Below are positions 1 through 64,000 of a stretch of DNA of 64,000 nt, in pieces. The DNA is from an uncultured delta proteobacterium. Its GTDB lineage: Bacteria; Myxococcota_A; Polyangia; Fen-1088. The notes beneath the pieces are model-generated. The model worked only from the letters and a program-made list of their open reading frames with translations, searched no databases and was not told the DNA's origin. The stretch is from NCBI GenBank assembly GCA_963796685.1, contig CAWCMR010000025.1, forward strand, positions 128,001 to 192,000. The letters are read 5' to 3'. The position numbers were made by a program, and so were the translations under genes. Position 1 is the stretch's first letter; each line of letters starts with the position of its first letter.

Positions 1-332
1 GCGGTCTTGGCATCGGCCTTTCGAGCCGCGGTCTCCTCGTTCAGCCGACGCTCCAAATCTTCGCGCAAGGCGGAGATTTGGTCCCTTTGTCTGGCGACCT
101 GTTCCTCCAGCGCCGATGTCCTGTGTTCCTCCACCGCTTGCGGCACCTCGGCTTGAGGCGTCGGCACCTGGGCAGACTCTTCCGAATCCTGCCCAAGTGC
201 CAATCGCGGTGCAAAGAGCATGATGGCCGTTCCGAGAAGCCCCGCTATCGCTGCCTTCTGGTAGTAGGGAGGGGTGGACCCGATCCTCGAGTAGGTAAGC
301 CGGGCAGTCGTCGAACAGCCATCTCTATGCAC
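1..332 (-). CDS. Exported protein, 5' part only (runs off window); possibly a porin of the PstS-like operon
   Basis: Manually read frame from GTG at 332: ...QKAAIAGLLGTAIMLFAPRLALG-QDSEE... (signal peptide), then coiled-coil-like ALEEQVARQRDQISALREDLERRL. Porin identity is inferred from context only. Confidence 0.5.
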   Translation of the reverse strand, partial: MHRDGCSTTARLTYSRIGSTPPYYQKAAIAGLLGTAIMLFAPRLALGQDSEESAQVPTPQAEVPQAVEEHRTSALEEQVARQRDQISALREDLERRLNEETAARKADAKT

Positions 333-372
333 CGTATTTGTCTTTCAATGAATGGTCTATTGGCTAATGGGT

Positions 373-894
373 CTATTGGCTGCAGGTGGCATAGTCCGGC
401 GGATTGGTGACCGGCGGAGCCTGCGCGACCACCGTGGCGGCCACCGGTCCATTGATGATTGCCAGGTTGCACTGATCGACGGTAAGTCCCGTGCAAATGT
501 TGGTGGCAGTCGGTCCTGTTTCGCCGACCGAGCTATCGACCGCTGGGCCTACATCATGCATGGGCGCGTCGATGATCGACGCGTCGTGGGTTGTTGTGCC
601 GCCCGCACCGCCACCGTCCAGTGAGCCGCCTGCGCCCCCGGTCGCCATGGGTACATCGGGAGAGCCACCGCCGCCATCCATGCCGATCACCCCGCCCGCG
701 CCACCCGCGCCGGTCGTTCCTGCCACGCCGCCCATTCCGGCATCCATGCCCACGGTTCCGCCAGTGCCGACTGCTCCGCCCGTTCCCGGTCCGATGACCG
801 GAGCATCGGGGCTTTTTCCACTATCGCTGCCACAGCCTATGCCGGCCGCGAATCCGAGTGCGAGTACGATGGTTGTAACTTTGAGTGAGTTCAT
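373..894 (-). CDS. Small lipoprotein with Gly-rich linker and short Cys-containing C-terminus
   Basis: Lipobox-like AGIGC after a hydrophobic stretch; GGAG RBS upstream; co-oriented with neighbours. Confidence 0.7.
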   Translation of the reverse strand: MNSLKVTTIVLALGFAAGIGCGSDSGKSPDAPVIGPGTGGAVGTGGTVGMDAGMGGVAGTTGAGGAGGVIGMDGGGGSPDVPMATGGAGGSLDGGGAGGTTTHDASIIDAPMHDVGPAVDSSVGETGPTATNICTGLTVDQCNLAIINGPVAATVVAQAPPVTNPPDYATCSQ

Positions 895-917
895 AGGTCA
901 TTTCCTCCAGTTGGCGG

Positions 918-2141
918 CTACTCGCAATATCCGGTTTGACAGGTCTTCCCGCCCGTACATTGGGCGTTGGACGTACAGGGGGTGCAACCCGCTGGATCGG
1001 TCGTCAGCTTGTTCACGGTCTTGTCGAAGAAACAGCCGCAGGAAACCGGCGGCGTGTAGACGGAGAAGGGACCACCGTCAAAGGCGTTCACGACCTTCAT
1101 CGCGCAGGTGGGGACATCGCCAGCCAAAGTCACCGTTCTGATGTAGCCGACATTGCTGGTGTCGGTCGGATCGATGGGCACCACGCCGGTGATCCAATCC
1201 AGAACCTTCTTTGCAGTCGCCGAAGGCGCACCGTTGGTCAGCTGGCTGAACATGTGCACAGGACCTTGAATCATGTAGTGGCCATCGCGCACGTTCTTCT
1301 TGTCCACGGAGCTGGCGTCCGAGTCCGCGTAGTAGGCCTTGGTCTGGCCCTTGCCCTGGAAGGCAACTGAGTTCAGTGTGGCGCGCGCCGGATCATAGGC
1401 GTCTGCGGCAAGGATCCCGATAGCTGTCTGTGGATCTGCCACGGCTAGCAGCGACGTGACGAGGCCGCTGCCACCTGAGTTTTGCTTGCCCTTGAAGGCC
1501 GTCGGCGGAACGCCGATCGCCGCTGCGACCATCGTTTGCGTCCCCGATGTCGAGGTGCGCTGTTGAATCGCCGTCTCGTCTGTGAACGGTGTCTGGAGGC
1601 CCTTGGTCCCGCAACCCCAGATCGCCGCCGCCTGCTTGTAGGACAGGGCCGTTGTGGTCACGTTGGCCTCTGGTACGATGAGCAACATCGATTGTACCGG
1701 CCCGTGCCACTCGCCGACATTTGCAGGAAGTGCCGTTCCTCCAGTGCACGACTCGTAGAACACGTCCGAAATGCCGATGATCGGCTTGGTCCCCGTCGGA
1801 ATCGTGCAGGTATTGATCTTGACGCCATTCTTTTGTGTGGCATCGGCAACGTAGTAGTCGGCCGTTCCAGAAAGCACCTGCGTGCTATCTACGACGTCGG
1901 CAGCCCCGGTACACGACGAGGCTGGGGCGTAGATGAGCGACATCCCCTGCTTGGCAGTGATCTGCAGAGCAAGCTGAGCAATCGTAGGCTCGATTGCAGT
2001 GCTACCGGCCATGTACACAGGGTTGGGATTCACGGTGGCGTCGTCGCACGCGACGGTCTGCGCCGCCGCCGGCGTGGCGACCGCCAAGGCCATTCCAAGG
2101 CCAAGAGTCGCCGAGATTCTAAGGTGCTTTTCATGGGTCAT
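918..2141 (-). CDS. PstS-like (PBP2 fold) substrate-binding protein, Cys-rich
   Basis: Signal peptide ending AAA-Q; AGSTA and RTSTSGT motifs resemble the GS(S/T) and R...SGT phosphate-binding motifs of PstS-family proteins; GGAGG RBS. Confidence 0.6.
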   Translation of the reverse strand: MTHEKHLRISATLGLGMALAVATPAAAQTVACDDATVNPNPVYMAGSTAIEPTIAQLALQITAKQGMSLIYAPASSCTGAADVVDSTQVLSGTADYYVADATQKNGVKINTCTIPTGTKPIIGISDVFYESCTGGTALPANVGEWHGPVQSMLLIVPEANVTTTALSYKQAAAIWGCGTKGLQTPFTDETAIQQRTSTSGTQTMVAAAIGVPPTAFKGKQNSGGSGLVTSLLAVADPQTAIGILAADAYDPARATLNSVAFQGKGQTKAYYADSDASSVDKKNVRDGHYMIQGPVHMFSQLTNGAPSATAKKVLDWITGVVPIDPTDTSNVGYIRTVTLAGDVPTCAMKVVNAFDGGPFSVYTPPVSCGCFFDKTVNKLTTDPAGCTPCTSNAQCTGGKTCQTGYCE

Positions 2142-2226
2142 GGGATAGGGTCCTCCGTCATCGTTGACCGCATCGGATAGCTCCTAGCGGCGGGCAGAAC
2201 ATAAGCGATCAATCCGTTCTCCGTTT

Positions 2227-2270
2227 GCCAACACTGCGCAACGGAAGCGTTACAGAATTGCAACACCTGC
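2227..2270 (-). promoter_or_regulatory. Pho-box-like 11-bp periodic repeats upstream of the PstS-like gene
   Basis: Minus strand GTGTTGCaatt-CTGTAACgctt-CCGTTGC; the middle unit matches CTGTCAC at 6/7. Confidence 0.35.
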
Positions 2271-2303
2271 GAATGTGGTTGCGTCGGTGGGGGCAGGAAG
2301 GCG

Positions 2304-2879
2304 CTACTGCAACCCTGCGGCCTCTGCGTGAACCTCGCCCCAACCGTAGTGCGCGGACACATCGCGCGATGCTGGTTCGGTTTGGCGCAAGGATTCGGCG
2401 GCCAGCAGACGGAGCTTGAGCCCGGCGCCCGTGGTCAGAAGCAGCAGATCGACCATGCGTGGCACGGCCGATAGAACCGCGCGACTGAAATCGAGGCTAT
2501 AGCGATCCATGTGCTCGACGCGGACGCCGCCGATCGTGATCGTGCAGCCCGAGTCTTCAAGCCCCACTTCTCGCGCCAACTGCATGATATCCGCGACCTC
2601 GCGCGAATGGCAGCACCCCGAGGCAACCACCGCGGCCGAGTGCCCGGTCACATCCACCACCGTACACGTGCCGGGCTCGGCCTCAGCGGTCAGCCCATCC
2701 ACGATAACCAACTGGTCGAGCTCCACCAACTGGTCGAGCAGATCGAGGCGAAGGCGGGATACCACCGCGACCTGGATATCCACGGGCAAAGGCTGCGCCT
2801 GCAAGACCCTTCCAATCCGAGCGCCGATGCCATCGTCCGAGATGTTCTCGTTTCCGACACAAACGATGAGTGTTCGCAT
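2304..2879 (-). CDS. Hydrogenase maturation protease-like protein (HyaD/HycI family)
   Basis: N-terminal LIVCVGNENISDDGIG, VIVDG and PGT motifs; start taken at MRTLIV (2879). Confidence 0.75.
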   Translation of the reverse strand: MRTLIVCVGNENISDDGIGARIGRVLQAQPLPVDIQVAVVSRLRLDLLDQLVELDQLVIVDGLTAEAEPGTCTVVDVTGHSAAVVASGCCHSREVADIMQLAREVGLEDSGCTITIGGVRVEHMDRYSLDFSRAVLSAVPRMVDLLLLTTGAGLKLRLLAAESLRQTEPASRDVSAHYGWGEVHAEAAGLQ

Positions 2880-3049
2880 GTCACTTGTTACACGATACTT
2901 TTCTCTCCCGTGGGGTGAGAAGGGTGTGACGTCTCGAAGACAATTGTGTGAACTGCGAAGGTTCACTCGAACGTAGCGGACTTGTGGCACATGTAACAAA
3001 CGACCGGGTCTAGTTTGCCTCCGTCATTTCGGACCAAAGGAGGCTCATC

Positions 3050-5947
3050 ATGATTCGACCCAGTTCCACGGTTAGCAATCTTCACTTCGCCGCCAGAATG
3101 ACCCTGGCTGCCCTTCTGGCCCTCTCGGCCTGCGGTGGCGGCCCCAGCCCAGCCGAGGTCGCAAGTGCGAGCGGCAGCGCCGACCTCAGCGTGCACGAGC
3201 TCGCCGCACTCCACGTCAGCAACGTCGTGGCCACGGTCAGCGGCCCGGCCTTGCCGACGCCCAAGACCATCGCGCTCTCCGCGCGTGGTAGCGCCGACAC
3301 CTGGGGCGCGCTCATCGGCGCCCTCCCAGTGGGAAGCAACTACGTCTTCACCGTCAGCGCCCTCGACGCGTCGAGCGTCCCCCAGTACGCGGGCTCGGCA
3401 AGCGGAATCGCCATCATGAAGGACCAAGTCACGACGGTCATCATCACGGCCCAGCAAACAACGGCTCCCGATCCCTTCCAGAACGCAGTGCCGGTCATCG
3501 ATTCCTTGGTCCTGTCGTCGACCAACGTCGTTCCCGGCGCCACCGTCTCGGCCAAAGCCGCCGCGCATGACCCCAACGCGGGCGATACCATCGCCTTCGC
3601 ATGGACGGCCAGCCCAGGGCCGAATGGTTTCACGCCGTCCGACACCGCAATGACCACCTGGACCGCGCCTGCCACCGAGGGAGACCAGACCGTGACCCTC
3701 ACCGTGACGGACAACCATGGCGCCGCGACATCCGCATCGGTCATCGTGCACGTCTCGGCCAGCAACAGCCGCGGCCAGGCCGACGTCAACGTCCGCTTCA
3801 ACAACTGGCCCGTGGTCACCGACCTTCTCGCTGCCCCAGGCTACCTCGTTGCCGGCTCGCCAACGGCCATCACGGTCACGGCGAGCGATGCGGACGGCGA
3901 TGCCTTGTCGTTCGCTTGGACCAGCTCCTGCGCCAGCGCCGTCTTCTCGGCCCAAGCCGCCGTCACCAGCGTCTCGCTTCCAGTCGGCGCTACGGACACC
4001 AGCTGCGATCTCGTCGTGACGGTCAGCGATGGCAAGGGCGGCTCGACCACCGGTCAGACGACCCTATCGGTTGGCATGCCCGTCTCCATCCAAGCCCCGT
4101 CCATCGTCGACAGCGCTCAGTCGGTGAGCGTGGTGGATGTCAACGGCACCGTGAATTTCTCTGTCGACGCGATGGATCCGCAGGGCAGCCCTCTCACGTT
4201 CGTCTGGGTGGCGGCCTCTGGCGTGCTCGCCAACCAGATCAATGGTGCTGGCTCGTCGAAAGTCGAGTGGACGGCGCCCTCTACGGAGAAGACCACGTTC
4301 ACAGTCTCGGTGATCGTGAGCAACGCGGTCGGCGGCAACGTCCAATTCGACTTCACGGTCTCGACCGCCGCTCTGGCGACCCTCTGCACACCGCCCGCTT
4401 CCACGGCCTGGAAGTTCGGTCTGATGTCGGATACGCAATGGACGACGACGGATCCGGCCCATCAGAACCCGACCACCGTCGCGGTGTCGATCATCGATCA
4501 GATCGATCCGCAGTTCATCGCGGCAGGCGTCAAGTTCGTCATCCAGGTGGGTGACCTCGCCGACACCGGCAACGACGCCGACGAGACCGTGCGCGCCCAG
4601 GCCGCCCAGGACCTGTACGACGCTGGCATCGGCTTCTTCCCGATGCGCGGCAACCACGAGACCTATGGCACGGGCAACCAGTTCTCCATCCCGGTGCTCA
4701 AGGCGCTCTACCCGCAGACCCGTGGTATCGGCAACACCTTCGGGGCCACCAACTTCAGTAGCCCGACCGACGTGAGCACCGAGCTCGATGGCATGAGCTA
4801 CTCGTTCGACTACAACAACGCGCGCTTCGTCATCGTCGATCCCTGGGAAACGCCGAGCCGCGACCTAAACACGGCGGGATACGACTTCGGCTACTCGGTC
4901 GCGGAGCAGCAGGCGTGGATCAGCAGCCGGCTCGACAAGGCCACGCGCGGCACCGACCATGCTTTCGTGATGACCCACCAGCCGCTCATCGCGGAGAACC
5001 ACCAGGACACCATGTTCCAGGGCTACACCGACGCGAACCCCGACATGCAGAACGCCTTCTTCGCCAGCATGCAGAACAACAACGTCAAGTACTTCTTCAG
5101 CGGCCATGACCACATCAACCAGCACTCGATCATCGCCAGCCCCGACGGACTGTCGAGCGTACACGAGATCATCGGGGCCTCGGACAGCAGCAAGTTCTAC
5201 ACGCCCAAGTCCCTCACGGATGCGAACTGGCACGGGCAGAAGGTGCGCGAGACCTCCGTCGCCCAGGAGGGCTACACGGTCGGTTACTACATCTTCACCG
5301 TGGATGGACCGAACGTGACGGTGGACTTCTACTCCGACAACCACGGCAACTGGCAGTCGGACGCCAGCTACCCACTCGGCAAGGACCGACCTGACACCAA
5401 CATTACGCCGGTCTTCACCTTCGTCAAGAAGCAGACCTTCGGCTACAGCCGGAACGGAGCCGAGTTCCTGGTTGCCCAGGGCGCTTCCTACCCCACCACG
5501 CCGCTTGCCTTCTCGGGCACCACGGCACAGTTCCTCGCCGGCAGCAACACCAGCACGGCGATGGACTACACGAGCCGCAAGCTCACCCACTCCGTGGACA
5601 TCGGTTGGGATGCCGCCACCTGCGCCACCTACAGCGCGATCATGACCCTATGGGGCACAGCGGACATCGGCAGCAGCAGCGGCGACACCCTCGCCCTGTC
5701 CATGTCGTTTGACCGCAGCCTGGTCAGCGATGCCACGTTGGTCAGCGGCAGCTTCGGCTTGGCCACGCAGGACGGCGCCGGCAACTGGACCAACGCCGTC
5801 GCGACGAACGTGGGCGGAACGCCGAGCTTCGTGCTCGGAGCCTGGGACGCGAGCTACGGCCTCGGCACCTTCGGTGTCGACCCGGCCACCAGCACCGCGT
5901 GGGCGGTCGTCAACCACGCCGGTCGCTTCGCCATCGCGCGCTTCTAA
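3050..5947 (+). CDS. Lipoprotein with Ig-like/PKD-like stalk and calcineurin-like metallophosphoesterase domain
   Basis: Lipobox LSAC; repeated D(P/A)xGD-like...W beta-sandwich units; metallophosphoesterase motifs SDTQ, GDLAD, GNHE, THQP, GHDH. Confidence 0.85.
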   Translation: MIRPSSTVSNLHFAARMTLAALLALSACGGGPSPAEVASASGSADLSVHELAALHVSNVVATVSGPALPTPKTIALSARGSADTWGALIGALPVGSNYVFTVSALDASSVPQYAGSASGIAIMKDQVTTVIITAQQTTAPDPFQNAVPVIDSLVLSSTNVVPGATVSAKAAAHDPNAGDTIAFAWTASPGPNGFTPSDTAMTTWTAPATEGDQTVTLTVTDNHGAATSASVIVHVSASNSRGQADVNVRFNNWPVVTDLLAAPGYLVAGSPTAITVTASDADGDALSFAWTSSCASAVFSAQAAVTSVSLPVGATDTSCDLVVTVSDGKGGSTTGQTTLSVGMPVSIQAPSIVDSAQSVSVVDVNGTVNFSVDAMDPQGSPLTFVWVAASGVLANQINGAGSSKVEWTAPSTEKTTFTVSVIVSNAVGGNVQFDFTVSTAALATLCTPPASTAWKFGLMSDTQWTTTDPAHQNPTTVAVSIIDQIDPQFIAAGVKFVIQVGDLADTGNDADETVRAQAAQDLYDAGIGFFPMRGNHETYGTGNQFSIPVLKALYPQTRGIGNTFGATNFSSPTDVSTELDGMSYSFDYNNARFVIVDPWETPSRDLNTAGYDFGYSVAEQQAWISSRLDKATRGTDHAFVMTHQPLIAENHQDTMFQGYTDANPDMQNAFFASMQNNNVKYFFSGHDHINQHSIIASPDGLSSVHEIIGASDSSKFYTPKSLTDANWHGQKVRETSVAQEGYTVGYYIFTVDGPNVTVDFYSDNHGNWQSDASYPLGKDRPDTNITPVFTFVKKQTFGYSRNGAEFLVAQGASYPTTPLAFSGTTAQFLAGSNTSTAMDYTSRKLTHSVDIGWDAATCATYSAIMTLWGTADIGSSSGDTLALSMSFDRSLVSDATLVSGSFGLATQDGAGNWTNAVATNVGGTPSFVLGAWDASYGLGTFGVDPATSTAWAVVNHAGRFAIARF

Positions 5948-5985
5948 TCGCAGCAGCAGCAGCAACCAATAGCTTAGCCGACCAA

Positions 5986-6030
5986 GCGGCCCTGGCGCCT
6001 TCGACCGGCCCCAGGGCCGCGCTCTTTTCC
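5986..6030 (+). terminator. Hairpin terminator, copy 1 of a duplicated element
   Basis: GCGGCCCTGG...CCAGGGCCGC stem followed by gctcttttcc, between convergent genes. Confidence 0.6.
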
Positions 6031-6031
6031 A

Positions 6032-6776
6032 CTACCAATCGGCCAGCAACCCGTCCATTCGCCTCTCGTCGTAGCCGACCAACAAGCGTCCGCGCACGTC
6101 CAGCATGGGCACCCGGTCGGCCGTAATCCCGGAGCGAGAGGCCTTCTGCGCCAGCTCCTTGGCGGCGGAAGGATCTTTCTCGATATCCTTGGAGACGAAG
6201 GGAACGAGATTGGAAACCAGGTACCGGCGCGCCGAATTGCATGCCTTGCACCACGATGTTCTGTACAGGATCGCGATAGGCGGGTCGTTTTGCGCTCCCG
6301 CCTTCTCAGGTTCCTCGGCCAAGGGCGGGCCATGTGGACCTGCCAGCAGGCAGGAATCGCCCGGCGACAGGCTGTGCCAGTGCGCCAGTCTCGAAGTCCT
6401 CGCGCAACATCACCCGCGGCCGGGTTTTGCCCCTCGCGAGCAATTCGCCCACGTCGACGATCTCGACCTTCGCATTGTTCAGCCGCGGTGGTTCACCCTT
6501 GGTCCGCGCCATGATCCGCACCAGCCGTCGGGTCACTTCAGGCACCTTCTCGGCCTTCTCGGTGGTGGCAAACATACCGTTCGGTGCGACATAGGTGAAG
6601 AACAGCGATGATTCCAGGGTCACCTCGACGGGTGTCCTTTCGGTGCGAGATACGACGGGCCAAGGCGACGACGCTCCCTTCTTGCAAGCGCCGACAAGAA
6701 CGAGGATGGCGATGACAACGAGAAGCTCGAAAAGCCGGTCGATGAGGTCCCATGGTGCGCGGAAGTCTACGCACAT
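6032..6776 (-). CDS. Glutaredoxin/NrdH-like lipoprotein, split by a +1 frameshift near 6372
   Basis: LVGAC lipobox in ORF 6306-6776; WCKAC redox motif and VP motif in ORF 6032-6322; removing one C after CAG joins the frames. Confidence 0.7.
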
Positions 6777-6827
6777 TTACGGCTGCGCGCCTCCACCTGG
6801 ACTGCAAATCGGTAGTGTTTCACAAGC

Positions 6828-8633
6828 GTGACACAGCCCTTTGCGCAGACTCGTAAACTGCACCCCGAATTCGTATTTCCACCGAGGTTTGACATGAACT
6901 GCAGGAATCGAAGCGTAGGCGCGCGCGCCAAGCTCCCGCTCGGAGCACTCGTGGTCTTGTCCGTCCTGTCGGCCTGCGAGGGCGCTCGGCCAACGACGGG
7001 AAGCGCGGACTTGACCGTGCGCTCATTCGGCGCGCTTGGGATCGGCAGTGTCGTGGCGACGGTCAGTGGTCCCGCCCTGTCAACTCCCAGATCATTCCAG
7101 CTGACCCAGCGTGGGGATTCTTCGGCGGTCTGGGGCGGTCTTCTGGGCTCGCTTCCGGTAGGGGGCAACTATGTCTTCACCGTGTCGGCCGTCGACCGTT
7201 CGAACGCGGTCGACTACGCGGGAAGCGCTTCCGGTATCACCATCGCGGCCGGCGCGGTAGCCACAGTCACCATCACCGCCCAGCAAGTCGCCCCTCCGAT
7301 TCCTTTCGGTAACGCGGTTCCCGTGATCGATTCCCTGGTGTTCTCTTCGACGAACGTCGCCCCCGGTGAAACCATCGTGGTCAAGGCGACGGCGCACGAC
7401 CCGGACGCTGGAGACACCATTACTTTCGCGTGGACGGCAAGCCCGACACTAGGCGGATTCTCCGCCCCCTCCGCGGCCACGACCAAGTGGACGGCCCCGA
7501 GCGGCGAAGGCGACCAAACCGTCATCCTCAACGTAACCGACAGCCACAGCGCTTCGACGTCTGCCTCCACTATCGTCCACGTCGCGGCCGCAAATGGTCG
7601 CGGGCAGGCCGACATCAATGTTGGCTTCAACACCTGGCCCGTGGTCGCCGACGTTCTCGCGTCTCCCGGATACCTTGTTCCTGGCTCCCCGACCGCGATA
7701 ACGGTGACGGCAAGCGATGCCGATGGAGATGCTCTCACTTACGAATGGACCACCAGTTGTGGCGATGAGGGCTTTTCCAGTGCCGCGGCTGCATCGACTA
7801 CCTTCACACTTTCGTCTGGTTCGGACGCTGCGAGCTGCGATTTCGTCGTCACGGTTAGCGATGGACGCGGCGGATCCACGACGGGCCAAACCACGCTGCC
7901 GGTGGGCAAGCCGACGATCATCGAGGCGCCCACCATCACCGGGGCCGTCCAGTCCTCTGCCGACGTCCCAGCCAGCGGCACGGTGAATTTCTCGGTCGAC
8001 GCGGTCGATCCCCAAGGCGGCGCGCTGGCCTTTCAGTGGCTACCGGCCGCCGGGGCCATCTCGAACCAGATCGACGGCGCAGGCACATCGCAAGTGCTGT
8101 GGACAGCTCCAGCCACGCCGAGCGCCACCTTCACCGTGTCCGTGATCGTGACCGATGCGGCCGGCGTCAGCACTCAGTACGATTTCTCCGTCAGCAGCGC
8201 CACTTGCCGTTGCAACGGCACAGGCCCCGGCGGCGTTCCCGTCAAAGCGTCTTGCGGACAATCCACCTGCGGGTCCGATTACCAGATCTACGCGTGCAGC
8301 GCCTCCGGCTGGTCGCGGACCACCGAATCGTGCGCCCCCGATGCCGGTCCCTGCGAGTGCAACGGCGCGGGTCCAGGCGGCGTTCCCGTCAAAGCGTCTT
8401 GCGGACAATCCACCTGCGGGTCCGATTACCAGATCTACGCGTGCAGCGCCTCCGGCTGGTCGCGGACCACCGAATCGTGCGCCCCCGATGCCGGTCCCTG
8501 CGAGTGCAACGGCGCAGGTCCGGGCGACGTTCCAGTCACTGTTTCGTGCGGACAATCCACCTGCGGGTCCGATTACCAGATCTACGCGTGCAGCGCCTCC
8601 GGCTGGTCGGCAACTGGCGTCGCCTGCCCGTAG
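6828..8633 (+). CDS. Lipoprotein with Ig-like stalk (paralog of the 3050 N-terminus) and three Cys-rich C-terminal repeats
   Basis: LSAC lipobox; long matches to the 3050 ORF (VVATVSGPAL, NAVPVIDSLV, HDPxAGDTI, GGSTTGQTTL); true start may be ATG at 6894. Confidence 0.8.
   Translation: MTQPFAQTRKLHPEFVFPPRFDMNCRNRSVGARAKLPLGALVVLSVLSACEGARPTTGSADLTVRSFGALGIGSVVATVSGPALSTPRSFQLTQRGDSSAVWGGLLGSLPVGGNYVFTVSAVDRSNAVDYAGSASGITIAAGAVATVTITAQQVAPPIPFGNAVPVIDSLVFSSTNVAPGETIVVKATAHDPDAGDTITFAWTASPTLGGFSAPSAATTKWTAPSGEGDQTVILNVTDSHSASTSASTIVHVAAANGRGQADINVGFNTWPVVADVLASPGYLVPGSPTAITVTASDADGDALTYEWTTSCGDEGFSSAAAASTTFTLSSGSDAASCDFVVTVSDGRGGSTTGQTTLPVGKPTIIEAPTITGAVQSSADVPASGTVNFSVDAVDPQGGALAFQWLPAAGAISNQIDGAGTSQVLWTAPATPSATFTVSVIVTDAAGVSTQYDFSVSSATCRCNGTGPGGVPVKASCGQSTCGSDYQIYACSASGWSRTTESCAPDAGPCECNGAGPGGVPVKASCGQSTCGSDYQIYACSASGWSRTTESCAPDAGPCECNGAGPGDVPVTVSCGQSTCGSDYQIYACSASGWSATGVACP
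8205..8630 (+). repeat. Three tandem 147-bp (49-aa) Cys-rich coding repeats
   Basis: Units start at 8205, 8352 and 8499: CxCNGxGPGxVPVxxSCGQSTCGSDYQIYACSASGWS; nearly identical DNA. Confidence 0.95.
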
Positions 8634-8771
8634 TCGGATTCGTTCGCCGGCCGGCGCGAGCCGCGAAAATCGAAGCGATGCAACACTTCGTCACCAGACT
8701 TTTGCGAATCGGTAACGCTCGTCCCCAACGATTTCGACTAGCTTCAGACGCCGGAAACCCTGAAAATCAAA

Positions 8772-8815
8772 GCGGCCCTGGCGCCTCCTCCGGCCCAGGG
8801 CCGCGTACTTTTTCC
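8772..8815 (+). terminator. Hairpin terminator, copy 2 of the duplicated element
   Basis: GCGGCCCTGG-cgcctcctccggc-CCAGGGCCGC then gtactttttcc; same stem as at 5986. Confidence 0.55.
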
Positions 8816-8877
8816 AGGGCCGGCCACATTCCCGTCGCCGGAACGCCACATTCCGTTCCCGTGAAAGTTGCCTAGCT

Positions 8878-10227
8878 GTGACTTCATCTCGAGCGAGGCT
8901 GGCGTACTCTGCCCGCATGGCAAGCACGGAACCCGTTTCTCTTCGCCGCAGCGGCATGATGATCCCGTCGCTGCGCCGGTCGCAGTCGCAACGAAGGGTG
9001 GTCGTCACCGGTATCGGCATCGTGACCCCTTGGGGCTGCGACGTCGAGGTGTTCTGGAATGGTCTCACGGCCGGTCGCTCCTGCATCTCGCCTATCAGTC
9101 GCCTAGACACCTCGGACTATCCCGTTCACATCGGCGGACAGGTCGCGGAGGTGGCGCCGACGTCGTTCCTGCCGGAGCAGCTCCTTCGCCGCAACGATCT
9201 GTGCACCAACATCGGCCTTTTGGCGGGTGGCTTGGCTCTGGAATCGTCGGGGCTCGGCGCCCTCGCCGACGAGCGGCGCCCCATCTCGGTCATGGTCGGG
9301 TCGGCTTTCGGTGCCTCGCAGGGATTGCAGGATGTCTACGACTCGTACTTTCAGCGCGGCTGGCGCAAAATGCACCCGCTCTCGGTTCCGCGCAACATGT
9401 TCAACTCTCTGTCCAGCAACCTGTCGATTCAGTACAAATTGGGGGGCAGCCATTTCACCGTCGCGGCCGCATGTGCGTCGGGCGCGGTGGCGCTGGGCGA
9501 GGCCTTTCGCCGCATCCGTCACGGCGAGGACGAGATCGTGCTGGCGGGCGGTGCCGACGCTCCCATTTGCGGCAGCGTTCTCGGCGGCTGGTCCAACCTG
9601 CGCGTGCTTTCGCGTAATCCCGATCCCACGCACGCCTGCCGTCCGTTCGATTCCGAGCGCGACGGCTTGGTCATCTCCGAGGCAGCGGCCATGCTGGTTC
9701 TGGAAGATCTCGAGCACGCCCGCCGGCGCGGAGCCCGGTGCTATGGCGAGATTGCTGGGTATGGCGCCACCAGTGACGCCAGTCATCTGACCGCGCCCGA
9801 TGCCACGGGGCAAAGCCAAGCCATCGAACGGGCTCTGTGCTCGGCCGGGCTTGGGCCCGAGGACATCGACTATGTCAACGCGCACGGAACCTCGACCAAG
9901 CTCAACGACGAGGCCGAGACACGTGCCTTGCGCATGGCCCTGGGCGCGCATGCCGAGCGCGTCGCGGTCAGTGCCAACAAGTCCATGCTCGGGCACACCA
10001 TGGGCGCCTCCGGCGCGTTGGAGCTGATCAGCACCCTCCTCACCCTGCGCGATGGCGTGATTCCCCCTACCATCAATTACCAGACCCCCGATCCGTCCTG
10101 CAATCTCGACTACGTTCCCAACACCGCCCGTGCATCCGACGTTCGGGTGGCCATCAAGAGCTCGTTTGCTTTCGGCGGCGACAACGCCGTGCTCGTGGTC
10201 CGACAACCAGAGGAGATGCTGCAATGA
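8878..10227 (+). CDS. fabF: Beta-ketoacyl-ACP synthase II
   Basis: RRVVVTGIG, catalytic AACASG, NAHGTST, KSMLGH, SFAFGG; true start probably downstream (about 8917-8959). Confidence 0.9.
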   Translation: MTSSRARLAYSARMASTEPVSLRRSGMMIPSLRRSQSQRRVVVTGIGIVTPWGCDVEVFWNGLTAGRSCISPISRLDTSDYPVHIGGQVAEVAPTSFLPEQLLRRNDLCTNIGLLAGGLALESSGLGALADERRPISVMVGSAFGASQGLQDVYDSYFQRGWRKMHPLSVPRNMFNSLSSNLSIQYKLGGSHFTVAAACASGAVALGEAFRRIRHGEDEIVLAGGADAPICGSVLGGWSNLRVLSRNPDPTHACRPFDSERDGLVISEAAAMLVLEDLEHARRRGARCYGEIAGYGATSDASHLTAPDATGQSQAIERALCSAGLGPEDIDYVNAHGTSTKLNDEAETRALRMALGAHAERVAVSANKSMLGHTMGASGALELISTLLTLRDGVIPPTINYQTPDPSCNLDYVPNTARASDVRVAIKSSFAFGGDNAVLVVRQPEEMLQ

Positions 10228-10487
10228 CACCTGAAGAAATCCGCGCCAAGCTCGCCACCATTATCGCCGAAAAGGTCAATAGCCGCGTTTTGGCCCAGCA
10301 GATTCAGTGGGACACCCGTTTGCGCGAAGACTTGGGCATCGACTCGCTGGAGGTCGCCGAGCTGATGTACGAGATCGAGGATACGTTCGGAACAGCCCTC
10401 GAAGATACGGAGCCGACGACGCTGGTTACGGTCCGCGATGCCGTGCACGCCATCGCGCGTGAGCTGCAGGTCCCGCTCGCGAGCTGA
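10224..10487 (+). CDS. Acyl carrier protein
   Basis: LGIDSLEVAEL phosphopantetheine motif; ATGA overlap with the fabF stop; AGGAG RBS. Confidence 0.9.
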   Translation: MTPEEIRAKLATIIAEKVNSRVLAQQIQWDTRLREDLGIDSLEVAELMYEIEDTFGTALEDTEPTTLVTVRDAVHAIARELQVPLAS

Positions 10488-10510
10488 TCTGTGCCGCCTT
10501 CGGTCCGACC

Positions 10511-12368
10511 CTACGAGCGCGTTCGCAGCGCGAGAACCGGGGTCGGACCCGGGACGCGGCAATAGCTTTCGTAGCCGGCATTGCCCAGGTAGCGACGGAG
10601 CAACTTGGGCTCGGCCGTGCGCAAGTCCACGACGATCAAACCATCGATGCAGTTGCCGAAGCTGGCGTCGAGATTGAAGCTGAGCAGGAAGGCATTGAGC
10701 CGCAGATAGTGGCGCAGCAAAACAGGAAGTCCTTTGCTGTCAGCCTCGATCTCGGAAACCAGGGCCGAGACGTCGTCGGCATCGCGCACCAGCGCGACCA
10801 GGGCATCGCTCTCCTGGCGGCTGAGGCGGTCGCGCAGAGGATTTCGCGGCCTGACCAGCGGGCCGAGCGTGGCGTGACTGAAGCGCTTGGTCAGAAAGTC
10901 GACCATCAGCCGGCGCGAGAGGCCTTCGTATTCCTTGCTGATGCTGACGGGACCGAACAGCACCTTGTAGGTGGGATTGCGCACCAGATACTCGCCGATC
11001 CCCCGCCAGATGAGCGCCAGGGGTATGGCCTGACCTTGGTATTCCTGGCGCACGAAAGACCGCCCCATTTCCAGCGCCGGGCCTAGCCGATCGAGCAGCC
11101 CCGGCTTGAGCTTGAAGAGCGTGTTCGTGTACAAACCGGCCGCCCCCTGTTCCTTCAGGATCTTGTCGACCATTCCCAGCCGGTAGCTGCCAACCACCTC
11201 GCGGTTGGCCGAATTCCACAAGAACAGGTGCTGGTAGTGGCTATCGAAACGGTCCACGTCGCATGCCCGACCGGTTCCTTCTCCCACTGCCCGGAAGGTG
11301 CGCTCGCGCAACTGCCCGATCTCGGCAAGCAGCGACCCAATCTCGCGCGCGCCTGCGAGGAAGACCTGGTACTTTCCCTGCTCGGCCAGCAGCGCCGACG
11401 CCGGCAGGCGCGACACCTCCGCGGCGAGCTCGTGGCATGGCTGCGGCACCGCCAACGGTTCGAATGTGCCTTCGCAAGCACGCGGTGCAAATCGCGGACG
11501 GATAGGGCTTTCACGCCACTTCAGCATGTACGTCTTGAAGCGAAGATAGCTCGTCAAGGTTCGGTCATCGGGGTAACGCGACACCTTGCGCGGCTCGATG
11601 GGCCGCCCGATGCGCACTGCCACCCGCGAACCAGTGCGTTTCAACATCTCCGAGGGGAGCAAGGCCGTGCGCAGCTTGGGGTGAATGAGCCCGGAAAGCT
11701 GGAAGACCATGCTGTTGTGCCCATCGAAGAACATGGTGAGGACGGTTGCGCCGCTTCTGCGCACCAGTCCCGCGACGGTCTTGTGCCAGACGGGATCGGC
11801 GATGCAACCCTTGCGCAGACTGCAGGTGCGACACGACTCCCGCAGGGAAGATCCCCAGCGCCCCACCCTGCTCGAGCCACTTGATGGCCAGGCGAAGCCG
11901 CGAGACATTGCGCGCCTGGGACCGCGGGCCGCCGAAGGCATCGACGGGCAGAATCCACGGGGCCAGCTCGGGGATGTTCTGCAGCAATGCGTTCGCCATC
12001 AATCGAAAATCCGGTCGCACCTGGGTCAGAATGTCGCCCAAGATCAAACCATCCACGGCTCCGAAGGGATGATTGGCGACAATGACGAGGGGTCCTTGGA
12101 CCGGAATCTTCGCCACATCCTCGGGCGCCAAATCGTAGGCCACGCCCAGCCCGCGCAAAGCCGTGGCGAAGTAGCTGCGATCCCCGGCAATGGGAGACAT
12201 GCAAGCGTACACGTGATTGAGCGTGTCGAGCGAAAGGAACCTATCGATCGGCTGTTCGAGCAGTCGATAGACGGTTCGCCCCATGGGGCTGGTAATGCTT
12301 TCGCCCAAGTCCACCAGACGGTGGGGGACTCGCACGAGTCGATTCTTCTCCCGGGACTGATTCGGCAT
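10511..12368 (-). CDS. Two-domain acyltransferase (PlsC-like + GNAT), OlsF-like ornithine lipid synthase; +1 frameshift near 11820
   Basis: N-terminal NHPFGAVD (HxxxxD) and IFPAG; C-terminal EIGQLRERTFRAVGEGTG, GSYRLG, LEMGRSFV, FGNCIDGLIVVD. Removing one T in CAG-T-CTG gives GVVSHLQLRKGCIADP. Confidence 0.75.
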
Positions 12369-12395
12369 CGTCTTCTCCCTCGACGTTGTCGCTCG

Positions 12396-12578
12396 CTAGC
12401 ACACCCAGATGGGCATGCCTTCCTCGGCCATGGCGAACCATTCGTCGAGGCGCAGGGTGCGTAGTTGCTCGTCCAGCTCGAAATCCGCAGGATCGAGCGC
12501 GGTTTCCTTTTCGAGCACCGATTCGCCCGAGCTTCGCGTCGGACCGGCTCTGCGCTGCCCGTGTTTGACGGCTGCCAT
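12396..12578 (-). CDS. Small acidic hypothetical protein (60 aa) upstream of the OlsF-like gene
   Basis: AAGGAGGT RBS 4 nt before ATG 12578; co-oriented with the downstream gene. Confidence 0.55.
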   Translation of the reverse strand: MAAVKHGQRRAGPTRSSGESVLEKETALDPADFELDEQLRTLRLDEWFAMAEEGMPIWVC

Positions 12579-12613
12579 GTGAACCTCCTTGGCTGGGCAC
12601 ACTCTAGCCGGGA

Positions 12614-12657
12614 CGGTGTTTCAACGGAGTGACAGCTAAGCAACCATTCGCCGACAG
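12614..12657 (-). promoter_or_regulatory. Pho-box-like repeats upstream of the small ORF/OlsF-like unit
   Basis: Minus strand, 11-bp period: CTGTCGG / TGGTTGC / CTGTCAC / TTGAAAC; the third unit is a canonical PhoB half-site. Confidence 0.45.
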
Positions 12658-12664
12658 GCGGTTA

Positions 12665-13420
12665 CTACAGGCCGTGCGGTTCCGCGGGCTCGGCCAGGCG
12701 AAAACCCACCCCGCGCACGGTTTGCAACAGATCGGCCGCGGTCGCGAGCTTGTCGCGCAGACGCTTGATGTGGGTGTCGACGGTGCGGCTGGCAACCTCG
12801 GGATGGTAACCCCACACCTCGGTCAGCAGCTCCTTGCGCGTACACATGCGTCCGGGCGAGCGAAGGAGAAAGAGCAGCAACCGCATCTCGAGCGCGCTGA
12901 CGCGGATCTCTTTGTCATCCACGAAGGCACGATGGGCGGATTCATCGACACGCAGGTTGCGCATGCCGAGGGTCGGATTGGCCTTCTCGGTTTCTGCCGC
13001 CTCCCGCGTGGTGGCAGCCGCCATGATCGCCTTTCTCATCTTGAGTCGCGCTTCCACACGCAGCATCAATTCGCGCACGCTGAAGGGTTTGGCCACGTAG
13101 TCGTCGGCTCCCATTTCGAATCCCACCACGCGATCGGCTTCTTGGACACGGGCCGAGAGAATGATGACGGCGGGCTGGTCGGGGCGTGGCGAATGGCGCA
13201 GGCGGCGGCAGATGTCCATGCCCGACATGTCCGGCAGCATCAGGTCGAGCAGGACCAAATCGGGTCGAAAGGTTTCCAGCGAAGCCAGGGCCACCGCCCC
13301 CCGATCGGCCACCTGGGCTTCGTAACCGCTGGCGCGTAGGGCATAGGCCAGCGAGCTGCCGATATCGATTTCGTCCTCCACGACGAGGACGCGCTCCTTG
13401 AGCTGGATTGAAGACTCCAT
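12665..13420 (-). CDS. OmpR-family response regulator, PhoB/PhoP-like; no cognate kinase in window
   Basis: LVVEDE, LLDLMLPD, GADDYVAKPF, RTVDTHIKRLRDKL, TVRGVGFR. Confidence 0.9.
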   Translation of the reverse strand: MESSIQLKERVLVVEDEIDIGSSLAYALRASGYEAQVADRGAVALASLETFRPDLVLLDLMLPDMSGMDICRRLRHSPRPDQPAVIILSARVQEADRVVGFEMGADDYVAKPFSVRELMLRVEARLKMRKAIMAAATTREAAETEKANPTLGMRNLRVDESAHRAFVDDKEIRVSALEMRLLLFLLRSPGRMCTRKELLTEVWGYHPEVASRTVDTHIKRLRDKLATAADLLQTVRGVGFRLAEPAEPHGL

Positions 13421-13557
13421 GGTCGCAAGGAGTATTGGCCCCGCCTGTTGCGATTCGGTGACGGACGCGTGAATTCTTGCCCCGTGCAGCGCCAGCTAGC
13501 GTCGCATGTCGACCCGAAACCGCGATTCAGTTCTTGGACATCGCGGCGGCAATCGAC

Positions 13558-16053
13558 TCAGCGCGGGCATTCGAGCGGTGTTTCCACGTCGAAGCAGGTC
13601 GGCTCTTCGCCCGAGGCGCGTAGGCCGTTGCTGTACACCGGGATGTGCGGTGTCCTGGGCTGGTCGTCGCTGTTCGCCGGAGGCGCTTGCAGCCCCTGGT
13701 AGCTCCAGTCGTTCGACGGATCCCAGGTGCAGCTCGAGGTGTTGTTGACGCCGATTTCGAGCATGAATTGGCGAGGGCCACCGATGATCGGCATCCGCCC
13801 CCAGAACGCATAACCTTCGAAGCCGATATCGACGTAGTAGGTTGACGGGCTCTGCGGACACGGCTTGGGTTTGCTGATGGTTGTCGGCTCGCCCCACTCG
13901 CTGGCACCGCGATCGTAGATCAGGCTGGCGGTCACGTCGCCTATCGAGCCGCCCTTCTTTTGCAGCTCGCTGATGTCGAAGAAGTACTTGATGCTCAAGT
14001 GCTTGTCGTAGCGTGGGACATGGACGGATTCGTTGATCAAGGTGACGGATACCTGCGAGTGGCAGCTGTTCGTGCTGTTGTAGTTCGAGAGGGTGTAGAA
14101 CTCGTCCCAATCCGGTTCGAGTGGCGGGAAGGTCGCAAGCGGGCACTGACCGCTGCCGTCCAGCTCGTAGAGGGCGGCGAGCGCCGCGATGAGCGAGGCA
14201 TTGTAGTCGATGGTGACCTCGTTGCTGCCGAAGTCGGAGCGCTTGTCGACGTGGTTGTCGCTTTCATCGGGACCGTTGACCAGGGCCCCCCAAATGATGT
14301 GGCGATTCTCCACCGGGTTGTCGGGCTCGCCCCAGATCGAGGCGTGTCCCGCGGCGTGGTGGGGCTGCATGCAATACTTGTCGGTGTAGCCCATCATGTA
14401 GGAGGTCTTGAGCGGGTTGTCGCCGAGGATGTACGCCATTTGCTTCCTGGCCCACGGCTGGATCGCCTTCACGGCAGCGCTGTCATCGGGAAACAGCTTG
14501 GCGTAGAGCAAGGCCACGAACTGTCCCGCCGAATTGTAGCGGGCAGAGCCGTAGGCATTGAGCACGGCGAATCCGCCCGGCGTCGTGGCCACCGTGCCGT
14601 CCGTCCATTTCATGGAATCCTCGCGTGCGATGGTCGCCATGCCCTGAGCCGCCGGATGGCCGAGGTCACGCAGGATTTGCGCCATCTTGAGGAAGACGCC
14701 CGTGCGCGCCGTCTCCCAGTCGTACGTCGCCGATTCGCTCCAGCAACTGGCTCCAGTGCGCTGCAGACAGGTCGTCACGAAGCCGGGGAAGCCATCCAGC
14801 CAGCCGCCGCCGGCGGCGTTCGGCCCCAGGATGTCGTCGAGATACGACTGCTCGCCGGTCGCGAGGTAGAGCCAAACCGCTGCCCAGGCCAATTCGTCGT
14901 AGGCGTAATCGGAATGGTAGAGGCCGACCGCATCGGACCCGACGACGTCGGGGTGCCTTGCGGCGAGCTTGTACAGGGCTTTGGCGTATGCGAGGGACTT
15001 GTCCGCGTAGGCCGCGTCCTTGCCGCTGATCACCAGCGAGGTCAGGGCCAAGGCGGCGGCCGCGCTCGCCGTCTCGTCCGAGGCGGGCTTGTCGTCGGTA
15101 GCGAAGTAACCTTTGCGCGGGCAGAAGTCGATGCGGCGTAGCTCCGGGGGCATCCAGTAGCAAGAATGGTCGGATGCATCGCTGACCTGGTGGGCGAATG
15201 CCACCACGTTGCCGCCGCTGTCGAGGAAGGTCGACTTCATGAAGTAGTCGTCCGCCCAGCGCAGCAGATTGAATGCCTCGTCCTCGAGGCCCGTGGCGCG
15301 GAAGGAATTCGGGAACTCGTACATGCTCCAGGCCAGGGTCGAGGCCGTGAACCCCGTGGTGAGCCCGAATTTGATGAAGTCGCCCGCATCGTGGAAACCG
15401 CCCGACAGGTCGACCTCGCCGGTGTTGTTCGGATCGAGAATGCTCTTGTACTTGGTGATGAAGGCCTGCGACAAATCCACGCCGGTGGCGGCGTTGGGAT
15501 CCAGCTTGATGTGCTGATCCATGACGTGGGCATCGCCTCGCCACTGCACGTAGGTGTTCACGACACCCGGTCCGGATTTGTTCACGTTGAGAAACCACAA
15601 GGCCTTCTGAAAAGCCTCGCCCAGCCCGCCCTCGGTGCCCTGGCAGGTGGGGTTCTGGGGAAAATTGAGCGGCGGAACCGGAGTCGGGCAATTGGTGTCG
15701 GGAATGATGCGCGCATCGGCGACAGTGTCCGGGCCTGCATCTCGACCGGCATCGGGGCCCAGGTTCACATCCGGACCAACCACGGCATCTCGACCGGCAT
15801 CCGGTCCGACAACAAAGACGGTGTCGGGAATCGCTCCGTCGGGAAGAGGCTCCACCACAAATGGTGGAATGTACACCCCACCATCGAGCATGCCCGGTTC
15901 CACCGGCGGCGACGGCCCGACCGGGGGCGGGTCGATGACCACGACCTTGGGCTGTCCCGATTGCAACAATAGGTGCGAGTTGCAACCGAAGGCGCCTACC
16001 GTCAAGGTGGCTACCAAACCGAGGAACACATGGGTGCACGAATGGTGATGCAT
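13558..16053 (-). CDS. GH9 endoglucanase with C-terminal CBM3-like module, lipoprotein
   Basis: DLSGGFHDAGDFIKFG, DELAWAAVWLY, PHHAAGH, NEVTIDYNASL (catalytic residues present); CBM3c-like KYFFDISE...WDPSNDWSY; AFGC lipobox; start at MHHHSC (16053). Confidence 0.9.
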   Translation of the reverse strand: MHHHSCTHVFLGLVATLTVGAFGCNSHLLLQSGQPKVVVIDPPPVGPSPPVEPGMLDGGVYIPPFVVEPLPDGAIPDTVFVVGPDAGRDAVVGPDVNLGPDAGRDAGPDTVADARIIPDTNCPTPVPPLNFPQNPTCQGTEGGLGEAFQKALWFLNVNKSGPGVVNTYVQWRGDAHVMDQHIKLDPNAATGVDLSQAFITKYKSILDPNNTGEVDLSGGFHDAGDFIKFGLTTGFTASTLAWSMYEFPNSFRATGLEDEAFNLLRWADDYFMKSTFLDSGGNVVAFAHQVSDASDHSCYWMPPELRRIDFCPRKGYFATDDKPASDETASAAAALALTSLVISGKDAAYADKSLAYAKALYKLAARHPDVVGSDAVGLYHSDYAYDELAWAAVWLYLATGEQSYLDDILGPNAAGGGWLDGFPGFVTTCLQRTGASCWSESATYDWETARTGVFLKMAQILRDLGHPAAQGMATIAREDSMKWTDGTVATTPGGFAVLNAYGSARYNSAGQFVALLYAKLFPDDSAAVKAIQPWARKQMAYILGDNPLKTSYMMGYTDKYCMQPHHAAGHASIWGEPDNPVENRHIIWGALVNGPDESDNHVDKRSDFGSNEVTIDYNASLIAALAALYELDGSGQCPLATFPPLEPDWDEFYTLSNYNSTNSCHSQVSVTLINESVHVPRYDKHLSIKYFFDISELQKKGGSIGDVTASLIYDRGASEWGEPTTISKPKPCPQSPSTYYVDIGFEGYAFWGRMPIIGGPRQFMLEIGVNNTSSCTWDPSNDWSYQGLQAPPANSDDQPRTPHIPVYSNGLRASGEEPTCFDVETPLECPR

Positions 16054-16206
16054 GGAACTTGTCCGACCGTGAAGGCGCAACATCCGCTCCCGAGAAGCCC
16101 TGGCGGCAGCTGCCGGATGGTACCATATACTATGGTCGCTTCTGAAAGCGCCGCGCTTAGACTCATGGCGTTGCCAGGTGACGGCTCTCACGCCATCTTT
16201 CGGTCG

Positions 16207-16235
16207 TGAGCCAATCCCTGGCCGCCTCGCTACTG
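16207..16235 (+). promoter_or_regulatory. Putative ECF promoter, likely autoregulatory for ECF-1
   Basis: TGAGCC-N17-CTACTG, 33 nt before ATG 16269; the motif recurs at six other sites. Confidence 0.65.
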
Positions 16236-16268
16236 TGTACGCATACGAACCCTTACCCTTGTCGGTCC

Positions 16269-16907
16269 ATGTCAATTCGCCGTTTCCATATACCGCTCTC
16301 GCTCGTGGTCGATCCGGACAATGGGAACGTCAGCGACAGCGACCTTGCGCGGGCGCTCATCGCCGGGGCTGCCTGGGCACACGCCGAAACGTGGAATCGT
16401 TTCGCGCCCATGGTGTTCGGCATGGCGGCCCGTGCCCTGGGTTCGGAATCCGAGGCGGAAGACGTGGTCCAGGAGGTCTTCTACCGCGTGCTCGCGAAAG
16501 CCAAGTCCCTGCGCAATCCCGAGAGCCTGCACAGCTTCATCGTCTCGTTCGCCATCCGCATCCTGAAATGGGAGCTGCGTCGGAAGCGAACGCGAAGTTG
16601 GCTGTCCTTCCGCCAGCCGGAGCTGCTGGCCGATATCGCGTGCGAGACGCTGGACGTCGAGTCGCGCGATCTCCTGCGGAGATTCTATGCGTTTCTGTCT
16701 CGCCAAGCGCCGCGCGAGAGGCTGGTCCTTTCGCTGCGTTACTTGGAATCGATGACGGTCGAGGAGATCGCCAAGGCCATGGAGCTCTCGGTGTCCACGG
16801 TGAAGAGGTCATTGGAATGCGCCAAGAGAAAGTTGTCGCATTGGATCGAGACCGATCTCGAGCTGGTCGGACTTCTCGATGGAAAGCGTGGATTCAATGA
16901 AGACTGA
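16269..16907 (+). CDS. ECF sigma factor (ECF-1)
   Basis: EAEDVVQEVF (region 2) and MTVEEIAKAMELSVSTVKRSL (region 4 HTH). Confidence 0.9.
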   Translation: MSIRRFHIPLSLVVDPDNGNVSDSDLARALIAGAAWAHAETWNRFAPMVFGMAARALGSESEAEDVVQEVFYRVLAKAKSLRNPESLHSFIVSFAIRILKWELRRKRTRSWLSFRQPELLADIACETLDVESRDLLRRFYAFLSRQAPRERLVLSLRYLESMTVEEIAKAMELSVSTVKRSLECAKRKLSHWIETDLELVGLLDGKRGFNED

Positions 16908-18201
16908 TGGTGGTGAACGGACAGATCCTTCTGCGCTCGAGACCCTGACCGCGCTCGCCCGTCACAGCGTGCGTCCTGCCACGCCCGCGCAGCTCAGCCG
17001 GGGCTGGTCCGCGGTCTCGATTCGCCTTGCCGCCCGCAAGGCGCGATGGAAAGGCATGCTTCGTCTGACCTTGGTCGGAGCCACGGCCTCTGCCTTGGCC
17101 TTGGTCGCGCTCGGCATCGTCTCGTGGTCTCGCGCGCATTTGCAGCCCACGGTGCCTGCCCCGCTTGCCTACCAGATCCAGGGTGGCAGCGTCGTAGAAG
17201 GTGGGTACCTTCGGGAATCGGGCAAAGGGGCCGTCAAGCTCGTCTTCGCGGAAGGGACCGAGCTCGTGCTCATGCCGGGAGCGCGCGGGCGGCTACGCTC
17301 GGTCGAGAGCACGGGCGCCCGCATCGCCATCGAACATGGCACGGCGTCCTTCCAGGTCACGCCACGCAGCGATGCCAGGTGGCTGGTCGACGTCGGCCCC
17401 TTCCTGGTCACGGTCAAGGGAACGGTGTTCACGGTTTCCTGGGATGCGGTCAAGGAACGATTCGAGCTCAGGCTGCAGCACGGCCGCGTGTCGGTCACCG
17501 GTCCGATTGCCGGCGGCACGATTCCGCTGCGCGCCGGCCAACGACTGGTCATCAACCTGCCCAAGGAAGAAATCCTCATCACCGAGCAGAAGCCGGAAGA
17601 GGCCTGGCTGGGGATGCCGCCGGGCGGGCCGACCCCCGCGACCGACGTCGCCGCGGAGGATCGTCCGACCGCGGGCCCCGCGGACCAGGGATCCTCGGGG
17701 CCATCCCCATCCGTCGCGGGCAAGACGAATGGTCGGCGCACGTGGGCCGAGGCACTGGCATCGGGTGACTGGGACCGGATTCTCACCGACGTGGACCGCA
17801 TCGGCGTGCAGCGGACGCTGGCCGATGCGTCCAGCGAGGATCTCTTCGCCCTGGCCGATGCCGCCCGATATCGACGCCGCCGCGGCTTGGCGCGCGCGGC
17901 CCTGCTGGCGGAGCGAAAGCGCTTTCCGGAATCGGTCCGCGCCCTCGATGCCGCCTTCCTGCTCGGCCGTTTGGAGGAAGCGAATGAACGAGGCACGAAC
18001 AAGGCCATCGCCTGGTACGACGAGTATCTGGCCCGAGCGCCGAACGGGACGTACGCCTCGGAAGCCCTCGGACGAACGATGACCGCGACCAGCCAGCTGG
18101 AAGGCACCGCGCGGGCGCAGCCCGTCGCCGAGGACTATCTCCGCCGTTTTCCGGATGGTACCTACGCAGGGGCGGCACGAGCGCTGCTTACCGCCCCCTG
18201 A
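16897..18201 (+). CDS. Transmembrane anti-sigma factor with FecR-like and C-terminal TPR-like domains
   Basis: Overlaps the sigma stop; one TM helix; FecR-like IEHGTASFQV...VTVKGTVFTV...LQHGRVSV; TPR-like AAFLLGRL, YLRRFPDGTYA. Confidence 0.85.
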   Translation: MKTDGGERTDPSALETLTALARHSVRPATPAQLSRGWSAVSIRLAARKARWKGMLRLTLVGATASALALVALGIVSWSRAHLQPTVPAPLAYQIQGGSVVEGGYLRESGKGAVKLVFAEGTELVLMPGARGRLRSVESTGARIAIEHGTASFQVTPRSDARWLVDVGPFLVTVKGTVFTVSWDAVKERFELRLQHGRVSVTGPIAGGTIPLRAGQRLVINLPKEEILITEQKPEEAWLGMPPGGPTPATDVAAEDRPTAGPADQGSSGPSPSVAGKTNGRRTWAEALASGDWDRILTDVDRIGVQRTLADASSEDLFALADAARYRRRRGLARAALLAERKRFPESVRALDAAFLLGRLEEANERGTNKAIAWYDEYLARAPNGTYASEALGRTMTATSQLEGTARAQPVAEDYLRRFPDGTYAGAARALLTAP

Positions 18202-18211
18202 TCAGGTCCCC

Positions 18212-19249
18212 GTGGGTCGGTTCACCCTCACCTTGTCTCTTCTCGCGGCCATGCTGTGGGCGACATCCTCGCTCGCGGCAACGGTGGTTCTCGTGCGGCC
18301 CCCCCATCCCACGACGGGCATGACCGAGGCCCTGGTGCGCATCCACGGAGAGCTGGTGTCGGCGGGCTTCGGGGTGGAGAGCGCGGATGGACCGGCCGTG
18401 GAAAGCACGGATGGGGAATCCCGGAGCTGGCTGGAGCAGTTGGCGGCACGCCGTGGCGCCGACGCGGTCATTGCCGTGATGGGAGACAAGTCGCCCGATT
18501 CCGTCGAGGTATGGGTCGTCGATAAGGTGACCGGAAAGTCGGTCGTCCGCCATGTCCCCTTTCGCCCGCTGTCGGCAAAGGGGCCGGAGACCCTGGCCAT
18601 TCAAGCCGTCGAGCTTTTGCGCGCCAGCTTCCTCGAGATCGATCTCACTTCCAATGCCCGACCGAGCGAGGTCAAACCGGCTCCGCCGCCGACGGTGGTT
18701 CACTTCGTGGAGATGGAACAAAGGGCGAAACAGGCGGAGCGTTTTGGCGTCGAAGTGGGTGGGGCTGCGAGCATGAGCTTGGACGGGGTCGGTCCGGCGG
18801 TCATGCCCGTCGTGCGTTTCGCTTGGGCCGCGCGACCATGGTTCATCGCGCACGCGACCGTGGCTGGAATGGGCAGTCGACCCAGCGTCCGAACCTCGGC
18901 GGCGAGCGCCCAGGTCGATCAGGAATTCGCCCTGCTCGGTGCCAGCTACTGCTTCAGGGTCGACACGCGGTTGCGGCCCTTCGTCTCGCTTTCCGCCGGC
19001 GTGCTTCATACCGCGGTGGAGGGCCGCGCCGACTGGCCGTTGCAAGCACAGCATGCGGGACAATGGTCCTTCTTGCTCGACGGGGGAATCGGCGCGGAGG
19101 CGCCGCTGCGAGAGCGTTTCTACCTGTCGCTGGCCGCACGCGCGCAAGTCGCCGACCCCTATCCCGCCGTTCGTCTTGCGGGCGCCGTGGTCGCCACGGC
19201 TGAACGTCCAAGCATCCTTCTGACCCTCTCGCTCGGAGCCTGGCTATGA
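18212..19249 (+). CDS. Exported protein with periplasmic N-domain and probable small (about 8-strand) OM beta-barrel
   Basis: Signal peptide ending SLA; Pro linker; amphipathic strands including LRPFVSLSAG; terminal LSLGAWL beta-signal-like end. Confidence 0.65.
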   Translation: MGRFTLTLSLLAAMLWATSSLAATVVLVRPPHPTTGMTEALVRIHGELVSAGFGVESADGPAVESTDGESRSWLEQLAARRGADAVIAVMGDKSPDSVEVWVVDKVTGKSVVRHVPFRPLSAKGPETLAIQAVELLRASFLEIDLTSNARPSEVKPAPPPTVVHFVEMEQRAKQAERFGVEVGGAASMSLDGVGPAVMPVVRFAWAARPWFIAHATVAGMGSRPSVRTSAASAQVDQEFALLGASYCFRVDTRLRPFVSLSAGVLHTAVEGRADWPLQAQHAGQWSFLLDGGIGAEAPLRERFYLSLAARAQVADPYPAVRLAGAVVATAERPSILLTLSLGAWL

Positions 19250-20181
19250 ACCTACATCGATACTGCTTCACCTTCCTCTGGCTGGCGATCGGCTGCACAC
19301 GCGGCACGCTGGATGCCGTGTTGCCTGGGCCCGCAACGGACGGCGGCGGCAATGCCGGCGGCAACGAGGCCGGCATCGGCAGCGTGACCTGCCCGTCGCC
19401 CGCGCTCAAAGCGGGCGACACCAACCAGACGGTCCAGGTGGGCGCCACGACCCGCAGCTATGTCTTGCACATTCCCGCGACGTACGACAACAGCAAGCCA
19501 GCTCCCCTGATCCTCGATTTCCATGCCCAGAATGGCTCGGGGCCGAGCGAGCTGTCGCTGTCGCCCTATCCCGCGCAAACCGATCCGGAGGGCGTCGTCA
19601 TGGCCTTTCCGACCGGCCTCAAAGGACCGGGGGGCGCCGCCTGGAACGTGGGACCGTGTTGCGTGGCCGGGGTCGACGATGTGGCGTTTGCCAGGGCGCT
19701 CGTGGCGCAGGTACAGGCCGCCGCCTGCATCGACCCCAAGCGCGTCTACGCCGTGGGCCTGGCCACGGGGGGGGGCATGGCCTACTACCTCGCGTGCCAC
19801 ACGGCCGATATGGTCGCGGCGGTGGCGCCGGCCGCGTTCGACTTGCTGGAAGAGAACGTCGGCGATTGCAAGCCATCGCGCCCCGTCACGGTGATCTCGT
19901 TTCGTGGCACCGCCGATACGTTGGTGCCCTACGTCGGCGGGTACTCCACGGTGGTGCCGGGCATGCCGGTCACCTTTCTCGGCGCGCAGGCGACCTTCCA
20001 GAAGTGGGCAGAGCTCGACCAGTGTACGGACTCGCCATCGCTGACGGACAGCAGCGGCTGCTCGACCTATTCCGCGTGCCAGGGCGGCGTCGAGGTGGTG
20101 CTGTGCACGAAGCAGGGCGGTGGACTGGAAGCCGGCAATCCCAGCGTCGCGTGGCCGGTGCTCAGGCGCCACACGCTGTGA
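19246..20181 (+). CDS. LpqC/PHB-depolymerase-type esterase-fold lipoprotein, predicted catalytically inactive
   Basis: AIGC lipobox; colinear with the 33103 paralog but GLATG replaces GYSLG and KQGGGL replaces KQGGGH; ATGA-coupled to the barrel gene. Confidence 0.8.
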   Translation: MNLHRYCFTFLWLAIGCTRGTLDAVLPGPATDGGGNAGGNEAGIGSVTCPSPALKAGDTNQTVQVGATTRSYVLHIPATYDNSKPAPLILDFHAQNGSGPSELSLSPYPAQTDPEGVVMAFPTGLKGPGGAAWNVGPCCVAGVDDVAFARALVAQVQAAACIDPKRVYAVGLATGGGMAYYLACHTADMVAAVAPAAFDLLEENVGDCKPSRPVTVISFRGTADTLVPYVGGYSTVVPGMPVTFLGAQATFQKWAELDQCTDSPSLTDSSGCSTYSACQGGVEVVLCTKQGGGLEAGNPSVAWPVLRRHTL

Positions 20182-20354
20182 ACCGACAAACGCTCTTGCC
20201 GACGGTGTAGACACCGCCCCCCCGTCGCGTGTCGCTAGGATCTGCCTACTGGGGCCCTCCCCCCTAATCCCGCGACAAGCGCAGTGACGTCGCGGAAGGC
20301 AGCAGAAAGAGACGCCATTCCACGATAGAGGCTCGCACCCAATCGGAGCGGCGA

Positions 20355-20477
20355 GTGGTGGTCGTAGACGTCGTCGTGGATGTTCCCGTGGCCGTGGCCG
20401 TGGCCGACGAAGATCGCTCCGGCCACGGCCACGACCAGGACCACGACCACGACCTCCCGCGGCTATCGCGGGATTAC
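20355..20477. repeat. GTGGCC/CCACGA-rich REP-like element, copy 1
   Basis: Hexamer runs GTGGCC opposed by GGCCAC/CCACGA (hairpin-capable); ends gacctcccgcggctatcgcgggatta. Confidence 0.5.
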
Positions 20478-21515
20478 GGTCGCCGCGTCTGGCTTTCGTG
20501 CCACGTGGGACCGATCGCCCGACCATGGACCCGGGACGGCCGTGGTGGCGTCCCAGGGCAGAAAACCATCGACATTGAAGCCTCCCGGGCTCACGCCAAA
20601 GTGCTTCCGGAAGGCTTTGCGGAAGGCGTGCGTGGTACTGAAGCCACATTGGCGCGCCAGATCCTTGGCCGTGAATCCATCATCTCGGATCAGGTGCGCG
20701 GCGTGCTCCAGTCGAACGAGTCTGAGATATCGACCGGGAGAGATCCCCCAGATCTTCTCGAACAGACGGGTGAAGTGGAATCTGCTCATTTTCGCAACGC
20801 GCGCCAGGTCTGCGACACCCACAGGACGTGAATAGTTCCGCCGGCAAAACTCTTCGACCTCGAGGACGAAGGCGGGCACGGCCGGCAAGCGGCACTCGGA
20901 TAACTGCGCCGGCCGGCAACATTCGCCAAGCAACGCCATCAAGATTGCGTGGGCAGCCGATGAGCCCTGGGACGGCGACCCTATCCTCTGCTCCAGAGCA
21001 TCGGCGCACGCCCCGGCGACGCGCGCAAGTGTTGGCGAATTGGCGGCCAAGGTTACGACCGGGCCAACACTGTCCGCAACCTCGCGAATGCAACGAATCA
21101 CTTCACGACCGGCCAAGGTGACATAGAAGGATTCCCACCGTTCGCCGGCCTGGAGCCAATAGTGGTGTTCATAAGGATAGGATAGCAGGAGCGCCTGGCC
21201 CGGCCCGACGACGATTTGCCGATCGTAGTAGCGAAGCCGGGCGCGTCCGCTCAGGGTGTACCGGATGGCAGCCAACCCTCGGTTGCTGGGATTGCTCCCG
21301 TTTCCATTGTAGCTCGGGCCGCGCTGCAATTGGAAACCGGCGCTGTGGACTTGCGCCGGCATTGGACCCAGCAAGTCCGGAAACACCACCGATTCGCGAT
21401 GCCCCAACTCGAGCAGTCGGGCAATGCCGGGAACATCCTTCAGCGCCTTCCGGGTCACGTCGGCACGTCGCCGCGCCGGCGTCCCAGACCTGACCTCGTC
21501 GAAGCCCCGGACCAA
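20463..21515 (-). CDS. AraC-family transcriptional regulator
   Basis: Cupin-like YTLSGRA...GPGQALL; double HTH VADLARVAKMSRFHFTRLF...CGFSTTHAFRKAFRKHFGVSP. Confidence 0.9.
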   Translation of the reverse strand: MVRGFDEVRSGTPARRRADVTRKALKDVPGIARLLELGHRESVVFPDLLGPMPAQVHSAGFQLQRGPSYNGNGSNPSNRGLAAIRYTLSGRARLRYYDRQIVVGPGQALLLSYPYEHHYWLQAGERWESFYVTLAGREVIRCIREVADSVGPVVTLAANSPTLARVAGACADALEQRIGSPSQGSSAAHAILMALLGECCRPAQLSECRLPAVPAFVLEVEEFCRRNYSRPVGVADLARVAKMSRFHFTRLFEKIWGISPGRYLRLVRLEHAAHLIRDDGFTAKDLARQCGFSTTHAFRKAFRKHFGVSPGGFNVDGFLPWDATTAVPGPWSGDRSHVARKPDAATVIPR

Positions 21516-21525
21516 TCGAGCGTCG

Positions 21526-21723
21526 TCACGGCTTGCCGACGAAGGTCGTCACGGATTGCGCGGCAAGGGAGCCGGAGAACCGTCCGCCAGACACCGAGAT
21601 GGCCGTCCCAGCAGCCAGGTCCGAGCTCGCGGACGTGGCATACGGGGTGACCGCGCCTGGCCAGGCCGAGCCCGCGACGAAGAACGACACATTTGCAGGT
21701 GCTCTTGGGCGAAGGCGTTTCAT
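21526..21723 (-). pseudogene. Remnant resembling the C-terminal beta-domain of a GH30 xylanase
   Basis: VTPYATSASSDLAAGTAISVSGGRFSGSLAAQSVTTFV resembles GH30 C-termini; RBS plus ATG joined directly to it with no catalytic domain. Confidence 0.55.
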
Positions 21724-21984
21724 GGGTGATGACCTCTGGGTTCCAGAATGCGGAGACTGATGCAGTCACGCAGTGGCGCCTGCTACGCTTTTCCGTTAAG
21801 GAATCGGCCAGCCGATGGAGCGAAAAGAAGGCCCGACTCGGCCCGTGCGCACGGATCGCCTACCGCGTCAATTCGGGCGGACACCGCCGGCGCTGAGCTC
21901 GAATTCCATCACGTTCGCACGCGTCAACGTCGGGTCATCGAGGCGCCCTGCCAGCTTGGGACCCGGTAATCCACCAGACGTCCT

Positions 21985-22056
21985 CGCCGTCGTGGCCGAC
22001 GGCAATCACAACCGGTCACGGCCACGCCACGACCTTCTGCGGCTATCGCGGAATTA
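21985..22056. repeat. REP-like element, copy 2 (direct repeat of copy 1)
   Basis: gtggccgacg...cacggccacg...ccacgaccttctgcggctatcgcggaatta matches about 20400-20476. Confidence 0.5.
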
Positions 22057-22116
22057 GGGAGTCATGGCGACCCCTTGACCACCGGGATAGGCCAGCCGAT
22101 AGTCACACCTGTGGAG

Positions 22117-22914
22117 ATGGATGCACTTCGGCCCCACAAGACGCTCGCTGTCGCGGCAGTGCTTTGTCTTGCTGCGTGCAAACAGCCGCTGGTGGTCGGC
22201 GAATATAGGTGCCCTGCCAGCGCCCCGGAGGGAGGTAGTCCACCGAGCAAGAACGATCCGATCTCGATTCCTTGGGCAACGGGGTTCGAGGACCAATTCT
22301 GCGACTATCCGGATGTTACTGAGTCGGGATGGTGCTATGATTTTCCGCCGTCCTCGTACCAAATCGTCGCGTCCCCGGTCCATTCCGGGCAGTTTGCGGC
22401 AGCGTTCACCGTATTGACTGGCACTGACGGCGGATCTGGGCCGCAGGCGCGCTGTGCTCGGCAAGGCATATTCCCGGCCGAGGCGTACTATGGCGCCTGG
22501 TACTATATTCCGCAGCTTGCGACCAACAAGGACAACTGGAATCTGTTCCACTTCCAGGGCGGAAGTGTCGGTGGCTCGTCACAACACTTTCTTTGGGATG
22601 TGTCGCTGGTCAATGCCCCGACCGGTGAGCTGGACCTTCGCGTGTACGACGATTTGCAAAGCAAGAATGGCACCAGTGCCATTCCCATCCCGATTGGAAA
22701 GTGGTTTCACCTCGTGTTTTACTGGAAACGCGCAAAGGACACGACCGGTGAGGTGGCTCTGTACCAAGACGGAACCCAGGTCGTGGATTTCACCAATCTC
22801 ATCACCGATGATACCGACTGGGATCAATGGTATGTGGGCAACCTAGCCACCGCCTTGCAGCCTCCTCAGTCTACCGTGTACGTGGATGACGTCACCATTC
22901 GCGCGACCCCGTAA
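22117..22914 (+). CDS. Lipoprotein with polysaccharide-lyase-like/ConA jelly-roll domain (candidate sensor of ECF-2 cassette)
   Basis: LAAC lipobox; SPVHSGQFAA, EAYYGAWYYIP, IPIGKWFHL, GEVALYQDG, VYVDDVTI are typical of PF14099/LamG-like domains; start uncertain (22075-22117). Confidence 0.6.
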   Translation: MDALRPHKTLAVAAVLCLAACKQPLVVGEYRCPASAPEGGSPPSKNDPISIPWATGFEDQFCDYPDVTESGWCYDFPPSSYQIVASPVHSGQFAAAFTVLTGTDGGSGPQARCARQGIFPAEAYYGAWYYIPQLATNKDNWNLFHFQGGSVGGSSQHFLWDVSLVNAPTGELDLRVYDDLQSKNGTSAIPIPIGKWFHLVFYWKRAKDTTGEVALYQDGTQVVDFTNLITDDTDWDQWYVGNLATALQPPQSTVYVDDVTIRATP

Positions 22915-24100
22915 TCGAAGCCGATCGCGGATCTCGCGGTATGCCGGGGCCGCTCTGATGATTGGCTGGATGCTGCTGGGGCTGCTCGCGACGGCGACCG
23001 CGCTGGCCGAGCCGCAGCCGGCAATCGACATTCGCTGGGACGCACCGCCAGGCTGCCCGCAGGAAAGCGACGTGCGCGACCGGCTGCGCAAGCTTCTGGG
23101 ATCCGGTCGCCATGACAGCCATCTGCGCGCCGAGGGCACCATCACACGAATGGACAGACGCTTTCGCCTCGATCTCGTCGTGCGAGTCCGCGACATCGTT
23201 GGAACCCGCAGCATCGAATCGACCTCGTGCGAGGATCTGGCCGGCGCTGCGGCAGTGGAGCTTGGATTGCTGATCCATTCGACCGAGGCGGCATCCGAGC
23301 CAAGCCATCCGGGCACGCAGCCACCCAGTCTGGCGTCCGCACCGGGATCGGAGCCATCGAGCTCGCGCTCCGAGGGAACTTCGAGCTCGCGCTCCGAGGG
23401 AACTTCGAGCTCGCGCTCCGAGGGAACTTCGAGCTCGCGCTCCGAGGGATCGGAAGCCTCTTCGGCCTCGGGAAGGAGCGAGGGGAGCGCCGCAACTCGA
23501 GCACCCGAGGGCGCGAAATCCGAAAGCAAGACAGAAGCCAAGAGCGAGGCAAAGGAGGAACCTCCTTCGGTGGGGACGCAGCGGACCTGGCATGTGCTGG
23601 TGCAGGCGCCGCTCTTGGCACTGGGTGTAGGCCCCCTCCCACAGTCGACCCGCGGCATCGGACTCGCCCTCGGCCTCGAGTACGCAAGCTGGCAACTCCA
23701 AATTCAGGGACTATCTTGGCAACGGAAAAGTGTTTCTGCTCCCGGTTTTCCTGGCTATGGGGCAGACGTCGATCGCGTCAGCGCTGCATTGTGGGGCTGC
23801 CGCGAGCTACGCGGTTCCTGGTTCGGGTTTTCGCCATGCCTCACTGTGGGGGCGCAGCGAGTGTCTGCGATCGGCACTGGACGGAATATTGCTCCAAGCA
23901 CGCAACACGCAATGGGAATGGCCGCGGGCGCCGGCCTCCAGGCTCGCCTCCATCTTGCAAGCTGGCTGAGTCTGCTCGCGGCCGTGGGTGGAGAAATCGA
24001 GCTATCCCGCCCCCAGATCTCCGTGAAAGGGATAGGATCGGTGTACCAGTTCGCACCGGCCGCGTTGACTGCCGCGCTCGGACTGGAGTGGGTCCTGTGA
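22886..24100 (+). CDS. Exported protein with WDAPPGCP N-domain and probable small OM beta-barrel
   Basis: Signal peptide MIGWMLLGLLATATALA (start likely about 22958); Ser-rich linker; amphipathic strands ending LGLEWVL; directly precedes a sigma gene. Confidence 0.65.
   Translation: MTSPFARPRNRSRSRISRYAGAALMIGWMLLGLLATATALAEPQPAIDIRWDAPPGCPQESDVRDRLRKLLGSGRHDSHLRAEGTITRMDRRFRLDLVVRVRDIVGTRSIESTSCEDLAGAAAVELGLLIHSTEAASEPSHPGTQPPSLASAPGSEPSSSRSEGTSSSRSEGTSSSRSEGTSSSRSEGSEASSASGRSEGSAATRAPEGAKSESKTEAKSEAKEEPPSVGTQRTWHVLVQAPLLALGVGPLPQSTRGIGLALGLEYASWQLQIQGLSWQRKSVSAPGFPGYGADVDRVSAALWGCRELRGSWFGFSPCLTVGAQRVSAIGTGRNIAPSTQHAMGMAAGAGLQARLHLASWLSLLAAVGGEIELSRPQISVKGIGSVYQFAPAALTAALGLEWVL
23357..23449 (+). 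repeat. 24-bp tandem repeat, about 3.9 copies, encoding SSSRSEGT
   Basis: tcgagctcgcgctccgagggaact at 23357, 23381, 23405 and partial at 23429. Confidence 0.95.
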
Positions 24101-24116
24101 CGGAAAGCAGATCGGC

Positions 24117-24765
24117 ATGCCACTGCATTTTGGGAAGAAGATGATGATGGGAAGCAAATCGACCGCGCAGGTTTCTGCTGTCCCGTCCCATGCAGATCCT
24201 GCTCCAGACATTTCGGCCTTTCCCGTGCCTACCCTCCAAGCCATCTACAAGGAATATTTCGACTTTGTGTGGTCGTCGGCCAGACACCTCGGTGCCACGA
24301 GCGACGTCATCGACGACGTGGTTCAGGATGTGTTCATCGTGATCCATTTCAAGCTCGCGACGTTGCAAAGGCCGGAAGCCTTGCGCAGCTGGATCTATGG
24401 TATTGTGCGGCGTACGGTGAGCGACTACCGGCGGTCCAGACGGACCAGGGATGCCGCCGGAGCGAGGCTCGGCGCCGAGCTGCAAATCGGGCCGGCCATC
24501 CCAACCGTCGCCTCTCGACATGGCCGAGAGAAACGCCGAGCTGGAGCTGCTCGAGAGCGTCCTGGAAGAGCTCGACGAGTCGAGGCGGGAGGTCTTCGTC
24601 ATGGTGGAGGTCTTGGAAATGACGGTCCCGGAAGTCGTTCAATCACTTGAAATACCTTTGAATACAGCTTATTCACGGCTTCGACTGGCAAGGCAATCCT
24701 TCGAGGAAGCACTCGCCAAGCATGAGGCACGTGACAAGGAGAATAGGAAACCATGTCACCCTTGA
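24117..24765 (+). CDS. ECF sigma factor (ECF-2), +1 frameshift near 24485
   Basis: DDVVQDVFIV, LRSWIYGI in the first frame; REVFVMVEVLEMTVPEVVQSLEIPLNTAYSRLRLAR in the +1 frame. Confidence 0.85.
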
Positions 24766-25448
24766 GTCCCAAAGGACGCGATCTCGTCCGTGCCGGCCGG
24801 CGTGCTTTTCAACCCACGGATGGAGACCGCGAGAGACTCCTCAGCGCGCTACGCTCTCGACTGGGCGACGCCGCGCTTCCGCCCAACATGGGCTCGGCGG
24901 CGAACGTGGCCGCTGCGGCGAGCCGATCGATTTGGCCGCTCATCTCGGCGGTCGTGGTCGGCATCGGTATCGTCGGTGGATCCCTGTACCTTGCCCACCG
25001 CCCGGCCGCGCAAGCCAACCATCAGCAAGAGACAAGCTCCGCGCCGATCACCGAGCCGACACGGGAGACCGATCACATTGCAGCGCCATCCGCCGGGCAC
25101 CCAACAGGCGTCGCCGTCGCGCCGCCCGCGCCCGAGCTGCCCACGCCGTCCGTGTCCCACTCCCGCCATGCACAGGATCGGCTGGCCGCCGAGGTCGCGC
25201 TCCTCTCACGGGCGACCCGTGATTTGCGTGCCGGCCGCCCTGTGGAGGCTCTGAAATCCCTCGACGAGTATCGCCGCAAGTTTCCCAAAGGGCTGCTCGG
25301 CGAAGAGCAACGCGCAGCCAGAGCGCAGACGCTGTGTGCGCTAGGGCGGTTCGACGAGGCGAACGAGAAGATTGCCGGGCTTGCCCCGCAATCTCCGCTG
25401 GCGGTGCGAGCAAAGCAGTTCTGCGAGGCGCGCTTGGCGGCCCGATAG
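24753..25448 (+). CDS. Transmembrane anti-sigma-like protein with Pro-rich linker and TPR-like domain
   Basis: Overlaps the sigma stop; TM LISAVVVGIGIVGGSLYL; LAAEVALL...YRRKFPKGLLGEE...LCALGR. Confidence 0.75.
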   Translation: MSPLSPKGRDLVRAGRRAFQPTDGDRERLLSALRSRLGDAALPPNMGSAANVAAAASRSIWPLISAVVVGIGIVGGSLYLAHRPAAQANHQQETSSAPITEPTRETDHIAAPSAGHPTGVAVAPPAPELPTPSVSHSRHAQDRLAAEVALLSRATRDLRAGRPVEALKSLDEYRRKFPKGLLGEEQRAARAQTLCALGRFDEANEKIAGLAPQSPLAVRAKQFCEARLAAR

Positions 25449-25554
25449 GGATTCGTGACCTCGGTTCTGAAAGCGGCAGCGGTGGGCGCTGCTCCTAGCA
25501 CGTGCAAACCGACCGAGACGCACAGTGCTATTGGACGGCAAGAAATGCTCTTCT

Positions 25555-25583
25555 TGGACCAATTTTGAGAGATCAAGCGACTG
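25555..25583 (+). promoter_or_regulatory. Putative ECF promoter of the GH10 gene
   Basis: TGGACC-N17-CGACTG. Confidence 0.5.
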
Positions 25584-25657
25584 CTAAGTATGCCTTGGGG
25601 CGAAGGCACCTGTCTTCCCTCCGCCAGAGCTGAAGACATTCGAAACAAGCAAGGAGT

Positions 25658-27022
25658 TTGACGATGCATCTTCGATCAAGTTTGGTTCTTGGCATTGTGA
25701 CGGGAGTCGGTACCGTATTCGCATATGGTTGTTCGCCGTCGGGAGGGACCATGAGCGGCAGCGGAGGAAGCACGGCTTCGAGCAGCGGCGGGCAAGTTGG
25801 AACGGGTGGCGCATCGGAAAGCGGCGGCCAAGTCGGTACGGGTGGCGCGTCGGGAACCGGTGGCGCGTCGGGAACCGGTGGCAAGGTCGGGAGCGGTGGC
25901 GCGACGGGTACCGACAGCACGACGACAGGGAGCGGTGGGGCTACAGTCAGCGGCGGCAATACCGGCTCTGGAGGGGCTGCCGGCGGCGCGACGGGCATGG
26001 GCGGAACCGTGAGCAGGGACGGGGCCGTAGATGGCGCCGGCAAACGTGACGGCGGCGGCATGCGTGATTCCGGTCCAGCCACCACGGGCGGTGGGACTGG
26101 GACCGGCGGCTCGACCGGCGCAGGCGGCACATCTGGCCCCGGCGGCTCGACGGGCGCACCCGGAACGATCAGAAAGTACTTCGGCAACATCGATACCTCA
26201 GGTTCCATCCGCTCGGATTTCAAGTCCATGTGGGATCAGTTCAGTCCCGAGAACGCCGGGAAATGGGGCTCGGTGCAGGGCAGCTCTGCAAGCACCTTCA
26301 ATTGGTCTACGCTGGACGCCATGTACAAGTACACCCAGGACAACAATATCCTCTTCAAGGAGCACTGTTTCTTTTGGGCTGCTCAGCAACCGAGCATGGC
26401 GACCAACAGCAATATCGAGACCGTCGGCAAGGCGTGGATGAAGGCCTTCTGCGATCGCTACCCCAAGACCGCGATGATTGACGTCTTCAACGAGTCGCTG
26501 CACAACTCGCCGGCGTACAAGACCGGCATGGGCGGCACCGGCACCACAGGCTACGACTGGCTCATCAATGCCTTCACATGGGCGAGGGAGGCGTGTCCAA
26601 ACGCCATCTTGCTCTATAATGATTACAACACCATCGAGTACTCCAACGAAAACAGCGGCGTCATCAAGCTGGTGAAAGCCATCAAGGCCGCCGGCGCCCC
26701 CATCGACGGGGTCGGCTGCCAAGGCCACGATGTCGGCAAGGTCTCGGCGAGCACGGTGACGACTTACGTCAACAATATCATTAGCCAAACGGGCGTGCCC
26801 GTCTACATCACGGAGATGGACGTCGGGGAAGCCGACGACAACACGCAGATGACGAAGATCAAGGATGTCGTCACGCCGCTTTGGGCCAACGATCAGGTGA
26901 AGGGCATTACCTACTGGGGCTATATCGTCGGCCGGACGTGGAGAGACAATACCGGGCTCATGACGGACAGCGGCACGAAGCGCGCGGCGCTGACCTGGCT
27001 GCTGGGCTTCCTCGGCCGATGA
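25658..27022 (+). CDS. GH10 endo-1,4-beta-xylanase, lipoprotein with Gly-rich linker
   Basis: AYGC lipobox; PENAGKW, DVFNES (acid/base), YNDYN, GCQGH, YITEMD (nucleophile). Confidence 0.9.
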   Translation: MTMHLRSSLVLGIVTGVGTVFAYGCSPSGGTMSGSGGSTASSSGGQVGTGGASESGGQVGTGGASGTGGASGTGGKVGSGGATGTDSTTTGSGGATVSGGNTGSGGAAGGATGMGGTVSRDGAVDGAGKRDGGGMRDSGPATTGGGTGTGGSTGAGGTSGPGGSTGAPGTIRKYFGNIDTSGSIRSDFKSMWDQFSPENAGKWGSVQGSSASTFNWSTLDAMYKYTQDNNILFKEHCFFWAAQQPSMATNSNIETVGKAWMKAFCDRYPKTAMIDVFNESLHNSPAYKTGMGGTGTTGYDWLINAFTWAREACPNAILLYNDYNTIEYSNENSGVIKLVKAIKAAGAPIDGVGCQGHDVGKVSASTVTTYVNNIISQTGVPVYITEMDVGEADDNTQMTKIKDVVTPLWANDQVKGITYWGYIVGRTWRDNTGLMTDSGTKRAALTWLLGFLGR

Positions 27023-27048
27023 GCCGTTCCGTGGGACGTTGGGAACTG
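27020..27048 (+). promoter_or_regulatory. Putative ECF promoter, likely autoregulatory for ECF-3
   Basis: TGAGCC-N17-GAACTG, 29 nt before ATG 27078; overlaps the GH10 stop codon. Confidence 0.65.
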
Positions 27049-27077
27049 CAGTCCTAAGGAGCTAGACTGGACTATCA

Positions 27078-27716
27078 ATGGGCCCCCGCAGTTCCCATGT
27101 AAAGCTGGCGCTCGTGGGCCCGCCCGCACGCGAGCACCTGAGCGACGCCGAATTGGCGCGTGCTCTGATATCCGGTGCGGCGTGGGCCTATGCGGAAACC
27201 TGGAACCGCTTTTCTCCCGTCGTCTTCAACATGGCGATCAGCGCGCTGGGATCGCCATCGGAGGCTGAAGACATCGTCCAGGAGGTCTTTTGCCGTTTGG
27301 TCGGAAAGGCCAAGACCCTTCGCCAGCCGGAATGCCTCCGCAGTTTCATCGTCTCTTTCGCCATTCGCGTCCTAAAATGGGATCTGCGCCGCAGACGCGT
27401 GCACGGCTGGCTGACCTTCGAACCTGGGGAGGCGCTGATAGACGTGGTCCGAGTCTCCCTCGACGTCGAATCTCGTGACATACTCCGGCGTTTCTATGCA
27501 CTCTTGTCCCGGCTTGGCGCACGCGAGCGCCTGGCGTACGCGTTGAGGCACATCGAATCGATGACCATCGAGGAGACGGCGCAGGCCATGGACCTGTCGG
27601 TGTCGACGGTGAAGAGGCTGCATGAGCGAGCGACGGACCAGCTATCCAAGTGGAGCGAAACGGATTTCGAGCTGACCGGGCTTCTCCTGAGAAAGCGTGG
27701 GTGGCATGAGACCTGA
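27078..27716 (+). CDS. ECF sigma factor (ECF-3), paralog of ECF-1
   Basis: SDAELARALI, EAEDIVQEVF, SFIVSFAIR, LSVSTVKRL. Confidence 0.9.
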   Translation: MGPRSSHVKLALVGPPAREHLSDAELARALISGAAWAYAETWNRFSPVVFNMAISALGSPSEAEDIVQEVFCRLVGKAKTLRQPECLRSFIVSFAIRVLKWDLRRRRVHGWLTFEPGEALIDVVRVSLDVESRDILRRFYALLSRLGARERLAYALRHIESMTIEETAQAMDLSVSTVKRLHERATDQLSKWSETDFELTGLLLRKRGWHET

Positions 27717-29043
27717 TGTCGGTGGAACGCCCGATCCCTCTCCACTCGCCATCCTGACCGAGTTGGCCCGCGATGCGCGCAATCAGCTTCCCCGCCCCAC
27801 GCCCGAAGAACTGGGAGACAAGTGGGAGTTGGTCTCGACGCGTATTGCTGCGCAGAAGGCTCGTCGCAGGATCCTCATTCGACTTTCGATGGCTGGTGCG
27901 CTGGCCACCGCAGCAATAGCGGCATGGGTACTTCCGCGGCCGGGTCGACTGTCAGTGCCTGCCACGGCGCCGGCGGCCCTCAGCTATCGAATTGAAGGCG
28001 GAAACGTCGTAGACGGCGGCTACCTGCGCGAGTCCGGCTCCGACACGGTCAGGATGCGATTTACCGAGGGTACGGAATTCGTGCTCAGCCCGGGAACCCG
28101 GGCACGCCTGCGATCGGTCTCGAGCTCGGGCGCGCGCATCGCCATCGAACATGGCACCGCATCCTTCCAGGTCACACCGCGCAGCGAGGCGCTGTGGCAA
28201 GTCGACGTCGGGCCATTCCTTGTCACGGTGAAGGGAACCATGTTCACGGTTTCCTGGGATGCGGTCGGCGAACGATTCGATCTAAGACTCCGGCATGGCG
28301 AGGTGTCGGTGACCGGACCGGTTTCCACGGGAGCAATCTCCGTGAAAGCGAATCAGCGATTGGTCATCGATCTGCCCAAGAAGGAAACCGTGATCACGGA
28401 GGAAGACGATGGAGAGAGCTCTGCCGGGATCGGCTCCCCGCGGTCAGAGAGCACGGACCAGGTCAAAAGCCCCGCCTCCGAGCGCCCCTCGCCGTTGGTA
28501 GCCCGACCGACTGGCCAAAATCCCGCGTTGTCGACCGAACGGAGGACTGCCAAGTCTGGCGCGGGCCGAGGTTGGGGCGAAGCCGTGGCGGCAGGACAAT
28601 GGGATCGCGTCCTCACCGAGGTCGATCGCGCCGGCGTGAAGCAAACCCTGGCGCACGCCTCCAGTGAGGACCTTCTGGCGCTGGCCGACGCGGCCCGCTA
28701 TCGGCGACGAACGGGGCTGGCGCGTGCGGCGCTGCTGGCCGAACGCGATCGCTTCCCCGGATCCCCCTCGGCCCTGGACGCCGCGTTCCTCCTCGGCCGC
28801 CTCGAAGAATCGCGACACGGCGAGCGGCAAGAGGAGATGGTCGAGGCGATTCGGTGGTACGATACATACCTTTCGGGAGCGCCTTCAGGCACCTACGCTT
28901 CCGAGGCGCTGGGACGGAAGATCATTGCGACGAAAGGCCTCCGCGGGGCCGCCGCGGCCGAATCTCTGGCCAGGGAATACCTGCGACGTTTCCCTGGCGG
29001 CCCCTATGCCGGCGCCGCGCGCGAGCTGCTGCTTCATCCGTGA
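27697..29043 (+). CDS. FecR-like/TPR transmembrane anti-sigma factor, paralog of 16897
   Basis: Shared blocks GGYLRESG, GARIAIEHGTASFQVTPRS, ASSEDLxALADAARYRRR, ALDAAFLLGRLEE. Confidence 0.85.
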   Translation: MGGMRPDVGGTPDPSPLAILTELARDARNQLPRPTPEELGDKWELVSTRIAAQKARRRILIRLSMAGALATAAIAAWVLPRPGRLSVPATAPAALSYRIEGGNVVDGGYLRESGSDTVRMRFTEGTEFVLSPGTRARLRSVSSSGARIAIEHGTASFQVTPRSEALWQVDVGPFLVTVKGTMFTVSWDAVGERFDLRLRHGEVSVTGPVSTGAISVKANQRLVIDLPKKETVITEEDDGESSAGIGSPRSESTDQVKSPASERPSPLVARPTGQNPALSTERRTAKSGAGRGWGEAVAAGQWDRVLTEVDRAGVKQTLAHASSEDLLALADAARYRRRTGLARAALLAERDRFPGSPSALDAAFLLGRLEESRHGERQEEMVEAIRWYDTYLSGAPSGTYASEALGRKIIATKGLRGAAAAESLAREYLRRFPGGPYAGAARELLLHP

Positions 29044-29053
29044 ACGATCCGCC

Positions 29054-30082
29054 GTGCGTCGGCTGGCAATCGACGTCGTCCTGCTGACGGTGCTTCTCTG
29101 GGCTGTGGATGCTTCGGCAGCCAGCGTGATGCTCGTGCGGCCGCCGAATCCGTCCGCCCCCATGGCCGAAGCCATCGTGCGCGTGCGCGGCGAGCTCATA
29201 TCCGAGGGCTTCCAGGTGGATGTCATGGACGGACTCAAGGGCGCGGAATCGCGCGCTTGGCTCGAGCAGCTGGCGGAAGCCCACAAAGCAGATGCGGTCG
29301 TCGCCGTCCTCGGCGATGAAACACCGGACTCGGTCGAGGTTTGGGTGATCGACAAGGTAACCGAAAAGACGGTCGTCCGACGAATACCCTTCAAGCCGCA
29401 ATCCGACCACGCAGCCAAGACCTTCGCCATTCACACGCTCAAGCTTCTCCGCGCCAGCTTTCTGGAAATCGACCTCCGGCTCGGTGGCCGGCCTAGCGAA
29501 GCCAGGTCGGTCCCTCCGGAGGTGGAACACTTTGTCGATGGCGAAAACCCACCCCATCGGGAGGGACGCTTCGGCGTCGAGCTCGGTGGCGCGGCGGTCA
29601 TCGGCCTTGGCGACATCGGGCCGGCGCTCCTCCCCGTCATGCGCCTGGGCTGGGCCATCCGGCCATCGCTGGTCGCCCAGGTGACGGTGGGGGGGTACGG
29701 GTCGCGTCCCAGCGTCCAAACCGACGTGGGCAGCGCCCAGGTCGCCCAAGAATTTGCCGTGCTCGGGGCACGCTACCGATTTCTTCCCGGTCGTCGCGTA
29801 CGCCCCACCCTCTCTCTTTCGGCGGGGGTGCTTCACTCCCGCGTCGAGGCCCAGGCCCCGGCCGATTCGCCCTACCAAAGCCGAGATGCGGCCTTGTGGT
29901 CGTTTCTGCTCGATGGCGGTGCCGGCATTGGGGTCGCACTTGCCGAACGGTTCGAGATAACATTGGCGGCCCATGCACAAATCGCGAACCCATATCCCGC
30001 CATCCGCTTCGACAGATCGGTCGTGGCCACGTCCACCCGTCCCAGTCTTCTTTTCATCCTGACGATTGGGGCTTGGCGATGA
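29054..30082 (+). CDS. Periplasmic N-domain + small OM beta-barrel protein, paralog of 18212
   Basis: GTG start; signal peptide; PDSVEVWVxDKVT, LLRASFLEIDL, WSFLLDGG; ends LTIGAWR. Confidence 0.7.
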   Translation: MRRLAIDVVLLTVLLWAVDASAASVMLVRPPNPSAPMAEAIVRVRGELISEGFQVDVMDGLKGAESRAWLEQLAEAHKADAVVAVLGDETPDSVEVWVIDKVTEKTVVRRIPFKPQSDHAAKTFAIHTLKLLRASFLEIDLRLGGRPSEARSVPPEVEHFVDGENPPHREGRFGVELGGAAVIGLGDIGPALLPVMRLGWAIRPSLVAQVTVGGYGSRPSVQTDVGSAQVAQEFAVLGARYRFLPGRRVRPTLSLSAGVLHSRVEAQAPADSPYQSRDAALWSFLLDGGAGIGVALAERFEITLAAHAQIANPYPAIRFDRSVVATSTRPSLLFILTIGAWR

Positions 30083-31591
30083 AGCGCGTATTGCCAACGG
30101 GCGCGATCCTCATCACCTTGGTGGGTTGTTCGCGTGGCAATCTCGACGTGATCGAACGGCTGCCATCTTCGGACGGCGGCGGCAGCATCGAGTATGACGG
30201 CGCCGCGTCGGCGCTGGACTCGGCCATAGACGCGGGCTCACCGCCCAGTCTCGAAGACTTGCAGCGAGCGTACGTCGACCTGCGGTTTGGAATGCTCCTC
30301 CATTTCGGAATCCTCACCTACACGGGCAATTGGGCGGATGCCAACCTCCCCATTGACCAGTTCAATCCCACCAAGCTCGACGCCACCCAGTGGGCCGATG
30401 CCGCAGTAGCCGCGAACATGAAGTACGCCATCCTGAGCGTCCGCCACATCGATGGATTCGCGCTCTGGAACACGGCAACCACCAACTTCGACGTGGGCGC
30501 CATCAGCTGGAGAAACGGCAAGGGAGACGTGGTACGTGAATTCGTCGATGCCTTCCGCTCCCGCGGGCTCAAGGTCGGATTCTTGTACCCCATGTGGGAC
30601 GCCACCCAAGGACTGGGCAACAGCGGCGTGGGCAACACCACCATCACGCGTCCCCAGATTGAATACCTGAAGGCTCAGCTCACGGAATTGTTGTCGAACT
30701 ACGGCACGATCTCGTTTCTCCATTTCACGGCCTGGGCCTGGCAGATGGGCCACAATGCCGTGCCCTACCAAGAAATTCGGGAGCTCGTGAAGTCCCTGCA
30801 GCCAACCTGTCTCATTTTCGACCAGACACAACTGATGAACCTGTGGGATGTGGACGCGACGGTCTACGAAGAATCATGGGGCATTACCCCATCCGCCGAC
30901 AACACATTGCCCTCGACCGAGATGCAGAAGATCAACAGCAGCGGCGGAAACAACTGGTTTTGGGCTCCGGACATCGGCGGGCTGATGACCGCGACCGATA
31001 TTGCCCAGAACCTGCAGACGCTCGAAGGGCGTTGGACGAATTTTCTGCTGAACGTTCCGCCCAACCGCGATGGCCTCCTGGACCCCTCGATGGTCGCCAT
31101 CCTGGCCCAGGTCGGCTCGCTGTGGAATCCCGACCTCTCGCGCAAACCCTTGCCGGCGCAAGGCCCACAGAATGAGTACCCATACACACCGGTAAGCGCC
31201 AGCGCCACGAGCGGCAATGCAGCCAACGCGATCGACGGCGTCGACACCTACAACGGCTATTCGGTCTGGCAGTCGTCGGGCCCCCTGCCGCAGTCGATCA
31301 CCCTCGACCTAGGCGTCGAGCGCCCGGATGTTGGAACCCTCACCTACGTGCCACTCTACGCCGGTAGGGAATCCCCCAGTACCGACGGCGCGATCACCTC
31401 CTATGCCATTCTCACCAGCGGAAACGACAACAACTTCACGGTGGCGACGACCGGAACCTGGCCGTCGAGCACGGCGATGAAGACCGCCGTCTTTGGCCCC
31501 GTGGCGGCCCGCTACGTTCGGCTGGAGGCACGGGCAGCCACTGGGAATAACGCAGACTGCCACCGAGATCACCGTAGGCGCTCGACGCTGA
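30079..31591 (+). CDS. GH29 fucosidase-fold lipoprotein with F5/8 (CBM32-like) domain, predicted inactive; +1 frameshift near 31555 in the last codons
   Basis: LVGC lipobox; LRFGMLLHFG, FNPTKLDATQW, QLTELLSNYG, LLNVPPNRDGLL; HFTAW where W(F/L)DG is expected; SITLDLG...ARYVRL. Confidence 0.8.
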
Positions 31592-31637
31592 CTCGACGCC
31601 TCGACGCACCAGACAATGACCTGGCGCCGTTCCACGT

Positions 31638-31670
31638 TTTCCCGAGGCTTTCCCGAGGCTTTCCCGAGGA
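31638..31670 (+). repeat. Three direct 11-bp repeats just upstream of an ECF promoter
   Basis: tttcccgaggc tttcccgaggc tttcccgagga. Confidence 0.85.
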
Positions 31671-31673
31671 TCC

Positions 31674-31702
31674 TGAGCCGAAATGGCCGTCAGCCGGAAC
31701 TG
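31674..31702 (+). promoter_or_regulatory. Putative ECF promoter (GAACTG class)
   Basis: TGAGCC-N17-GAACTG. Confidence 0.65.
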
Positions 31703-31729
31703 TTACGCCGAGGAGTTTATCTTTCGCTC

Positions 31730-33016
31730 ATGCCTACCACAACACTTCACGTAGACTGCGCGAGTGCAGAATACTGGGCCGAAAACCCGCGGAGGCACGT
31801 CTTGACACGAAGCTCGCAGATCCGTTGTCTTCTTTCCCTCGCCATCTCACTTGGCGCTGTCGCATGTTCATCGAATGCCCCGCCCCAGAGCGGAGCTGGC
31901 GGCCAAGGCGCGGGTGGTTCGGCGGCAAGCGGCGGCAAGACCGGTAGCGGCGGCGCCAACTCTGGCGGTACGGGTGGAACCAGCTCGGCGACAGGCGGCA
32001 GCTCGGCGACAGGCGGCAGCTCGGCGACGGGTGGCAGCTCCGCGACGGGTGGCAGCTCCGCGATGGGCGGCAGCTCCACCGGTTCGACCGGAGGCGTGGC
32101 CGGCACCGGCGGGTCTGGTGGCAAAGGCGGAACCACCAGCGCTGCGGGCGGCGCCGGTGGCACCGCGACCGGGGGAGTAGGCGGAAGCGCGGGCTCGACG
32201 GCGACTGGCGGCACAGGACCGGCCTCGGGTGGGGCTTCCGGCGCGGACGCCGGCCGCGACGGGGCGGCGCCTGGCACCGGTGGCCGGGGCAGTGGCGGCT
32301 CCGCAGGACAGGGTGGTGGCACTGGCGGACAATCGAACCCCGATGGATCGGTGGGTGGCAGTGGCGGTTCCATCGCCTACAACCCCTGCAAGGCCAGTCC
32401 CTGCGTCATCCTGCCGCTCGGGGACTCCATCACCCATGGCTACAATTCGAGCGACGACGCCGGCTACCGCTCGGCGCTTTTCAAGCTGGTCGTCGCGGCG
32501 AACCAGAATGTCACGTTCATTGGTTCGCTGAGCAATGGTCCAAGCACCGTGTCGGGCAAGACGTTCCCCAAGAATCACGAGGGGCACGATGGAATTACGG
32601 TCACTGGCATCACAGGCTACGTCCCGCCCGCCAAGGCCTTCACCGCGACACCCCACATTGTGTTGTTGCACATCGGAACCAACGACATAACCAACAACGC
32701 CGATCCTTCGACCATCGCAAGCCAGCTCGACGTTCTGGTAGGCGATCTCGTCAAGGCTGCACCCGATGCACTCATCGTGGTCGCGAAGATAGTACCGCTC
32801 GGCTACACCAGCACGACCTACAACAACTACATCGCCAAAATCCCGGGCGTTGTCAGCGGACATGCTGCCAACAACGAGCATGTCGTCATGGTCGACATGA
32901 GCACGCTGCCGACCTCCGATATCCGGGGCAGCGGCAACGTGCACCCGACCGATCAGGGATACGCGGATATGGCGAACCTCTGGTACCAGGCCGTCAAAGG
33001 CTACTTGCCGAACTGA
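31730..33016 (+). CDS. SGNH/GDSL esterase (CE3-like), lipoprotein with Gly-rich linker
   Basis: AVAC lipobox; LPLGDSIT, HEGHDG, LLHIGTND, VHPTDQGY; start may be TTG 31802 after GGAGG. Confidence 0.85.
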   Translation: MPTTTLHVDCASAEYWAENPRRHVLTRSSQIRCLLSLAISLGAVACSSNAPPQSGAGGQGAGGSAASGGKTGSGGANSGGTGGTSSATGGSSATGGSSATGGSSATGGSSAMGGSSTGSTGGVAGTGGSGGKGGTTSAAGGAGGTATGGVGGSAGSTATGGTGPASGGASGADAGRDGAAPGTGGRGSGGSAGQGGGTGGQSNPDGSVGGSGGSIAYNPCKASPCVILPLGDSITHGYNSSDDAGYRSALFKLVVAANQNVTFIGSLSNGPSTVSGKTFPKNHEGHDGITVTGITGYVPPAKAFTATPHIVLLHIGTNDITNNADPSTIASQLDVLVGDLVKAAPDALIVVAKIVPLGYTSTTYNNYIAKIPGVVSGHAANNEHVVMVDMSTLPTSDIRGSGNVHPTDQGYADMANLWYQAVKGYLPN

Positions 33017-33102
33017 CCTCCGTCTGGCCTAAACGCCTGAACTGCAGCTGATCACCAATGATCAGGTCAGTAGCGGTCACGGTATCGTGGCACTGCCGGC
33101 CA

Positions 33103-34461
33103 CTATGGCAGAGCATATTTCTTGAGCACCGGCCAAGAGACACTGGCATTGCCGGGATCGTGACCGCCGCCCTGTTTGGTGCACAACGTGACCTGAATGC
33201 CACCTGCGCAGGACGCATAGGTCGAGCAGCCGTTGCTGTCTTCGGCCGAAGGGGATCCCGTGCACTGGTTAATCTCGGCCCACGTCTGGAAGGTCGCCTG
33301 CGCTCCGATGTTGGTCAACGAGCCAATCGAGCCGCCGGCATAGGGCACAGCGGTATCGGCCGTTCCGCGGAAGGTGAACACGGTGATCGGGCGAACGGGC
33401 TTGCAGCCGGCCACGTTGTCCTTGACGAGGTCGGCAGCAGCGGGCGAAGCTGCAGCGAAGACATCGGCCGCCTGGCAGGCCAGGACGTGGACCATGCCGC
33501 CGCCGAGCGAATAGCCGACCGCGTACACCCGCTTCGGGTCGATGCACGCCAGCTTCTCCACGTCTTGCACCAGCGCCTTGGCGAACGCGACGTCGTCGGT
33601 GCTCGTGCAGCATGGCCCCAAGTTCCAGCCTGTTCCGTTGGTGCCGTTCGCGCCATCGGGATAGGCGGAAATGACGCCTTCGGGGTCGATGACCGCCTTG
33701 TAGGGGTTCGACCCCGCTTCACTGGTGCCATTGCCACCGAGACCATGGAAATCGACCACGAGTGGCGCCGGTTTCGTGCCGTCGTATTTGGTTGGAACGT
33801 GCAAGTAGTAGGTACGACTGGTTGAGCCAACCAGGACGGTCTTCTTGCCCTCGCTGGGTTTCGCCGCACCGGCGGGGCAAGTTGCTGATCCGCCGGTTCC
33901 CCCGCTGCCTGTTGTTCCCCCGCTGGCAACGCCGCCCGAGCCCGCAACGCTAGCGTCCCCAATCGTGCCGCCAGTACCTATTCCGCCAGCCATGCCCCCG
34001 CTGGCAACGCCACCCGAGCCCGCAGCGTCCCCGGTGGTACCGCCGCTGCTCCCGGTCGAGCCACCAAGCATCGACGAGCCGCCCGTCGCAGGAGCGCCGC
34101 CCATCCCCGTCCGGCCACCTGTTGCTGATCCTCCCGTGCCATGGGTGCCACCTGTATCGGTGGAGGCAATGCTTCCGCCCAACCCGGCGACGGTCGCGCC
34201 CCCCGAGCCCTGCGCTCCGGCGCTGCCCTTGGCCCCTCCCGAGCTTGCCGCACTACCATCATTTCCGCCGGAGCCGCCGGAAGCGGCTCCGCCAGTGGAT
34301 TGGCCACCTCCAGTGCCAACGTTTGCCACAGTCGTGCCACCACTACCCGAACTGCCACCCGAGCCGCTGATCCCGTTGCCCGATTGGCCGCACGCGACCA
34401 TGCCCCAAGCAGCAAGGCCGACCAGCAAGGCCATCTCGGACAACGTCTGGAGTTTTTTCAT
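33103..34461 (-). CDS. LpqC/PHB-depolymerase-type esterase, lipoprotein with Gly-rich linker
   Basis: MVAC lipobox; DFHGLGG, GYSLGG, GTADTAVPY, GGGH (intact triad). Confidence 0.85.
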   Translation of the reverse strand: MKKLQTLSEMALLVGLAAWGMVACGQSGNGISGSGGSSGSGGTTVANVGTGGGQSTGGAASGGSGGNDGSAASSGGAKGSAGAQGSGGATVAGLGGSIASTDTGGTHGTGGSATGGRTGMGGAPATGGSSMLGGSTGSSGGTTGDAAGSGGVASGGMAGGIGTGGTIGDASVAGSGGVASGGTTGSGGTGGSATCPAGAAKPSEGKKTVLVGSTSRTYYLHVPTKYDGTKPAPLVVDFHGLGGNGTSEAGSNPYKAVIDPEGVISAYPDGANGTNGTGWNLGPCCTSTDDVAFAKALVQDVEKLACIDPKRVYAVGYSLGGGMVHVLACQAADVFAAASPAAADLVKDNVAGCKPVRPITVFTFRGTADTAVPYAGGSIGSLTNIGAQATFQTWAEINQCTGSPSAEDSNGCSTYASCAGGIQVTLCTKQGGGHDPGNASVSWPVLKKYALP

Positions 34462-34476
34462 GCGCGAACGACAGCC

Positions 34477-35802
34477 CTAGAATGGCGACAGGAAGGACCA
34501 CACTTCCGCTGGCATCCAAGTTTTCGATTGCCCCGAATCGGTTGGCTGAAAGCCGTGGCCGCCATCGTAGGAGCACCAGACCACCGGGTATGCAGTGGGA
34601 CAGCCCTTGTAGTTCGTGCAGATGTGGCCGCCCTTGGGCGCGGTGGGCAGGTTCTCGATGGTGCAGCCATCGGCCGTGGCGAACCGGTCGGTTTGGGTTG
34701 CCTGCGAATTTCCTGCGACATCCGACAGGCCGAGCGAGCCGAGGTAGGCGACCGGCGAGCAACTGGAGGGGATGGGACTTACGCCACCGCCCGAGTGACC
34801 GACCACGGCGCGGTAGACCCCTGGGCGCGAACAGGTGATCACCCAAGCCATGGCCCCGCCCATGCTGAATCCCTCCATCATGACCCGCGAGGTGTCGATG
34901 CACAGCTCGCTCTCGACCTGCTTCAACACCGCGTCGGCGTAGGTCAGGTCCGTGGTGGCATCCCAAGCTCCGCTGACGCCGTGGAGGGTCACGAAAATCG
35001 TGGTGTTGTTCGAAAGGCTCCACAGCCCGAAGTTGTCCTTACCGTTTTCCGAAAGGTCGCCACCGTACCCGTGCAGACCGATGTGAAGCCGGTAGGGTGT
35101 GTCGTTCTTGTAGTCGCTGGGCCAGCGCACGAGGAAATCGCGGCTTGCGCCGCCCACCGAGATGGTGTTGACGGGGGTCGCCGCCCCTACGGTCGCGCTC
35201 TTCAGCGTGGAGGGCGTCTTGCCGCACCCGGCGCTCGGGACTGCGCTCCCACTGCCACCATCGGTCGCGCTGCCACTGCTCCCGCCGGAGCCGTGACCAC
35301 CAGCCCCACCGGCCGCGCTCCCGCCACTGCCAAGACCGCCGTCTCTGAAGCTCGACCCACCTGCTCCGCTCGAACCGCCGTTTCCCGTGGCGCCGCCGGT
35401 CTCGCCGGAGCCGCCGGTCGAGAGGATGCCGCCGCTTCCGCTCTTACCGCCAGTTCCCGTGGTGCCGCCCATGCCCGTAGTGCCTCCCGTGCCCGTGGCG
35501 CCGCCTGTGCCGCTCTTGCCGCCCACGCCGGTAGCGCCGCCCGTGCCAACCATTCCTCCCGAGGCGGCGCTTCCGCCAGACGAAGTCGAAGTTCCCCCGC
35601 TCGCCGTCGTGCCGCCCGAGACCGTCGCCCCTCCCGAACCTGTCGCGTGCGATCCTCCGGTCCCTGTTCCTCCGCCGGAGTTGTTCCCACTGCAGCCGCC
35701 GCCGAGCGCGAAGCAAAAGGCCACCGCGCCAAGGGTCGGCCGCAGCCAACCCAGGCGATGGGGACAAGACCGAGGAATTGGGAAGGAGACTTGTTGTGAC
35801 AT
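34477..35802 (-). CDS. Alpha/beta-hydrolase esterase (CE1/feruloyl-esterase-like), lipoprotein
   Basis: GGGC lipobox; PSAGCGK, LHGYGG, LCIDTSR, GFSMGG, WCSYDGGH. Confidence 0.8.
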   Translation of the reverse strand: MSQQVSFPIPRSCPHRLGWLRPTLGAVAFCFALGGGCSGNNSGGGTGTGGSHATGSGGATVSGGTTASGGTSTSSGGSAASGGMVGTGGATGVGGKSGTGGATGTGGTTGMGGTTGTGGKSGSGGILSTGGSGETGGATGNGGSSGAGGSSFRDGGLGSGGSAAGGAGGHGSGGSSGSATDGGSGSAVPSAGCGKTPSTLKSATVGAATPVNTISVGGASRDFLVRWPSDYKNDTPYRLHIGLHGYGGDLSENGKDNFGLWSLSNNTTIFVTLHGVSGAWDATTDLTYADAVLKQVESELCIDTSRVMMEGFSMGGAMAWVITCSRPGVYRAVVGHSGGGVSPIPSSCSPVAYLGSLGLSDVAGNSQATQTDRFATADGCTIENLPTAPKGGHICTNYKGCPTAYPVVWCSYDGGHGFQPTDSGQSKTWMPAEVWSFLSPF

Positions 35803-35840
35803 GATGGCCTTTCCTGTATTCGGCTCCGATCAGCCTCAGA

Positions 35841-37058
35841 CTATGGCAGACCGCTGAAGAACGACCAGATGTTGGCCGTGGCGATCGCATCGACGGTGTG
35901 AGTCCAATTGCCGACGCAGTAAACGACCGGCTCGGCGCAAGCGCCGTAGCTTTGGCAACCGGTGAAGGCCGAGGTGGTCGTTTGATTGCATCCATTCTGC
36001 TTGATCCAGAAGTCCCGCGTCGGCTCGCCGCCGGCGGTTGGGGTGACCGTCGTGTCGGCGGTCCCTTGATGGATCATGATGGCGGGCATGGCGTTCTTGT
36101 CCGCGCAACTGCCAGGGCCCATGCCTTCGACGGGAGCATAGCCACGGAACCAACTGCTGTGTGCGCACGCGATGGCGTTGGTGAACATCCCGCCCATGCT
36201 GAACCCGGTAAAGAACTCCCGGCTGGTGTCGATGCAGAATCGGTTCTCGAGATCCGCCTTCAACGCCTGAATGTAGGCATAGTTCGCGTCGTTGCTTGTC
36301 CAGTTCGAGGTGATTCCGCTGCCCCACTTGGAGGTGGTGCCGGGCGCGTCGCCGTCGCCCTGCGGATACACGGTGATGGCCTTGCCGCCCGATCGCGACG
36401 TGAAGTTGTACATGCTCACCACCGAGACGTTGTTCATGTTATGGCCGTGCAAGGCGAAGACCAGCATGAGCGGCGTCTTGCCGTCGGCGCTGGTTGGAAC
36501 GTCGAGCAGGTAGTAGCGGGTCGTCCCTTGGATGTCCATGGTTTGCTGGGTCTTGGGATCAGGCCGCACGATGGCCTTGCCACATCCAGGGGACCCGACT
36601 CCACCATCCACCGATGGGACGCCGCCGGTTCCGGAGCCTCCGCCTGTGCTTCCGCCAGCAGCCGTGCTTCCACCTCGTCCGCCCGTGAAGCCCGCGTCTT
36701 GCGTGCTGGCATCTTGCGTGTTGGCGTCTTGCGCAGCGGCGTCCTGGCCACCGCCAGAGCCTCCTGCCGGGCTCCCTCCCGAACCAGGGAGCCCGCCGGT
36801 CCCGGGTGCGCCCCCGACAGCCGAGCCACCGCCCGTACCATATCGGCCGCCGCCTGCTGGCATGCCGCCTGTGGCGAAACTGCCGCCTGTGGCTCAGCTC
36901 CCCCCTGCGCCACTCTTCCCGCCGCTCCCCAAGGCGCCGCCCGTGGAAGGAAGTCCGCCCATCCCGCCGCTGCCTCCGGACGGCGCGCTGTTTCCCCCGC
37001 AGGACGGAAGGACGACCGCGAGACCAGACACGATCATCCCGAGCAAGATCCTATTCAT
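35841..37058 (-). CDS. Alpha/beta-hydrolase esterase lipoprotein with an in-frame TGA at 36894-36896 (error or pseudogene)
   Basis: MNRILLG...LPSC lipobox is in the same frame as the downstream domain (GGS*ATGGSFATGG); LHGH, GFSMGG, HQGTAD, WTH. Confidence 0.75.
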
Positions 37059-37128
37059 TCGTGAGCCTCCTGGCAGCAGCCGTCGAGAAAGTCCGTTCAT
37101 GACGTGCGATCGAGCCGCTTCGTGGGTA

Positions 37129-37157
37129 CAGTTCCCGCCGGGTGCTGTTTCGGTTCA
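37129..37157 (-). promoter_or_regulatory. Putative ECF promoter (GAACTG class) of the three-esterase unit
   Basis: Minus strand TGAACC-gaaacagcacccggcgg-GAACTG; closely resembles the 31674 site. Confidence 0.65.
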
Positions 37158-37172
37158 CATCATCGAACAAGG

Positions 37173-38171
37173 CTATCTCACCGACATCATGTCCACGGCC
37201 AGTTGGTCCGGGCCCAGGTCCACAGTCCAAACCACCTGTTTCGAGTTGGCTCGGATCTGGGTTATGGTTTCACGCGGGCCGTGCCACAGAAACCTGGGTT
37301 TGTGGCTGCTTGCCGGGACCTCGAAAAGCCCCTCGACCCGGCCGCAGTAAACGTTCCCGGCTTCGCAGATGGGCGAGCAGACAAAATCCTTGAGCCACAC
37401 GAGCTCGCTCTTGAGATCCGTGCTCAATTGCCGAATCTCGGAGCTCTCCATATCGTAGTAGACGATGTCTTCCGTGCCGGCGAGCTGCGCGGGGGTGGGA
37501 CCGGTCCTCGCGTCGCTATATTCCGGGTTGCCGCGCATCACGTGCACGCGGCCAATGCGCCAGGAATGATCCTTGGCGCGCAGTACGAAGTAGACCCAGT
37601 CGTGGATCATCTTGAGGGCGCTGATCTCGCCCGGTTCGGCCACCAGCACCCGCGGCTTTTGCCCGTCGAGCGATAGAATCCTGTAGGGGCCGTCTTCGAC
37701 CCGCTCGAGCCAGGCGATGCCCGCACCTGATGCGACGAAGTACTCCGGCTGGCTGGATAGCGCCGCCACCCGCCACACCGATGCGCCATCTTTCGAGGCA
37801 TTCCAAATCGCCCCCTTGGACCAGAAGACGATACCCGAGGCCGCCAGCACCGGACTGATTCCAAGATCGAGAGCGATTTTGACCGGAGGCTTGCCGCGCG
37901 ACAGGCGATGGATGGCGTCACGGGTAAGGAGGTACACGAGCTCGCCGTCGAGCCCGAGCCCGACCGAGTAGGCAGAAACGGGCAAGGACAGCAGACGGGT
38001 CGGTGCAACCAGCTTGGCCGGCGCCTCGTCCGAGACGGAATGGGCGGTGCTGGATACCGCCGCCACCGCCGGTGAGGTCGTGGATTCCATGGGCGTTCGA
38101 CGAGCGCTGCGGCTGCAGGCCCAAAGCAGCATGAGCGCACCAACACTGACGAGCCTCTTCGCCCTCGACAT
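37173..38171 (-). CDS. Hypothetical lipoprotein, probably beta-propeller
   Basis: LWAC lipobox; repeated short strands with VY/VFW/IAW motifs. Confidence 0.55.
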   Translation of the reverse strand: MSRAKRLVSVGALMLLWACSRSARRTPMESTTSPAVAAVSSTAHSVSDEAPAKLVAPTRLLSLPVSAYSVGLGLDGELVYLLTRDAIHRLSRGKPPVKIALDLGISPVLAASGIVFWSKGAIWNASKDGASVWRVAALSSQPEYFVASGAGIAWLERVEDGPYRILSLDGQKPRVLVAEPGEISALKMIHDWVYFVLRAKDHSWRIGRVHVMRGNPEYSDARTGPTPAQLAGTEDIVYYDMESSEIRQLSTDLKSELVWLKDFVCSPICEAGNVYCGRVEGLFEVPASSHKPRFLWHGPRETITQIRANSKQVVWTVDLGPDQLAVDMMSVR

Positions 38172-38454
38172 GGAAGCTGCGGGAGTATGCGCCGCCCGCG
38201 CGCCCCGATGCAAGCAAGCGCGAAGGACAAGGACCGCGGTGCACACACATCTTTCGCGAACCAACGAGACGGAATTCGATTGCCCATGCCACTGCTAGTT
38301 CTTCCCTGCGATGCTTTGGGACGGATCTGTCGCTGGGCATCACTCGCGTATCGACTCGAAGGACACGAAAGGTGCTATCTTCTACCAAAGCGCAAACCGT
38401 ACGACTCCTGCAGGGTCTTTGTCCAACCACTCGTGGCTATCAAGGCACGTTGAC

Positions 38455-40695
38455 ATGACGAGAGACGATTATCTCCGGGATCCAGTTTTTCGTGACGCAT
38501 CCGCGCGGCCGGCATTCTTTGCAGTTGTCGCGGTGGCGTTGCTGACGGTAGGCGCGTGCGCCAACGCCTCGGTCGTGAACGGCGGCGAGGGCGGGACCGG
38601 CGCAGGAGCGGGCCCCGCCGGCGGGGGCGGCCGGGGCGGCGGCGGTGGCGGGGGCGGCATCATCGTGAACCTCGACTCGCACGCTCGCGAGGATGCGAGC
38701 GTGGACCGGCCGGGGGGCGGGACCTGCGGCGATGGCGTCATCGAGCGCAGCGAGCAATGCGATGACGGCAATACGACGAGTGGCGATGGCTGCAGCCGGA
38801 TTTGCCAAATCGAAGCGAACTGGGATTGTCCCACCGAGGGACAACCCTGCAAGTACGTGGGGAATTGCGGAAGCGGTGTCCTGACCTCGAACAAGGTCTG
38901 CGACGACGGCAATACCGTCAGCGGCGATGGCTGCTCCAGCGACTGCAAGACCGTCGAGACCGGCTACATCTGTCGGGTGCCGGGCAAGCCCTGTTCCACG
39001 CGGTGTGGTGACGGCATCCTCAAGGGTTTCGAGACCTGCGACGACGGCAACACCAACAGCGGCGATGGTTGCTCCGCGACGTGCAAGATCGAGCCTGGCT
39101 TCGACTGCGCCGGTAGCCCGAGCACCTGCAATCCGACCGTCTGTGGCAACGGGAAGAAAGAGGCCGGCGAAACCTGCGACGACGGCAACACCCTGCCCTA
39201 CGATGGTTGTTCCTCGAACTGCCAGAGCGAGCCCAAGTGCGGCACGGACACCAGCGCGGTGGGCGCCTGCAAGAGCACGTGCGGCGATGGCATCCTCTGG
39301 CGCGGCATCGAGGATTGCGACGACGGCAACGTGGCCGATGGCGACGGCTGCTCCCATGACTGCAAGATCGAAGCGGGATGGACGTGCAAGTCCTTCTTCG
39401 ACGATCCACCCGCGAAGTTGCAGATCCCGATGATCGCTCGCGATTTTGAATCCTACTCCAGCGGCCCTCCGGTCACCGGACATCCCGACTTTGGAACCTA
39501 CTGCTGTGACGACAGCCTTCAGAAGGGCAAGGGCGTCCTGCGCTCGACGCTCGACACTAACCACAAGCCGGTCTGGGCGGGACCGGATCCAGTTCCCGAC
39601 CCAAAGCAAATCGGGTTCACAGGTAAGACCTATTTTGACCAGTGGTATCGCGACGTCAGCGGCGTCAACATGACTTACTACGAAACATTGACCTTGCTGC
39701 AAAACGCGACCAGCAAGACCACCTATGCGATGAACAGTGACACCGACCAGCCCTGGTATGACCTCTGCGGATTCTTCCCACTCGACGATCTCACCAAGCC
39801 GCTCGTCGATCAGAACACCGGGCAGCCAGTCACCTACCACTACGACCAAGGACAGCCAGACGACCGCACCTGCCACGCGTACCAAGGGTTGGGATTTGGC
39901 AACAGCTGGGCGAACCACAATTTCTCCTTCACCACCGAGCTGCGCTACTGGTTCCAGTACCAGGGCACCGAGCAACTCAAGTTCACCGGGGACGACGACG
40001 TGTGGGTGTTCATCAACGGCACCATGGCGATCGAGATGCCCGGTGTCCACAACCGGGCGGTCGGAACCGCAATCCTCGATGCATCCAATGGAACCGCTCA
40101 GGTTGGCTATGGCGAGCCCCCTTCAAGCTACACCACCGTCGATTTGAAGATGACCATCGGCAGCGTCTACGAGGTCGTAGTGCTCCAAGCGGAGCGCTGG
40201 TGCTGCGGCTCGAACTACATGCTGACCCTGGCGAACTTCATCGGGGGGAAGACCCAGTGCACTCCCACCTGCGGCGATGGCGTGACCGTCGCCGACGAGG
40301 AGTGCGACTGCGGCGACGGCACGGGTCCCGTGCCCGCGGGCTGCCCCGGTCCCAACAGCGATACGACCTACGGAGGTTGCACCACGCAGTGCAAATGGGG
40401 TGCCTTCTGCGGCGACGGCACGGTGCAAGGCCCGCCGAATGGTCCGGAGGAATGCGATCTGGGCGCGCTGAACGGCGACACCGGAGCGGGCAGCCAGTGC
40501 AGCGTCTCGTGCAAAGCACCGCGCTCTTGCGGCGACGGCAAGGTGGACACCGATCTGGGCGAGGAATGCGACCTCGCCGGCAACAACGGGGTCAAGCTCG
40601 ACAGTCAGTTGCAACCAGTCAGCGATCCCAACGATCCCGGGGCGCAAGTGTTCTGCACGGCCGACTGCTTGATTCCGCCAGGGATCGTCTACTAG
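38455..40695 (+). CDS. Fibro-slime domain lipoprotein with Myxococcus Cys-rich (DUF4215-type) repeats
   Basis: VGAC lipobox; many CGDG...ExCDDGNxxxGDGCS units; HPDF, FDQWYRD, HNFSFTTE, FTGDDDVWVFING. Confidence 0.9.
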   Translation: MTRDDYLRDPVFRDASARPAFFAVVAVALLTVGACANASVVNGGEGGTGAGAGPAGGGGRGGGGGGGGIIVNLDSHAREDASVDRPGGGTCGDGVIERSEQCDDGNTTSGDGCSRICQIEANWDCPTEGQPCKYVGNCGSGVLTSNKVCDDGNTVSGDGCSSDCKTVETGYICRVPGKPCSTRCGDGILKGFETCDDGNTNSGDGCSATCKIEPGFDCAGSPSTCNPTVCGNGKKEAGETCDDGNTLPYDGCSSNCQSEPKCGTDTSAVGACKSTCGDGILWRGIEDCDDGNVADGDGCSHDCKIEAGWTCKSFFDDPPAKLQIPMIARDFESYSSGPPVTGHPDFGTYCCDDSLQKGKGVLRSTLDTNHKPVWAGPDPVPDPKQIGFTGKTYFDQWYRDVSGVNMTYYETLTLLQNATSKTTYAMNSDTDQPWYDLCGFFPLDDLTKPLVDQNTGQPVTYHYDQGQPDDRTCHAYQGLGFGNSWANHNFSFTTELRYWFQYQGTEQLKFTGDDDVWVFINGTMAIEMPGVHNRAVGTAILDASNGTAQVGYGEPPSSYTTVDLKMTIGSVYEVVVLQAERWCCGSNYMLTLANFIGGKTQCTPTCGDGVTVADEECDCGDGTGPVPAGCPGPNSDTTYGGCTTQCKWGAFCGDGTVQGPPNGPEECDLGALNGDTGAGSQCSVSCKAPRSCGDGKVDTDLGEECDLAGNNGVKLDSQLQPVSDPNDPGAQVFCTADCLIPPGIVY

Positions 40696-40797
40696 ACGGC
40701 CACGCGCACGCCGAAGTCACGAAACGGAAACGCTGGGCTCGCGCCACTGCCCAACGATGACGTCATTCCAAAGTCGTGGCTCGCAGGAGATTCTGCT

Positions 40798-43600
40798 GTG
40801 AGAAGCCGTGCATTCCCCGTTGGTTCCATCGCTCTTCTAGTCCTGGCAGCGTGCGGGTCCAAGGGCTCGTCCGAACCCGGACATACAGGTGGAAGCACCG
40901 GCACCCCCGGCTCCGGAGGAGCGTCGAGCAATGGCGGCACGAGCGCTGGCGGCGGAGACACGACACGCGGTGGGGCTGGGGGAGGCGGTGGCGCTGCGAA
41001 TGGGGGAGCGCCCGGGTCGGGCGGTATGACCGGGTCGGGTGGCAAAGGCAGCGGCGGAGCGGGCGGTCAAGCTGGCAACGCAACTGGTGGGGCGGCTTTC
41101 GGCGGCCAAGCCGGCAAGGGAACAGGCGGCGTGGCAACCGGCGGAACGGCCGGCATGGGTGGCGCGGCGACAGGCGGCCAAGGCGGCGCCGGAATGGGGG
41201 GCGCAGCAACCGGCGGGCAAGCCGGCAGCGGAGCGGGAGGAAATGGCTCTGGGGGGGTTGGTTCCGGCGGCCAGGGGGCGGTATCCAGCGCGTTGGTCAA
41301 TACCTACGACGGAGAGCGAACGACCACGGTCAGCTTCGACCTTGCCTGGAAGTTCCATCTCGGCGACGTCAGCGGCGCGCAGAACACGACCTTCGACGAT
41401 TCGTCCTGGACTTCCTTGGACGTGCCCCATGATTGGAGCATCTCGCTGCCATTCAACCAGAGCTCGGCGGGAACCTATGAAGGCGGGTACCTCGACGGTG
41501 GCTTGGGCTGGTACCGAAAGACCTTCGACCTCCCTGCTTCGGCCTCGGGACAGAGGGTCATGGTCCAATTCGATGGCGTGTACATGGACAGCACCGTGTA
41601 CATGAACGGCACGCAAGTATGCGCCCGTCCCTACGGCTATTCCTCGTTCGAATGCGACTTCACCTCGAACGCCAAGGTTGGCGCGTCGAACGTGCTCGCG
41701 GTCAAGGTCAACAACCAATTGCCCAGCAGCCGCTGGTACTCGGGCAGCGGCATCTATCGCCACACTTGGCTCAAGACCGTGAATCCGGTGCGCGTAGCCT
41801 ACACGGGCTCGCAGGTATCGACGCCGACGGTCTCGACCTCGAGCGCCACCGTCAATATTGCCGTCACGGTCCAGAATGACGGAACGACCGACCAATCGGT
41901 GACCGTGGCGAAGCTCGGTTCGCGACGCCTCGGGCACGGAGGTGGGCAAGGGCTCTTCGGCGGCGACCAGCGTCACCGCCGGGAAGACCGCCAACGTGAC
42001 GCACACAGCGACCGTCTCCAATCCCAAGCTCTGGTCACCCTCCTCGCCCACCCTCTACTCCGTGGTGACAACCGTGTCCGTGGGCGGCTCCGTGGTCGAC
42101 ACGTACACCACCCCGTTCGGCATTCGCACCTTCGCCTTCGACGCGAACACGGGGTTCTCCCTGAACGGCACCAAGATGAAGCTCAACGGCACGTGCAATC
42201 ACCACGACCTGGGCGCCTTGGGTGCGGCTACCAACTCTCGCGCCATCGAGAAGCGCCTGCAGATGCTCAAGGACATGGGCGTCAACGCGCTTCGCACGTC
42301 CCACAATCCGCCCGCGCCCGAGCTGCTGGATATTGCCGATCGCCTCGGACTCATGGTCATGGATGAGGCCTTCGACTGCTGGTATGCGGGCAAGCACACC
42401 TACGACTACGGGCGATTCTTCAACCAGTGGTATGATACGGACGTCCAGGGCTACGTGGCCCGCGATCGCAACCACCCGAGCGTCATCATCTGGAGCATCG
42501 GCAACGAGGTCGCACAGGCCGGCGACAAGGCCACGGTGCAGAAGCTGATCACCTCGGTTCACGCCAAGGACACCACCCGCCCCATCACCCAGGCCTATGC
42601 GGCGTGGGTCGACGTCAGCAACATCACGGGTCTCGAAGACCTGGTGGGAATCAACTACGCCCCGGATCGTTACGACTCGGTTCATACATCCAACCCGAGC
42701 TACAAGATGTTCGCCAGCGAGTCGTCGTCGGCCCTGCGCAGCCGAGGCATCTACAATAACAACAACAATCAGGAGTCGTCCTACGACGACTCCTGGGCCG
42801 GCTGGGGGGCGGGCGCGGAAGCGTCGTGGAACAGCGTCAACACGCGCGCGTGGATCGCCGGCGAGTTCATCTGGACCGGCTTCGATTACATCGGCGAGCC
42901 CACGCCCTACCAATGGCCCTCCAAGAGCTCGTACTTCGGGGCCATCGACACCGCCTACTTCCCGAAGGACATCTTCTATTTCTATCAGAGCAAGTGGAAC
43001 GCCGGCGGCCCCACCATGGTCCACATCGTTCCCATGAATTGGACGAATTGGACGAACGGGCAATCGGTGAAGGTCTTGGTCTACACCAATGCCGACAGCG
43101 TCGAGCTCTTCCTCAACGACAAGTCGCAGGGTTCGAAGACCATGAATTCCACCACCGGGCACCTCCAGTGGTCGGTTCCATTCGCCACGGGAACGCTGCA
43201 GGCCAAGGCCACCAAGGGCGGTACGGTCGTTGCGACCGACACGGTGAAGACCGCCGGGGCAGCGGCGGCTCTGTCGCTGACCACAGACCGGGCTTCGATC
43301 ACCGCGGATGGACGCGATCTGTCCTTCGTCGAGGTGGACATCGTCGACGCTCAGGGCGTTGTCGTCCCGCAGGCCAACAACAAGGTCGATTTCACGATCA
43401 GCGGGCCAGGGGCACTGGTGGGCCTCGACGCTGGAGACTCGACAAATCACGACTCCTACAAAGGTACGTCGCATGCCGCCTTCAGCGGCAAGTTGATGGC
43501 CATCATCCAGTCCACGACTACAGCCGGAACGATCACGCTGAAGGCGGCCTCCGGATCGCTTGCCGGCAGCGCGGTGAACATCACGACGACTACACCCTAA
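40798..43600 (+). CDS. GH2 glycoside hydrolase (beta-galactosidase-like) lipoprotein, +1 frameshift near 41911
   Basis: LAAC lipobox and Gly linker; VPHDWSI, FDGVY, SRWYSGSGIYR, HHDLGALG, RTSHNP, WSIGNE, WTGFDYIGEPTPY. Confidence 0.9.
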
Positions 43601-43646
43601 GAAGGCACGCAGGCAGCAGCGACACGGTCATCAGAGTCGATAGCTT

Positions 43647-43684
43647 AACCGCCCAGGCCGCTCCGGCTGGGCGGTTTCTTTTCC
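43647..43684 (+). terminator. Intrinsic terminator after the GH2 gene
   Basis: AACCGCCCAG/CTGGGCGGTT stem followed by TCTTTT. Confidence 0.7.
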
Positions 43685-43749
43685 ATGAAATCGCGCGGCT
43701 TCGATGCTCCTCCCATGATGGAATTCGAGCCCTGCCTCCACTGCGAGAC

Positions 43750-45483
43750 ATGATGGTTTTACTACGGAAGTCGTGCGCGCATACGAAACCCTCGAGCTTC
43801 GTCGCCCTTGCCCTTCTCTGGGGAATCGTGGGCTGCGGAACGAGTGGTGACGGTGTCCCGTCAGGCGGAACCGGTGGCGGAACAGGTCCGCAGCGCGACA
43901 GCGCGGTCGGCTCAGGAGGCTCCCACGGTACAGGGGGCAGCTCGGGCGCCGGCGGTGCCACGGGTGGACAGAGCGGTAACGCGGGTGCGGGAGGTCGAAC
44001 CGGTGGTGCCGGTGGGCAATCCTCGGGCAGCGGCGGCGGCGCAGGGGCCGGAGGTGCTTCCGGCACAGGTGGCACAGCGGGCAAAGGGGGAGCGGCAGGC
44101 ACCGGCGGTGCCACAGGAGGTACTGGCGGCCTGCCAGGCACAGGTGGCACCGCCGGTTCGGGAGGCTTGGGCGGTGCGACAACGGACGGAGGCGTGACTG
44201 GCACGGGCGGAAGGACAGGAGCCGGCGGCACCCCTGCAACCGGCGGCACCAGCGGCGCGACAGCAACGGGCGGCAAGGCTGCAACGGGTGGCGCAGGCGG
44301 CCTGGGTGGCTCGACCGCAACCGGCGGCGCCGGGGCCGGCGGCACAGCCGGCACGGGGGGGTCTACAGCGCTCGCGGCGACCCCACCCATGGGCTGGAAC
44401 TCGTGGAACACCTTCGGATGCAGCCCCAGCGACACCCTGATCCGCGGCATTGCCGACGCGATGGTCACGAGCGGGATGGCGGCGGTCGGGTACGTGTACG
44501 TCAACATCGATGACTGTTGGATGAATGGCCGCGATGCCAGCGGGAATCTTCGGCCAGACCCCACGAAATTCCCCAATGGCATTTCCGCCGTGGCCGACTA
44601 CGTACACGGCAAGGGTCTCAAGCTCGGAATCTACGAGGTGCCAGCGGCTGTGACTTGCGCCGGCCGCGGCTCGTTCGGCTCAGCCGCTGGCGTGGGAAGC
44701 CTGGGACACGAAACCGCGGACGCCAAGTCTTTCGCCTCCTGGGGTGTCGACTACCTCAAGTATGATTACTGCTGGGGGGACATGAAGGGCTTCAAAGTCA
44801 TGAAGGACGCCCTTGTCGCCACTGGCCGCCCGATCTTCTACAGCATCAACCCGGCCTCTGGCACCGGGGCGTCCTGCGTGCCGCCGACCTGCACGATCGA
44901 TCTGGTGAACATCGCCAACATGTGGCGCATCGGATTCGACATCAATGCCAGTTGGTCGTCGGTCCTGAGCTGCATCGACTTGGACAAACCCCTGTCCAAG
45001 TACGCGGGGCCTGGACACTGGAACGATCCGGACATGCTCGAGGTCGGCAAAGGCATGTCGGCTGACGAGGATCGCTCGCACTTCGGCATGTGGGCGATGC
45101 TGGACGCCCCTCTGTTGACGGGCAACGACCTCCGCTCGATGAACGCAAGCACCAAGGCCGTCCTGACCAACACGGACGTGATCGCCGTGAACCAAGATCC
45201 TCTCGGGGCGCAGGCCACGGTCGTGGCCACACCGGGATCCAATCAGGAAATCTGGTCCAAGTCGCTCACGGGAACCAACACGCGTGCCGTCGCGCTGTTG
45301 AACCGCTCCGAGGCGGCGGTCTCCATGACGGTTCAATGGAGCACGATCGGCATTCCGACCGGGGTCGCCACGGTGCGCGATCTGTGGAACCAGAAGGATC
45401 TCGGCTCGTTCACCGACTCTTACACGGCAACCAGCGTCCCGAAGCACGGCGTCGTGATGCTGAAGGTAACGAGCGGCCCCTAG
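43750..45483 (+). CDS. GH27 alpha-galactosidase-like lipoprotein with Gly-rich linker
   Basis: IVGC lipobox; TPPMGWNSWN, IDDCW, YLKYDYC, WRIGFDI, WNDPDMLEVG. Confidence 0.9.
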   Translation: MMVLLRKSCAHTKPSSFVALALLWGIVGCGTSGDGVPSGGTGGGTGPQRDSAVGSGGSHGTGGSSGAGGATGGQSGNAGAGGRTGGAGGQSSGSGGGAGAGGASGTGGTAGKGGAAGTGGATGGTGGLPGTGGTAGSGGLGGATTDGGVTGTGGRTGAGGTPATGGTSGATATGGKAATGGAGGLGGSTATGGAGAGGTAGTGGSTALAATPPMGWNSWNTFGCSPSDTLIRGIADAMVTSGMAAVGYVYVNIDDCWMNGRDASGNLRPDPTKFPNGISAVADYVHGKGLKLGIYEVPAAVTCAGRGSFGSAAGVGSLGHETADAKSFASWGVDYLKYDYCWGDMKGFKVMKDALVATGRPIFYSINPASGTGASCVPPTCTIDLVNIANMWRIGFDINASWSSVLSCIDLDKPLSKYAGPGHWNDPDMLEVGKGMSADEDRSHFGMWAMLDAPLLTGNDLRSMNASTKAVLTNTDVIAVNQDPLGAQATVVATPGSNQEIWSKSLTGTNTRAVALLNRSEAAVSMTVQWSTIGIPTGVATVRDLWNQKDLGSFTDSYTATSVPKHGVVMLKVTSGP

Positions 45484-45499
45484 CTGCAGCGAAGCACGA

Positions 45500-45548
45500 A
45501 CCGGTGCTGCTCCAGCCCTCGACCGTCGAGGGCTGGAGCAGCACCGGT
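45500..45548. repeat. 49-bp palindrome (24-bp perfect arms, 1-nt centre)
   Basis: accggtgctgctccagccctcgac-c-gtcgagggctggagcagcaccggt. Confidence 0.9.
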
Positions 45549-45585
45549 GTGCCTCACCCGAACAGGTCATTCCTCCAAATTTTCT

Positions 45586-45614
45586 TGAACCGCTCCTTCG
45601 GTCCGCTGCTACTG
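45586..45614 (+). promoter_or_regulatory. Putative ECF promoter (CTACTG class)
   Basis: TGAACC-N17-CTACTG. Confidence 0.65.
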
Positions 45615-45652
45615 GGACACGAAGCACTTCAACTTGCCGGAGGAGAGCGTCT

Positions 45653-46780
45653 ATGAAACTCGCAATTCCGAATCTGCTCAAGAGCGGTTTATTGCTCGGT
45701 CTGATGAGCGTTGGCGTCTACGCATGTGGACAATCGAACGGCGGTGGCAACGGCACTGGCGGCAGCTCGGAGGGGGGCTCGGGTGGCACGGGTAGCGGAG
45801 GTCATACTGCCGGCTCGGGAGGCTCCACCAGCGCGGGCGGAACCACGACCTCCGGCGGGACAACGGGCTCGGGTGGCACGCATGAAACGGGCGGCACCGT
45901 TGGCTCAGGTGGCAGCAACTCCGGCGGCACATCGTCGTCGGGCGGCGCAGCGACAGGAGGCTCGTCCTCGGGTGGCGCAGGCGGTTCGTCCAGCAGCACG
46001 GCCATGGGCGGCACTGGAGGCATGCTCTCGGAAGGGACCGGAGGCAAGGTCACGGGTAGCGGCGGCAAGGTCACGGGTAGCGGCGGCATGGCCCCGGGCA
46101 GCGGCGGCAAAGGCGGTACCAGCGGCCCGACCGACGGAGGCCCAGCAGCCGGTGGCACCGGCGGCGGCACATCCTCTGGTTCGTGCCAGAAAGGCCAAGT
46201 GAAGCCCGCCGAGGTCGTCATCATGGGCGAATCCTTCTATGCGATGCCCCCCGAATACAATGAGAAGCGGATAGAGTCGGATGCCCAAGCGGCGGGAGCG
46301 CTGGCTTCTGGCGCCACCTACCGAAACGTAGCCGAAAGCGGACAACCGATGAGCTATATCGTGGGGACGGAGTGGACCAATGCCACCAAGGGCGGCGCAA
46401 CAGTCAAGGTCGTCATCATGGATGGCGGTGGTATCGATTGTCTCACGTCGGGATCGTGTCCCACGTGTGCCTCCCAATTCACAACCCTGCTCGGCAAGAT
46501 GGCTACCGAAGGCGTGCAGGACGTCATCTACACGCGCTATCCGGAACCGGGAGCCCCTCCCGGCTCGAACGCCTCATTGAAAGCGTGCCTCGACTCCGTT
46601 ATGCCGACAATGCAACCTGTGTGTGAAAACGCCACCGGACTGAAATGCCATTGGGTGGACTTGAGACCCGTTTTCGTGGCTGGCGACACCACGGACGGCC
46701 TCCATCCGACCCAAACAGGCGGAGACCACGTCGGAGACGCGATTTGGTCCGAGATGGTCAAGGATTGCATCGCCCAGTGA
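45653..46780 (+). CDS. SGNH/GDSL-like hydrolase lipoprotein with Gly-rich linker
   Basis: VYAC lipobox; IMGESF (GDS variant), DGGGID, DGLHP; GGAGG RBS. Confidence 0.75.
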   Translation: MKLAIPNLLKSGLLLGLMSVGVYACGQSNGGGNGTGGSSEGGSGGTGSGGHTAGSGGSTSAGGTTTSGGTTGSGGTHETGGTVGSGGSNSGGTSSSGGAATGGSSSGGAGGSSSSTAMGGTGGMLSEGTGGKVTGSGGKVTGSGGMAPGSGGKGGTSGPTDGGPAAGGTGGGTSSGSCQKGQVKPAEVVIMGESFYAMPPEYNEKRIESDAQAAGALASGATYRNVAESGQPMSYIVGTEWTNATKGGATVKVVIMDGGGIDCLTSGSCPTCASQFTTLLGKMATEGVQDVIYTRYPEPGAPPGSNASLKACLDSVMPTMQPVCENATGLKCHWVDLRPVFVAGDTTDGLHPTQTGGDHVGDAIWSEMVKDCIAQ

Positions 46781-47163
46781 CCTAGTTCGGCCCGTCAAAG
46801 CCTCGGGCACGTTCTGGGCCGAAGGTCGTTGTGGGAACCTCTGTTTCCCACAACGGGCTTCGGCTGGCGAAGACAGCCTGCGCCTGACGGGATCCATTCC
46901 GTCCGGCCTGTTTCGCCTCGGTGACAGAGCGTGCCCCTTGCCCGGCACTACCGCCAGCCGCTCCGGCCCAAGAGACAGGTTCGTCGGGTTGGCCCTTCGT
47001 CTCGAGTGACGGCATCCGGCGCCGTGGAGGCTTAGGGGTGTGACCGCGCCGGCGGTGCCAAAAACCTTTAGGTTCATGCGGGACCGTCCGTGCTTTGAGA
47101 ACCACTTTGCGGGATATTCGGACTGGAAATCGAGATACTCTGACCCTAGCGAGGATCACACTG

Positions 47164-47736
47164 ATGAGAACGGCGAATTTGGCAAAAACGTTCGTGCTGG
47201 TGGGAAGCCTGAGTATCGGTGTTTGGAGCTGCAACAACTCAAGCGGAAGCGATGCCGGAAGCGGGGGAACAGCGGGCTACGGGGGGACGGGGGGAGTTGG
47301 CATGGGCACAGGAGGAAACGGCACCGGAATGGGAGGAGCCAGCACCGGAACAGGAGGAGCTACGACGGTGCAGCCCGACCCTCTCGAGATTGACGGAAAA
47401 TGGCTGTATTTGGGTCCCTCGGACGGGCCACACACGCTCACGATCAGCAATGGATCGATGGCGTATGCTGATTTCGATGGGCAGTGGTCATCAAACTGGA
47501 CCATCAAGGAATACGACAACGGACTTCACCATTTTCAAGTTGTCTTTGAGTCTGGCACCGGGACGTATCTTCCGGTCGGACAGAACATGAGCGGAACCTA
47601 CGCCGTGAGTGGCGCGGAACTGACGGTGCAGCTGGCGGACGGTCTAGCATCGTATCCGCCAATGCAGAGCCCAGGTAGCTGCATGGACGTGACCACGCCC
47701 ATACCTGACTGCAGGCTATATGTGAGCCAGAATTAG
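47164..47736 (+). CDS. Hypothetical lipoprotein
   Basis: VWSC lipobox, short Gly linker, small beta-rich domain. Confidence 0.6.
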   Translation: MRTANLAKTFVLVGSLSIGVWSCNNSSGSDAGSGGTAGYGGTGGVGMGTGGNGTGMGGASTGTGGATTVQPDPLEIDGKWLYLGPSDGPHTLTISNGSMAYADFDGQWSSNWTIKEYDNGLHHFQVVFESGTGTYLPVGQNMSGTYAVSGAELTVQLADGLASYPPMQSPGSCMDVTTPIPDCRLYVSQN

Positions 47737-49829
47737 AGAAGCCCGAGGGCGGCGCAATCGCCTCACGCTTGTCCTGATGCTCTCCGTGAAATTCTCAGTC
47801 TGGTGGCCCATCGGCACTACCGGCAGTTCTCGCAATTGATGCTGGACGTTCTCACCGATTGCGACACCAACAAGTCGTATCGGTTGATCTTCCCTACATC
47901 GAGATACTCTTCGCACTTGCCACAGACAAGGTACCAGGAGACTACCCATAGCTCTACGGGCCGACAAAAGGCAGTCTCCGGTGATTTGTCAGTAGTAGCC
48001 GGAGGCGTTCAAGTAGACATCGTCAATCCACGTGTCGGCGAGCGAACCCTGCTGCTGGCAGTTGACCATTATGCTGCCGGTGCCACTTGGCGCCGCAAAG
48101 GAGGGAGTGATGCTAGGGCTCGCCCAAGTGGTGGAGGCGGGACCACTCTTGTATTGCATCAAATCGAGGGCGTCTCCCCCGCAACCGCTCCCCGCGTAGG
48201 CGAATACAGTGCACATAACGGCATCGGCGTCGGAGGAAGACAACTCCTTGAAACGATATCCGAAGTGATACCCGCCGGCCCCTGCGCTGACACACTGAGT
48301 GAGCTGGCCGAAAAAGAACCCGTAGTAACTGAGGCGAAGTGAGCCCGAGGTTGGGCAAGAGTCGGCGTCGTTTCCACTGACCCAGTTCTCGAGCGGCGAG
48401 GGACAGACAGAACTGGGACAGCCGTCACCGGACGTCCAACCCGACAAGGACGTTGCGAAACCCGGGTTGGCGAGGAGATTGCCCGAGCTCGGTTGACCGC
48501 ACTGGCAGGTGTGGCTCGAGGTGCAAGTCGCACTAGGCCCGTACGAGGCGGTGCAATCGCTAGGAGATGTGCACGGGACACACGCGTTGTTGTAGCACCT
48601 TGGATTGGGGCTCGAACAATTGCCGTCGCCCGCGCATTGGACGCAGGTAGTGCCTGAACAGACCGGCTTGGAGGGCGACGTGCAGTCGCTGCTCGCTAGG
48701 CACCCGACGCAGGTGTTGCTGCTGGTATTGCACACGGGCGTAGTGCCTGAACAGTTGCTGTTCCCAGCGCATTGGACGCATGCATTGTTGGAGCACACGG
48801 GTTTGGAACCTGAACATCCGCCGCTCGCGGTGCATTGGACGCATGTGTTCGTGGTGGTGTTGCATTTCGGCGTGGAGCCCGAGCAGGTGGTGTCGTCGGT
48901 GCACTGGACGCATGTGTTGGCGGTGGTATTGCATCTCGACGTGGAGCCCGAACATTGGCTATCCCCGGTGCATTGGACGCACGTGGTGCCGCCAGAGCAG
49001 TGCTTGCTGGTGGTCGTACAGTTGTTGGAGCAGTTTCCACAGTGGGCGTCTGTGTTCAAGGCCACGCAAGTGCTTCCCCCGCAGGTATCCTGGCCAGCGG
49101 GACAGCCGGTCGCGCACGTCGTGGTATCCGCGCAGGCGTACGGGGCACAAGTCCGGCTGGCCGGCGCTGGTGTCCCGCAGTGACCAGCGCCATCGCACAT
49201 CCGAGGGTAGGTCTGAGTGCCGCTCGAACAGTTTCCCGCCACGCACTGCGCCACTGGATAGTTGCAAGCTTGCCGGTGCGCGGCGGTTCCGTCGCAAGTT
49301 CCCCCACACATGGCATAACTGGCGTCGGTCGTGCACGCCGTGCGCGGGGTGGTCGTCGGGGAACAGGTACCCTTGGCCGAGGCGGTGTTGCAGGCTTCGC
49401 ACTGCCCGGTGCAGGTGGCGTCGCAGCAAACGCCGTCAGCGCAGATGCCGCTTGCGCATGCTGCCGCAGCGGCGGCAGTGCAACTGGTGCCGTTGGGGTT
49501 CCCGACGCACGTACCGTTGTTGCACGCTGGCGTATTTCCACTGCAGCCTCCACAGCACTCCGTGGAGGCGATGCAAGTGCCGTTGCAAAGTTTTTGCGAA
49601 CCGTTGCAGCTCACCGACGTCCCGCCGCTTCCAGTCCCGCCGCTTCCGATCCCGCCGCTCCCGGTCCCGCCGCTTCCGATCCCGCCGCTCCCGGTCACCC
49701 CGCCCGAGCCGGGAGTCCCGCCGGTCACGATGATTCCACCCGAACCGATGGTTCCAGCAAGCCCTGTCATACCGCCCGAGCCGTTGATTCCGCCGCCGCC
49801 CCCGCCACTTGCCCCACCTAGGGGCGAAT

Positions 49830-51285
49830 CATAGGTAGGTACTTAAGCGGTGGCGGAATGGCGTAATCCCATCGCAAGGCGCCCCATTCCCTGATCGCGT
49901 TTGGGATGCGCACGAGGTGCGTTTTCCGCGAGGAAAGTGAAGGCAGAACGGATATGCGACAGGAGCTGCGCGGCAGATTCGAGGATGGATAGCAGGATCG
50001 CGTCGAGGAAATGCTTGGCAGAGCAGGCTGCGCGCTGGGTGGACAGTGGAATACCGCATGCGTGTTCTGCGGCGTGGGTGAGCGCTCGTTTGATGGTCGC
50101 GGCAAGCAGGCTTGCCCAGATCAGGCCCTCGGCGATGGGTGACTTGGCCGTGTCGAATTTGTGGAGATTTGCGTAGGACTTCCATTCCTTGAAGAGGAGC
50201 TCAATCTGCCATCTGAGTCTGTAGACTCTGCCTACTTCGTGAGCGGTGAAGGTCGCTCTCGACAGATTCGTGTGCAGATAGGTGTAGCCCTTCTTGTTGC
50301 GTTTTCCTTCGATGTAGATGGCAACGAGACGACCACAGTAGGTCCTGCGGGCGTTGATCTTCCACTCGATTTCTAGGTCGACCGTATGACGAGGCAGTAC
50401 ACGCCACTTGAGTCGCTTGCCCTCGAGACGAGGGATACGCCTGCCATTCTTGTCGCGAGCACTTCGGATGATTGGTCGGCTGTTCTTTTTGCCGCGAACG
50501 ATGAAGAATCCTCCGGCGTCGAGAGTGTCTGCAAAGACAACGCGATCCTCGAATCCACGGTCCTCGAGGACCAGGCGATTTTTGAGAGACGCCGCTTTGG
50601 GGGCGAATGGGCGTTCGCTTTCCTTGTCAGGGGCCAGCGTAATGGCGACGGGATTGTCCCTCAAGACGCTCATGGTTACGTGGAGCTCCACTGCCGCTGG
50701 GGTCACCTTCGTGAAGCGGCCGGGCCACTTTCTGGCCAGAGTGTCTTTGAGCGCAAACGAGGTGCCGTCATGGCACAGGATCTCCGAGAACTGAGCCAGC
50801 TTGCCCTTGGGCAAACTCTCAAGCACAGGTGCCGTCAGCTTCGCGAGCGCCTGTTCGAGAATGGCGTGCATGAAGATGGGGAATCGCCGTTTGCTCAGTT
50901 GGTTGTGGAAAGGCTTGTAGCGAACAGCCTTGCCGGTGAACGCGTTGAAGGCGCGCAGGATGTCCGCGAGCCACGCAGCCGTGCCTGCCCCCAATGCCGA
51001 GATGCAGGCTATAAGAAGCGCGGCCGGGGCGATTTCACGGCGCCGTCGAAGAAAGCCACACCGGCGAGCCACCTTCTCCACCTCGGCATCGCTGAGAACC
51101 TGCTGTAGCTTTTGGCTGAGTGTCTCCGCCTCGATTGTGGCAATGTCTCTCTTGGGCACAGGGAACCTCCTCGCGTTTGTCTTCGCAAACGAATGTGTAG
51201 GAGGATTCCTGTGTCTTCTGCAACTACCTTGAACATCCGTTCAGTAAGTGATCGATTTCATTGAGGAATTAAGATCCTACCTATG
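49830..51285 (-). mobile_element. Complete IS4-family insertion sequence, 1456 bp (CAT ends and 10-bp duplication fit the ISH8 subgroup)
   Basis: Terminal IRs CATAGGTAGGTACTTAA / CATAGGTAGGATCTTAA; 10-bp target duplication AGGGGCGAAT at 49820-49829 and 51286-51295. Confidence 0.95.
49843..51159 (-). CDS. IS4-family DDE transposase
   Basis: DGT, DRGF and YRLRWQIELLFKEWKS (YREK signature). Confidence 0.95.
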   Translation of the reverse strand: MPKRDIATIEAETLSQKLQQVLSDAEVEKVARRCGFLRRRREIAPAALLIACISALGAGTAAWLADILRAFNAFTGKAVRYKPFHNQLSKRRFPIFMHAILEQALAKLTAPVLESLPKGKLAQFSEILCHDGTSFALKDTLARKWPGRFTKVTPAAVELHVTMSVLRDNPVAITLAPDKESERPFAPKAASLKNRLVLEDRGFEDRVVFADTLDAGGFFIVRGKKNSRPIIRSARDKNGRRIPRLEGKRLKWRVLPRHTVDLEIEWKINARRTYCGRLVAIYIEGKRNKKGYTYLHTNLSRATFTAHEVGRVYRLRWQIELLFKEWKSYANLHKFDTAKSPIAEGLIWASLLAATIKRALTHAAEHACGIPLSTQRAACSAKHFLDAILLSILESAAQLLSHIRSAFTFLAENAPRAHPKRDQGMGRLAMGLRHSATA

Positions 51286-51700
51286 AGGGGCGAATCGAGC
51301 GCGCCGTCGAGGACGCCTCCGGCCCCCCCCGAGCCGGCGACGCCCCCTCCGCCTGCTGCTCCCACTTCCGACGGCCCGGTTGTGCCGCCACCGCCAGTGC
51401 CTGTCTCTCGGTAAGGCGCGTCCGTCGGTGCGTCGCCTGATGAACCGTCAATCTGCGCACCCGCGCCTCCGGTTGACACCGGATTGCTGCACGTCTTCCC
51501 ATCGGAAGATGCACAGCAATATCTGTTCGAGCCACAGACGTATCCCTCCGGGCAGTTCTTTTCCGTCTGGCATTTGCGAGGTTGGGTGACATCGATCTTC
51601 GGATCTTTGAAGCATCCGAGAACGGACCCAGCCAGGAACAGCGCCAGAGCAAGACTCTCGCGGGCACGCCGTACGGACAGAGGAGAGGACGACGAACGCA

Positions 51701-52513
51701 TTAGAAAGCTCCTGTAAGTAGGGCCCCTGCCGTGCCAGGAGCGATAGTCGGTACCAGCGCGACACTGGTCTGCGCTGGGCTGTGACCGGCGTGCCAGCCG
51801 AGGAAGTAGAGCAGCGAGCCACCGGCCAGGCAGGCGGCGCCCACTCCGTAGCTGATCCACCCCAGTGTCTTGTAGCTCTCGCGCGAAGAATTGGTGTCGC
51901 GGTTGAAGTTGTCGGGCTTCTCGAGATCCGTCGCCATGCTGTTGGCCTTGAGATTCAAGGCCACCCCGGTGCCCAAGGCCACCACGCCCAACGATCCTAC
52001 GACGATGCCCGCGATGCGCAGGCGGGAGCCGGCGTTCTCGTCGGGCTGCTGCGCCGCTGTCGCAACGACGACTGCCGGCGGCTCAGGGGTAACCTCGGCC
52101 GGCGGCGGCGTTGGAACGATCGGGACGGCCGAGACCGGTTCCGGCACCAGGGGCGAACGCGGCTCGGTCTTGGGCAGATAGGACTCGCAGGTCTCGATGT
52201 GCTTCTTGGCGGCGGCCTTGTCGTCGTCCGACAGGTGATCCTCACCTTTCGTCAGGTACTCACGAAAACGCCCGACGGCGTCTTCATAACGACGGTTCTG
52301 CTCGAAGCATCGTCCCTGGTTGAAGATATAGGTGATGTCGTTGGTATCCACGTAGAGCTCGGCGAGAATGCGCACGCCCTTCTCCGGCTCTCCCGAGAGA
52401 CACGCCTTTTTGGCAGCGCGCTCGTTGGCTCGTTTGCTGTTCGCCGCGAGAGCCTGCTGGGAGAGCGAGCAGAGGCTCGCCAATGTCACGAAGGCTATTG
52501 TAAGGTTTCGCAT
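51701..52513 (-). CDS. Exported TPR-like protein with hydrophobic C-terminal segments, coupled to the Cys-rich lipoprotein
   Basis: Signal peptide ending ALA; YIFNQGRCFEQNRRYEDAVGRFREYL; Pro linker; ends GALLTGAF; TAATG overlap with the next gene. Confidence 0.75.
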   Translation of the reverse strand: MRNLTIAFVTLASLCSLSQQALAANSKRANERAAKKACLSGEPEKGVRILAELYVDTNDITYIFNQGRCFEQNRRYEDAVGRFREYLTKGEDHLSDDDKAAAKKHIETCESYLPKTEPRSPLVPEPVSAVPIVPTPPPAEVTPEPPAVVVATAAQQPDENAGSRLRIAGIVVGSLGVVALGTGVALNLKANSMATDLEKPDNFNRDTNSSRESYKTLGWISYGVGAACLAGGSLLYFLGWHAGHSPAQTSVALVPTIAPGTAGALLTGAF

Positions 52514-52680
52514 CTCTCATCTCTTTCCAAGCACGGGTGCCACTCTTCGGCAACTGGCCCATCTTGACACATTGAACCGCGAGCAATATACGCGAAAGAA
52601 TAGAGCACCGCTACCACGAGATGCTGCCTGATGCTGTCTGACCGTGTCCTGGGCAAATCGAACCTCGTTCTTGAATCTCG

Positions 52681-52709
52681 TGGCCCGTTTTTCGAGCCCG
52701 CTGCTACTG
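52681..52709 (+). promoter_or_regulatory. Putative ECF promoter (CTACTG class)
   Basis: TGGCCC-N17-CTACTG; shares ccgctgctactg with the 45586 site. Confidence 0.55.
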
Positions 52710-52745
52710 AAGGGGGGTGAGTTTTTGCCCGAATGGAGGTGCCTC

Positions 52746-53996
52746 ATGAAATCTACGCATCGCTTGAATACATTCATCGCCGCGCTTGTGATTCTGAGCG
52801 GCGCCTGCTCGTCGAACACCTCGGGGACCATCGCGCAATCGGGCGGGTCCTCTGGCTCGGGATCAGGTGGCACGTCCGCCGCGGGAGGCGCCTCCAGTAA
52901 CGGTGGGGTAGCCGGCTCGGGCGGCGTAACCGGCTCGGGCGGCGTAACCGGCTCGGGCGGCGCGAGCACCGCCAGCGCTACCGGGGGCCACGCCGGCTCG
53001 GGCGGCGCGAGCGCCACCGGGGGCCACGCCGGCTCGGGCGGAACAAGCCTCACGGGAGGCACGACAGGCTCGAGCGGCCAAACGGGCTCGGGAGGGACAA
53101 GTGTCACCGGTGGCACGACCGGGCGGGACGCTGGACGAGACGTCCCGACGGGCAGTGGTGGAGCAGGTACGGGCGGTGTGCCCGGCGTGGGGGGCTCGGG
53201 CGGCATGGCCATCGACGGTGGTACAACCCCGGCAGGTGGCCCTGGCGGCGCATCCGCGGGTTGCGGCTCGGCGAATACCACCTCACCTTGTGGCGTCAAG
53301 GGAACCACGTGCAGCCTCGATGTCAGCGGCACGAGCCGGACGTACTACGTGCAACTGCCTTCGGGCTATAGCTCGTCCAAGCAGTATCCGCTCATCTTCC
53401 AGTTCCACCCTTGGGGTGGCTCGGCCGACCAGGCCCTGACCCTGTACCAGCTCAACTCGAAGATACCGGACGCGATCTACGTGACACCGCAGGGGCTGGA
53501 CGCCGGCTCCAACGGCCCGGGATGGGCAAACACCAACGGCCAAGACATCGCCTTCACCAAGGCCATGCTCGCCGATGTCCAGGGGAAATACTGCGTGGAC
53601 AACGCCCGCATCTTCTCCGTGGGTTTCAGCTATGGCGGTATGATGTCGTTCGCGATCGGCTGCGAGATGAGCGATGTGTTCCGCGCCATTGCGCCGATGT
53701 CGGGATCGCTCTACAGCGACTTCAACTGCAAGGGCACGGGGCCCCACATTGCCATGTGGGGATCGCATGGCACGAGCGATACCGTGGTCCCCATTGCCGA
53801 CGGCCGCGCGGCGCGCGACAAGATTCTGCAGCAGAACCACTGCGGTACCACGACGACGCCCGTGGATCCGAGCCCCTGCGTGAAGTACCAGGGCTGCGAC
53901 CCAGGCTACGACGTGACCTGGTGCGAATGGGACGGCCCTCACGGCATCCCCAGCTTCGGCAGCAGCGCGATCGCGGCGTTCCTCAAGCAGTTCTAG
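52746..53996 (+). CDS. Alpha/beta-hydrolase esterase (CE1/feruloyl-esterase-like) lipoprotein
   Basis: SGAC lipobox; GGAGG RBS; GFSYGG, HGTSD, WCEWDGPH. Confidence 0.85.
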   Translation: MKSTHRLNTFIAALVILSGACSSNTSGTIAQSGGSSGSGSGGTSAAGGASSNGGVAGSGGVTGSGGVTGSGGASTASATGGHAGSGGASATGGHAGSGGTSLTGGTTGSSGQTGSGGTSVTGGTTGRDAGRDVPTGSGGAGTGGVPGVGGSGGMAIDGGTTPAGGPGGASAGCGSANTTSPCGVKGTTCSLDVSGTSRTYYVQLPSGYSSSKQYPLIFQFHPWGGSADQALTLYQLNSKIPDAIYVTPQGLDAGSNGPGWANTNGQDIAFTKAMLADVQGKYCVDNARIFSVGFSYGGMMSFAIGCEMSDVFRAIAPMSGSLYSDFNCKGTGPHIAMWGSHGTSDTVVPIADGRAARDKILQQNHCGTTTTPVDPSPCVKYQGCDPGYDVTWCEWDGPHGIPSFGSSAIAAFLKQF

Positions 53997-54036
53997 CTAT
54001 TACTGAATGAGCCAGCGTCCAAGGAGGCGTCTATCG

Positions 54037-55536
54037 ATGAGAACGAGAAGCCTGTCCAGGCAGCTTTTACTATGGGGCATCTCGAGTATCGCTGCCGTGG
54101 CCTGTGGCCAGTCGAACAACAGCGGCCCCAGCACCGGAGGAACCACGAGCCCTGCAACGGGTGCGGGCGGCGGTGCCTCGGGCGGCGGTACGAGTGGACA
54201 CGGCGGCTCGGCTGGCACCACCAGCACGGGTGGAAACGCCTCGGGGGGAACGACTGGGGGCGGCGGAGCCTCGAGCTCCGGCGGCGCGAAGGGAACGGGT
54301 GGCGCGGCAGGCTCGGGCGGAGCCATGCTCACGGGAGGTTCGACGGGCGCTGGTGGTGCGCTTGGCACAGGCGGAAGCACTGCCGGCCATTCGGGGGGAA
54401 GCAGCGGAGTGGGAGCGGGAGGTTTGGGGAGTGGCGGTCGTGCTTCCGGTGGCGGTGATGGTGGACTCGGCGGCATCACGGGCACGGGTGGAAACACGAA
54501 TACCGGCGGCACCAGCGGAGGCGCTGCTGGCGGAGGCGCGCCTGGGACCGGCGGAAACGCCGGCAGTGGGGGTGGTTCGGGCACCACGGACGCGACCATC
54601 GTCCCCGATCCCTCGTGGACCTGTGGCATGCCCGACGGCATTCCGTCTCCCACGCTCGGCACGCCCGCGTTCAGCCTGTCGCTTACGGTCAGCGCTATCC
54701 ACGACGTGGGCAACACCCAGTTCGGCAAACGCCGCCAGCTTGACGTATCCGGCGGCACCATCACGGGCGACAAGCTGAAAGGCACCGTCCTCACCGGCGG
54801 CCTCGACTACGAGCTGACGTTGTCGACGGGCGCCACGGAGCTGGAAGAGGTTCTCATCTGGAAAACCAGCGACAACGTCACCATATTCACGCGCGTTTGC
54901 GGTGTCGCGGCCGTGGGAGATTCGGTCGTCCGCATCGTCCCCGACATCGAGGCTCCGACCGCGGGCTCCTACGCTTGGCTGAACACCACCAAGCTCGTGG
55001 GGACGCGCACGGTAGACAGCGCCGGCAGCAAGATCACGCTCGATGTTTACGACGTGTCCAACGTAGCCGTGGGAGATCCCAAGATCCAACTCAAGGATCC
55101 GGCGGGCGTCCCCAACGTTTCGTGGGACTGCGTGACCGCGACCGGCACGGATGGCAATAGCGTGTTCACCGAGAACGTGACGCTCGGCACAACCATCACC
55201 GTCAGCAATGCCAAGCGCGGCAGTCGCAACATCATCCCCATCACCGGCGGCACCACGACTGGCAGCAAGGAATCAGGCAAGATTCTCAACGGTGGCGCGG
55301 ACTACCAGCTTGCGGCCACCGGGGGAAGCACCACCTTGGACGCCCGCTACACGCTGCAGTCGAGCGACGGCTACTTCATCATCGTGCGTAATTGCGGGCC
55401 GATGAACGGGCTGACCCCGGTCTTCGAAACGGCCACGGATGGACCCTACGCATTCCTCACCACCGGCAAGTTCCTGAGCTCCGCACCCGGCTCGGGAAGT
55501 GGAGGTGTGAGTATCACCTTCTACGAGCGCAAGTAG
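54037..55536 (+). CDS. Lipoprotein with Gly-rich linker and two DUF3237-like domains
   Basis: AVAC lipobox; GKRR...GGTITG...GTVLTGGLDY and RNIIPITGG...GGADYQ...LDARYTL...PVFET...YAFL. Confidence 0.7.
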   Translation: MRTRSLSRQLLLWGISSIAAVACGQSNNSGPSTGGTTSPATGAGGGASGGGTSGHGGSAGTTSTGGNASGGTTGGGGASSSGGAKGTGGAAGSGGAMLTGGSTGAGGALGTGGSTAGHSGGSSGVGAGGLGSGGRASGGGDGGLGGITGTGGNTNTGGTSGGAAGGGAPGTGGNAGSGGGSGTTDATIVPDPSWTCGMPDGIPSPTLGTPAFSLSLTVSAIHDVGNTQFGKRRQLDVSGGTITGDKLKGTVLTGGLDYELTLSTGATELEEVLIWKTSDNVTIFTRVCGVAAVGDSVVRIVPDIEAPTAGSYAWLNTTKLVGTRTVDSAGSKITLDVYDVSNVAVGDPKIQLKDPAGVPNVSWDCVTATGTDGNSVFTENVTLGTTITVSNAKRGSRNIIPITGGTTTGSKESGKILNGGADYQLAATGGSTTLDARYTLQSSDGYFIIVRNCGPMNGLTPVFETATDGPYAFLTTGKFLSSAPGSGSGGVSITFYERK

Positions 55537-55555
55537 CGCACGCCTAGCCCCACGA

Positions 55556-57160
55556 CTAACCCCGCGTCCTCCTGCGCTGTCGCGCCACGAACCCGAGAGC
55601 CGCGATCAGGAATAGTGCGAGACCACTTCCCGCACCGGTGCTGCCACCAAGAGCGCAAGAGCAGCCACTGGAGGTCGTGCCGCCGGTTGTCGTCGAGCTG
55701 GTGCCGCCACTGCCGGAGTTGCCACCGCTGCCTGCCGATCCGCCGGAACCACCGCTGCCGCCTCGGGCCGAGCTGCCGCCGCTGCCAGTCGTTCCCCCGC
55801 TGAGGGTTCCTCCGCTGCCCGCGCTGCCACCACTGCCCGCGCTGCCTCCGCTGCCAGCGCCGCCACTGTTACCGCCGCTGCTTGAAGTGCCACCCGTGCC
55901 GGTCGATCCGCCCTTCCCGCCAGCTCCTCCGCTGCCCGCGACACCGCCGCTTCCTGCCACGCCACCGCTGCCCGCGGCACCGCCACTTTCCACCGCACCG
56001 CCGCTGCCCGGAACGTTGACATTGCCGGCATCCTTATTGCCGGCCGCGCCTCCGGTCGCGCCGCCATCCTTGTTGCCGCTCGCCCCACCCGAGCCAGGGT
56101 TGCCCCCCGTGCCGCTTGCACCACCCGTGCCCCCTACCCCAGCGTCGCCACACGCGGCCACCCCAGGATCGATGGCGCCGGTCTGGTCGAGGCCCAGGAA
56201 TGGGATGACGTACGACGAGTTGAAGAGTGCATCGGATGGGCCGTGATCGCCGCCGATCGACGTGATGGCCTCGAGAACCACGTAACCGCACGAATCCTTC
56301 CATCTCTGTCGCGTCGCTTGGTGGGATCCCAGGGTCAGTCCTGTATCCGTCGATGACGGGTCCGTGCTCAGGCCCAGCACATCGGTCCACTCCTTGATCC
56401 CTTCGCGCAGGTTGGTGTAAGCGACGTACTGATCGTGGTCGCCGTGGAAGAGCTGGACGCGCGGACGATGTCCGGAATATCCCGGGTCCATGGCACGAAC
56501 CTTGTCTCCCCACTGCTGGGCTGTTTCATTCACGGTGGAGGTGGCAGGGTTGCCGGATCCTGCACAGGTGCCACCCCAATTGCTGGCGGCGCTCCAGCCC
56601 AAGGACCAGCATCCGGCGGGAACCCCGGCGAAAGAAGAGCCCGCCTTGAAAATGTCCGGATAGACGGCGAGCAGGGCTTCCGTCATCATGCCGCCGGACG
56701 AATCTCCCGTCGCGTAGACGCGATCGGCGTTCGCCTGGTACTTGGTGATCGTGTACTTCACCATCTCGGCGATGGCCTGCGTATCCCCACCGCCATCGTG
56801 CGTGAGGGATTTCGTCGACCCGACGTCCCAGCAATCTGCAGAAGTCGCGGGGTTCGTCGTCTGCGGAAAAATCATGATGAAGCCGTACTTGTCGGCTGCC
56901 GACACGATGCCCCCCTGTTGCGCCTGACCGAAAACACCGGAGGCACTCCCCCCACAATAATGCGAACAAACCAAGATGGGAGGATTCGTCGCCGGTTTGT
57001 CCGGCACGTAGATGTACATGCTGATGTAGGTAGGTACATCACCGCCGGACCACGCGCTGGTGGTCACCGACTGCAACGACGCCGCCCGCGCTGGCGAGAC
57101 GACGAGCAGTCCAAGGGCAGCAGCCAATAGAACACGAACGCTATTGCGATTTCTGTTCAT
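55556..57160 (-). CDS. PHB-depolymerase-family esterase (acetylxylan-esterase CE1-like) with MYXO-CTERM anchor
   Basis: Signal peptide; MYIYVPD, HYCGG, CWDV, GDSSGGMM, HGDHD; Gly linker, then GCSC + TM + RQRRR. Confidence 0.85.
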   Translation of the reverse strand: MNRNRNSVRVLLAAALGLLVVSPARAASLQSVTTSAWSGGDVPTYISMYIYVPDKPATNPPILVCSHYCGGSASGVFGQAQQGGIVSAADKYGFIMIFPQTTNPATSADCWDVGSTKSLTHDGGGDTQAIAEMVKYTITKYQANADRVYATGDSSGGMMTEALLAVYPDIFKAGSSFAGVPAGCWSLGWSAASNWGGTCAGSGNPATSTVNETAQQWGDKVRAMDPGYSGHRPRVQLFHGDHDQYVAYTNLREGIKEWTDVLGLSTDPSSTDTGLTLGSHQATRQRWKDSCGYVVLEAITSIGGDHGPSDALFNSSYVIPFLGLDQTGAIDPGVAACGDAGVGGTGGASGTGGNPGSGGASGNKDGGATGGAAGNKDAGNVNVPGSGGAVESGGAAGSGGVAGSGGVAGSGGAGGKGGSTGTGGTSSSGGNSGGAGSGGSAGSGGSAGSGGTLSGGTTGSGGSSARGGSGGSGGSAGSGGNSGSGGTSSTTTGGTTSSGCSCALGGSTGAGSGLALFLIAALGFVARQRRRTRG

Positions 57161-57213
57161 GGTGAAATGCCTCCAAACGATGCGCGGAGATTGTCCGCAG
57201 GAACAGAGCGATG

Positions 57214-57912
57214 CTATTTGGGCTGGCCGTAGTAGGCGCCCGGGCCGTGCTTGCGCTCGTAGTGTTTGCGCACCACGTGCTCCGGTAGTGGATCGACGTT
57301 CGGGTTCAGCTGATAGGCGAGTAGGGCCATGCGCGCGACCTCCTCGAGGGCGGCCGCGTGGTGCACGGCCGCCATGGCGCTCTTGCCCCAGGTGAAGGGC
57401 CCGTGGCCGGCGACGATGACCATGGGAACCTCAAGAGGCTTTCTGCCCTTGAAGGTCTCGACGATGAGCTCGCCCGTGCCCAGCTCGTAATCCTTCTCCA
57501 GGGCCCGGGCGCCGATCATTTCGGTGCAGGGAATTTCGCCGGCGGTCTGGTCGGCGTGGGTCGTGCCCAGGCAGGGGATGGCACGCCTCGCCTGGGCCCA
57601 GGCCACCGCGTAGGGCGAATGGCTGTGGCACACGCCGCGTATGCCCGCGAAGGAGCGATACAGGACGAGGTGGGTCTTGGTGTCGGACGATGGCCGCAGG
57701 GATCCCTCGACGACCTTGCCATCGAGATCGACGACCACCATGGTCTCGGGCGTCAGCTCGGAGTACGCGAGGCCCGAGGGTTTGATGGCGAAGACGCCCG
57801 CCGCCGGATCGAACGCCGAGGCGTTACCCCAGGTGAGGATGGCCAGCTTGAGCTCGGCCACCTCGCGGTTCGCCGCGCATGCTTCCTCGCGAAGGGCGTC
57901 GTGCTTGCTCAT
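57214..57912 (-). CDS. araD: L-ribulose-5-phosphate 4-epimerase
   Basis: TWGNAS, IKPSG, PSSDTKTH, HSHS, GTTHAD, HGPFTWG, RKHGPGAYYGQ. Confidence 0.95.
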   Translation of the reverse strand: MSKHDALREEACAANREVAELKLAILTWGNASAFDPAAGVFAIKPSGLAYSELTPETMVVVDLDGKVVEGSLRPSSDTKTHLVLYRSFAGIRGVCHSHSPYAVAWAQARRAIPCLGTTHADQTAGEIPCTEMIGARALEKDYELGTGELIVETFKGRKPLEVPMVIVAGHGPFTWGKSAMAAVHHAAALEEVARMALLAYQLNPNVDPLPEHVVRKHYERKHGPGAYYGQPK

Positions 57913-57918
57913 GACCGC

Positions 57919-59403
57919 TCACAGTCCGAGTCTGTACCCGATCTCGTTCCAGCGGATCTCCTTGCGCAGCTCGTTGGGATCCGTCTTGGCGTCGATGAGA
58001 AGAAACTCGATGCCGGCCATCTCGGCCCAATCGCGCATCCACTCGGTCTTGACGACGCGCGAGTAGGCGGTGTGGTGAGCGCCGCCGGCGATGATCCAGC
58101 ACTCCGCGGCGCGCTCGAGGTCGGGCCTGGGCTTGAGCAGCACGCGTGCCACGGGAAGCTTGGGCATGGCCTTGGGCTCGATGGCGTCGACCTCGTTGAC
58201 AATCAGACGCATGCGGCCGCCCATATCGACCAGCGTGGCGTTGAGGGCGGGGCCTGCGTCGCCCGCGAAGACGAGCCGCGCGGGATCGTCCTTGCCACCG
58301 ATGCCGAGGGGATGGACCTCGAGCCTCGGCTTGCCCTTGGCGATGGAGGGACAGATCTCGAGCATGTGCGAGCCCAGGACCGCGGGGGCGGCCGGGTCGA
58401 AGTTGTAGGTGTAATCTTCGAGGAAGGATGCCCCACCGAGGCCGGTGGCCATCACCTTCAGGGCCCGCACCATGGCTGAGGTCTTCCAGTCGCCCTCGGC
58501 ACCGAAACCGTAGCCGGCAGCCATCATGCGCTGCGAGGCGAGGCCCGGTAGCTGGGACAGGCCGTGCAGATCTTCGAAGGTGTCCGTGTAGGCGCCGAAT
58601 CTTCCGGCTTCGAGGAAGGACTTGAGCCCGAGCTCGATGCGGGCCTGCACCCTGACTCTCTCGAGACCCGCGCCCGCCTTGGCGTCGGCCGCCATCTCGT
58701 ACTCGTCTGCATAGAGCTTGACGAGCTTATCCACCTCGGCATCGGAGACCTCTTTCACGACCTTGACGAGGTCGCCCACGCCGTAGCCGTTGATGGACCA
58801 ACCCAGCTTGATCTGGGCCTCGACCTTGTCGCCCTCGGTGACCGCCACCTCGCGCATGTTGTCGCCGAAGCGGGCGACCTTGAGGCTGCGCCCGTCGGCA
58901 AAGGCAGCCGCCGTGCGCATCCAGCCCGCGAGCTTGTCGAGGACGGCCGCCGTCTCCCAGTGCCCGACCACAACCTTGCGCGGCAGGCGCAGGCGCGCGC
59001 CGATGAAGCCGTGCTCCCGATCGCCGTGGGCCGACTGGTTGAGGTTCATGAAGTCCATGTCGATGGAATCCCAGGGGATGTCGCGGTTGAACTGGGTGTG
59101 CAGGTGGCACAGCGGCTTGTGCAGCTCGGTGAGGCCGGCGATCCACATCTTCGAGGGGCTGAAGGTGTGCATCCACGTGATGATGCCCGCGCAATTCGGA
59201 TTGGCGTTGGCCTCGCGGACCAGGGCGAGGATGGCGTCCGGTCCCTTGACCACGGGTTTCCAGATGAGCTTGCAGGGCATCTTGGGTTCGAGGGCCTGGA
59301 CCATGGCCTTCGAGTGCTCGTCGACTTTCTTGAGAGTCTCGGCGCCATAGAGATCCTGGCTGCCGGTCACGAAATAGAGCTCGAACCTCTTGAGGTCGAT
59401 CAT
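57919..59403 (-). CDS. araA: L-arabinose isomerase
   Basis: GSQDLYG, WMHTFSP, NQSAHGDRE, FGAEGDWK, HMLE, GGAHH. Confidence 0.97.
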   Translation of the reverse strand: MIDLKRFELYFVTGSQDLYGAETLKKVDEHSKAMVQALEPKMPCKLIWKPVVKGPDAILALVREANANPNCAGIITWMHTFSPSKMWIAGLTELHKPLCHLHTQFNRDIPWDSIDMDFMNLNQSAHGDREHGFIGARLRLPRKVVVGHWETAAVLDKLAGWMRTAAAFADGRSLKVARFGDNMREVAVTEGDKVEAQIKLGWSINGYGVGDLVKVVKEVSDAEVDKLVKLYADEYEMAADAKAGAGLERVRVQARIELGLKSFLEAGRFGAYTDTFEDLHGLSQLPGLASQRMMAAGYGFGAEGDWKTSAMVRALKVMATGLGGASFLEDYTYNFDPAAPAVLGSHMLEICPSIAKGKPRLEVHPLGIGGKDDPARLVFAGDAGPALNATLVDMGGRMRLIVNEVDAIEPKAMPKLPVARVLLKPRPDLERAAECWIIAGGAHHTAYSRVVKTEWMRDWAEMAGIEFLLIDAKTDPNELRKEIRWNEIGYRLGL

Positions 59404-61058
59404 GTGCGCATCTCCTTTTCGGCAAAGACCCCGAGGGCCTTGTATTTCGAGTAGATCTTGTCGTAGGCCGCGCGACGCGCCGGATCGGGCCGGTAGATGT
59501 GCTCGATGGGAGCACGCATCGCCGCTTGGGCCGCGAGGGCGTCGGGATAGAGACCGGCCGCCGTAGCGGCGAACATGGCGCCGCCGAGCGCGACGGACTG
59601 GTCGTTGGCCGAGACCGAGATGTCCATGCCGAGGACGTCGGAACAGATCTGCATCACGAGGGGGCTCTTGCGGGCGACGCCGCCGATGGCGGCCACGCGC
59701 TCGACCTGCACGCCTTCCGAGCGCAGCCGCTCCACGATGGCACGCGACCCGAAGGCGGCCGACTCGATGAGCGCACGGTAGACCGCGGGTGCGTCGGTGC
59801 CGAGGCTGATCCCGGCCAGCGCGCCGGTGAGGGCCTGGTCGGCGTCGGGGGTACGGCGACCGTTGTGCCAGTCGAGGGCCACCAGGCCCGACGCGCTCGG
59901 ATCGATCTTGGCGGCCTCGGCCTCGAGGGCGGGGAGGAGCTTGTCCTCGATGGCCTGCGGGTCGCCGAGCCCCGGCAGGGCGCGGGCCGGCCAGGCGAGG
60001 ATTTTGCGGAACCAGGCGAAGACGTCGCCGAAGGCCGATTGTCCTGCCTCGTAGCCGATCATGCCCTTCACGACCGAGCCGTCGACCTGGCCGCAGATCC
60101 CGCGCACGAGCTTCTCCGCGCCCGCGGGCCTAGGGCCGATCATGATGTCGCAGGTGCTGGTGCCCATGATCTTGAGCAGCGTGCCGGGTGCCACGTCGCC
60201 GCCCACCGCGCCGATGTGCGCGTCGAAGGCGCCGACCGAGACGACGACCTCGGTCGGAAGGCCGAGGCGCTTGCCCCATTCCGGGCTGAGCTTGCCGAAG
60301 ACGGTCTCGGCCGTGTAGGTCTCCGTGCCCAGGGAAGCAGCAAGTTGCGAAAGCCGGGGATCGAGCTTGTCGAGGAAGGCAGCGGGGGGATAGCCGCCCC
60401 ACGAGGCGTGCCACATGGCCTTATGCCCGGCCGCACAGCGGCTGCGCTTGTATCGGGCCAGGGTGTTGGTCCCGGTGAGGAGGGCGGGCATCCAATCGCA
60501 GTGCTCCACCACCGTGCGGGCGGCGGCGATGGCCGGGGTCTTGTTCTCGACGAGCCTCAGCACCTTGGCCCAGAACCACTCGGAGGAATAGATGCCGCCC
60601 TCGTACTTGGTGAAGTCCTCGCCGCCCCAGCCGCGGGCCAGCTCGTTGATGCGCTCGGCCTGGGCAACAGCAGTGTGGTCCTTCCACAGGACGAACATCG
60701 CGTCGGGCTCCGAGCCGAGCTCGGGCTTGAGTGCGAGCGGCGCACCGGTCTCGTCGGCGAGGCAGGGAGTGGAGCCGGTCGTGTCGATCGTGATACCCCG
60801 CACCTTGGTGGCGACCGCAGGGCCCGCCTCGGCGAGAGCGCGCTTGGTGGCGTCCTCGATTCCCTCGACGTAGTCGAGAGGGTGCTGGCGAAAGCGATTG
60901 GACCGGGGGTCGCAGAACTCCCCCTTGGCCCAGCGCTTGTACACGCTCACCGCCGTGCCGGCGCTCGCCCCATCGGCCGCGTCCACGACCAGGGCCCGCA
61001 CCGAGTCGGTGCCGAAATCGATGCCGACGACGAAATCTTGTCCCTTCTTGACGCTCAC
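59400..61058 (-). CDS. araB: Ribulokinase
   Basis: GIDFGTDSVRAL, DTTGSTP, LWKDHTA, YSSEWFWAK, GTSTCD, NGRRTP. Confidence 0.95.
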   Translation of the reverse strand: MSVKKGQDFVVGIDFGTDSVRALVVDAADGASAGTAVSVYKRWAKGEFCDPRSNRFRQHPLDYVEGIEDATKRALAEAGPAVATKVRGITIDTTGSTPCLADETGAPLALKPELGSEPDAMFVLWKDHTAVAQAERINELARGWGGEDFTKYEGGIYSSEWFWAKVLRLVENKTPAIAAARTVVEHCDWMPALLTGTNTLARYKRSRCAAGHKAMWHASWGGYPPAAFLDKLDPRLSQLAASLGTETYTAETVFGKLSPEWGKRLGLPTEVVVSVGAFDAHIGAVGGDVAPGTLLKIMGTSTCDIMIGPRPAGAEKLVRGICGQVDGSVVKGMIGYEAGQSAFGDVFAWFRKILAWPARALPGLGDPQAIEDKLLPALEAEAAKIDPSASGLVALDWHNGRRTPDADQALTGALAGISLGTDAPAVYRALIESAAFGSRAIVERLRSEGVQVERVAAIGGVARKSPLVMQICSDVLGMDISVSANDQSVALGGAMFAATAAGLYPDALAAQAAMRAPIEHIYRPDPARRAAYDKIYSKYKALGVFAEKEMRT

Positions 61059-62144
61059 TCGCTCTCCTCGTCTGGGATGTTTTCCTTGAAATACACTTCA
61101 AGGGGGATTGACGCGGGCGACGCGTCCAACTGCGCGCGAACGACCGCCTTGAAAAGCCTCTCGAGCCCCTCGCGCGCCTGCTCGGCGGGTCGCTGGGAAA
61201 CGACGCAATCGATCTTGCCCTCGCGGAGGGCCCGCGCGTTGGCCGGCACCAAGTCCCAAGAGACGACGGCGCAACTTTCCTTGGCGCCTCGCGCGGCCAG
61301 CCATTCGCCCGCGACGTGGCCCGAGGAATTGGCGACCAGGATCCCCGCGATATCGGGATTGGAGCGAAAGCTCTTTCCCAGGGCGCGCTCGCAGTCCTCG
61401 GCGTCTTCGAGCTTCCGGACATTCCTTCACGATGACCGTGCGCGATTCGGTCCCAGGGACTACGTCGCGGAAGAACGTCTCGAAGCCCTCGATGCGCAGC
61501 CTGATGTGCCGATCCCCGGCGTGGGCGCTCACCGCGACGAGAGGGCCCGGTCTCTTCGCGAGCAGGGACATCATGCGTCCGGCGAGGTAGCCTGCGCGAC
61601 GTGCGTCTTGACCGATGGCTGCCACGGGGCTCGCCCCCTCGGCGTCGCAATCGAAGAACACGTAGGGCACGAGGCCGCCCGCGCGACCTGGCGGGGAGGC
61701 GGCGTTCAGCTTCTTCAAGACTGGCACGAGATCGTCCGGCAGCACCGGGGCGATGAGAAGACCGTCGCGGGGCTCGGCAACGACGTCCCTGAGCAGGGCG
61801 CGGTACCCGGCACGGTCGTAGCGATCGAATTCGTCCACCCGGAGGCTCGTCCCGTAAGGTGCAAGGTCACGTTCGGCGCGATGAATGCCCGCGAGGCAGA
61901 GGGACCAGTACCCCGAGTCCTGGTCGGCGCGGGGAAGGATTGCGCGCAGGGTATAGACCCTGTTGCGAGCAAGCTGTCGGGCCAGGATATTGGGCTCGTA
62001 GCCCAGGGCGGCCACGATCGTGAGGATCTTGGCTTTGGTATCGGCCGAGACTTCGCCTCTGTCGTGCAGCACCCGATCGACGGTGCCGATGGAAACGCCC
62101 GCGAGACGGGCTATTTCTTTGACGGTCGCGCGTGTGTTTTCCAT
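61055..62144 (-). CDS. LacI-family regulator of the ara operon, +1 frameshift near 61412
   Basis: TVKEIARLAGVSIGTVDRVLH HTH; the C-terminal WDLVP...GKIDCVVSQRP part lies in the shifted frame and overlaps the araB start. Confidence 0.85.
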
Positions 62145-62147
62145 GGT

Positions 62148-62163
62148 CCGTGTACGTACACGG
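62148..62163. promoter_or_regulatory. Palindromic operator 1, downstream of a minus-strand sigma70-like promoter
   Basis: Perfect CCGTGTACGTACACGG; TTGACG-N17-TACAAA lies upstream on the minus strand. Confidence 0.8.
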
Positions 62164-62330
62164 TCAGCTTTTTGTACCATCGCGGGGATCCTCCGTCAAC
62201 CCCAAAGACTTCTCCCATCACGGAACCCCATTCGAGTTCGGAGGCCTGGAATCCACCGCGCCGGGTGTCCCCCCGACGTAGGGCCAATTTTGGTTGACGG
62301 GAGGATCTATGCAGTGGTACAAAAGACGGA

Positions 62331-62346
62331 CCGTGTACGTACACGG
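62331..62346. promoter_or_regulatory. Palindromic operator 2, downstream of a plus-strand sigma70-like promoter
   Basis: Identical CCGTGTACGTACACGG; TTGACG-N18-TACAAA at 62294-62323. Confidence 0.8.
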
Positions 62347-62516
62347 AACATGGAAAACACACGCGTGACCGTCAGAAAACGAGTCAACGGGCAGCACACC
62401 CGTTGCCGACCCGGTCCCGACCGCTGGGGGCTGTTTTCGAAACCTGCAGCCCGACCAGGAAACCTGCCTATGATCTTTTCGATTTCCAGAAATCAGATCC
62501 GCATGGGAGTCTCGAC

Positions 62517-64000
62517 ATGAACCTACCGCTCCCAGGGCACCTGAACACGGGCTCGGTGTTCAATGGCCTGGACTGGCTTGTCATCGTGCTGTTCCTTCTC
62601 GGCATGGTGGTGGTGGTCTGGGTCTCCACGCGGACCAAGGCCCAGTCGGGCGCCGACTATTTCCTTTCCGGGCGCCAGGCGGGATGGCTGCAGATCGGCG
62701 CCTCGATCTACTCTTCCAACATCGGCTCCGAGCATCTCGTGGGCTTGGCTGGCGCCGGTTTCGCGTCGGGCATGGCCATGGCACACTGGGAAATGCAGGG
62801 CTGGATCATCCTGATTCTGGGATGGGTCTTCGTGCCCATCTACGACCGCATCCAGGTCTTCACCATGCCGGAATTCCTGGAACGGCGCTTTTCTCCTGGG
62901 TCGCGCTCCATCCTGAGCTTCCTCACCATCGCCAGCTTGGTGCTCACCAAGATCGCCGCGACCCTCTATGCCGCGGACGTGGTCTTCACCGTGTTGCTGG
63001 GCCGAGACAGCGTGCCCATGTTCGGGCACCACATCCCGCTTTTCTGGGTGGTTTCCGTCGGTCTTGCCGTGGCCACCGGGATCTACACGGCACTCGGCGG
63101 CTTGCGCGTGATCATGTACACCGCCGTGCTCCAGACGCCGGTGCTGCTCTTCGGCTCGATCTGCATCCTCTACATCGGTCTGGACAAGCTGGGTGCCGGC
63201 AGCCTGATCGCAGGCTGGCACAAGATGCTCGACTCGGCGGGAAACAACATCCACCTCATCCGTCCCAATTCGGATGCCAAGTTCCCCTGGCTGGCAGTAC
63301 TGCCGGGGTCGGCCATCATCGGGTTCTGGTACTGGTGTACCGACCAGTACATCGTCCAGCGCGTGCTGGCCGGCAAGAACGAGAAAGAAAGCCGGCGCGG
63401 CAGCATTCTGGCCGGCTACCTCAAGCTCACGCCGGTCTTCATCTTCCTGGTTCCCGGCATGATCGCCTTCGCGCTCTTCAGCACGCCAGGAAGTGGTTTC
63501 ACCACCGCGGGGAATGGCGACCAAGCCTACACCAGCCTGGTCGCTCAGATCCTGCCCCATGGCATCCGCGGCATCGTGGCTTGCGGCATGCTCACCGCCC
63601 TGATGGCATCGCTGGCCTCGAAGTACAACGCGTCCGCCACCTTGGTGACCATGGACTTCTTCCAGAAGTGGCGGCCGGACGCCTCGGGCAAGACCCAGGT
63701 CTTGGTGGGGCGTATCGCCACCGCGGTCATCGTCGTGGTCGGCATCCTGTGGGTGCTGGTGATGAAGAGCCTGGGCAAGAACCTCTACGAATACCTGCAG
63801 AGCGTCCAGGGCTACATGTCCCCCGCCATCGCGGTGCTCTTCGTCATGGGTATCTTCTGGAAGCGCGCCACGGCTCCCGCCGCATTCTGGGCCTTCCTGG
63901 TCGGCGCAGTGGCCGGCTTCGGCCGCCTCGGCCTCGATCTGCTCATCGAGCGCCCGCTCAAGGAAGGGCTCGCCACCGCCGACATGCTCCACGCCGAGTA
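62517..64000 (+). CDS. Sodium:solute symporter (SSS/SGLT-like), probable arabinose importer; 3' end outside window
   Basis: Manual translation from ATG 62517: DYFLSGR, GASIYSSNIGSEHLVGLAGAG, TMPEFLERRF, WYWCTDQYIVQRVL. Confidence 0.9.
   Translation, partial: MNLPLPGHLNTGSVFNGLDWLVIVLFLLGMVVVVWVSTRTKAQSGADYFLSGRQAGWLQIGASIYSSNIGSEHLVGLAGAGFASGMAMAHWEMQGWIILILGWVFVPIYDRIQVFTMPEFLERRFSPGSRSILSFLTIASLVLTKIAATLYAADVVFTVLLGRDSVPMFGHHIPLFWVVSVGLAVATGIYTALGGLRVIMYTAVLQTPVLLFGSICILYIGLDKLGAGSLIAGWHKMLDSAGNNIHLIRPNSDAKFPWLAVLPGSAIIGFWYWCTDQYIVQRVLAGKNEKESRRGSILAGYLKLTPVFIFLVPGMIAFALFSTPGSGFTTAGNGDQAYTSLVAQILPHGIRGIVACGMLTALMASLASKYNASATLVTMDFFQKWRPDASGKTQVLVGRIATAVIVVVGILWVLVMKSLGKNLYEYLQSVQGYMSPAIAVLFVMGIFWKRATAPAAFWAFLVGAVAGFGRLGLDLLIERPLKEGLATADMLHAE

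Follow-up and report, generated by a model that had tools for sequence, protein, structure and literature searches.

Genes and candidate promoters of the locus

The window, meaning the whole stretch of DNA that was analysed, is 64,000 nucleotides in length and comes from the 7.31 Mb genome (G000) of an uncultured soil lineage of the Myxococcota, a genome of which it makes up 0.88%. It contains two sister modules, each with an ECF sigma factor, an anti-sigma factor and a third gene, and seven predicted promoters of one two-box form. Distances are counted from the last G of the motif to the likely start codon. The features are listed below.

16207..16235, plus strand: predicted promoter of the ECF-1 operon, TGAGCC-N17-(G)CTACTG, 33 nt before ATG 16269
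16269..16907, plus strand: ECF-1 sigma factor, 212 aa (Pfam Sigma70_r2, r4, r4_2, Sigma70_ECF)
16879..18201, plus strand: anti-sigma 1, one predicted membrane span, Pfam FecR, C-terminal TPR (TPR_16)
17743: extra match to the loose pattern, within the anti-sigma gene
18212..19249, plus strand: third module gene 1, signal peptide, alpha/beta N-domain and modelled C-terminal 8-stranded outer-membrane barrel
19246..20181, plus strand: lipoprotein esterase encoded at the end of the ECF-1 operon (weak match to Esterase_PHB / DLH)
20463-21515: AraC-family protein
25555..25583, plus strand: predicted GH10 promoter, TGGACC-N17-(G)CGACTG
25664..27022, plus strand: GH10 xylanase-type lipoprotein with a Gly/Ser/Thr-rich linker (Pfam Glyco_hydro_10, 6.7e-52)
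27020..27048, plus strand: predicted promoter of the ECF-3 operon, TGAGCC-N17-(G)GAACTG, 29 nt before ATG 27078
27078..27716, plus strand: ECF-3 sigma factor, 212 aa, 63% identical to ECF-1, same Pfam sigma domains
27697..29043, plus strand: anti-sigma 3, FecR and TPR, 58% identical to anti-sigma 1
29054..30082, plus strand: third module gene 3, barrel protein, 55% identical to gene 1
30079..31591, plus strand: GH29-type fucosidase carrying an F5/8 type C domain, encoded at the end of the ECF-3 operon
31674..31702, plus strand: predicted promoter of an SGNH gene, TGAGCC-N17-(G)GAACTG, 27 nt before ATG 31730
31730..33016, plus strand: SGNH/GDSL hydrolase lipoprotein with a long Gly-rich linker
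33103..37100, minus strand: esterase operon, a leader ORF followed by three esterases, with gaps of 38 and 15 nt
36894-37100, minus strand: lipoprotein leader ORF, out of frame with the esterase body at 35841-36863
34477-35802 and 33103-34461, minus strand: second and third esterases of that operon
37129..37157, minus strand: predicted promoter of the three-esterase operon, TGAACC-N17-(G)GAACTG, 28 or 70 nt before ATG 37100 or 37058
37581-37609, minus strand: extra match to the loose pattern, within ORF 37173-38264
45586..45614, plus strand: predicted promoter of an SGNH-like gene (SGNH-45k), TGAACC-N17-(G)CTACTG, 38 nt before ATG 45653
45653..46780, plus strand: SGNH-like lipoprotein with a Gly-rich linker
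52681..52709, plus strand: predicted promoter of the esterase-DUF3237 operon (Est-52k), TGGCCC-N17-(G)CTACTG, 36 nt before ATG 52746
52746..55536, plus strand: operon of an esterase lipoprotein (52746-53996) and a DUF3237 lipoprotein (54007-55536)

The seven sites have the coordinates and sequences reported in a preliminary description of this DNA, and the minus-strand site quoted there as 37157 spans 37129-37157. The distance to the start codon, given as 27-75 nt, was essentially right. The measured range is 27-80 nt, with the GH10 site at its upper end (80 nt to ATG 25664, 74 nt to TTG 25658). The TGA of the ECF-3 promoter doubles as the stop codon of the GH10 gene. The fucosidase gene is shifted in frame near 31556 relative to its orthologues.

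The motif and its position before sigma factor genes

The loose pattern TGRNCC-N17-NNACTG has nine matches in the window, compared to a mean of 1.18 in shuffled sequence (sd 1.27, largest 7), and none of 100 shuffles attained nine. The two extra matches were rightly left out of the set of seven, because both lie inside coding sequence. The same pattern with spacers of 12-23 nucleotides was counted over the whole genome. Spacer 17 gives 76 matches, nine of them in the window; for spacer 18 the count is 59, with one in the window; and spacers 12-16 and 19-23 give 51-83 each, with 0-2 in the window. Only spacer 17 is enriched in the window, which bears out the exact spacing originally described. 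The strict pattern TG[AG]NCC-N16-G[CG]NACTG has 22 genome matches, and its seven in the window are exactly the seven sites. The G preceding the -10 hexamer is present in all seven, as had been claimed. Sites upstream of sigma genes in relatives were gathered by a pattern that did not demand this G, and 20 of 20 have it. When the seven sites are aligned with 30 nt of flank, only T31, G32, C35, C36, G53, A56, C57, T58 and G59 are invariant. The sites are therefore not duplicated DNA segments, as only motif columns are shared by all seven.

Genome-wide, the pattern is not in excess: in G000 the strict form occurs 22 times and its reversed control 31 times, and relatives are similar. The signal lies in position and clustering rather than in raw count. 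A weight matrix was trained on 33 sites, all from relatives. Its top 18 matches in G000 include all seven window sites and five others; at a low threshold, match counts are equal for every spacer. Because of this, and because genome-wide enrichment is absent, only the strongest, promoter-positioned sites can be claimed.

The sites are kept in other genomes. The ECF-1 promoter site is at the same position in orthologues, including those at loci L002 and L003, and orthologous targets retain their sites in G002, G010, G001, G003 and G005. The SGNH site at 31674..31702 keeps GGAACTG in G002. The site of the three-esterase operon keeps it in G003, upstream of a 95%-identical esterase. The GH10 promoter position is kept in G002 (GTGACTG) and G001 (TGGACT ... 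GTCACTG), where the entire leader is conserved and not the motif alone. The lipoprotein esterase gene at 19246..20181 keeps its place after the module in G002, G010, G001, G003 and G005.

That the cluster arose by chance, or from the base composition of GC-rich intergenic DNA, as a genome-wide count not exceeding the reversed control might suggest, is already contradicted by the shuffles, the single enriched spacing, the orthologous sites and the matrix trained solely on other genomes, and its probability is negligible. The reality, position and conservation of the motif are established by computation.

Both sigma factors consist of regions 2 and 4 only, and each gene is followed directly by that of a FecR and TPR anti-sigma factor, which overlaps the sigma stop codon. 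Four sigma paralogues are present in this genome. Among related sigma loci, 36 of 45 carry the motif 19-41 nt upstream of the sigma start. An independent set of loci has it in 13 of 13 close loci, compared to 0 of 8 distant-ECF loci (92 kb). A related form, TGAGC(C/T)-N17-NNACT, lies upstream of more distant sigma factors with the same three-gene module. The paralogue C25:549319 and its clade are without the motif. The suggestion that these ECF factors autoregulate agrees with a motif that stands about 30 nt ahead of sigma orthologues across genus and family. An autoregulated ECF-type promoter is the best reading of the motif, and most likely the two sister ECFs switch on themselves and surface-tethered esterases for plant polymers. 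We infer from these results that the sigma factors bind the sites and that transcription starts at them.

The motif could instead be bound as an operator by a conventional transcription factor, the AraC-family protein at 20463-21515 being one candidate. Such a regulator is present in the locus, and the targets are carbohydrate-active enzymes, as is typical for AraC/XylR. Against this, the motif consists of two short boxes with a fixed spacer of 17 (rarely 18) nt of unconserved sequence, always points towards its gene at the distances given above, and precedes sigma genes in most loci. No AraC gene was seen in the motif-bearing loci with 1.5 kb flanks, the -35 box agrees with published ECF boxes, and one motif base covaries with a sigma residue (see below). 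We consider an operator very improbable.

The -10 dinucleotide and the sister sigma factors

The -10 variants had been proposed to mark sigma-specific classes, and this gained comparative support from the sigma clades, from a joint T/G change and from the residue equivalent to Asn84 of RpoE. GGAACTG precedes the sigma gene in 4 of 4 ECF-3 orthologues, and in G000, G002 and G001 it also precedes the targets next to that gene. ECF-1-type sigma factors are preceded by GCTACTG or GCGACTG. On the sigma tree the variant changes 8 times, compared to 21.3 with shuffled labels, a clustering that is expected from kinship alone.

The promoters of the sigma gene, SGNH-45k and Est-52k are all GCT in G000 and G002, and all GCG in G003. 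In G010 the sigma and SGNH-45k promoters are GCT and the Est-52k orthologue was not located. In G001 and G005, GCG is found at the sigma and Est-52k promoters only. The Asn84 position of RpoE is an experimentally defined determinant of specificity at -12/-13 (Todor et al. 2020, PMC7776599). At the residue aligned with it, all 18 GCT sigmas and all 4 GGA sigmas have W, all 4 GCG sigmas (spacer 17) have T, and the GCC and GCA sigmas have S or Y. The T/G promoter change thus coincides with a W/T change in the sigma factor. This covariation is also a computed result; it may reflect a single lineage split, as related genomes are not independent.

The shared TGA-N-CC -35 box and the invariant G-N-N-ACTG would recruit this sigma family, and the two variable bases at about -13/-12 would bias each promoter towards one paralogue, CT favouring ECF-1 and GA favouring ECF-3. 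The two bases apparently discriminate between the sister sigmas. The alternative is that there is one promoter type read by all paralogues, and that the -10 differences are neutral drift carried along with duplicated blocks. ECF-1 and ECF-3 indeed have a common -35 box and both have W at the Asn84-equivalent position despite their different -10 boxes, and the variants cluster by descent, as kinship predicts. The GH10 gene with its GCG promoter adjoins ECF-3, and this genome has no sigma with a GCG autopromoter for its GCG sites (GH10 and C13:35360). The DUF3237 promoters in G001 and G009 (GCA, GCG) mismatch the variant of the neighbouring sigma, the neighbours being GCG and GCC sigmas. Also at odds with the main reading, a basic residue is present at the position of RpoE Lys56, where the published correlation would favour T, not A, at -11 (in one possible register). 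Against neutral drift, three separate promoters differ by T or G at one and the same position of the motif between two genome sets, with the flanking invariant bases fixed, and this difference coincides with a change at the experimentally defined determinant. In three genomes the ECF-3 targets also have GGA, including where the block has a different genomic location. Promoters read without discrimination are therefore judged unlikely, and discrimination by the two bases is preferred. Because sisters share a -35 box and differ in two -10 bases and the Asn84-equivalent residue, cross-talk and insulation are directly testable.

Five further promoter-positioned sites were identified elsewhere in the genome. 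One precedes a third sigma paralogue, C7, and the other four precede lipoprotein esterases, at +19 to +74. Outside the window, 3 of 32 matches to the true pattern precede a gene of these families, compared to 0 of 228 matches to control patterns (other spacers, reversed pattern). All targets are lipoproteins with Gly-rich linkers. With about 13 sites in 7.3 Mb, the predicted regulon is small, and part of it is local. It would comprise the sigma operons and genes for lipoproteins with long Gly/Ser/Thr linkers, whose products are CE1-type and PETase-like esterases, SGNH hydrolases, GH10 and a DUF3237 protein. At the cell surface, such enzymes would remove the ester groups of hemicellulose or similar polymers and also cleave the polymers themselves. 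The explanation as a whole, promoters of ECF paralogues with a two-base -10 bias and a small esterase regulon in this lineage, is very probably correct.

The putative signalling module and comparison with known systems

Each sigma operon would encode a sigma factor, a FecR-TPR anti-sigma factor, an outer-membrane barrel protein and one enzyme. The FecR (PF04773) matches of the two anti-sigma factors score 25.8 and 25.0 bits, barely over the cut-off of 24. The product of third module gene 1 has no Pfam match. Its AlphaFold model (pLDDT 64) matches OmpA, OmpW, OmpX and Ail in Foldseek at E values of 4e-8 to 1e-6. A complex model of the barrel protein with the anti-sigma TPR scores 0.81, compared to 0.01 for the best control. 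The model supports binding of the barrel protein to the anti-sigma factor by way of the C-terminal TPR, through which it may relay a signal. The inducing signal, like the pairing of sigma factors with promoters, is something we infer.

A fuller reading, which is offered tentatively and is less likely than not, is that the periplasmic domain of the small barrel docks on the TPR of the FecR anti-sigma factor, standing in for a TonB-dependent transducer, and frees one of several sister ECFs insulated from each other by only two promoter bases. The two bases would be read through the Asn84-equivalent residue and its neighbours, and each sigma/anti-sigma/barrel set would control its own surface-tethered esterases and hydrolases for acetylated plant polymers. 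If true, this is a new form of trans-envelope signalling, and the orphan GCGACTG promoters (GH10, C13:35360) belong to the T-type sigma C25:549319.

Most ECF groups have a -10 core of the CGT/GTC type; the -10 box here differs from these and ends in an invariant ACTG. The supplementary text of the ECF classification gives TGAACC -35 boxes for ECF17, ECF33 and ECF209, and a -10 box of CCGACTGT for ECF209 (PMC7826278). The core CCGACTGT is almost that of GCGACTG. ECF209 is actinobacterial with a four-helix membrane partner, and the likeness is in the motif only.

Like the group 4 ECFs described by Todor et al. (2020, PMC7776599), the factors here have a two-box promoter ahead of the sigma's own operon, and the small, partly linked regulon resembles their 'local regulator' type. 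Differences in the Asn84-aligned residue match changes at about -12/-13 here too, by sequence comparison. Unlike the systems described there, several paralogues of this one genome combine a common -35 box with -10 boxes that diverge at just two bases. The locus is thus a natural test case for the published specificity code, and orthogonal sigma/promoter pairs are useful parts for synthetic circuits.

By its group description, ECF267 is similar in architecture: a myxobacterial ECF (Sorangium and Chondromyces) whose +1 gene encodes a FecR-like anti-sigma with a TPR fusion, with no FecA-like or TonB-dependent receptor nearby, between one and three protein kinase genes in the neighbourhood, and target promoter motifs given as 'not conserved' (Casas-Pastor et al. 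2021, PMC7826278). Among the 36 window ORFs scanned with Pfam, no TonB-receptor domain and no kinase was found; a kinase gene lies about 5 kb after the C7 paralogue (Pkinase, 2.7e-48). The system here differs in belonging to an uncultured family, with no matches at E<=1e-30 outside that family in the 16 same-class genomes searched, and in its strongly conserved motif. A promoter motif and a predicted regulon are now available for a family resembling ECF267.

As in FecI-FecR-FecA, the ECF gene stands together with genes for an outer-membrane partner and for an anti-sigma that sits in the inner membrane and has its FecR domain in the periplasm. The module differs as follows. In place of the 22-stranded TonB-dependent transducer, the partner here is predicted to combine an 8-stranded OmpA/OmpW-like barrel with a periplasmic domain at its N-terminus; the predicted contact is through the C-terminal TPR of the anti-sigma; and the predicted regulon is one of esterases rather than iron uptake. 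These features suggest a sensor of three genes that has no TonB-dependent receptor.

In logic, the system is like ECF240 (formerly ECF10) of Bacteroidota PULs and SigI/RsgI of Clostridium thermocellum (PMC10766802, PMC6056542, PMC4711584). Both are described as having several paralogous, autoregulated sigma/anti-sigma pairs per genome, each with its own polysaccharide-degrading genes (PMC10766802). The promoter motif here differs from both. No SusC/SusD-like pair, as in ECF240, was found among the window ORFs scanned; SigI is not ECF-type, and RsgI senses with CBM-like domains. The system here ties ECF signalling to hemicellulose-deacetylating enzymes, a link that a recent review calls 'less understood' (PMC10766802).

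Motif sites in the window and the genes that follow them

The motif TGRNCC-N17-NNACTG has nine matches in the window, where 1.18 ± 1.27 are expected from 100 dinucleotide-preserving shuffles (0 of 100 reach nine). Seven of the nine are the sites that the preliminary description had read as copies of one motif, which is confirmed here. The strict pattern, TG[AG]NCC-N16-G[CG]NACTG, has 22 matches in the source genome (G000; 7.31 Mb draft, 64.6% GC), seven of them in the window, which makes up 0.88% of the genome. These seven are exactly the following sites, with the genes assigned by Pfam and ORF reading.

16207: ECF-1 operon, composed of the sigma gene (16269-16907), a FecR+TPR anti-sigma, a 345-aa protein without a Pfam family, and an esterase
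25555: GH10 gene
27020: ECF-3 operon, composed of the sigma gene (27078-27716), a FecR+TPR anti-sigma, the counterpart of the 345-aa protein, and a GH29-type enzyme
31674: SGNH hydrolase gene
37129-37157, minus strand: operon of three esterases
45586: SGNH-like gene (45653-46780; SGNH-45k)
52681: esterase (52746-53996; Est-52k) and DUF3237 pair

At spacer 17 the genome contains 76 matches of the motif, nine of them in the window. The control spacers (12-16 and 19-23) give 51-83 genome matches each and 0-2 each in the window, so the window enrichment is restricted to one spacing. When the seven sites are aligned with their flanks, the motif columns alone are common to all, and therefore the sites are not copies of a duplicated segment. 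Start codons lie 27-80 nt downstream; the position just before a start stands, with a range slightly wider than the 27-75 nt described earlier. Site context was judged from ORFs read directly because rough codon-usage gene calling misplaced starts in genes with Gly-rich linkers and put some real sites "inside" genes.

The motif is not enriched in bulk. The whole-genome pattern count (matches listed and 301 further) was above the reversed control in none of 25 genomes, and the weight matrix described below, at a low threshold, gives equal match numbers across all spacers. Counts against the reversed control are low in two related genomes without the sigma (8 vs 28 in G004, 7 vs 42 in G014), which is a weak hint only because genomes bearing it are also low (14 vs 41 in G008, 18 vs 48 in G012). 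The motif thus exceeds background in the window but not genome-wide, and accordingly it is some dozen strong sites in promoter position that carry the claim.

The two remaining window matches (17743 and 37581-37609, minus strand) are within long ORFs. The match at 17743-17771 falls in the anti-sigma gene and has counterparts at the corresponding position of paralogues (C7:8291 in G000, C313:1674 in G009; contig given before the colon). It codes for a conserved peptide in the anti-sigma TPR region and was rejected as a promoter.

The ECF-3 and ECF-1 operons share 63% identity in the sigma, 58% in the FecR+TPR anti-sigma, and 55% in the third gene product. The targets of the other five sites all encode a lipoprotein signal followed by a Gly/Ser/Thr-rich linker of 100-200 residues. 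Neighbouring non-target enzymes (GH9; esterase 55556-57160) do not begin in this way. Motif-free neighbours at 57214-59403 and 13558-16029 include araA-type, araD-type, GH9+CBM3 cellulase, GH2, and GH27 genes and genes resembling those of polysaccharide lyases. The sigma regulon makes up only part of this region, which is an island for the use of plant polymers.

Several reading frames in the window are interrupted. A further ECF-type sigma, a distant relative of ECF-1 and ECF-3 without the motif, lies at 24117-24765 (plus strand) in two frames, with Sigma70_r2 in ORF 24117-24650 and Sigma70_r4_2 in ORF 24451-24765. It is followed by a weak TPR-like ORF (24753-25448), and is likely the "ECF-2" implied by the earlier numbering; the split reflects either a frameshift in the gene or an error in the assembly. 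Near 31556, the GH29-type gene differs by one base from its G002 and G001 orthologues, and its frame shifts just before the conserved C-terminus; the shifted ORF (29896-31947) crosses the SGNH promoter instead of ending at about 31591. The first gene of the three-esterase operon has a break at 36863-36894 (minus strand), where the frame changes between a 68-aa lipoprotein leader, Gly-rich at its start (36894-37100), and the esterase body (35841-36863), probably through an indel in the repetitive linker.

Conservation and extent of the predicted regulon

G000 contains four sigma paralogues of the ECF-1/ECF-3 family. Among 40 related genomes, 17 of the 24 in the same family have homologues (E ≤ 1e-30), and none of the 16 that represent the other families in the class does. 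In a first pass with the strict pattern, the motif preceded 16 of 30 fetched sigma loci; among the rest, read individually, there were variants with spacer 18 or TGAGCT. With these variants allowed, the motif is present 19-41 nt before the sigma start in 36 of 45 loci, a count that includes duplicates and the two further G000 paralogues. In a separately fetched contig set it occupies the matching place in 13 of 13 close loci, and neither strand of the 92 kb that cover eight distant-ECF loci has any match. Autoregulation, as proposed in the preliminary description, is supported by this comparison, and the seven sites are well supported as predicted ECF-type promoters. Distant members of the sigma/anti-sigma/third-gene module in other families have TGAGC(C/T)-N17-NNACT(G/T/A) upstream. 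No recognisable common motif was found upstream in the loci read from one sigma clade, which includes the G000 paralogue C25:549319.

Target promoters are also retained. The variants are written here as the G and two variable bases before ACTG (GCT for GCTACTG). In G002, the orthologues of SGNH-45k and Est-52k keep their sites as GCTACTG, and that of the 31.7-kb SGNH gene as GGAACTG. The ECF-1 operon of G010 is followed by a GCTACTG site, the ECF-3 operon of G001 by a GGAACTG site before an esterase. The three-esterase promoter of G003 is still GGAACTG, with a downstream esterase 95% identical. The GH10 site is in the equivalent position in G002 (GTG instead of GCG) and in G001 (GTC), but this says less because the whole leader is conserved there. 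This 80-nt leader (25584-25663) contains an inverted repeat, GCCTT...AAGGC, that could be a regulatory hairpin.

The block from about 25.5 to 37.2 kb (GH10, ECF-3 operon, SGNH gene, and three esterases) is absent at the syntenic place in G002, where the flanking 24.7-kb and 37-kb ORFs adjoin. GH10 through the esterase at 34477-35802 is instead inside another G002 contig, in a fetched stretch that ended before any third esterase. Sigma and targets appear to move as one cassette. The two CTACTG targets, about 6 kb apart, are separated by a DDE transposase (49843-51159, minus strand) and several short ORFs (46.8-52.5 kb); the orthologous promoters in G002 are only about 2.2 kb apart, a difference that points to an insertion in G000. 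The genome G004, 99% complete and from the same genus, has no family sigma at E ≤ 1e-30 and the fewest pattern matches in the genus (8); the Est-52k esterase finds no better match in it than one of 37% identity. The sigma module and its targets may, judging from this genome, be gained and lost together.

Sites beyond the window were sought with a core weight matrix trained on 33 sites, all of them from other genomes. An earlier matrix (wide flanks, sigma-upstream sites only) over-weighted autopromoter-specific features and missed four window targets at threshold. The top 18 G000 matches of the core matrix (at least 18.1 bits) include all seven window sites and C25:283332, C13:35360, C12:45095, C7:6748, and C19:3378. 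Downstream of these five are the C7 sigma paralogue and four Gly-rich-linker lipoproteins with esterase domains (two PETase-like, two Esterase_PHB/alpha-beta hydrolase), with starts at +19 to +74. The high-scoring C12:85870, C13:489653, C13:533233, C15:364850, C5:402411, and C18:19511 are intragenic-looking or lack a plausible downstream gene and are not claimed. As a control, out-of-window matches were scored for an ORF 10-115 nt downstream homologous to the window sigma, esterase, SGNH, GH10, or DUF3237 proteins. Such an ORF follows 3 of 32 matches at spacers 17 and 18, 0 of 180 at eleven other spacers, and 0 of 48 for the reversed pattern. A near-motif, GCAGCTG, at C7:10846 (locus L068), after the C7 sigma module and 50 nt before a lipoprotein gene without a Pfam match, is likely a thirteenth candidate site. 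A Ser/Thr protein kinase gene (12612-14009 of L068) follows that lipoprotein gene.

Variation in the -10 box and in the sigma protein

In a maximum-likelihood tree built from 41 distinct sigmas, 8 changes of the -10 variant are required; with the labels shuffled, the figure is 21.3. The ECF-3 clade is marked by GGAACTG (4 of 4), the C7 paralogue clade by GCCACTG, a clade of G001, G003, G005, and G008 by GCGACTG, and all others, including the outgroups, by GCTACTG. This clustering is weak by itself because kinship alone would cluster the labels. Orthologous promoters are the stronger evidence for putative sigma-specific variants. The syntenic ECF-1-type sigma promoter is GCT in G000, G002, and G010 and GCG in G001, G003, and G005; the Est-52k promoter is GCT in G000 and G002 and GCG in G001, G003, and G005; the SGNH-45k promoter is GCT in G000, G002, and G010 and GCG in G003. 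Thus, three promoters show an identical base difference at an identical position.

The protein side fits these variants. The column of Asn84, after the invariant K83 in an alignment with E. coli RpoE, is W in 18 of 18 sigmas with GCT and 4 of 4 with GGA, T in 4 of 4 GCG sigmas with spacer 17, S in GCC, GCA, and spacer-18 GCG sigmas, and Y in one GCC sigma. Full mutagenesis by Todor et al. (PMC7776599) has assigned the -12 and -13 preference to this position. By our own count from the -35 box with RpoE spacing, the variable bases are at -13/-12 or -12/-11; the published anchors for this count are the residue/base pairs Arg171/-31 and Ser172/-34 only.

Several observations go against a clean partition. 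ECF-1 and ECF-3 both carry W in the Asn84 column. The ECF-3 clade differs by a Cys beside the Lys56-equivalent residue and another in the preceding loop, from which we infer that these residues may matter for specificity. G000 has GCG sites without any sigma having a GCG autopromoter, and in G001 and G009 the DUF3237 promoters carry a variant other than that of the neighbouring sigma. The motif-less paralogue C25:549319 has T in the Asn84 column and could serve the G000 GCG sites. The earlier proposal of sigma-specific -10 classes is plausible, favoured by orthologous promoters and residue covariation and weakened by the shared W and the mismatched variants.

The putative sensor module and comparison with known systems

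The third module gene adjoins all four G000 sigma paralogues and one more distant ECF on contig C8. Among the 300 other Myxococcota genomes sampled, just 6 contain it (7 of 301 when G000 is counted). Five such loci were checked; a FecR-TPR gene is upstream in all five and an ECF gene in three (L092-L094), with no ECF match in L095 and L096. The AlphaFold model of its product (11 sequences; mean pLDDT 64, barrel 70-88) combines a signal helix and an alpha/beta domain with a barrel of eight strands. Foldseek matches the barrel proteins OmpA, OmpW, OmpX, Ail, and NspA (E 4e-8 to 2e-6, TM 0.63-0.72 on the target). Complex prediction between the anti-sigma periplasmic part (90-440) and the barrel-protein N-domain (22-145) scored 0.81, against 0.01 for the best control, with at least 45% contact agreement between runs and a partner pLDDT of at least 68. 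Of 157 solved complexes, 116 attain the mark used, as do 2 of 215 mismatched pairs; these counts are only rough because own alignments were used. Predicted contacts are on the anti-sigma TPR part (293-439), and the model supports binding of the TPR to the N-domain. The module would be a FecR-type system in which the small barrel protein occupies the place of FecA.

By description, the module architecture matches ECF267, a group from Sorangium and Chondromyces in ECF classification 2.0 (PMC7826278); a kinase is near one locus here. The same source gives TGAACC -35 boxes for ECF17, ECF33, and ECF209, and a -10 of CCGACTGT for ECF209, so that the motif follows an established ECF style. The system was absent among the matches listed for literature on ECF sigma/FecR classification in Myxococcales and on ECF, anti-sigma, and esterases in Myxococcota. 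Similar in logic, but with other sensors and motifs, are the ECF pairs linked to PULs in Bacteroidota and, in Clostridium thermocellum, the SigI/RsgI paralogues (PMC10766802). New here are the motif and predicted regulon of the sigma family, the pairing of residue and base across sister sigmas, and the predicted barrel-protein partner.

Follow-up and report, generated by a model that had tools for sequence, protein, structure and literature searches.

Why a bacterium would keep an esterase-like lipoprotein that has lost two of its three catalytic residues is the question raised by a gene at 19246-20181 of the window (the whole stretch of 64,000 nucleotides analyzed here). The gene (Table 1) is an uninterrupted open reading frame of 311 amino acids running from ATG to TGA, and the GC content per codon position (0.64/0.55/0.86) identifies the forward frame as the coding one. 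According to the original prediction, both the nucleophilic Ser and the catalytic His are replaced in this intact frame, and this was confirmed, the GCC and CTG codons at these places encoding Ala173 and Leu294. In a BLASTP alignment with the paralog encoded at 33103-34461 (152 of 264 residues identical, 58%; E = 7e-107), VGLATGGGM was paired with VGYSLGGGM and KQGGGLEAG with KQGGGHDPG, and the GTADT segment, said to be common to the two proteins, was indeed identical in both. Since the catalytic Ser and His are gone, the protein should be unable to run the Ser-His-Asp mechanism. The HG motif does read HA here, as had been pointed out (H93-A94 in DFHAQN, opposite DFHGLG of the paralog), but this is not diagnostic: among the 74 distinct intact-triad relatives, HP is found here in 54 and HG in no more than 19. 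Because intact relatives mostly read HP, we rejected the change as a sign of a lost oxyanion hole; His93 itself is retained. The signal peptide, MNLHRYCFTFLWLAIG-C, ends in LAIGC, which, judging from its pattern, we take to be a lipobox. Its Cys17 (19294-19296) is kept in at least 90% of 121 sequences, and ten cysteines are invariant over 121 family members, in agreement with the conservation of cysteines and lipobox that had been claimed.

Table 1. Features of the two cassettes and of related genes in the window
Feature	Position	Strand	Remarks
Promoter motif, cassette A	16207-16235	+	ECF type, TGAGCC-N19-ACTG; 34 nt before inferred sigma start
ECF sigma gene, cassette A	16269-16907	+	Pfam Sigma70_r2, Sigma70_r4, and Sigma70_ECF, all above cut-off
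Anti-sigma gene, cassette A	16879-18201	+	Cytoplasmic N-terminal part, one hydrophobic segment, periplasmic FecR, C-terminal TPR-like region
Barrel gene, cassette A	18155-19249	+	Exported, not assigned to a named family; signal peptide, periplasmic domain of alpha/beta type, disordered linker, barrel of 8 strands
Esterase-like lipoprotein gene	19246-20181	+	CE1/PHB-depolymerase-type alpha/beta-hydrolase fold, without catalytic Ser and His
Cys17 and cassette-specific motif	19294-19314	+	C-T-R-G-T-L-D
Ala173 (GCC)	19762-19764	+	Nucleophile position of G-x-S-x-G; here G-L-A-T-G
Asp224 (GAT)	19915-19917	+	In GTADT; acid of the former triad, kept
Leu294 (CTG)	20125-20127	+	In place of the catalytic His
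Cassette B chassis	27020-30082	+	Made up of the four features that follow
Promoter motif, cassette B	27020-27048	+
ECF sigma gene, cassette B	27078-27716	+
Anti-sigma gene, cassette B	27697-29043	+	FecR plus TPR
Barrel homolog, cassette B	29054-30082	+
Cassette B lipoprotein gene	30079-31947	+	GH29-like domain and F5/8 type C domain
Intact paralog	33103-34461	-	Ser-Asp-His triad; lipoprotein with Gly/Ser-rich linker; comparator of the original prediction
Third promoter motif and gene behind it	45586-46780	+	Motif 45586-45614, 39 nt before Gly/Ser-linker lipoprotein gene 45653-46780

Across the family, the nucleophile column holds Ser, and the His column the His of GGGH, in all 74 distinct intact-triad relatives. 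Among the 127 distinct relatives without this His (His-less), the nucleophile column reads Ala in 42, Ser in 38, Leu in 30, Gly in 13, and Tyr in 4, and the His column reads Gln in 47, Leu in 37, Glu in 26, Asp in 7, Thr in 4, Met in 2, Ser in 2, Val in 1, and Asn in 1. As 38 of these 127 sequences keep the Ser, residual chemistry is possible in some members. The acid Asp is present in 114 of them, and position 174 is Thr in 83 of the 127, versus Met in 72 of the 74 intact sequences. The Ala/Leu pair recurs at five independent genome loci (L001 to L004 and L014) and in 35 of the 127 His-less sequences, and a sequencing error is thus an unlikely source of it. A run of nine G residues (19767-19775) lies directly after the Ala codon, and the frame is unbroken. 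The codons (CAY, CAG, CTG) and the existence of 47 sequences with Gln make a stepwise change from His through Gln to Leu plausible, but we leave this order unsupported because the tree does not resolve the three His-less subclades.

An AlphaFold2 model of the protein (pLDDT 88.9, pTM 0.84) showed the alpha/beta-hydrolase fold of the CE1/PHB-depolymerase family, with acetyl xylan esterase B of Aspergillus oryzae as the best Foldseek match in the PDB (9j07; E = 2e-17; TM 0.69 to 0.71), followed by the PHB depolymerases 9byu and 8daj and the feruloyl esterase 8jh8 (E values from 2e-17 to 1e-13 overall). The substrates of these fold relatives are acetyl xylan, feruloyl esters, and PHB. Sequence matches to the same family were found with phmmer at E values of 1e-23 to 6e-7. 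The protein scored below the curated cut-offs of NF050058 (115.7 versus 150), TIGR01840 (34.5 versus 107.85), and PF10503 (17.7 versus 23), which says little because the intact paralog falls below them as well (134.8, 55.3, and 19.1, respectively). What sets the protein apart from AoAXEB (9j07), 8jh8, 8daj, and 9byu, with which it shares fold and sequence, is the absence of the two triad residues Ser and His; the catalytic Asp is present. Homology to active enzymes, replaced catalytic residues, and purifying selection across species (see below) are the features of a pseudoenzyme, and the protein is most likely a pseudoenzyme of the CE1/PHB-depolymerase type, its inactivity being predicted from its residues.

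We sampled 80 related genome loci, taken from species-representative genomes only, of which 37 were His-less and 43 had an intact triad. Within the Ala/Leu clade, pairwise dN/dS was 0.13 to 0.26 (15 pairs), and the median over the whole His-less clade (0.223; 248 pairs) was close to that of the intact-triad relatives (0.222; 668 pairs). This bears out the view, already put forward in the original prediction, that the gene is under selection rather than decaying, and supports the retention of an esterase-fold protein without Ser and His. Positions 173 and 294, both invariant in the intact group, rank 34th and 28th in variability among 265 positions in the His-less group. In an unrooted tree built without the catalytic columns, a single branch parted 38 His-less rows from 44 Ser-Asp-His rows (UFBoot 99, SH-aLRT 95), with the 33103-34461 paralog on the intact-triad side. 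The same split was found in all of 200 bootstrap trees, and the His change was a single one in a FastTree of 187 rows as well. Because the distant relatives with solved structures are active enzymes, we assumed that the change went in the direction of loss.

The gene is the fourth and last of a cassette (cassette A) that is conserved in soil myxobacteria, and it is preceded there by genes for an ECF sigma factor, an anti-sigma factor with FecR and TPR regions, and an OmpA-like barrel with a periplasmic domain. The sigma factor has the sigma-2 and sigma-4 regions of the ECF type, and the gene next to it encodes a membrane anti-sigma factor carrying a FecR domain, as in ECF/FecR systems. The start of the sigma factor was inferred to be Met22 of the open reading frame 16206-16907, since homologs align from residues 15 to 26 onward. 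The anti-sigma factor, the gene of which overlaps the sigma gene, matched FecR in Pfam at 25.8 bits (cut-off, 24) and TPR_16 at 20.5 bits, under the cut-off of 32.7; its transmembrane segment was identified by eye. The esterase-like protein is encoded apart from the anti-sigma factor, and a search for fusions among longer proteins (Rosetta-stone), which counts as weak evidence, gave four matches, none of them informative and none a fusion. The cassette contains no TonB-dependent outer-membrane transducer with an N-terminal signaling domain. The TGA of the barrel gene overlaps the ATG of the esterase-like gene (ATGA), and we propose that the latter is translationally coupled to the barrel gene in a putatively autoregulated operon. 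GH9, GH10, and esterase genes abound in the neighborhood, which also has a polysaccharide lyase gene.

The cassette was found at 34 of the 37 His-less loci, complete at 28 and cut by a contig end at 6. Two of the remaining three have no more than 21 bp of upstream sequence, and the third, L026, is a real exception, a motif-bearing His-less gene with no cassette within 3.7 kb upstream. None of the 43 intact-triad loci has the cassette, although 40 of them offer 1.2 kb or more of sequence upstream. The His-less gene is thus tied to the regulatory cassette, and not to enzyme genes, at 34 of 35 evaluable loci. The His was found in none of the 34 cassette-linked homologs; orthologs that keep the triad next to the cassette would have spoken against the original prediction. 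That prediction did not include the sigma/anti-sigma/barrel operon, and membership in it shifts the likely role of the protein from a generic binder to a signaling component.

The barrel protein probably starts at a GTG near 18209-18215. Its AlphaFold2 model had a pLDDT of 76.6 (80 to 94 in the barrel part), and Foldseek placed the barrel, which ends in LTLxxGAWL, in the OmpA/OmpX-like outer-membrane type, with matches to OmpA, OmpX, NspA, and OmpW (E = 1e-8 to 1e-5; target TM-score, 0.66 to 0.71); matches to TolB were weak (probability, 0.66 to 0.75). No match was returned by a Pfam search, the profile of the barrel family (alignment A2, 33 sequences) gave only a chance-level match against PDB sequences (E = 0.12), and a protein atlas held only "hypothetical protein" clusters from Myxococcota. 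Closest among families with a name were OMP_b-brl (0.90), TolB_N (0.87), and LpoB (0.86), which we regard as leads only. The barrel family comprises 361 clusters at E <= 1e-30.

A second cassette (cassette B) lies downstream in the window, its sigma factor, anti-sigma factor, and barrel protein being 63, 58, and 55% identical to those of cassette A. Its lipoprotein is of a different family, GH29-like, and the start of its gene overlaps the stop of the barrel gene in ATGA, as in cassette A. This protein has Thr217 in the column of the nucleophilic Asp, as a member of the type without this Asp that makes up 24 of the 121 rows of the GH29-like family, and it also replaces residues that are invariant in active relatives (H124I, Y169L, H251Q, and D292N). 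With several invariant residues lost, such a lipoprotein need not bind the ancestral substrate. The 3' end of its gene is frameshifted relative to orthologs, near 31552.

Near its N terminus, the cassette B lipoprotein reads C-S-R-G-N-L-D, and the two catalytically depleted lipoproteins thus have a common N-terminal motif, C-[ST]-R-x-[ND]-L-D. In the more general form C.R..[LVM][DYTFVSA], it occurred in 115 of the 125 His-less rows that could be evaluated versus none of 73 intact-triad rows, and in the GH29-like family, it was found in 19 of the 24 rows lacking the nucleophile versus none of 87 active relatives. The presence of the same motif in two unrelated lipoproteins and its absence from 73 and 87 active relatives point to docking onto the common chassis. 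Residues 18 to 46 of the esterase-like lipoprotein are predicted to be disordered (pLDDT of <50 for residues 13 to 43) and probably form a tether.

The window contains three strict matches to the promoter motif, whereas shuffled sequences led us to expect 0.11. Of 30 regions upstream of sigma genes, 23 have the motif (TGA[AG]CC-N19/20-ACTG in its general form) 52 to 66 nt ahead of the start codon, versus 70 of 3,000 random regions (2.3%). A scan of 16000-20600 for sigma-70 promoters and terminators found nothing over the shuffled expectation. The third copy precedes a lipoprotein gene the product of which has an SGNH/GDSL-like domain (Lipase_GDSL_2 at 24.7 bits, below the cut-off of 32.9) and which is a candidate member of the regulon. 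At L003 and L005, the motif is found ahead of intact-triad esterase lipoprotein genes directly downstream of the His-less gene, and of 10 further copies, 9 are followed by genes for Gly/Ser-linker lipoproteins. Most Pfam matches of the putative targets are under the cut-off, and three of nine targets have no match. From the position of these motif copies, we infer a sigma regulon that would include nearby active esterase lipoproteins.

Taken together, these data lead us to propose that the protein is an enzyme-derived, outer-membrane-anchored sensor lipoprotein of a trans-envelope ECF pathway, which would work without Ser-His catalysis and switch on real esterases; we give this reading a probability of roughly 55%. 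In such a pathway, the lipoprotein would bind an ester-bearing polymer or oligomer without cutting it, and its flexible tether together with the C-[ST]-R-x-[ND]-L-D peptide would fasten it to the barrel, the TPR domain, or both. The periplasmic domain of the barrel protein would pass occupancy on to the FecR-type anti-sigma factor, which would free the sigma factor, and the latter would transcribe its own operon and the nearby genes for active esterase lipoproteins. Ligand binding, the protein contacts, the direction of signaling, and the regulon are thus all predictions of this model.

Genes co-transcribed with a sigma/anti-sigma pair can, however, be outputs instead of inputs. The protein might thus be a noncatalytic surface glycan-binding or scaffold lipoprotein, comparable to the binding proteins of polysaccharide-utilization systems, which would be made together with the barrel when sigma is active and would hold substrate at the cell surface with no part in signaling. 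Its place behind the sigma/anti-sigma pair, the conservation of fold and pocket residues save Ser and His, and the enzyme-rich neighborhood fit this view, but the gene goes with the regulatory cassette rather than with enzyme genes, it has the same translational coupling to the barrel gene as its counterpart in cassette B, and it shares with this unrelated protein a cassette-specific motif missing from active relatives of both, so that we consider an output role unlikely. We are still more reserved about a ligand-independent accessory role, in which the protein would be a structural partner of the barrel or of the anti-sigma factor, acting for example as a plug, in assembly, or in protecting the anti-sigma factor in the manner of RseB. 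The esterase fold would then be no more than a scaffold, and the signal would be sensed elsewhere, for instance, by the TPR region. The freedom of the former catalytic positions to vary, the loss of several pocket residues in the GH29-like counterpart, and the contact between proteins suggested by the conserved N-terminal motif would all suit an accessory. Purifying selection across the 265-residue domain is nevertheless as strong as in active enzymes, Asp224, His93, and the ten cysteines are retained, and that a single chassis carries heads derived from different CAZymes is more easily explained by ligand specificity.

That the protein is still an enzyme by means of other residues, such as Thr174 beside Ala173 or a water molecule activated by Asp224, appears improbable. 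The frequencies of Asp224 and Thr174 among His-less sequences and the Ser kept in 38 of them could be read in this way; yet none of the 127 has a His at the base position, the residues at 173 (A/S/L/G/Y) and 294 (Q/L/E/D/T/M) are chemically unrelated, and no alternative nucleophile is conserved throughout the clade. As for a decaying pseudogene or an artifact of assembly or sequencing, the run of nine G residues next to the Ala codon and the 3' frameshift in the nearby cassette B lipoprotein gene might raise the suspicion, but the frame is intact, identical residues recur in five independent genomes and in dozens of metagenome proteins, and dN/dS is about 0.2, leaving hardly any room for this explanation.

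The sensor reading can be extended, more tentatively and at somewhat less than even odds, to a modular signaling family of the Polyangia, in which a constant sigma/FecR-TPR/barrel chassis would carry swappable lipoprotein heads derived from dead CAZymes, docked via C-[ST]-R-x-[ND]-L-D and acting as substrate-specific sensors that activate the matching enzymes. The heads seen on the chassis are a CE1-like esterase and a GH29-like hydrolase, and the hundreds of clusters of the barrel family suggest that there are further ones. Sorangium and its relatives are cellulolytic and hemicellulolytic myxobacteria with 70 to 80 ECF sigma factors per genome, and to our knowledge, it is largely unknown how such bacteria choose their polymer-degrading enzymes. 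If the sensor reading is right, this cassette would be a concrete input device, a dead enzyme with the fold of the enzymes it controls, wired through an outer-membrane barrel to a sigma factor. It would also be a clear bacterial case of the conversion of an enzyme into a sensor, which arose once and was long retained, the catalytic positions having drifted while the remainder stayed constrained, and the GH29-like lipoprotein would be a second, independent example on the same chassis. The promoter motif and the modularity of head and chassis could then help to predict regulons in uncultured Polyangia, and both could serve for building polymer-responsive switches.

We found no description of a dead-esterase sensor or of such a cassette in CC-licensed PMC papers and bioRxiv. 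In enterobacteria, the sensor lipoprotein RcsF, which has a disordered N-terminal linker, likewise works with outer-membrane barrels (OmpA, OmpC, and OmpF), but it is small and not enzyme derived, it feeds a phosphorelay, and its partners are general porins encoded elsewhere. The closest parallel in logic is SigI6/RsgI6 of Clostridium thermocellum, where, as in other RsgI systems, an anti-sigma factor with a CAZyme-derived sensor governs an alternative sigma factor for plant-cell-wall enzymes (PMC4711584, PMC6852018). The GH10 module of RsgI6 is similar to one of the enzymes in its regulon and is described as having very low activity and retaining binding in the service of the anti-sigma factor (PMC4711584). 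In RsgI, however, sensor and anti-sigma factor form one protein, in a Gram-positive bacterium, whereas here the putative sensor is a lipoprotein with a gene of its own, in a diderm, and an outer-membrane barrel stands between it and the anti-sigma factor. The cassette also differs in its ECF-type sigma factor, its FecR plus TPR anti-sigma factor, and the outright loss of catalytic residues.

The FecI/FecR/FecA system and the ECF/SusC-like systems of Bacteroides share with our cassette a co-encoded ECF sigma factor, inner-membrane FecR anti-sigma factor, and outer-membrane component with a periplasmic domain (PMC2729926, PMC10766802). The cassette differs from these systems in having an OmpA-like 8-stranded barrel and a lipoprotein in place of a TonB-dependent transducer and a TPR region added to the anti-sigma factor. 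In PbpP/SigP of Bacillus thuringiensis and RsiV/SigV, ligand binding by an enzyme-family protein or by the anti-sigma factor itself activates an ECF pathway (PMC8092216, PMC4183432); folds, ligands, and envelope are different there, and both systems lack a barrel and a lipoprotein.

We know of no signal assigned to sigma/FecR-TPR pairs of the ECF267 type. Going by its description in the ECF classification 2.0, the cassette matches this group, which has a FecR-TPR anti-sigma factor at +1, occurs in Polyangia-type myxobacteria, and has no FecA-like receptor. The passages on ECF267 list kinases, give "promoter motifs not conserved," and do not mention a barrel or lipoprotein, whereas here the promoter motif is conserved and the cassette is without a kinase. 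At L014, more distant sigma/FecR-TPR pairs were observed, followed by kinases.

Translation of ORF 19246-20181 (+) gives an uninterrupted 311-aa product with Ala173 and Leu294 in place of the catalytic serine and histidine, here called the dead esterase. BLASTP aligned it with its intact Ser-Asp-His paralog, encoded at 33103-34461 (-), with 152/264 identities (E 7e-107), pairing VGLATGGGM with VGYSLGGGM and KQGGGLEAG with KQGGGHDPG, while GTADT is found in both. Alignment and codon readout thus bear out the original prediction that both residues were lost in an intact ORF, and the GCC and CTG codons are exactly as it gave them; HA for HG carries little weight, HP being there in 54 of the 74 distinct relatives with an intact triad. 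Since GC at codon positions 1, 2 and 3 is 0.64, 0.55 and 0.86, the frame is coding. An antisense ORF, 19252-20649, was rejected as a gene, being the usual high-GC shadow of this one. The N-terminus, MNLHRYCFTFLWLAIG-C, reads as a lipobox. Nine consecutive Gs (19767-19775, +), directly 3' of the Ala173-Thr174 codons, encode the GGG of the motif and are a likely hotspot for indel errors; the reading frame is intact there.

Curated HMMs place the dead esterase near the PHB-depolymerase-family esterases, below the cut-offs (NF050058, 115.7 for a cut-off of 150; PF10503, 17.7 for a cut-off of 23), and the intact paralog likewise falls under both. The closest solved proteins by sequence were 9j07 (E 1e-23), 8jh8, which is a feruloyl esterase (E 6e-16), and 8daj, an esterase of the PHB-depolymerase family. 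With an AF2 model (121-sequence input; pLDDT 88.9, pTM 0.84; residues 1-46 predicted disordered), the best Foldseek match was Aspergillus oryzae acetyl xylan esterase B, 9j07 (E 2e-17, TM 0.69/0.71), followed by PHB depolymerases and feruloyl esterases.

Positions 173 and 294 varied widely among the 120 best of 1986 homologs found. We pooled protein matches with genome loci (155 candidates, 138 confirmed, the best 80 of these retained) into 201 distinct sequences, of which 74 have both Ser and His and 127 lack His. The His-less sequences carry Q (47), L (37), E (26), D (7), T (4), M (2), S (2), V (1) or N (1) at position 294 and A (42), S (38), L (30), G (13) or Y (4) at position 173, and Asp224 is retained in 114 of them. 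In a maximum-likelihood tree of 82 rows (the 80 loci, query and paralog), from which the catalytic columns had been removed, one branch parted 38 His-less from 44 intact rows (UFBoot 99, SH-aLRT 95), a split found in 100% of 200 bootstrap trees. On a 187-row FastTree, presence of His required a single change and presence of Ser seven, compared with nine for the residue at 173 and 17 for that at 294. Both positions are invariant in the intact group; in the His-less group they rank 34th (173) and 28th (294) most variable of 265, and only nine positions tell the two groups apart. The root itself not being inferred, Ser-Asp-His is assumed to be the ancestral state on the ground that the more distant relatives with solved structures are active enzymes. 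By the NG86 method, dN/dS was 0.13-0.26 over 15 pairs from six Ala/Leu-type genes, and its median was 0.223 in 248 His-less pairs versus 0.222 in 668 intact pairs (taken at dS 0.1-1.2), which upholds the earlier proposal of retention rather than decay. Judged from these sequence comparisons, the dead esterase is constrained outside positions 173 and 294. The finding is real, and wider than first seen.

The dead esterase gene is the last of four on one strand (a cassette), preceded by a chassis of sigma, anti-sigma and barrel genes. AF2 predicted for the 364-aa exported protein a C-terminal beta-barrel joined through a disordered linker to an alpha/beta domain (pLDDT 76.6). Foldseek matched the barrel to OmpA, OmpX, NspA and OmpW (E 1e-8 to 1e-5, target TM-score 0.66-0.71) and the N-terminal domain only weakly to TolB. 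A profile of this protein matched 2153 cluster representatives with E<=1e-3, of which 361 reached E<=1e-30; most are stand-alone proteins of about 330-360 aa. KGTVF in the FecR domain we take to be a possible self-cleavage Gly-Thr.

Features of the window and of related loci
Feature	Position	Strand	Remark
ECF sigma factor	ORF from 16206, likely start 16269	+	Sigma70_r2, Sigma70_r4, Sigma70_ECF above cut-off
Anti-sigma factor	16879-18201	+	FecR domain, TPR-like tail
Exported 364-aa protein (barrel)	18155-19249	+	no Pfam match
Dead esterase	19246-20181	+	ATG overlaps TGA of barrel gene (ATGA)
Ala173, nucleophile Ser position	19762-19764	+	GCC
Asp224, triad acid	19915-19917	+	GAT, retained
Leu294, catalytic His position	20125-20127	+	CTG
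Second-cassette sigma	27078-27716	+	63% identical to counterpart
Second-cassette FecR+TPR anti-sigma	27697-29043	+	58% identical to counterpart
Second-cassette barrel	29054-30082	+	55% identical to counterpart
Second-cassette lipoprotein	30079-31947	+	GH29-like and F5/8 type C domain; ATGA overlap with barrel gene
Esterase-type lipoprotein	33103-34461	-	intact triad
Esterase-type lipoprotein	34477-35802	-	GFSMGG ... DGGHG
Esterase-type lipoprotein	35841-36863	-	
Esterase-type lipoprotein	52644-53996	+	
Strict promoter motif, copies 1 and 2	before both window sigma genes		
Strict promoter motif, copy 3	45586-45614	+	39 nt before Gly/Ser-linker lipoprotein 45653-46780
Downstream intact paralog, locus L001	8988-10391		53-57% identical to query (all three)
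Downstream intact paralog, locus L003	8992-10374		
Downstream intact paralog, locus L005	9042-10430		

When the four window proteins were compared with the 80 loci by tblastn, the cassette lay directly upstream of the dead gene in 34/37 His-less loci (28 complete, 6 ended by a contig edge with <2.2 kb of upstream sequence) and was found in 0/43 intact-triad loci, 40 of which have at least 1.2 kb upstream. Two of the remaining His-less loci (L040, L057) have <=21 bp of upstream sequence each. The third, L026, is a genuine exception: no cassette was found in 3.7 kb upstream. Its orphan homolog (3714-4562; Ser/Asp/Gln) carries an N-terminal C-S-R-A-A-L-D, with sigma, FecR and barrel genes absent from that stretch. 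Another locus, L014, has more distant sigma and FecR-TPR pairs (2334-4297 and 6403-9273; ~31% identical), after which a PP2C-like or sensor protein and Ser/Thr kinases take the place of barrel and lipoprotein.

The window holds a second cassette (27020-31947, +), whose head, the lipoprotein encoded fourth, is GH29-like. A review (PMC10154630) identifies the nucleophile of GH29 enzymes as a conserved Asp that ends beta-4. LHFTA of the head pairs with VWFDG and TWWDG of PDB GH29 proteins, so that, on our reading of the alignment, the column of Thr217 would be that of the nucleophile; across 121 rows (query and 120 matches) it holds Asp in 97, Thr in 23 and Ala in 1. Other positions that never vary in the Asp group are changed in the Thr group as well (H124I, Y169L, H251Q, D292N). 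Near its 3' end the gene diverges from ~503-aa orthologs after '...TGNNA' (~31540-31600, +) and runs on to 622 aa; because the expected ending '...TATEITVGARR*' occurs in the +1 frame, this is a 1-nt frameshift, genuine or an assembly error.

Both dead families share C-[ST]-R-x-[ND]-L-[DY]-x-[IV] directly after the lipobox Cys (C-S-R-G-N-L-D in the window GH29-like head), where active relatives have Gly/Ser-rich linkers. Counted as C.R..[LVM][DYTFVSA], the motif is present in 115/125 evaluable His-less esterase rows (near variants in the other 10) versus 0/73 intact rows, and in 19/24 dead GH29-like rows (near variants in 4 of the remaining 5) versus 0/87 Asp-type rows.

Upstream of the cassette sigma genes we found TGA[AG]CC-N19/20-ACTG. 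With one mismatch tolerated in the first hexamer, it lay 52-66 nt ahead of the sigma start in 23/30 windows versus 70/3000 random windows; the strict form has three copies in the 64,000-nt window versus 0.11 expected. Outside sigma-upstream regions, 9/10 sites precede Gly/Ser-linker lipoproteins. Most of their Pfam matches stay under the cut-off: those of L003 and L005 match Esterase_PHB-type (above cut-off in L005 only), those of L039 and the window match GDSL, those of L076 and L038 match alpha/beta-hydrolase families weakly, and those of L063, L052 and L079 match nothing. The window lipoprotein has a sub-threshold SGNH/GDSL-like C-terminal domain and a signal peptide similar to the one on the L001 intact esterase. 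In L001, L003 and L005 the dead gene is followed directly by an intact Ser-Asp-His paralog, which in L003 and L005 has the cassette motif in front of it. At the matching place in the window (20179-20210, +), the dead esterase stop codon forms part of TGAACC, a match to the cassette -35 element, with no matching -10 element and no intact esterase gene downstream, an AraC-family gene lying there on the opposite strand; the hexamer may be what is left of an earlier gene order.

Taken at the sequence level, these data show a catalytically disabled esterase fold of one origin, kept by selection and linked to an ECF/anti-sigma/barrel operon. We favor, at a probability of about 0.55, a reading in which the dead esterase would bind a ligand as pathway input, its N-terminal motif would dock it onto the barrel or TPR domain, and the docked protein would govern sigma-factor release; the freed factor would in turn drive the active esterase lipoproteins. 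The cassette would then be a form of ECF signalling across the envelope in which the sensor derives from an enzyme. Its architecture is modular, occurs widely in Polyangia and lends itself to direct tests; RcsF with its porin may offer an analogy. Against this reading count the L026 orphan, the heavily altered pocket of the GH29-like head and a putative regulon defined by a motif. The main rival, a non-catalytic binding or scaffold protein produced as an output, is considerably less probable. We doubt still more that the protein is an accessory to the barrel or the anti-sigma factor that acts independently of a ligand. Residual or alternative catalysis seems very improbable, with the His lost throughout the clade, and an artefact or pseudogene is scarcely credible next to the dN/dS values.

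RsgI6 of Clostridium thermocellum, in which a GH10 module with very low activity and retained binding serves an anti-sigma factor (PMC4711584), is the closest functional precedent; there sensor module and anti-sigma factor form a single fused protein, and the host is a monoderm, unlike the separate lipoprotein of the window. FecIRA-type signalling follows the same sigma/FecR logic, with a TonB-dependent transducer that has no counterpart in the cassette. The sigma/FecR-TPR pair fits group ECF267 by description only (a group from Sorangium and Chondromyces that lacks a FecA-like receptor, has kinases in its neighborhood and shows promoter motifs given as 'not conserved'), and the passages describing it mention neither barrel nor lipoprotein (PMC7826278); the kinase-trailed pairs of L014 resemble it. 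The words 'lipoprotein' and 'inactive' are absent from a 2024 review of hemicellulase regulation (PMC10766802), and we found no description of the cassette in the CC-licensed PMC papers and bioRxiv preprints searched.

Overall, the window is a region for plant polymers, with genes for GH9+CBM3, a polysaccharide lyase, GH10, GH2, a GDSL esterase and several esterases, besides araA/araB/araD and a LacI-family regulator. The L-arabinose genes at 57214-62180 (-; class II aldolase/AraD-like, AraA, FGGY kinase and the regulator) are consistent with a hemicellulose-utilisation region. Most of the esterase-type lipoproteins of 33103-36863 (-) and 52644-53996 (+) have long Gly/Ser/Thr-rich linkers. A 593-aa Cys-rich repeat protein (47989-49770, -) adjoins a DDE transposase gene (49843-51159, -).

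Follow-up and report, generated by a model that had tools for sequence, protein, structure and literature searches.

A clade of GH29-like lipoproteins lacking the catalytic nucleophile, with a member encoded in an ECF sigma factor cassette, as candidate glycan receptors

Results

A GH29-like lipoprotein lacks the nucleophile Asp

The gene starting at 30079 in the window (the whole stretch of 64,000 nucleotides that was analysed) encodes a lipoprotein that carries a GH29 (PF01120) and a CBM32-type domain and in which Thr217 occupies the position of the GH29 nucleophile Asp. By analogy with the clostridial GH10 sensor RsgI6, we propose with moderate confidence that this protein serves ECF signalling as a glycan receptor without hydrolytic activity. 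The gene, its parts and its neighbours in what we call cassette 2 are as follows.

27078..27716, + strand: ECF-type sigma factor (Pfam Sigma70_r2 and Sigma70_r4_2; NCBIfam sigma70-ECF, 1.2e-20)
27697..29043, + strand: candidate anti-sigma factor with a FecR domain and, at the C-terminus, a TPR region; the gene begins within the end of the sigma gene
29054..30082, + strand: X2, a secreted protein of an uncharacterised Myxococcota family; the GTG start at 29054 was set by comparison with its paralogue X1 and with locus L001
30079..31591, + strand: GH29-like pseudoenzyme lipoprotein, the main finding; the stop at 31589-31591 requires a frame change near 31555
30127..30183, + strand: lipobox Cys17 and conserved N-terminal tether CSRGNLDVIERLPSSDGGG, the sole stretch in common with the lipoprotein Y1 of cassette 1
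30247..31158, + strand: GH29-type (beta/alpha)8 domain, in which the pocket is remodelled (PF01120; Foldseek)
30448-30450, + strand: codon ATC of Ile124, which replaces the second His of KHHDGF
30727-30729, + strand: codon ACG of Thr217, where GH29 enzymes have the nucleophile Asp
31201..31554, + strand: F5/8 type C (CBM32-type) domain (PF00754); its last strand, ATEITVGARR, lies in the next frame at 31559-31588
31555..31555, + strand: approximate site of a frameshift by one surplus base, relative to the closest homologues of 501-506 aa
31616..33016, + strand: GDSL/SGNH esterase with a Gly/Ser-rich linker and an intact GDS motif (Pfam Lipase_GDSL_2, 3.3e-17)

An earlier note on this DNA, made from its letters, had read the protein as a lipoprotein of GH29 fold that keeps a CBM32-like domain, and all three readings hold. 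The Alpha_L_fucos profile PF01120 matched residues 92-347 with 113.5 bits (cut-off 25.2; E 1.9e-32) and the F5_F8_type_C profile (PF00754, CBM32 fold) matched residues 375-492 with 45.4 bits (cut-off 28.2; E 1.1e-11). The PDB matches listed by Foldseek for the AF2 model (pLDDT 79) were all GH29 proteins (best E 1.5e-25), with whole-chain TM values of 0.45-0.51, in which 51 disordered residues at the N-terminus and the mobile C-domain are counted. Inspection of the translation by eye identified the N-terminus MKRVLPTGAILITLVGC as a lipoprotein signal with the lipobox LVGC, which agrees with the pattern [LVI][ASTVI][GAS]C, and lipobox Cys17 is invariant in the 24-row alignment of the clade described below.

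The earlier note gave the gene span as 30079..31591 and overlooked a frameshift within it. The start codon at 30079 and the stop of X2 overlap (ATGA), and the span comprises 1513 nt, which is indivisible by 3. The frame of ATG 30079 stays open to 31947, and the homologue-like end ...ATEITVGARR* with the TGA at 31589-31591 is read in the next frame. Because of this length and this ending, we place one surplus base at about 31555, which may be a real mutation or an assembly error. If real, the frameshift would delete the last strand of the CBM32, a domain that in this copy has an above-cut-off profile match, yet a last strand out of frame.

In the frame of ATG 30079, the motifs RHIDGF, QLTELLSNYG and FLHFTAWAW are located at residues 122-127, 200-209 and 213-221, respectively. 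We aligned five solved GH29 chains with the protein, four of which reach the nucleophile site. Residue by residue, Thr217 is opposite the nucleophile Asp of WFDG/WLDG in 5k9h, 4zrx and 3mo4 and, in the D172A mutant 3uet, opposite the substituted Ala. A profile of 24 nucleophile-less relatives gave the same Thr/Asp correspondence against 5k9h and the GH29-A enzyme 6gn6, and paralogues at about 60% identity have Asp in the exact column of Thr217. These alignments bear out the central claim of the earlier note, that the nucleophile Asp at the end of the [WFL]-[FL]-D-G strand is missing. The note had named another Asp at this site as evidence against its claim; most of the sequence and profile alignments contain none, the exception being 3eyp, which matches poorly over this stretch and has the Asp of its WWDG one column past Thr217.

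The His-His pair of KHHDGF, which has a sugar-binding role according to the T. maritima structure literature, is likewise absent from the protein, as the earlier note had read. Among 79 genome loci, His is present at position 124 in 78, and Ile124 is found at L001 only. In total, four conserved pocket residues are replaced (His124, Tyr169, Asp217 and His251), each by a non-ionisable or hydrophobic residue. Asp259 and Glu265, the candidate acid/base residues, are retained, and these two and Asp248 are invariant or nearly so in both the nucleophile-less and the Asp-bearing clade; the acid/base residue E217 of AfcB aligns to Val258 within a poorly aligned loop. We considered Thr217 as a replacement nucleophile and ruled it out by the joint loss of His124 and Tyr169 and by the variant P0097, which has Ala at this position. 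P0097 is the deepest member of the clade, and its Ala shows that the Thr side chain is dispensable. The replacement of Tyr169 and His251, the tether shared by the slot-4 proteins, the old, clade-wide loss and the C-terminal frameshift go beyond the earlier note.

The loss defines one clade under purifying selection

Column 217 of 121 aligned proteins contained Asp in 97, Thr in 23 and Ala in one. All 23 close relatives (62-100% identity) have Thr217, and Asp is present in 97 of the 98 other aligned rows. The nucleophile-less rows, which are 24 proteins plus locus L001 (25 rows; 24 Thr, one Ala), form one clade within the Asp-bearing family, and the branch has an SH-like support of 100 (FastTree, 129 rows). 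The remaining replacements are conserved to nearly the same extent, with Ile124, Leu169 and Gln251 each found in 22 of the 23 Thr-clade rows (Thr217 in 23 of 23) and Ile124 also in P0097. The identity rank of P0097 had suggested a second, independent loss among GH29 proteins; this was rejected because P0097 carries both RHIDGF and the tether and clusters with the Thr clade.

Compared with the 85%-identical orthologue at L001, dN/dS was 0.16 over 477 codons (0.17 for the catalytic-like domain and 0.13 for the CBM), and it was 0.17 for the adjacent sigma gene. By these comparisons, the nucleophile loss is an old and conserved feature of single origin that is kept under purifying selection, and not random decay. 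Nine substitutions are specific to the clade (F73L, T121V, H124I, P166V, L168F, Y169L, D217T, H251Q and P255L), all at residues 73-255, within or just past five consecutive strands of the model, and they cluster in the modelled structure at the catalytic face and pocket. A comparison of the dead with the Asp clade found no discriminating position within the CBM32.

The Asp-bearing paralogues (for example P0024-P0121 and L002-L041) come from Polyangia, Streptomyces and Paenibacillus. They resemble the protein in their GH29+CBM32 architecture and a full-length identity of 40-67%, and many are lipoproteins, but they keep RHHDGF, Tyr169, Asp217 and His251 and have Gly/Ser-rich linkers in place of the tether. 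A tblastn search found no sigma/FecR/X trio of the window's type beside any of the 78 Asp-bearing loci.

The gene is the fourth member of a sigma/anti-sigma cassette

Genomic context covers two of the 25 nucleophile-less genes, those in the window and at L001, and in both the gene lies directly 3' of sigma, FecR and X genes with an overlapping stop and start. The sigma factor and the anti-sigma candidate of cassette 2 are 81.5 and 74.9% identical to their L001 counterparts, respectively. In the anti-sigma candidate, the Pfam FecR match at residues 118-203 is marginal (25.0 bits against a cut-off of 24), TPR_16 at residues 327-397 remains under its cut-off, and a single hydrophobic segment at about 59-79 was located by eye in the translation.

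X2 has no family match in Pfam or NCBIfam, but a search of representatives returned 1171 clusters at E<=1e-3. Its 30 nearest clusters in the atlas are all unnamed, and Myxococcota is the commonest phylum in the three that were listed. The AF2 model of X2 (pLDDT 88) comprises an N-terminal alpha/beta domain and a C-terminal 8-stranded outer-membrane beta-barrel, and Foldseek matched it to the barrels of OmpA, OmpX, OmpW, Ail and OprF (E 5e-9 to 1e-6; TM(target) 0.63-0.74). X is modelled as a periplasmic domain joined to an 8-stranded outer-membrane barrel. Complex prediction of X2 (22-342) with the mature lipoprotein (17-493) scored 0.00 in both runs and neither supports nor opposes binding.

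The GDSL esterase that follows the lipoprotein gene looks active by its motifs and is a possible regulon member. An orthologue with 84% identity also borders the L001 cassette, but upstream and on the opposite strand. The 9-mer TGGGAACTG is found at -39/-38 upstream of both the cassette 2 sigma gene and the L001 sigma gene. An ECF-promoter-like pattern taken from upstream of the cassette 2 sigma gene was discarded: it had two sites against 4.35 expected, its spacing was mis-set and it missed its own source site. A GH10 gene is located upstream of cassette 2.

A paralogous cassette carries a dead esterase with the same tether

The window contains a second, paralogous cassette, the members of which are listed here.

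16206..20181, + strand: paralogous cassette 1 (Pfam)
16269 (probable start) to 16907, + strand: ECF sigma factor (Pfam)
16879-18201, + strand: FecR-domain protein (Pfam)
18212-19249, + strand: X1, a paralogue of X2
19246-20181, + strand: slot-4 lipoprotein Y1 of esterase fold, with Ala173 and Leu294

The two cassettes share 63, 58 and 55% identity in their sigma, FecR and X proteins, respectively. Y1 matches the solved feruloyl esterases 9j07 (E 1.3e-23) and 8jh8 (E 5.6e-16), and its GLATG is opposite the GxSxG of three solved esterases, a Ser-to-Ala replacement, and the column of the putative catalytic His contains Leu294. The earlier note had placed the GH29-like protein in the same cassette slot as a dead esterase and had pointed to two unrelated folds inactivated there; we agree on both counts, as Y1 follows the paralogous trio and the two folds, each without its nucleophile, have nothing but the tether in common. 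This sole common stretch covers residues 15-35 of both proteins (21 residues, 52% identity, E 7.6e-5).

Of the best 120 rows of the esterase family, 30 keep the complete Ser-Asp-His triad, and these are precisely those that have no tether; all 90 tether-type rows (84 recognised by a regular expression and six judged by eye) lack the His. Of these 90, 59 have also lost the Ser to Ala, Gly, Leu or Tyr, and 31 retain it. The inferred inactivity of these 31 depends on His294 as the catalytic His, an assignment made from the conserved GGxH motif instead of a solved structure. The tether motif occurs in 23 of 24 nucleophile-less GH29-like protein rows and in none of the 97 Asp-bearing rows. Among GH29-like proteins and esterases alike, its presence tracks the loss of catalysis. 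When all six frames of the window and the 79 loci were scanned for the motif, the tether appeared in three ORFs only, each directly after an X gene. A protein search with residues 6-46 for the tether in other fold families gave six matches among 35 candidates, all of them known Thr-clade GH29 proteins, by a word-based method that is insensitive to a 20-residue motif.

At locus L007, active-looking paralogues from the two families are neighbours and follow another ECF/FecR pair; the Asp-bearing, apparently active GH29 member is 2.9 kb downstream of that pair. Nearness to an ECF/FecR pair is therefore not exclusive to dead copies, and the pairing of the two active paralogues is in keeping with an origin of the sensors from enzymes of a single pathway. 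The L007 ORF 3416-4519, a barrel-like lipoprotein, was tried as an X homologue, for which hhalign gave a probability of 3.4% (E 0.013), and homology is unsupported.

Discussion

We propose that an outer-membrane-directed lipoprotein descended from a GH29 glycosidase with a CBM32 was turned into a non-hydrolytic, glycan-binding receptor. Its gene is the fourth, translationally coupled member of a unit that also encodes an ECF sigma factor, a FecR/TPR anti-sigma factor with a single membrane pass and the outer-membrane protein X. The lipid anchor and the conserved tether of 20 residues, presumably common to all slot-4 proteins, would attach the receptor to the envelope. The remodelled pocket and the unchanged CBM32 may then bind the decorated plant polysaccharide that the active paralogues cleave, or fragments of it, and occupancy could be passed on by X, by the periplasmic FecR/TPR portion of the anti-sigma factor or by both, leading to release of the sigma factor. 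The freed sigma factor would turn on neighbouring genes for carbohydrate-active enzymes, such as those of the GH10 enzyme upstream and the GDSL esterase downstream. Within this scheme, the binding of a ligand and its nature, any contact of the lipoprotein with X or FecR, the way in which the signal travels and the set of regulated genes are inferred.

In ECF systems, genes that follow a sigma/anti-sigma pair often belong to the regulon, and the sigma factor might drive the fourth gene as an output instead of receiving input from it. The lipoprotein would then be a non-catalytic glycan-binding or scaffold protein of the outer membrane without signal input, for example for substrate capture or as the first regulated, co-transcribed product of the sigma factor. 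Retention of the fold, catalytic loss and purifying selection fit this equally well, and both the active-looking GDSL esterase next door and the position of the active L007 enzymes downstream of an ECF/FecR pair speak for it. We nevertheless consider it unlikely, because the stop/start overlap with X and a tether that recurs on folds of different origin indicate a constant partner, present in the module at a set stoichiometry. The co-occurrence of tether and catalytic loss in two families would also be unexpected if the protein were no more than a regulated product, given that the enzymes under such regulation at L007 keep their residues and are without the tether.

The conserved carboxylates Asp248, Asp259 and Glu265 leave room for a protein that is still an enzyme with a changed chemistry or substrate, in which another carboxylate serves as nucleophile or base (inverting or transglycosylating) or the activity is not that of a glycosidase. 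The replacement residues are themselves strongly conserved, which implies selection on the new pocket, and annotated pseudoenzymes in other families are reported to have later proved active (USP53). However, the non-ionisable or hydrophobic character of the four replaced pocket sites and the Ala tolerated at the nucleophile position in P0097 make such a chemistry very unlikely, and the replacement of Ser by Ala, Gly, Leu or Tyr in the esterase family of the same slot argues that catalysis as such is dispensable there. Literature searches returned no GH29 with an alternative nucleophile, and we know of none. The frame of 30079, which reads on to 31947, could also mean that this copy is a decaying pseudogene, in which a real frameshift near 31555 has truncated the CBM32 and fused it to about 130 out-of-frame residues, with function lost in the strain. 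No 100%-identical match to the gene came up in the protein collection, whereas the window's own Y1 did, which is consistent with a source annotation that treated the gene as broken. We judge decay distinctly unlikely, as the damage is confined to the final 11-12 codons of an otherwise intact and stop-free ORF, and purifying selection acts on the clade as a whole. A second conserved gene in the same 64 kb, encoding GH2, is frameshifted as well (near 41915), which suggests indel errors in the assembly.

The receptor reading may, more tentatively, be extended to a modular and repeatedly duplicated trans-envelope glycan sensor of Polyangia, consisting of an ECF sigma factor, a FecR/TPR anti-sigma factor, an OmpA-like barrel and a plug-in receptor lipoprotein. 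Its receptors would have been made by duplicating enzymes of the pathway (GH29 fucosidase-like, feruloyl/PHB-type esterase), adding the common tether and killing catalysis. If this is true, enzyme paralogues are reused as non-cleaving receptors wired to ECF sigma factors, which would parallel in diderms the RsgI biosensors of clostridia, and soil myxobacteria would have a rule for sensing insoluble decorated plant polysaccharides across two membranes. The large uncharacterised Myxococcota family X would gain a role, and its 1171 representative clusters would imply hundreds of such sensors. Annotations as alpha-L-fucosidase or PHB depolymerase would include conserved non-enzymes (24 of 121 GH29-like proteins and 90 of the best 120 esterase-like ones), and these would form a natural library of substrate-trapping dead CAZymes, the binding but non-cleaving variants of which could expose the substrate of the active GH29+CBM32 subfamily. 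Full-text literature searches found no description of a natural nucleophile-less GH29 or of such a four-gene module.

Comparison with known systems

The closest solved GH29 alpha-L-fucosidases by sequence are 5k9h, of GH29-B type, BT2192 (3eyp) and B. infantis AfcB (3mo4/3ues), together with the GH29-A enzyme 6gn6. They share with the protein the PF01120 domain, the (beta/alpha)8 fold, an appended F5/8 type C domain and the motifs HFG, HxDGF and YG..I. The protein differs from them in its Thr for the nucleophile Asp, its Ile for the second His of HHDGF and its Leu for the conserved Tyr of the GxYxS strand, and also in the N-terminal tether and the location of its gene inside a sigma/anti-sigma module.

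FecI/FecR/FecA resembles the cassette in its ECF sigma factor, single-pass FecR-domain anti-sigma factor and co-encoded outer-membrane component. However, no Pfam domain of a TonB-dependent transducer of this type was found in the cassette or the 54 window ORFs scanned; the outer-membrane partner here is an 8-stranded barrel with a periplasmic domain, accompanied by a lipoprotein, and the anti-sigma candidate bears C-terminal TPRs. FecR-like anti-sigma factors with TPRs are mentioned by Casas-Pastor et al. for group ECF267 (PMC7826278).

As described in PMC10927553, the Dma anti-sigma factors of Bacteroides contain an outer-membrane barrel of eight strands, which is proposed to sense the outside, so that such a barrel belongs to an ECF sigma/anti-sigma unit in both cases. 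Barrel and anti-sigma factor form one polypeptide in that description, whereas here they are separate ORFs (27697-29043 and 29054-30082) to which a fourth, enzyme-derived lipoprotein is added. The proposed use of a former glycosidase finds its parallel in the SigI6/RsgI6 pair of C. thermocellum, as presented in PMC4711584: the GH10 module of the anti-sigma factor RsgI6 has very low activity but still binds polysaccharide, and it is interpreted as the extracytoplasmic sensor through which an alternative sigma/anti-sigma pair controls plant-cell-wall enzymes. In the window, the anti-sigma candidate matches FecR instead of RsgI_N and the sigma factor is of ECF instead of SigI type. The GH10 module is fused to the anti-sigma factor of a monoderm, whereas the candidate receptor described here is a separate lipoprotein of a diderm with an additional outer-membrane barrel.

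Fold, domains and nucleophile site of the target

The lipoprotein studied here (the target) occupies the fourth slot of cassette 2, behind an ECF sigma factor, a FecR/TPR anti-sigma candidate and a gene of the X family.

Cassette 2 and its neighbours
25658-27022, + strand: GH10 xylanase gene, just upstream of cassette 2
27078-27716, + strand: ECF sigma factor
27697-29043, + strand: FecR-domain protein, one hydrophobic segment, TPR region at the C-terminus (FecR match marginal, 25.0 bits versus 24)
29054-30082, + strand: X2
30079..31591, + strand: target lipoprotein, frame from ATG 30079, PF01120 and F5_F8_type_C
31616-33016, + strand: GDSL/SGNH esterase, just downstream of the target

The target begins with MKRVLPTGAILITLVGC..., a lipoprotein signal with, by inspection, the lipobox LVGC, and its start codon and the upstream ORF's TGA overlap in the sequence ATGA. 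The earlier note had described a GH29 fold with a retained CBM32-like domain, and both were recovered: Pfam places PF01120 (Alpha_L_fucos) at residues 92-347 (E 1.9e-32, 113.5 bits versus a cut-off of 25.2) and F5_F8_type_C at residues 375-492 (E 1.1e-11), and a Foldseek search of the PDB with the AlphaFold2 model (50 relatives as input, pLDDT 79) returned GH29 enzymes throughout (best E 1.5e-25). The motif strings it quoted are likewise present, QLTELLSNYG at residues 200-209, FLHFTAWAW at 213-221 and RHIDGF at 122-127.

The claimed loss of the nucleophile also stands. Thr217 (codon ACG, 30727-30729) lies opposite the catalytic Asp of WFDG/WLDG or its 3uet equivalent in four of five phmmer alignments to solved GH29 chains; in 3uet, a D172A/E217A mutant, it faces the engineered Ala, and in the fifth alignment, to 3eyp, this part matches poorly and the WWDG Asp falls one column past Thr217. 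A profile of 24 nucleophile-less relatives gave the same placement against 5k9h and set LLFTGW opposite LWFDFS of the GH29-A enzyme 6gn6. Glu265 and Asp259 are conserved, and the position of the AfcB acid/base Glu217 comes out at Val258, within a loop where the alignment is weak. Because the target belongs to GH29 by sequence and fold but lacks the defining catalytic features of the family, we class it as a pseudoenzyme derived from GH29 rather than as a fucosidase.

A conserved nucleophile-less clade

Of 8000 candidates scored in the search for GH29-like proteins, 1525 were relatives at E<=1e-5, and the best 120 of these were aligned with the query. Column 217 holds Asp in 97 rows, Thr in 23 and Ala in 1, and the Thr rows are the closest sequences (62-100% identity). 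The reported change from KHHDGF to RHIDGF belongs to the same group, since RHIDGF is found in 22 of the 23 Thr rows, together with FTGW/FTAW and FDQTQL, and Asp rows read RHHDGF, FDGW and LDHTHL. P0097, the row with Ala, also reads RHIDGF and falls among the Thr rows. Because all 25 nucleophile-less rows of the FastTree phylogeny (129 rows, 121 proteins plus 8 locus translations) lie on one side of a branch with an SH-like support of 100, a single origin is indicated.

Among 79 GH29-like loci surveyed in species-representative genomes, His-Ile combined with Thr was found only in the orthologous locus L001, from a MAG and 85% identical, and His-His with Asp in 76; two Luteibacter loci (L073 and L074; match 10001-11212; 28% identity) have gaps beside the nucleophile column and Thr-Glu there, in a weak alignment. 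The dN/dS of the target versus L001 is 0.16 (477 codons); by part, window versus L001, it is 0.17 for the GH29-like domain, 0.13 for the CBM, 0.17 for the sigma gene and 0.29 for FecR. Nine positions separate the Thr and Asp clades at the 87% level (F73L, T121V, H124I, P166V, L168F, Y169L, D217T, H251Q and P255L). Because all nine are located in or just after five consecutive barrel strands of the model and none in the CBM32, the pocket has been rebuilt and then held fixed, with the CBM as in the active paralogues. The missing nucleophile marks a conserved clade and is not a sign of decay.

A probable surplus base in this copy

The span 30079..31591 measures 1513 nt. Read from 30079, the frame stays open as far as 31947 and overruns the beginning of the GDSL gene. 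The closest homologues, at 501-506 aa, terminate in ...GNNA-x-ATEITVGARR. Because the ATEITVGARR ending and the TGA at 31589-31591 are found in the next frame, one surplus base near 31555 (region 31549-31591) puts the last 11-12 codons out of frame; if the frameshift is real, the last CBM32 strand is lost. The base may be either a mutation or an assembly indel. The search of the protein collection, in which neighbouring Y1 did appear, returned no protein 100% identical to the target. A GH2 glycosidase in the window is also split over two overlapping frames (40798-43600, junction near 41915); with two frameshifts in 64 kb, assembly indels are a possible cause.

Parts of the split GH2 glycosidase
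ORF 40798-42366: GH2_N
ORF 41942-43600: GH2, GH2_C, DUF4982 and GH2_C5

Cassette 2 and its surroundings

The sigma, FecR and X2 genes lie upstream of the target on the same strand, with ends overlapping or nearly abutting. Neither Pfam nor NCBIfam gave a match for X2; its family comprises 1171 representative clusters at E<=1e-3, and the 30 Atlas clusters nearest to it are all unnamed, with Myxococcota the commonest phylum in the three listed. In the AF2 model of X2 (pLDDT 88) a signal peptide precedes an alpha/beta domain, and the barrel at the C-terminus matches the 8-stranded barrels of OmpA, OmpX, OmpW, Ail and OprF (E 5e-9 to 1e-6, target TM 0.63-0.74).

The sigma-FecR-X-lipoprotein order recurs in L001, at 74-82% identity, and no tblastn match to the window sigma, FecR or X was obtained at E<=1e-5 in the other 78 loci. 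A GDSL orthologue borders the L001 cassette too, but on the other side and the other strand. The upstream regions of the two orthologous sigma genes (window 27030-27077; L001 5900-5951) have TGGGAACTG in common at -39/-38 from the start codon, which is similar to an ECF -35 element (GGAAC) and hints that these genes may be autoregulated, from a very short leader.

In the GDSL/SGNH esterase the lipoprotein signal is followed by a long Gly/Ser-rich linker containing GGSSAT-type repeats, a style also present in the active GH29 and esterase paralogues; the dead ones have the tether described below instead. The window is a plant-polysaccharide island (segments 13558-16275 (-), 25658-27022 (+), 42826-45483 (+) and 57214-64000) with GH9+CBM3, GH10, a GH27-type alpha-galactosidase, several alpha/beta-hydrolase esterases, an L-arabinose isomerase/kinase/epimerase-type cluster with a LacI regulator, and a sodium:solute symporter. 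Amid the CAZyme genes, the ORF 49843-51159 (-) encodes a transposase domain (DDE_Tnp_1, E 3e-21).

A second family with the same tether

Cassette 1
16206-20181: paralogous sigma/FecR/X trio and Y1
19246-20181: Y1, fourth gene, start/stop-coupled to X1

Cassettes 1 and 2 are 63% (sigma), 58% (FecR) and 55% (X) identical. Y1 is a lipoprotein of feruloyl-esterase/PHB-depolymerase fold (9j07, E 1.3e-23; 8jh8, 5.6e-16) whose nucleophile elbow, G-L-A-T-G, sets Ala opposite the GxSxG of three solved esterases, and Leu (GGGL) occupies the inferred catalytic His position 294. The earlier note had put the target in the same slot as a dead esterase and had described two unrelated folds as apparently inactivated in one context. 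The shared slot is confirmed by Y1, fourth behind a paralogous trio with GLATG for GxSxG, and the loss of the nucleophile in both Y1 and the target supports the second statement; the observation is real and its interpretation is supported.

The target and Y1 have residues 15-35 alone in common (52% identity, E 7.6e-5). This tether, in which the lipobox Cys is followed by (S/T)RG(N/T)LD(V/A)... and DGGG, is present in 23 of 24 GH29 protein rows that lack the nucleophile (P0019, which has a shortened N-terminus, does not carry it) and in none of the 97 Asp-bearing rows. When the window and the 79 loci were scanned in all six frames, it turned up in three ORFs only, each directly behind an X gene.

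For Y1, 1986 relatives at E<=1e-5 were obtained among 5895 candidates, and the best 120 were aligned; many of these 120 are annotated as polyhydroxybutyrate depolymerase by their sources. The nucleophile column holds Ser in 61 rows and otherwise Ala (36), Gly (12), Leu (7) or Tyr (4), and the column taken as the catalytic His (GGxH) holds His in exactly 30. Those 30 rows are Sorangium-type, with Gly/Ser-rich linkers and no tether, keep Ser-Asp-His and form one clade (support 96). The putative catalytic His is absent from all 90 tether-type rows (84 by regex, 6 variants judged by eye), 59 of which also lack Ser. Parsimony on the FastTree phylogeny gave seven Ser/non-Ser changes, at least two of them forced by well-supported branches. 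Because the motif recurs as DGGHTP in the active-looking esterase of locus L007 and the C-terminal His 309 does not recur, the GGxH His at position 294 is the probable catalytic residue. As far as the aligned residues tell, the esterase family repeats the GH29 pattern of tether with catalytic-residue loss.

Pfam was also run on the same-strand ORFs, 36 in all, that lie up to 4.5 kb upstream of ten Asp-bearing Polyangia loci (9 of 10 gave ORFs, L004 none), and a FecR gene was found at one, L007. Its order (3416-11350) is barrel-like lipoprotein, ECF sigma, FecR/TPR protein, Calx-beta lipoprotein, esterase with GFSMGG and GGH, and Asp-bearing GH29+CBM32, the last two with Gly/Ser linkers and without tether. 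An apparently active GH29 can thus also sit near an ECF/FecR pair, and the adjacency of active members of both families fits sensors derived from the enzymes of one pathway. Comparison of the barrel-like protein with X did not show homology.

Proposed role and known systems

We give an even chance to the target being a non-hydrolytic glycan receptor that relays occupancy via X and/or FecR/TPR to release the ECF sigma onto CAZyme genes. Lipid-anchored and tethered at the outer membrane, it would bind, through its rebuilt pocket and unchanged CBM32, the glycan that its active cousins cleave; X, the periplasmic FecR/TPR portion of the anti-sigma, or both would pass the occupancy on, and the released sigma would transcribe nearby CAZyme genes. 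The fold, the lost residues, their conservation, the selection, the synteny (two genomes), the tether and the parallel family are observed, and we infer binding, ligand, contacts, signalling direction and regulon. Our guess at the ligand is a fucosylated plant glycan, given the family membership and the surrounding GH10, GH9, esterase and arabinose genes.

Full-text literature searches found neither a natural nucleophile-less GH29 nor a description of the four-gene cassette module. The nearest functional analogue is RsgI6 of C. thermocellum, whose GH10 module retains binding, shows very low activity and is interpreted as the sensor for SigI6 (PMC4711584); that module is fused to the anti-sigma. 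FecIRA has the sigma and FecR domain in common with the cassette, which has no TonB-dependent transducer. Bacteroides Dma factors unite anti-sigma and 8-stranded outer-membrane barrel in one chain (PMC10927553), whereas two genes encode them here. Casas-Pastor et al. mention a FecR-like, TPR-bearing anti-sigma for group ECF267 (PMC7826278), to which the sigmas here may or may not belong. The finding is best described as belonging with two known kinds, the enzyme-derived sensor and ECF cell-surface signalling.
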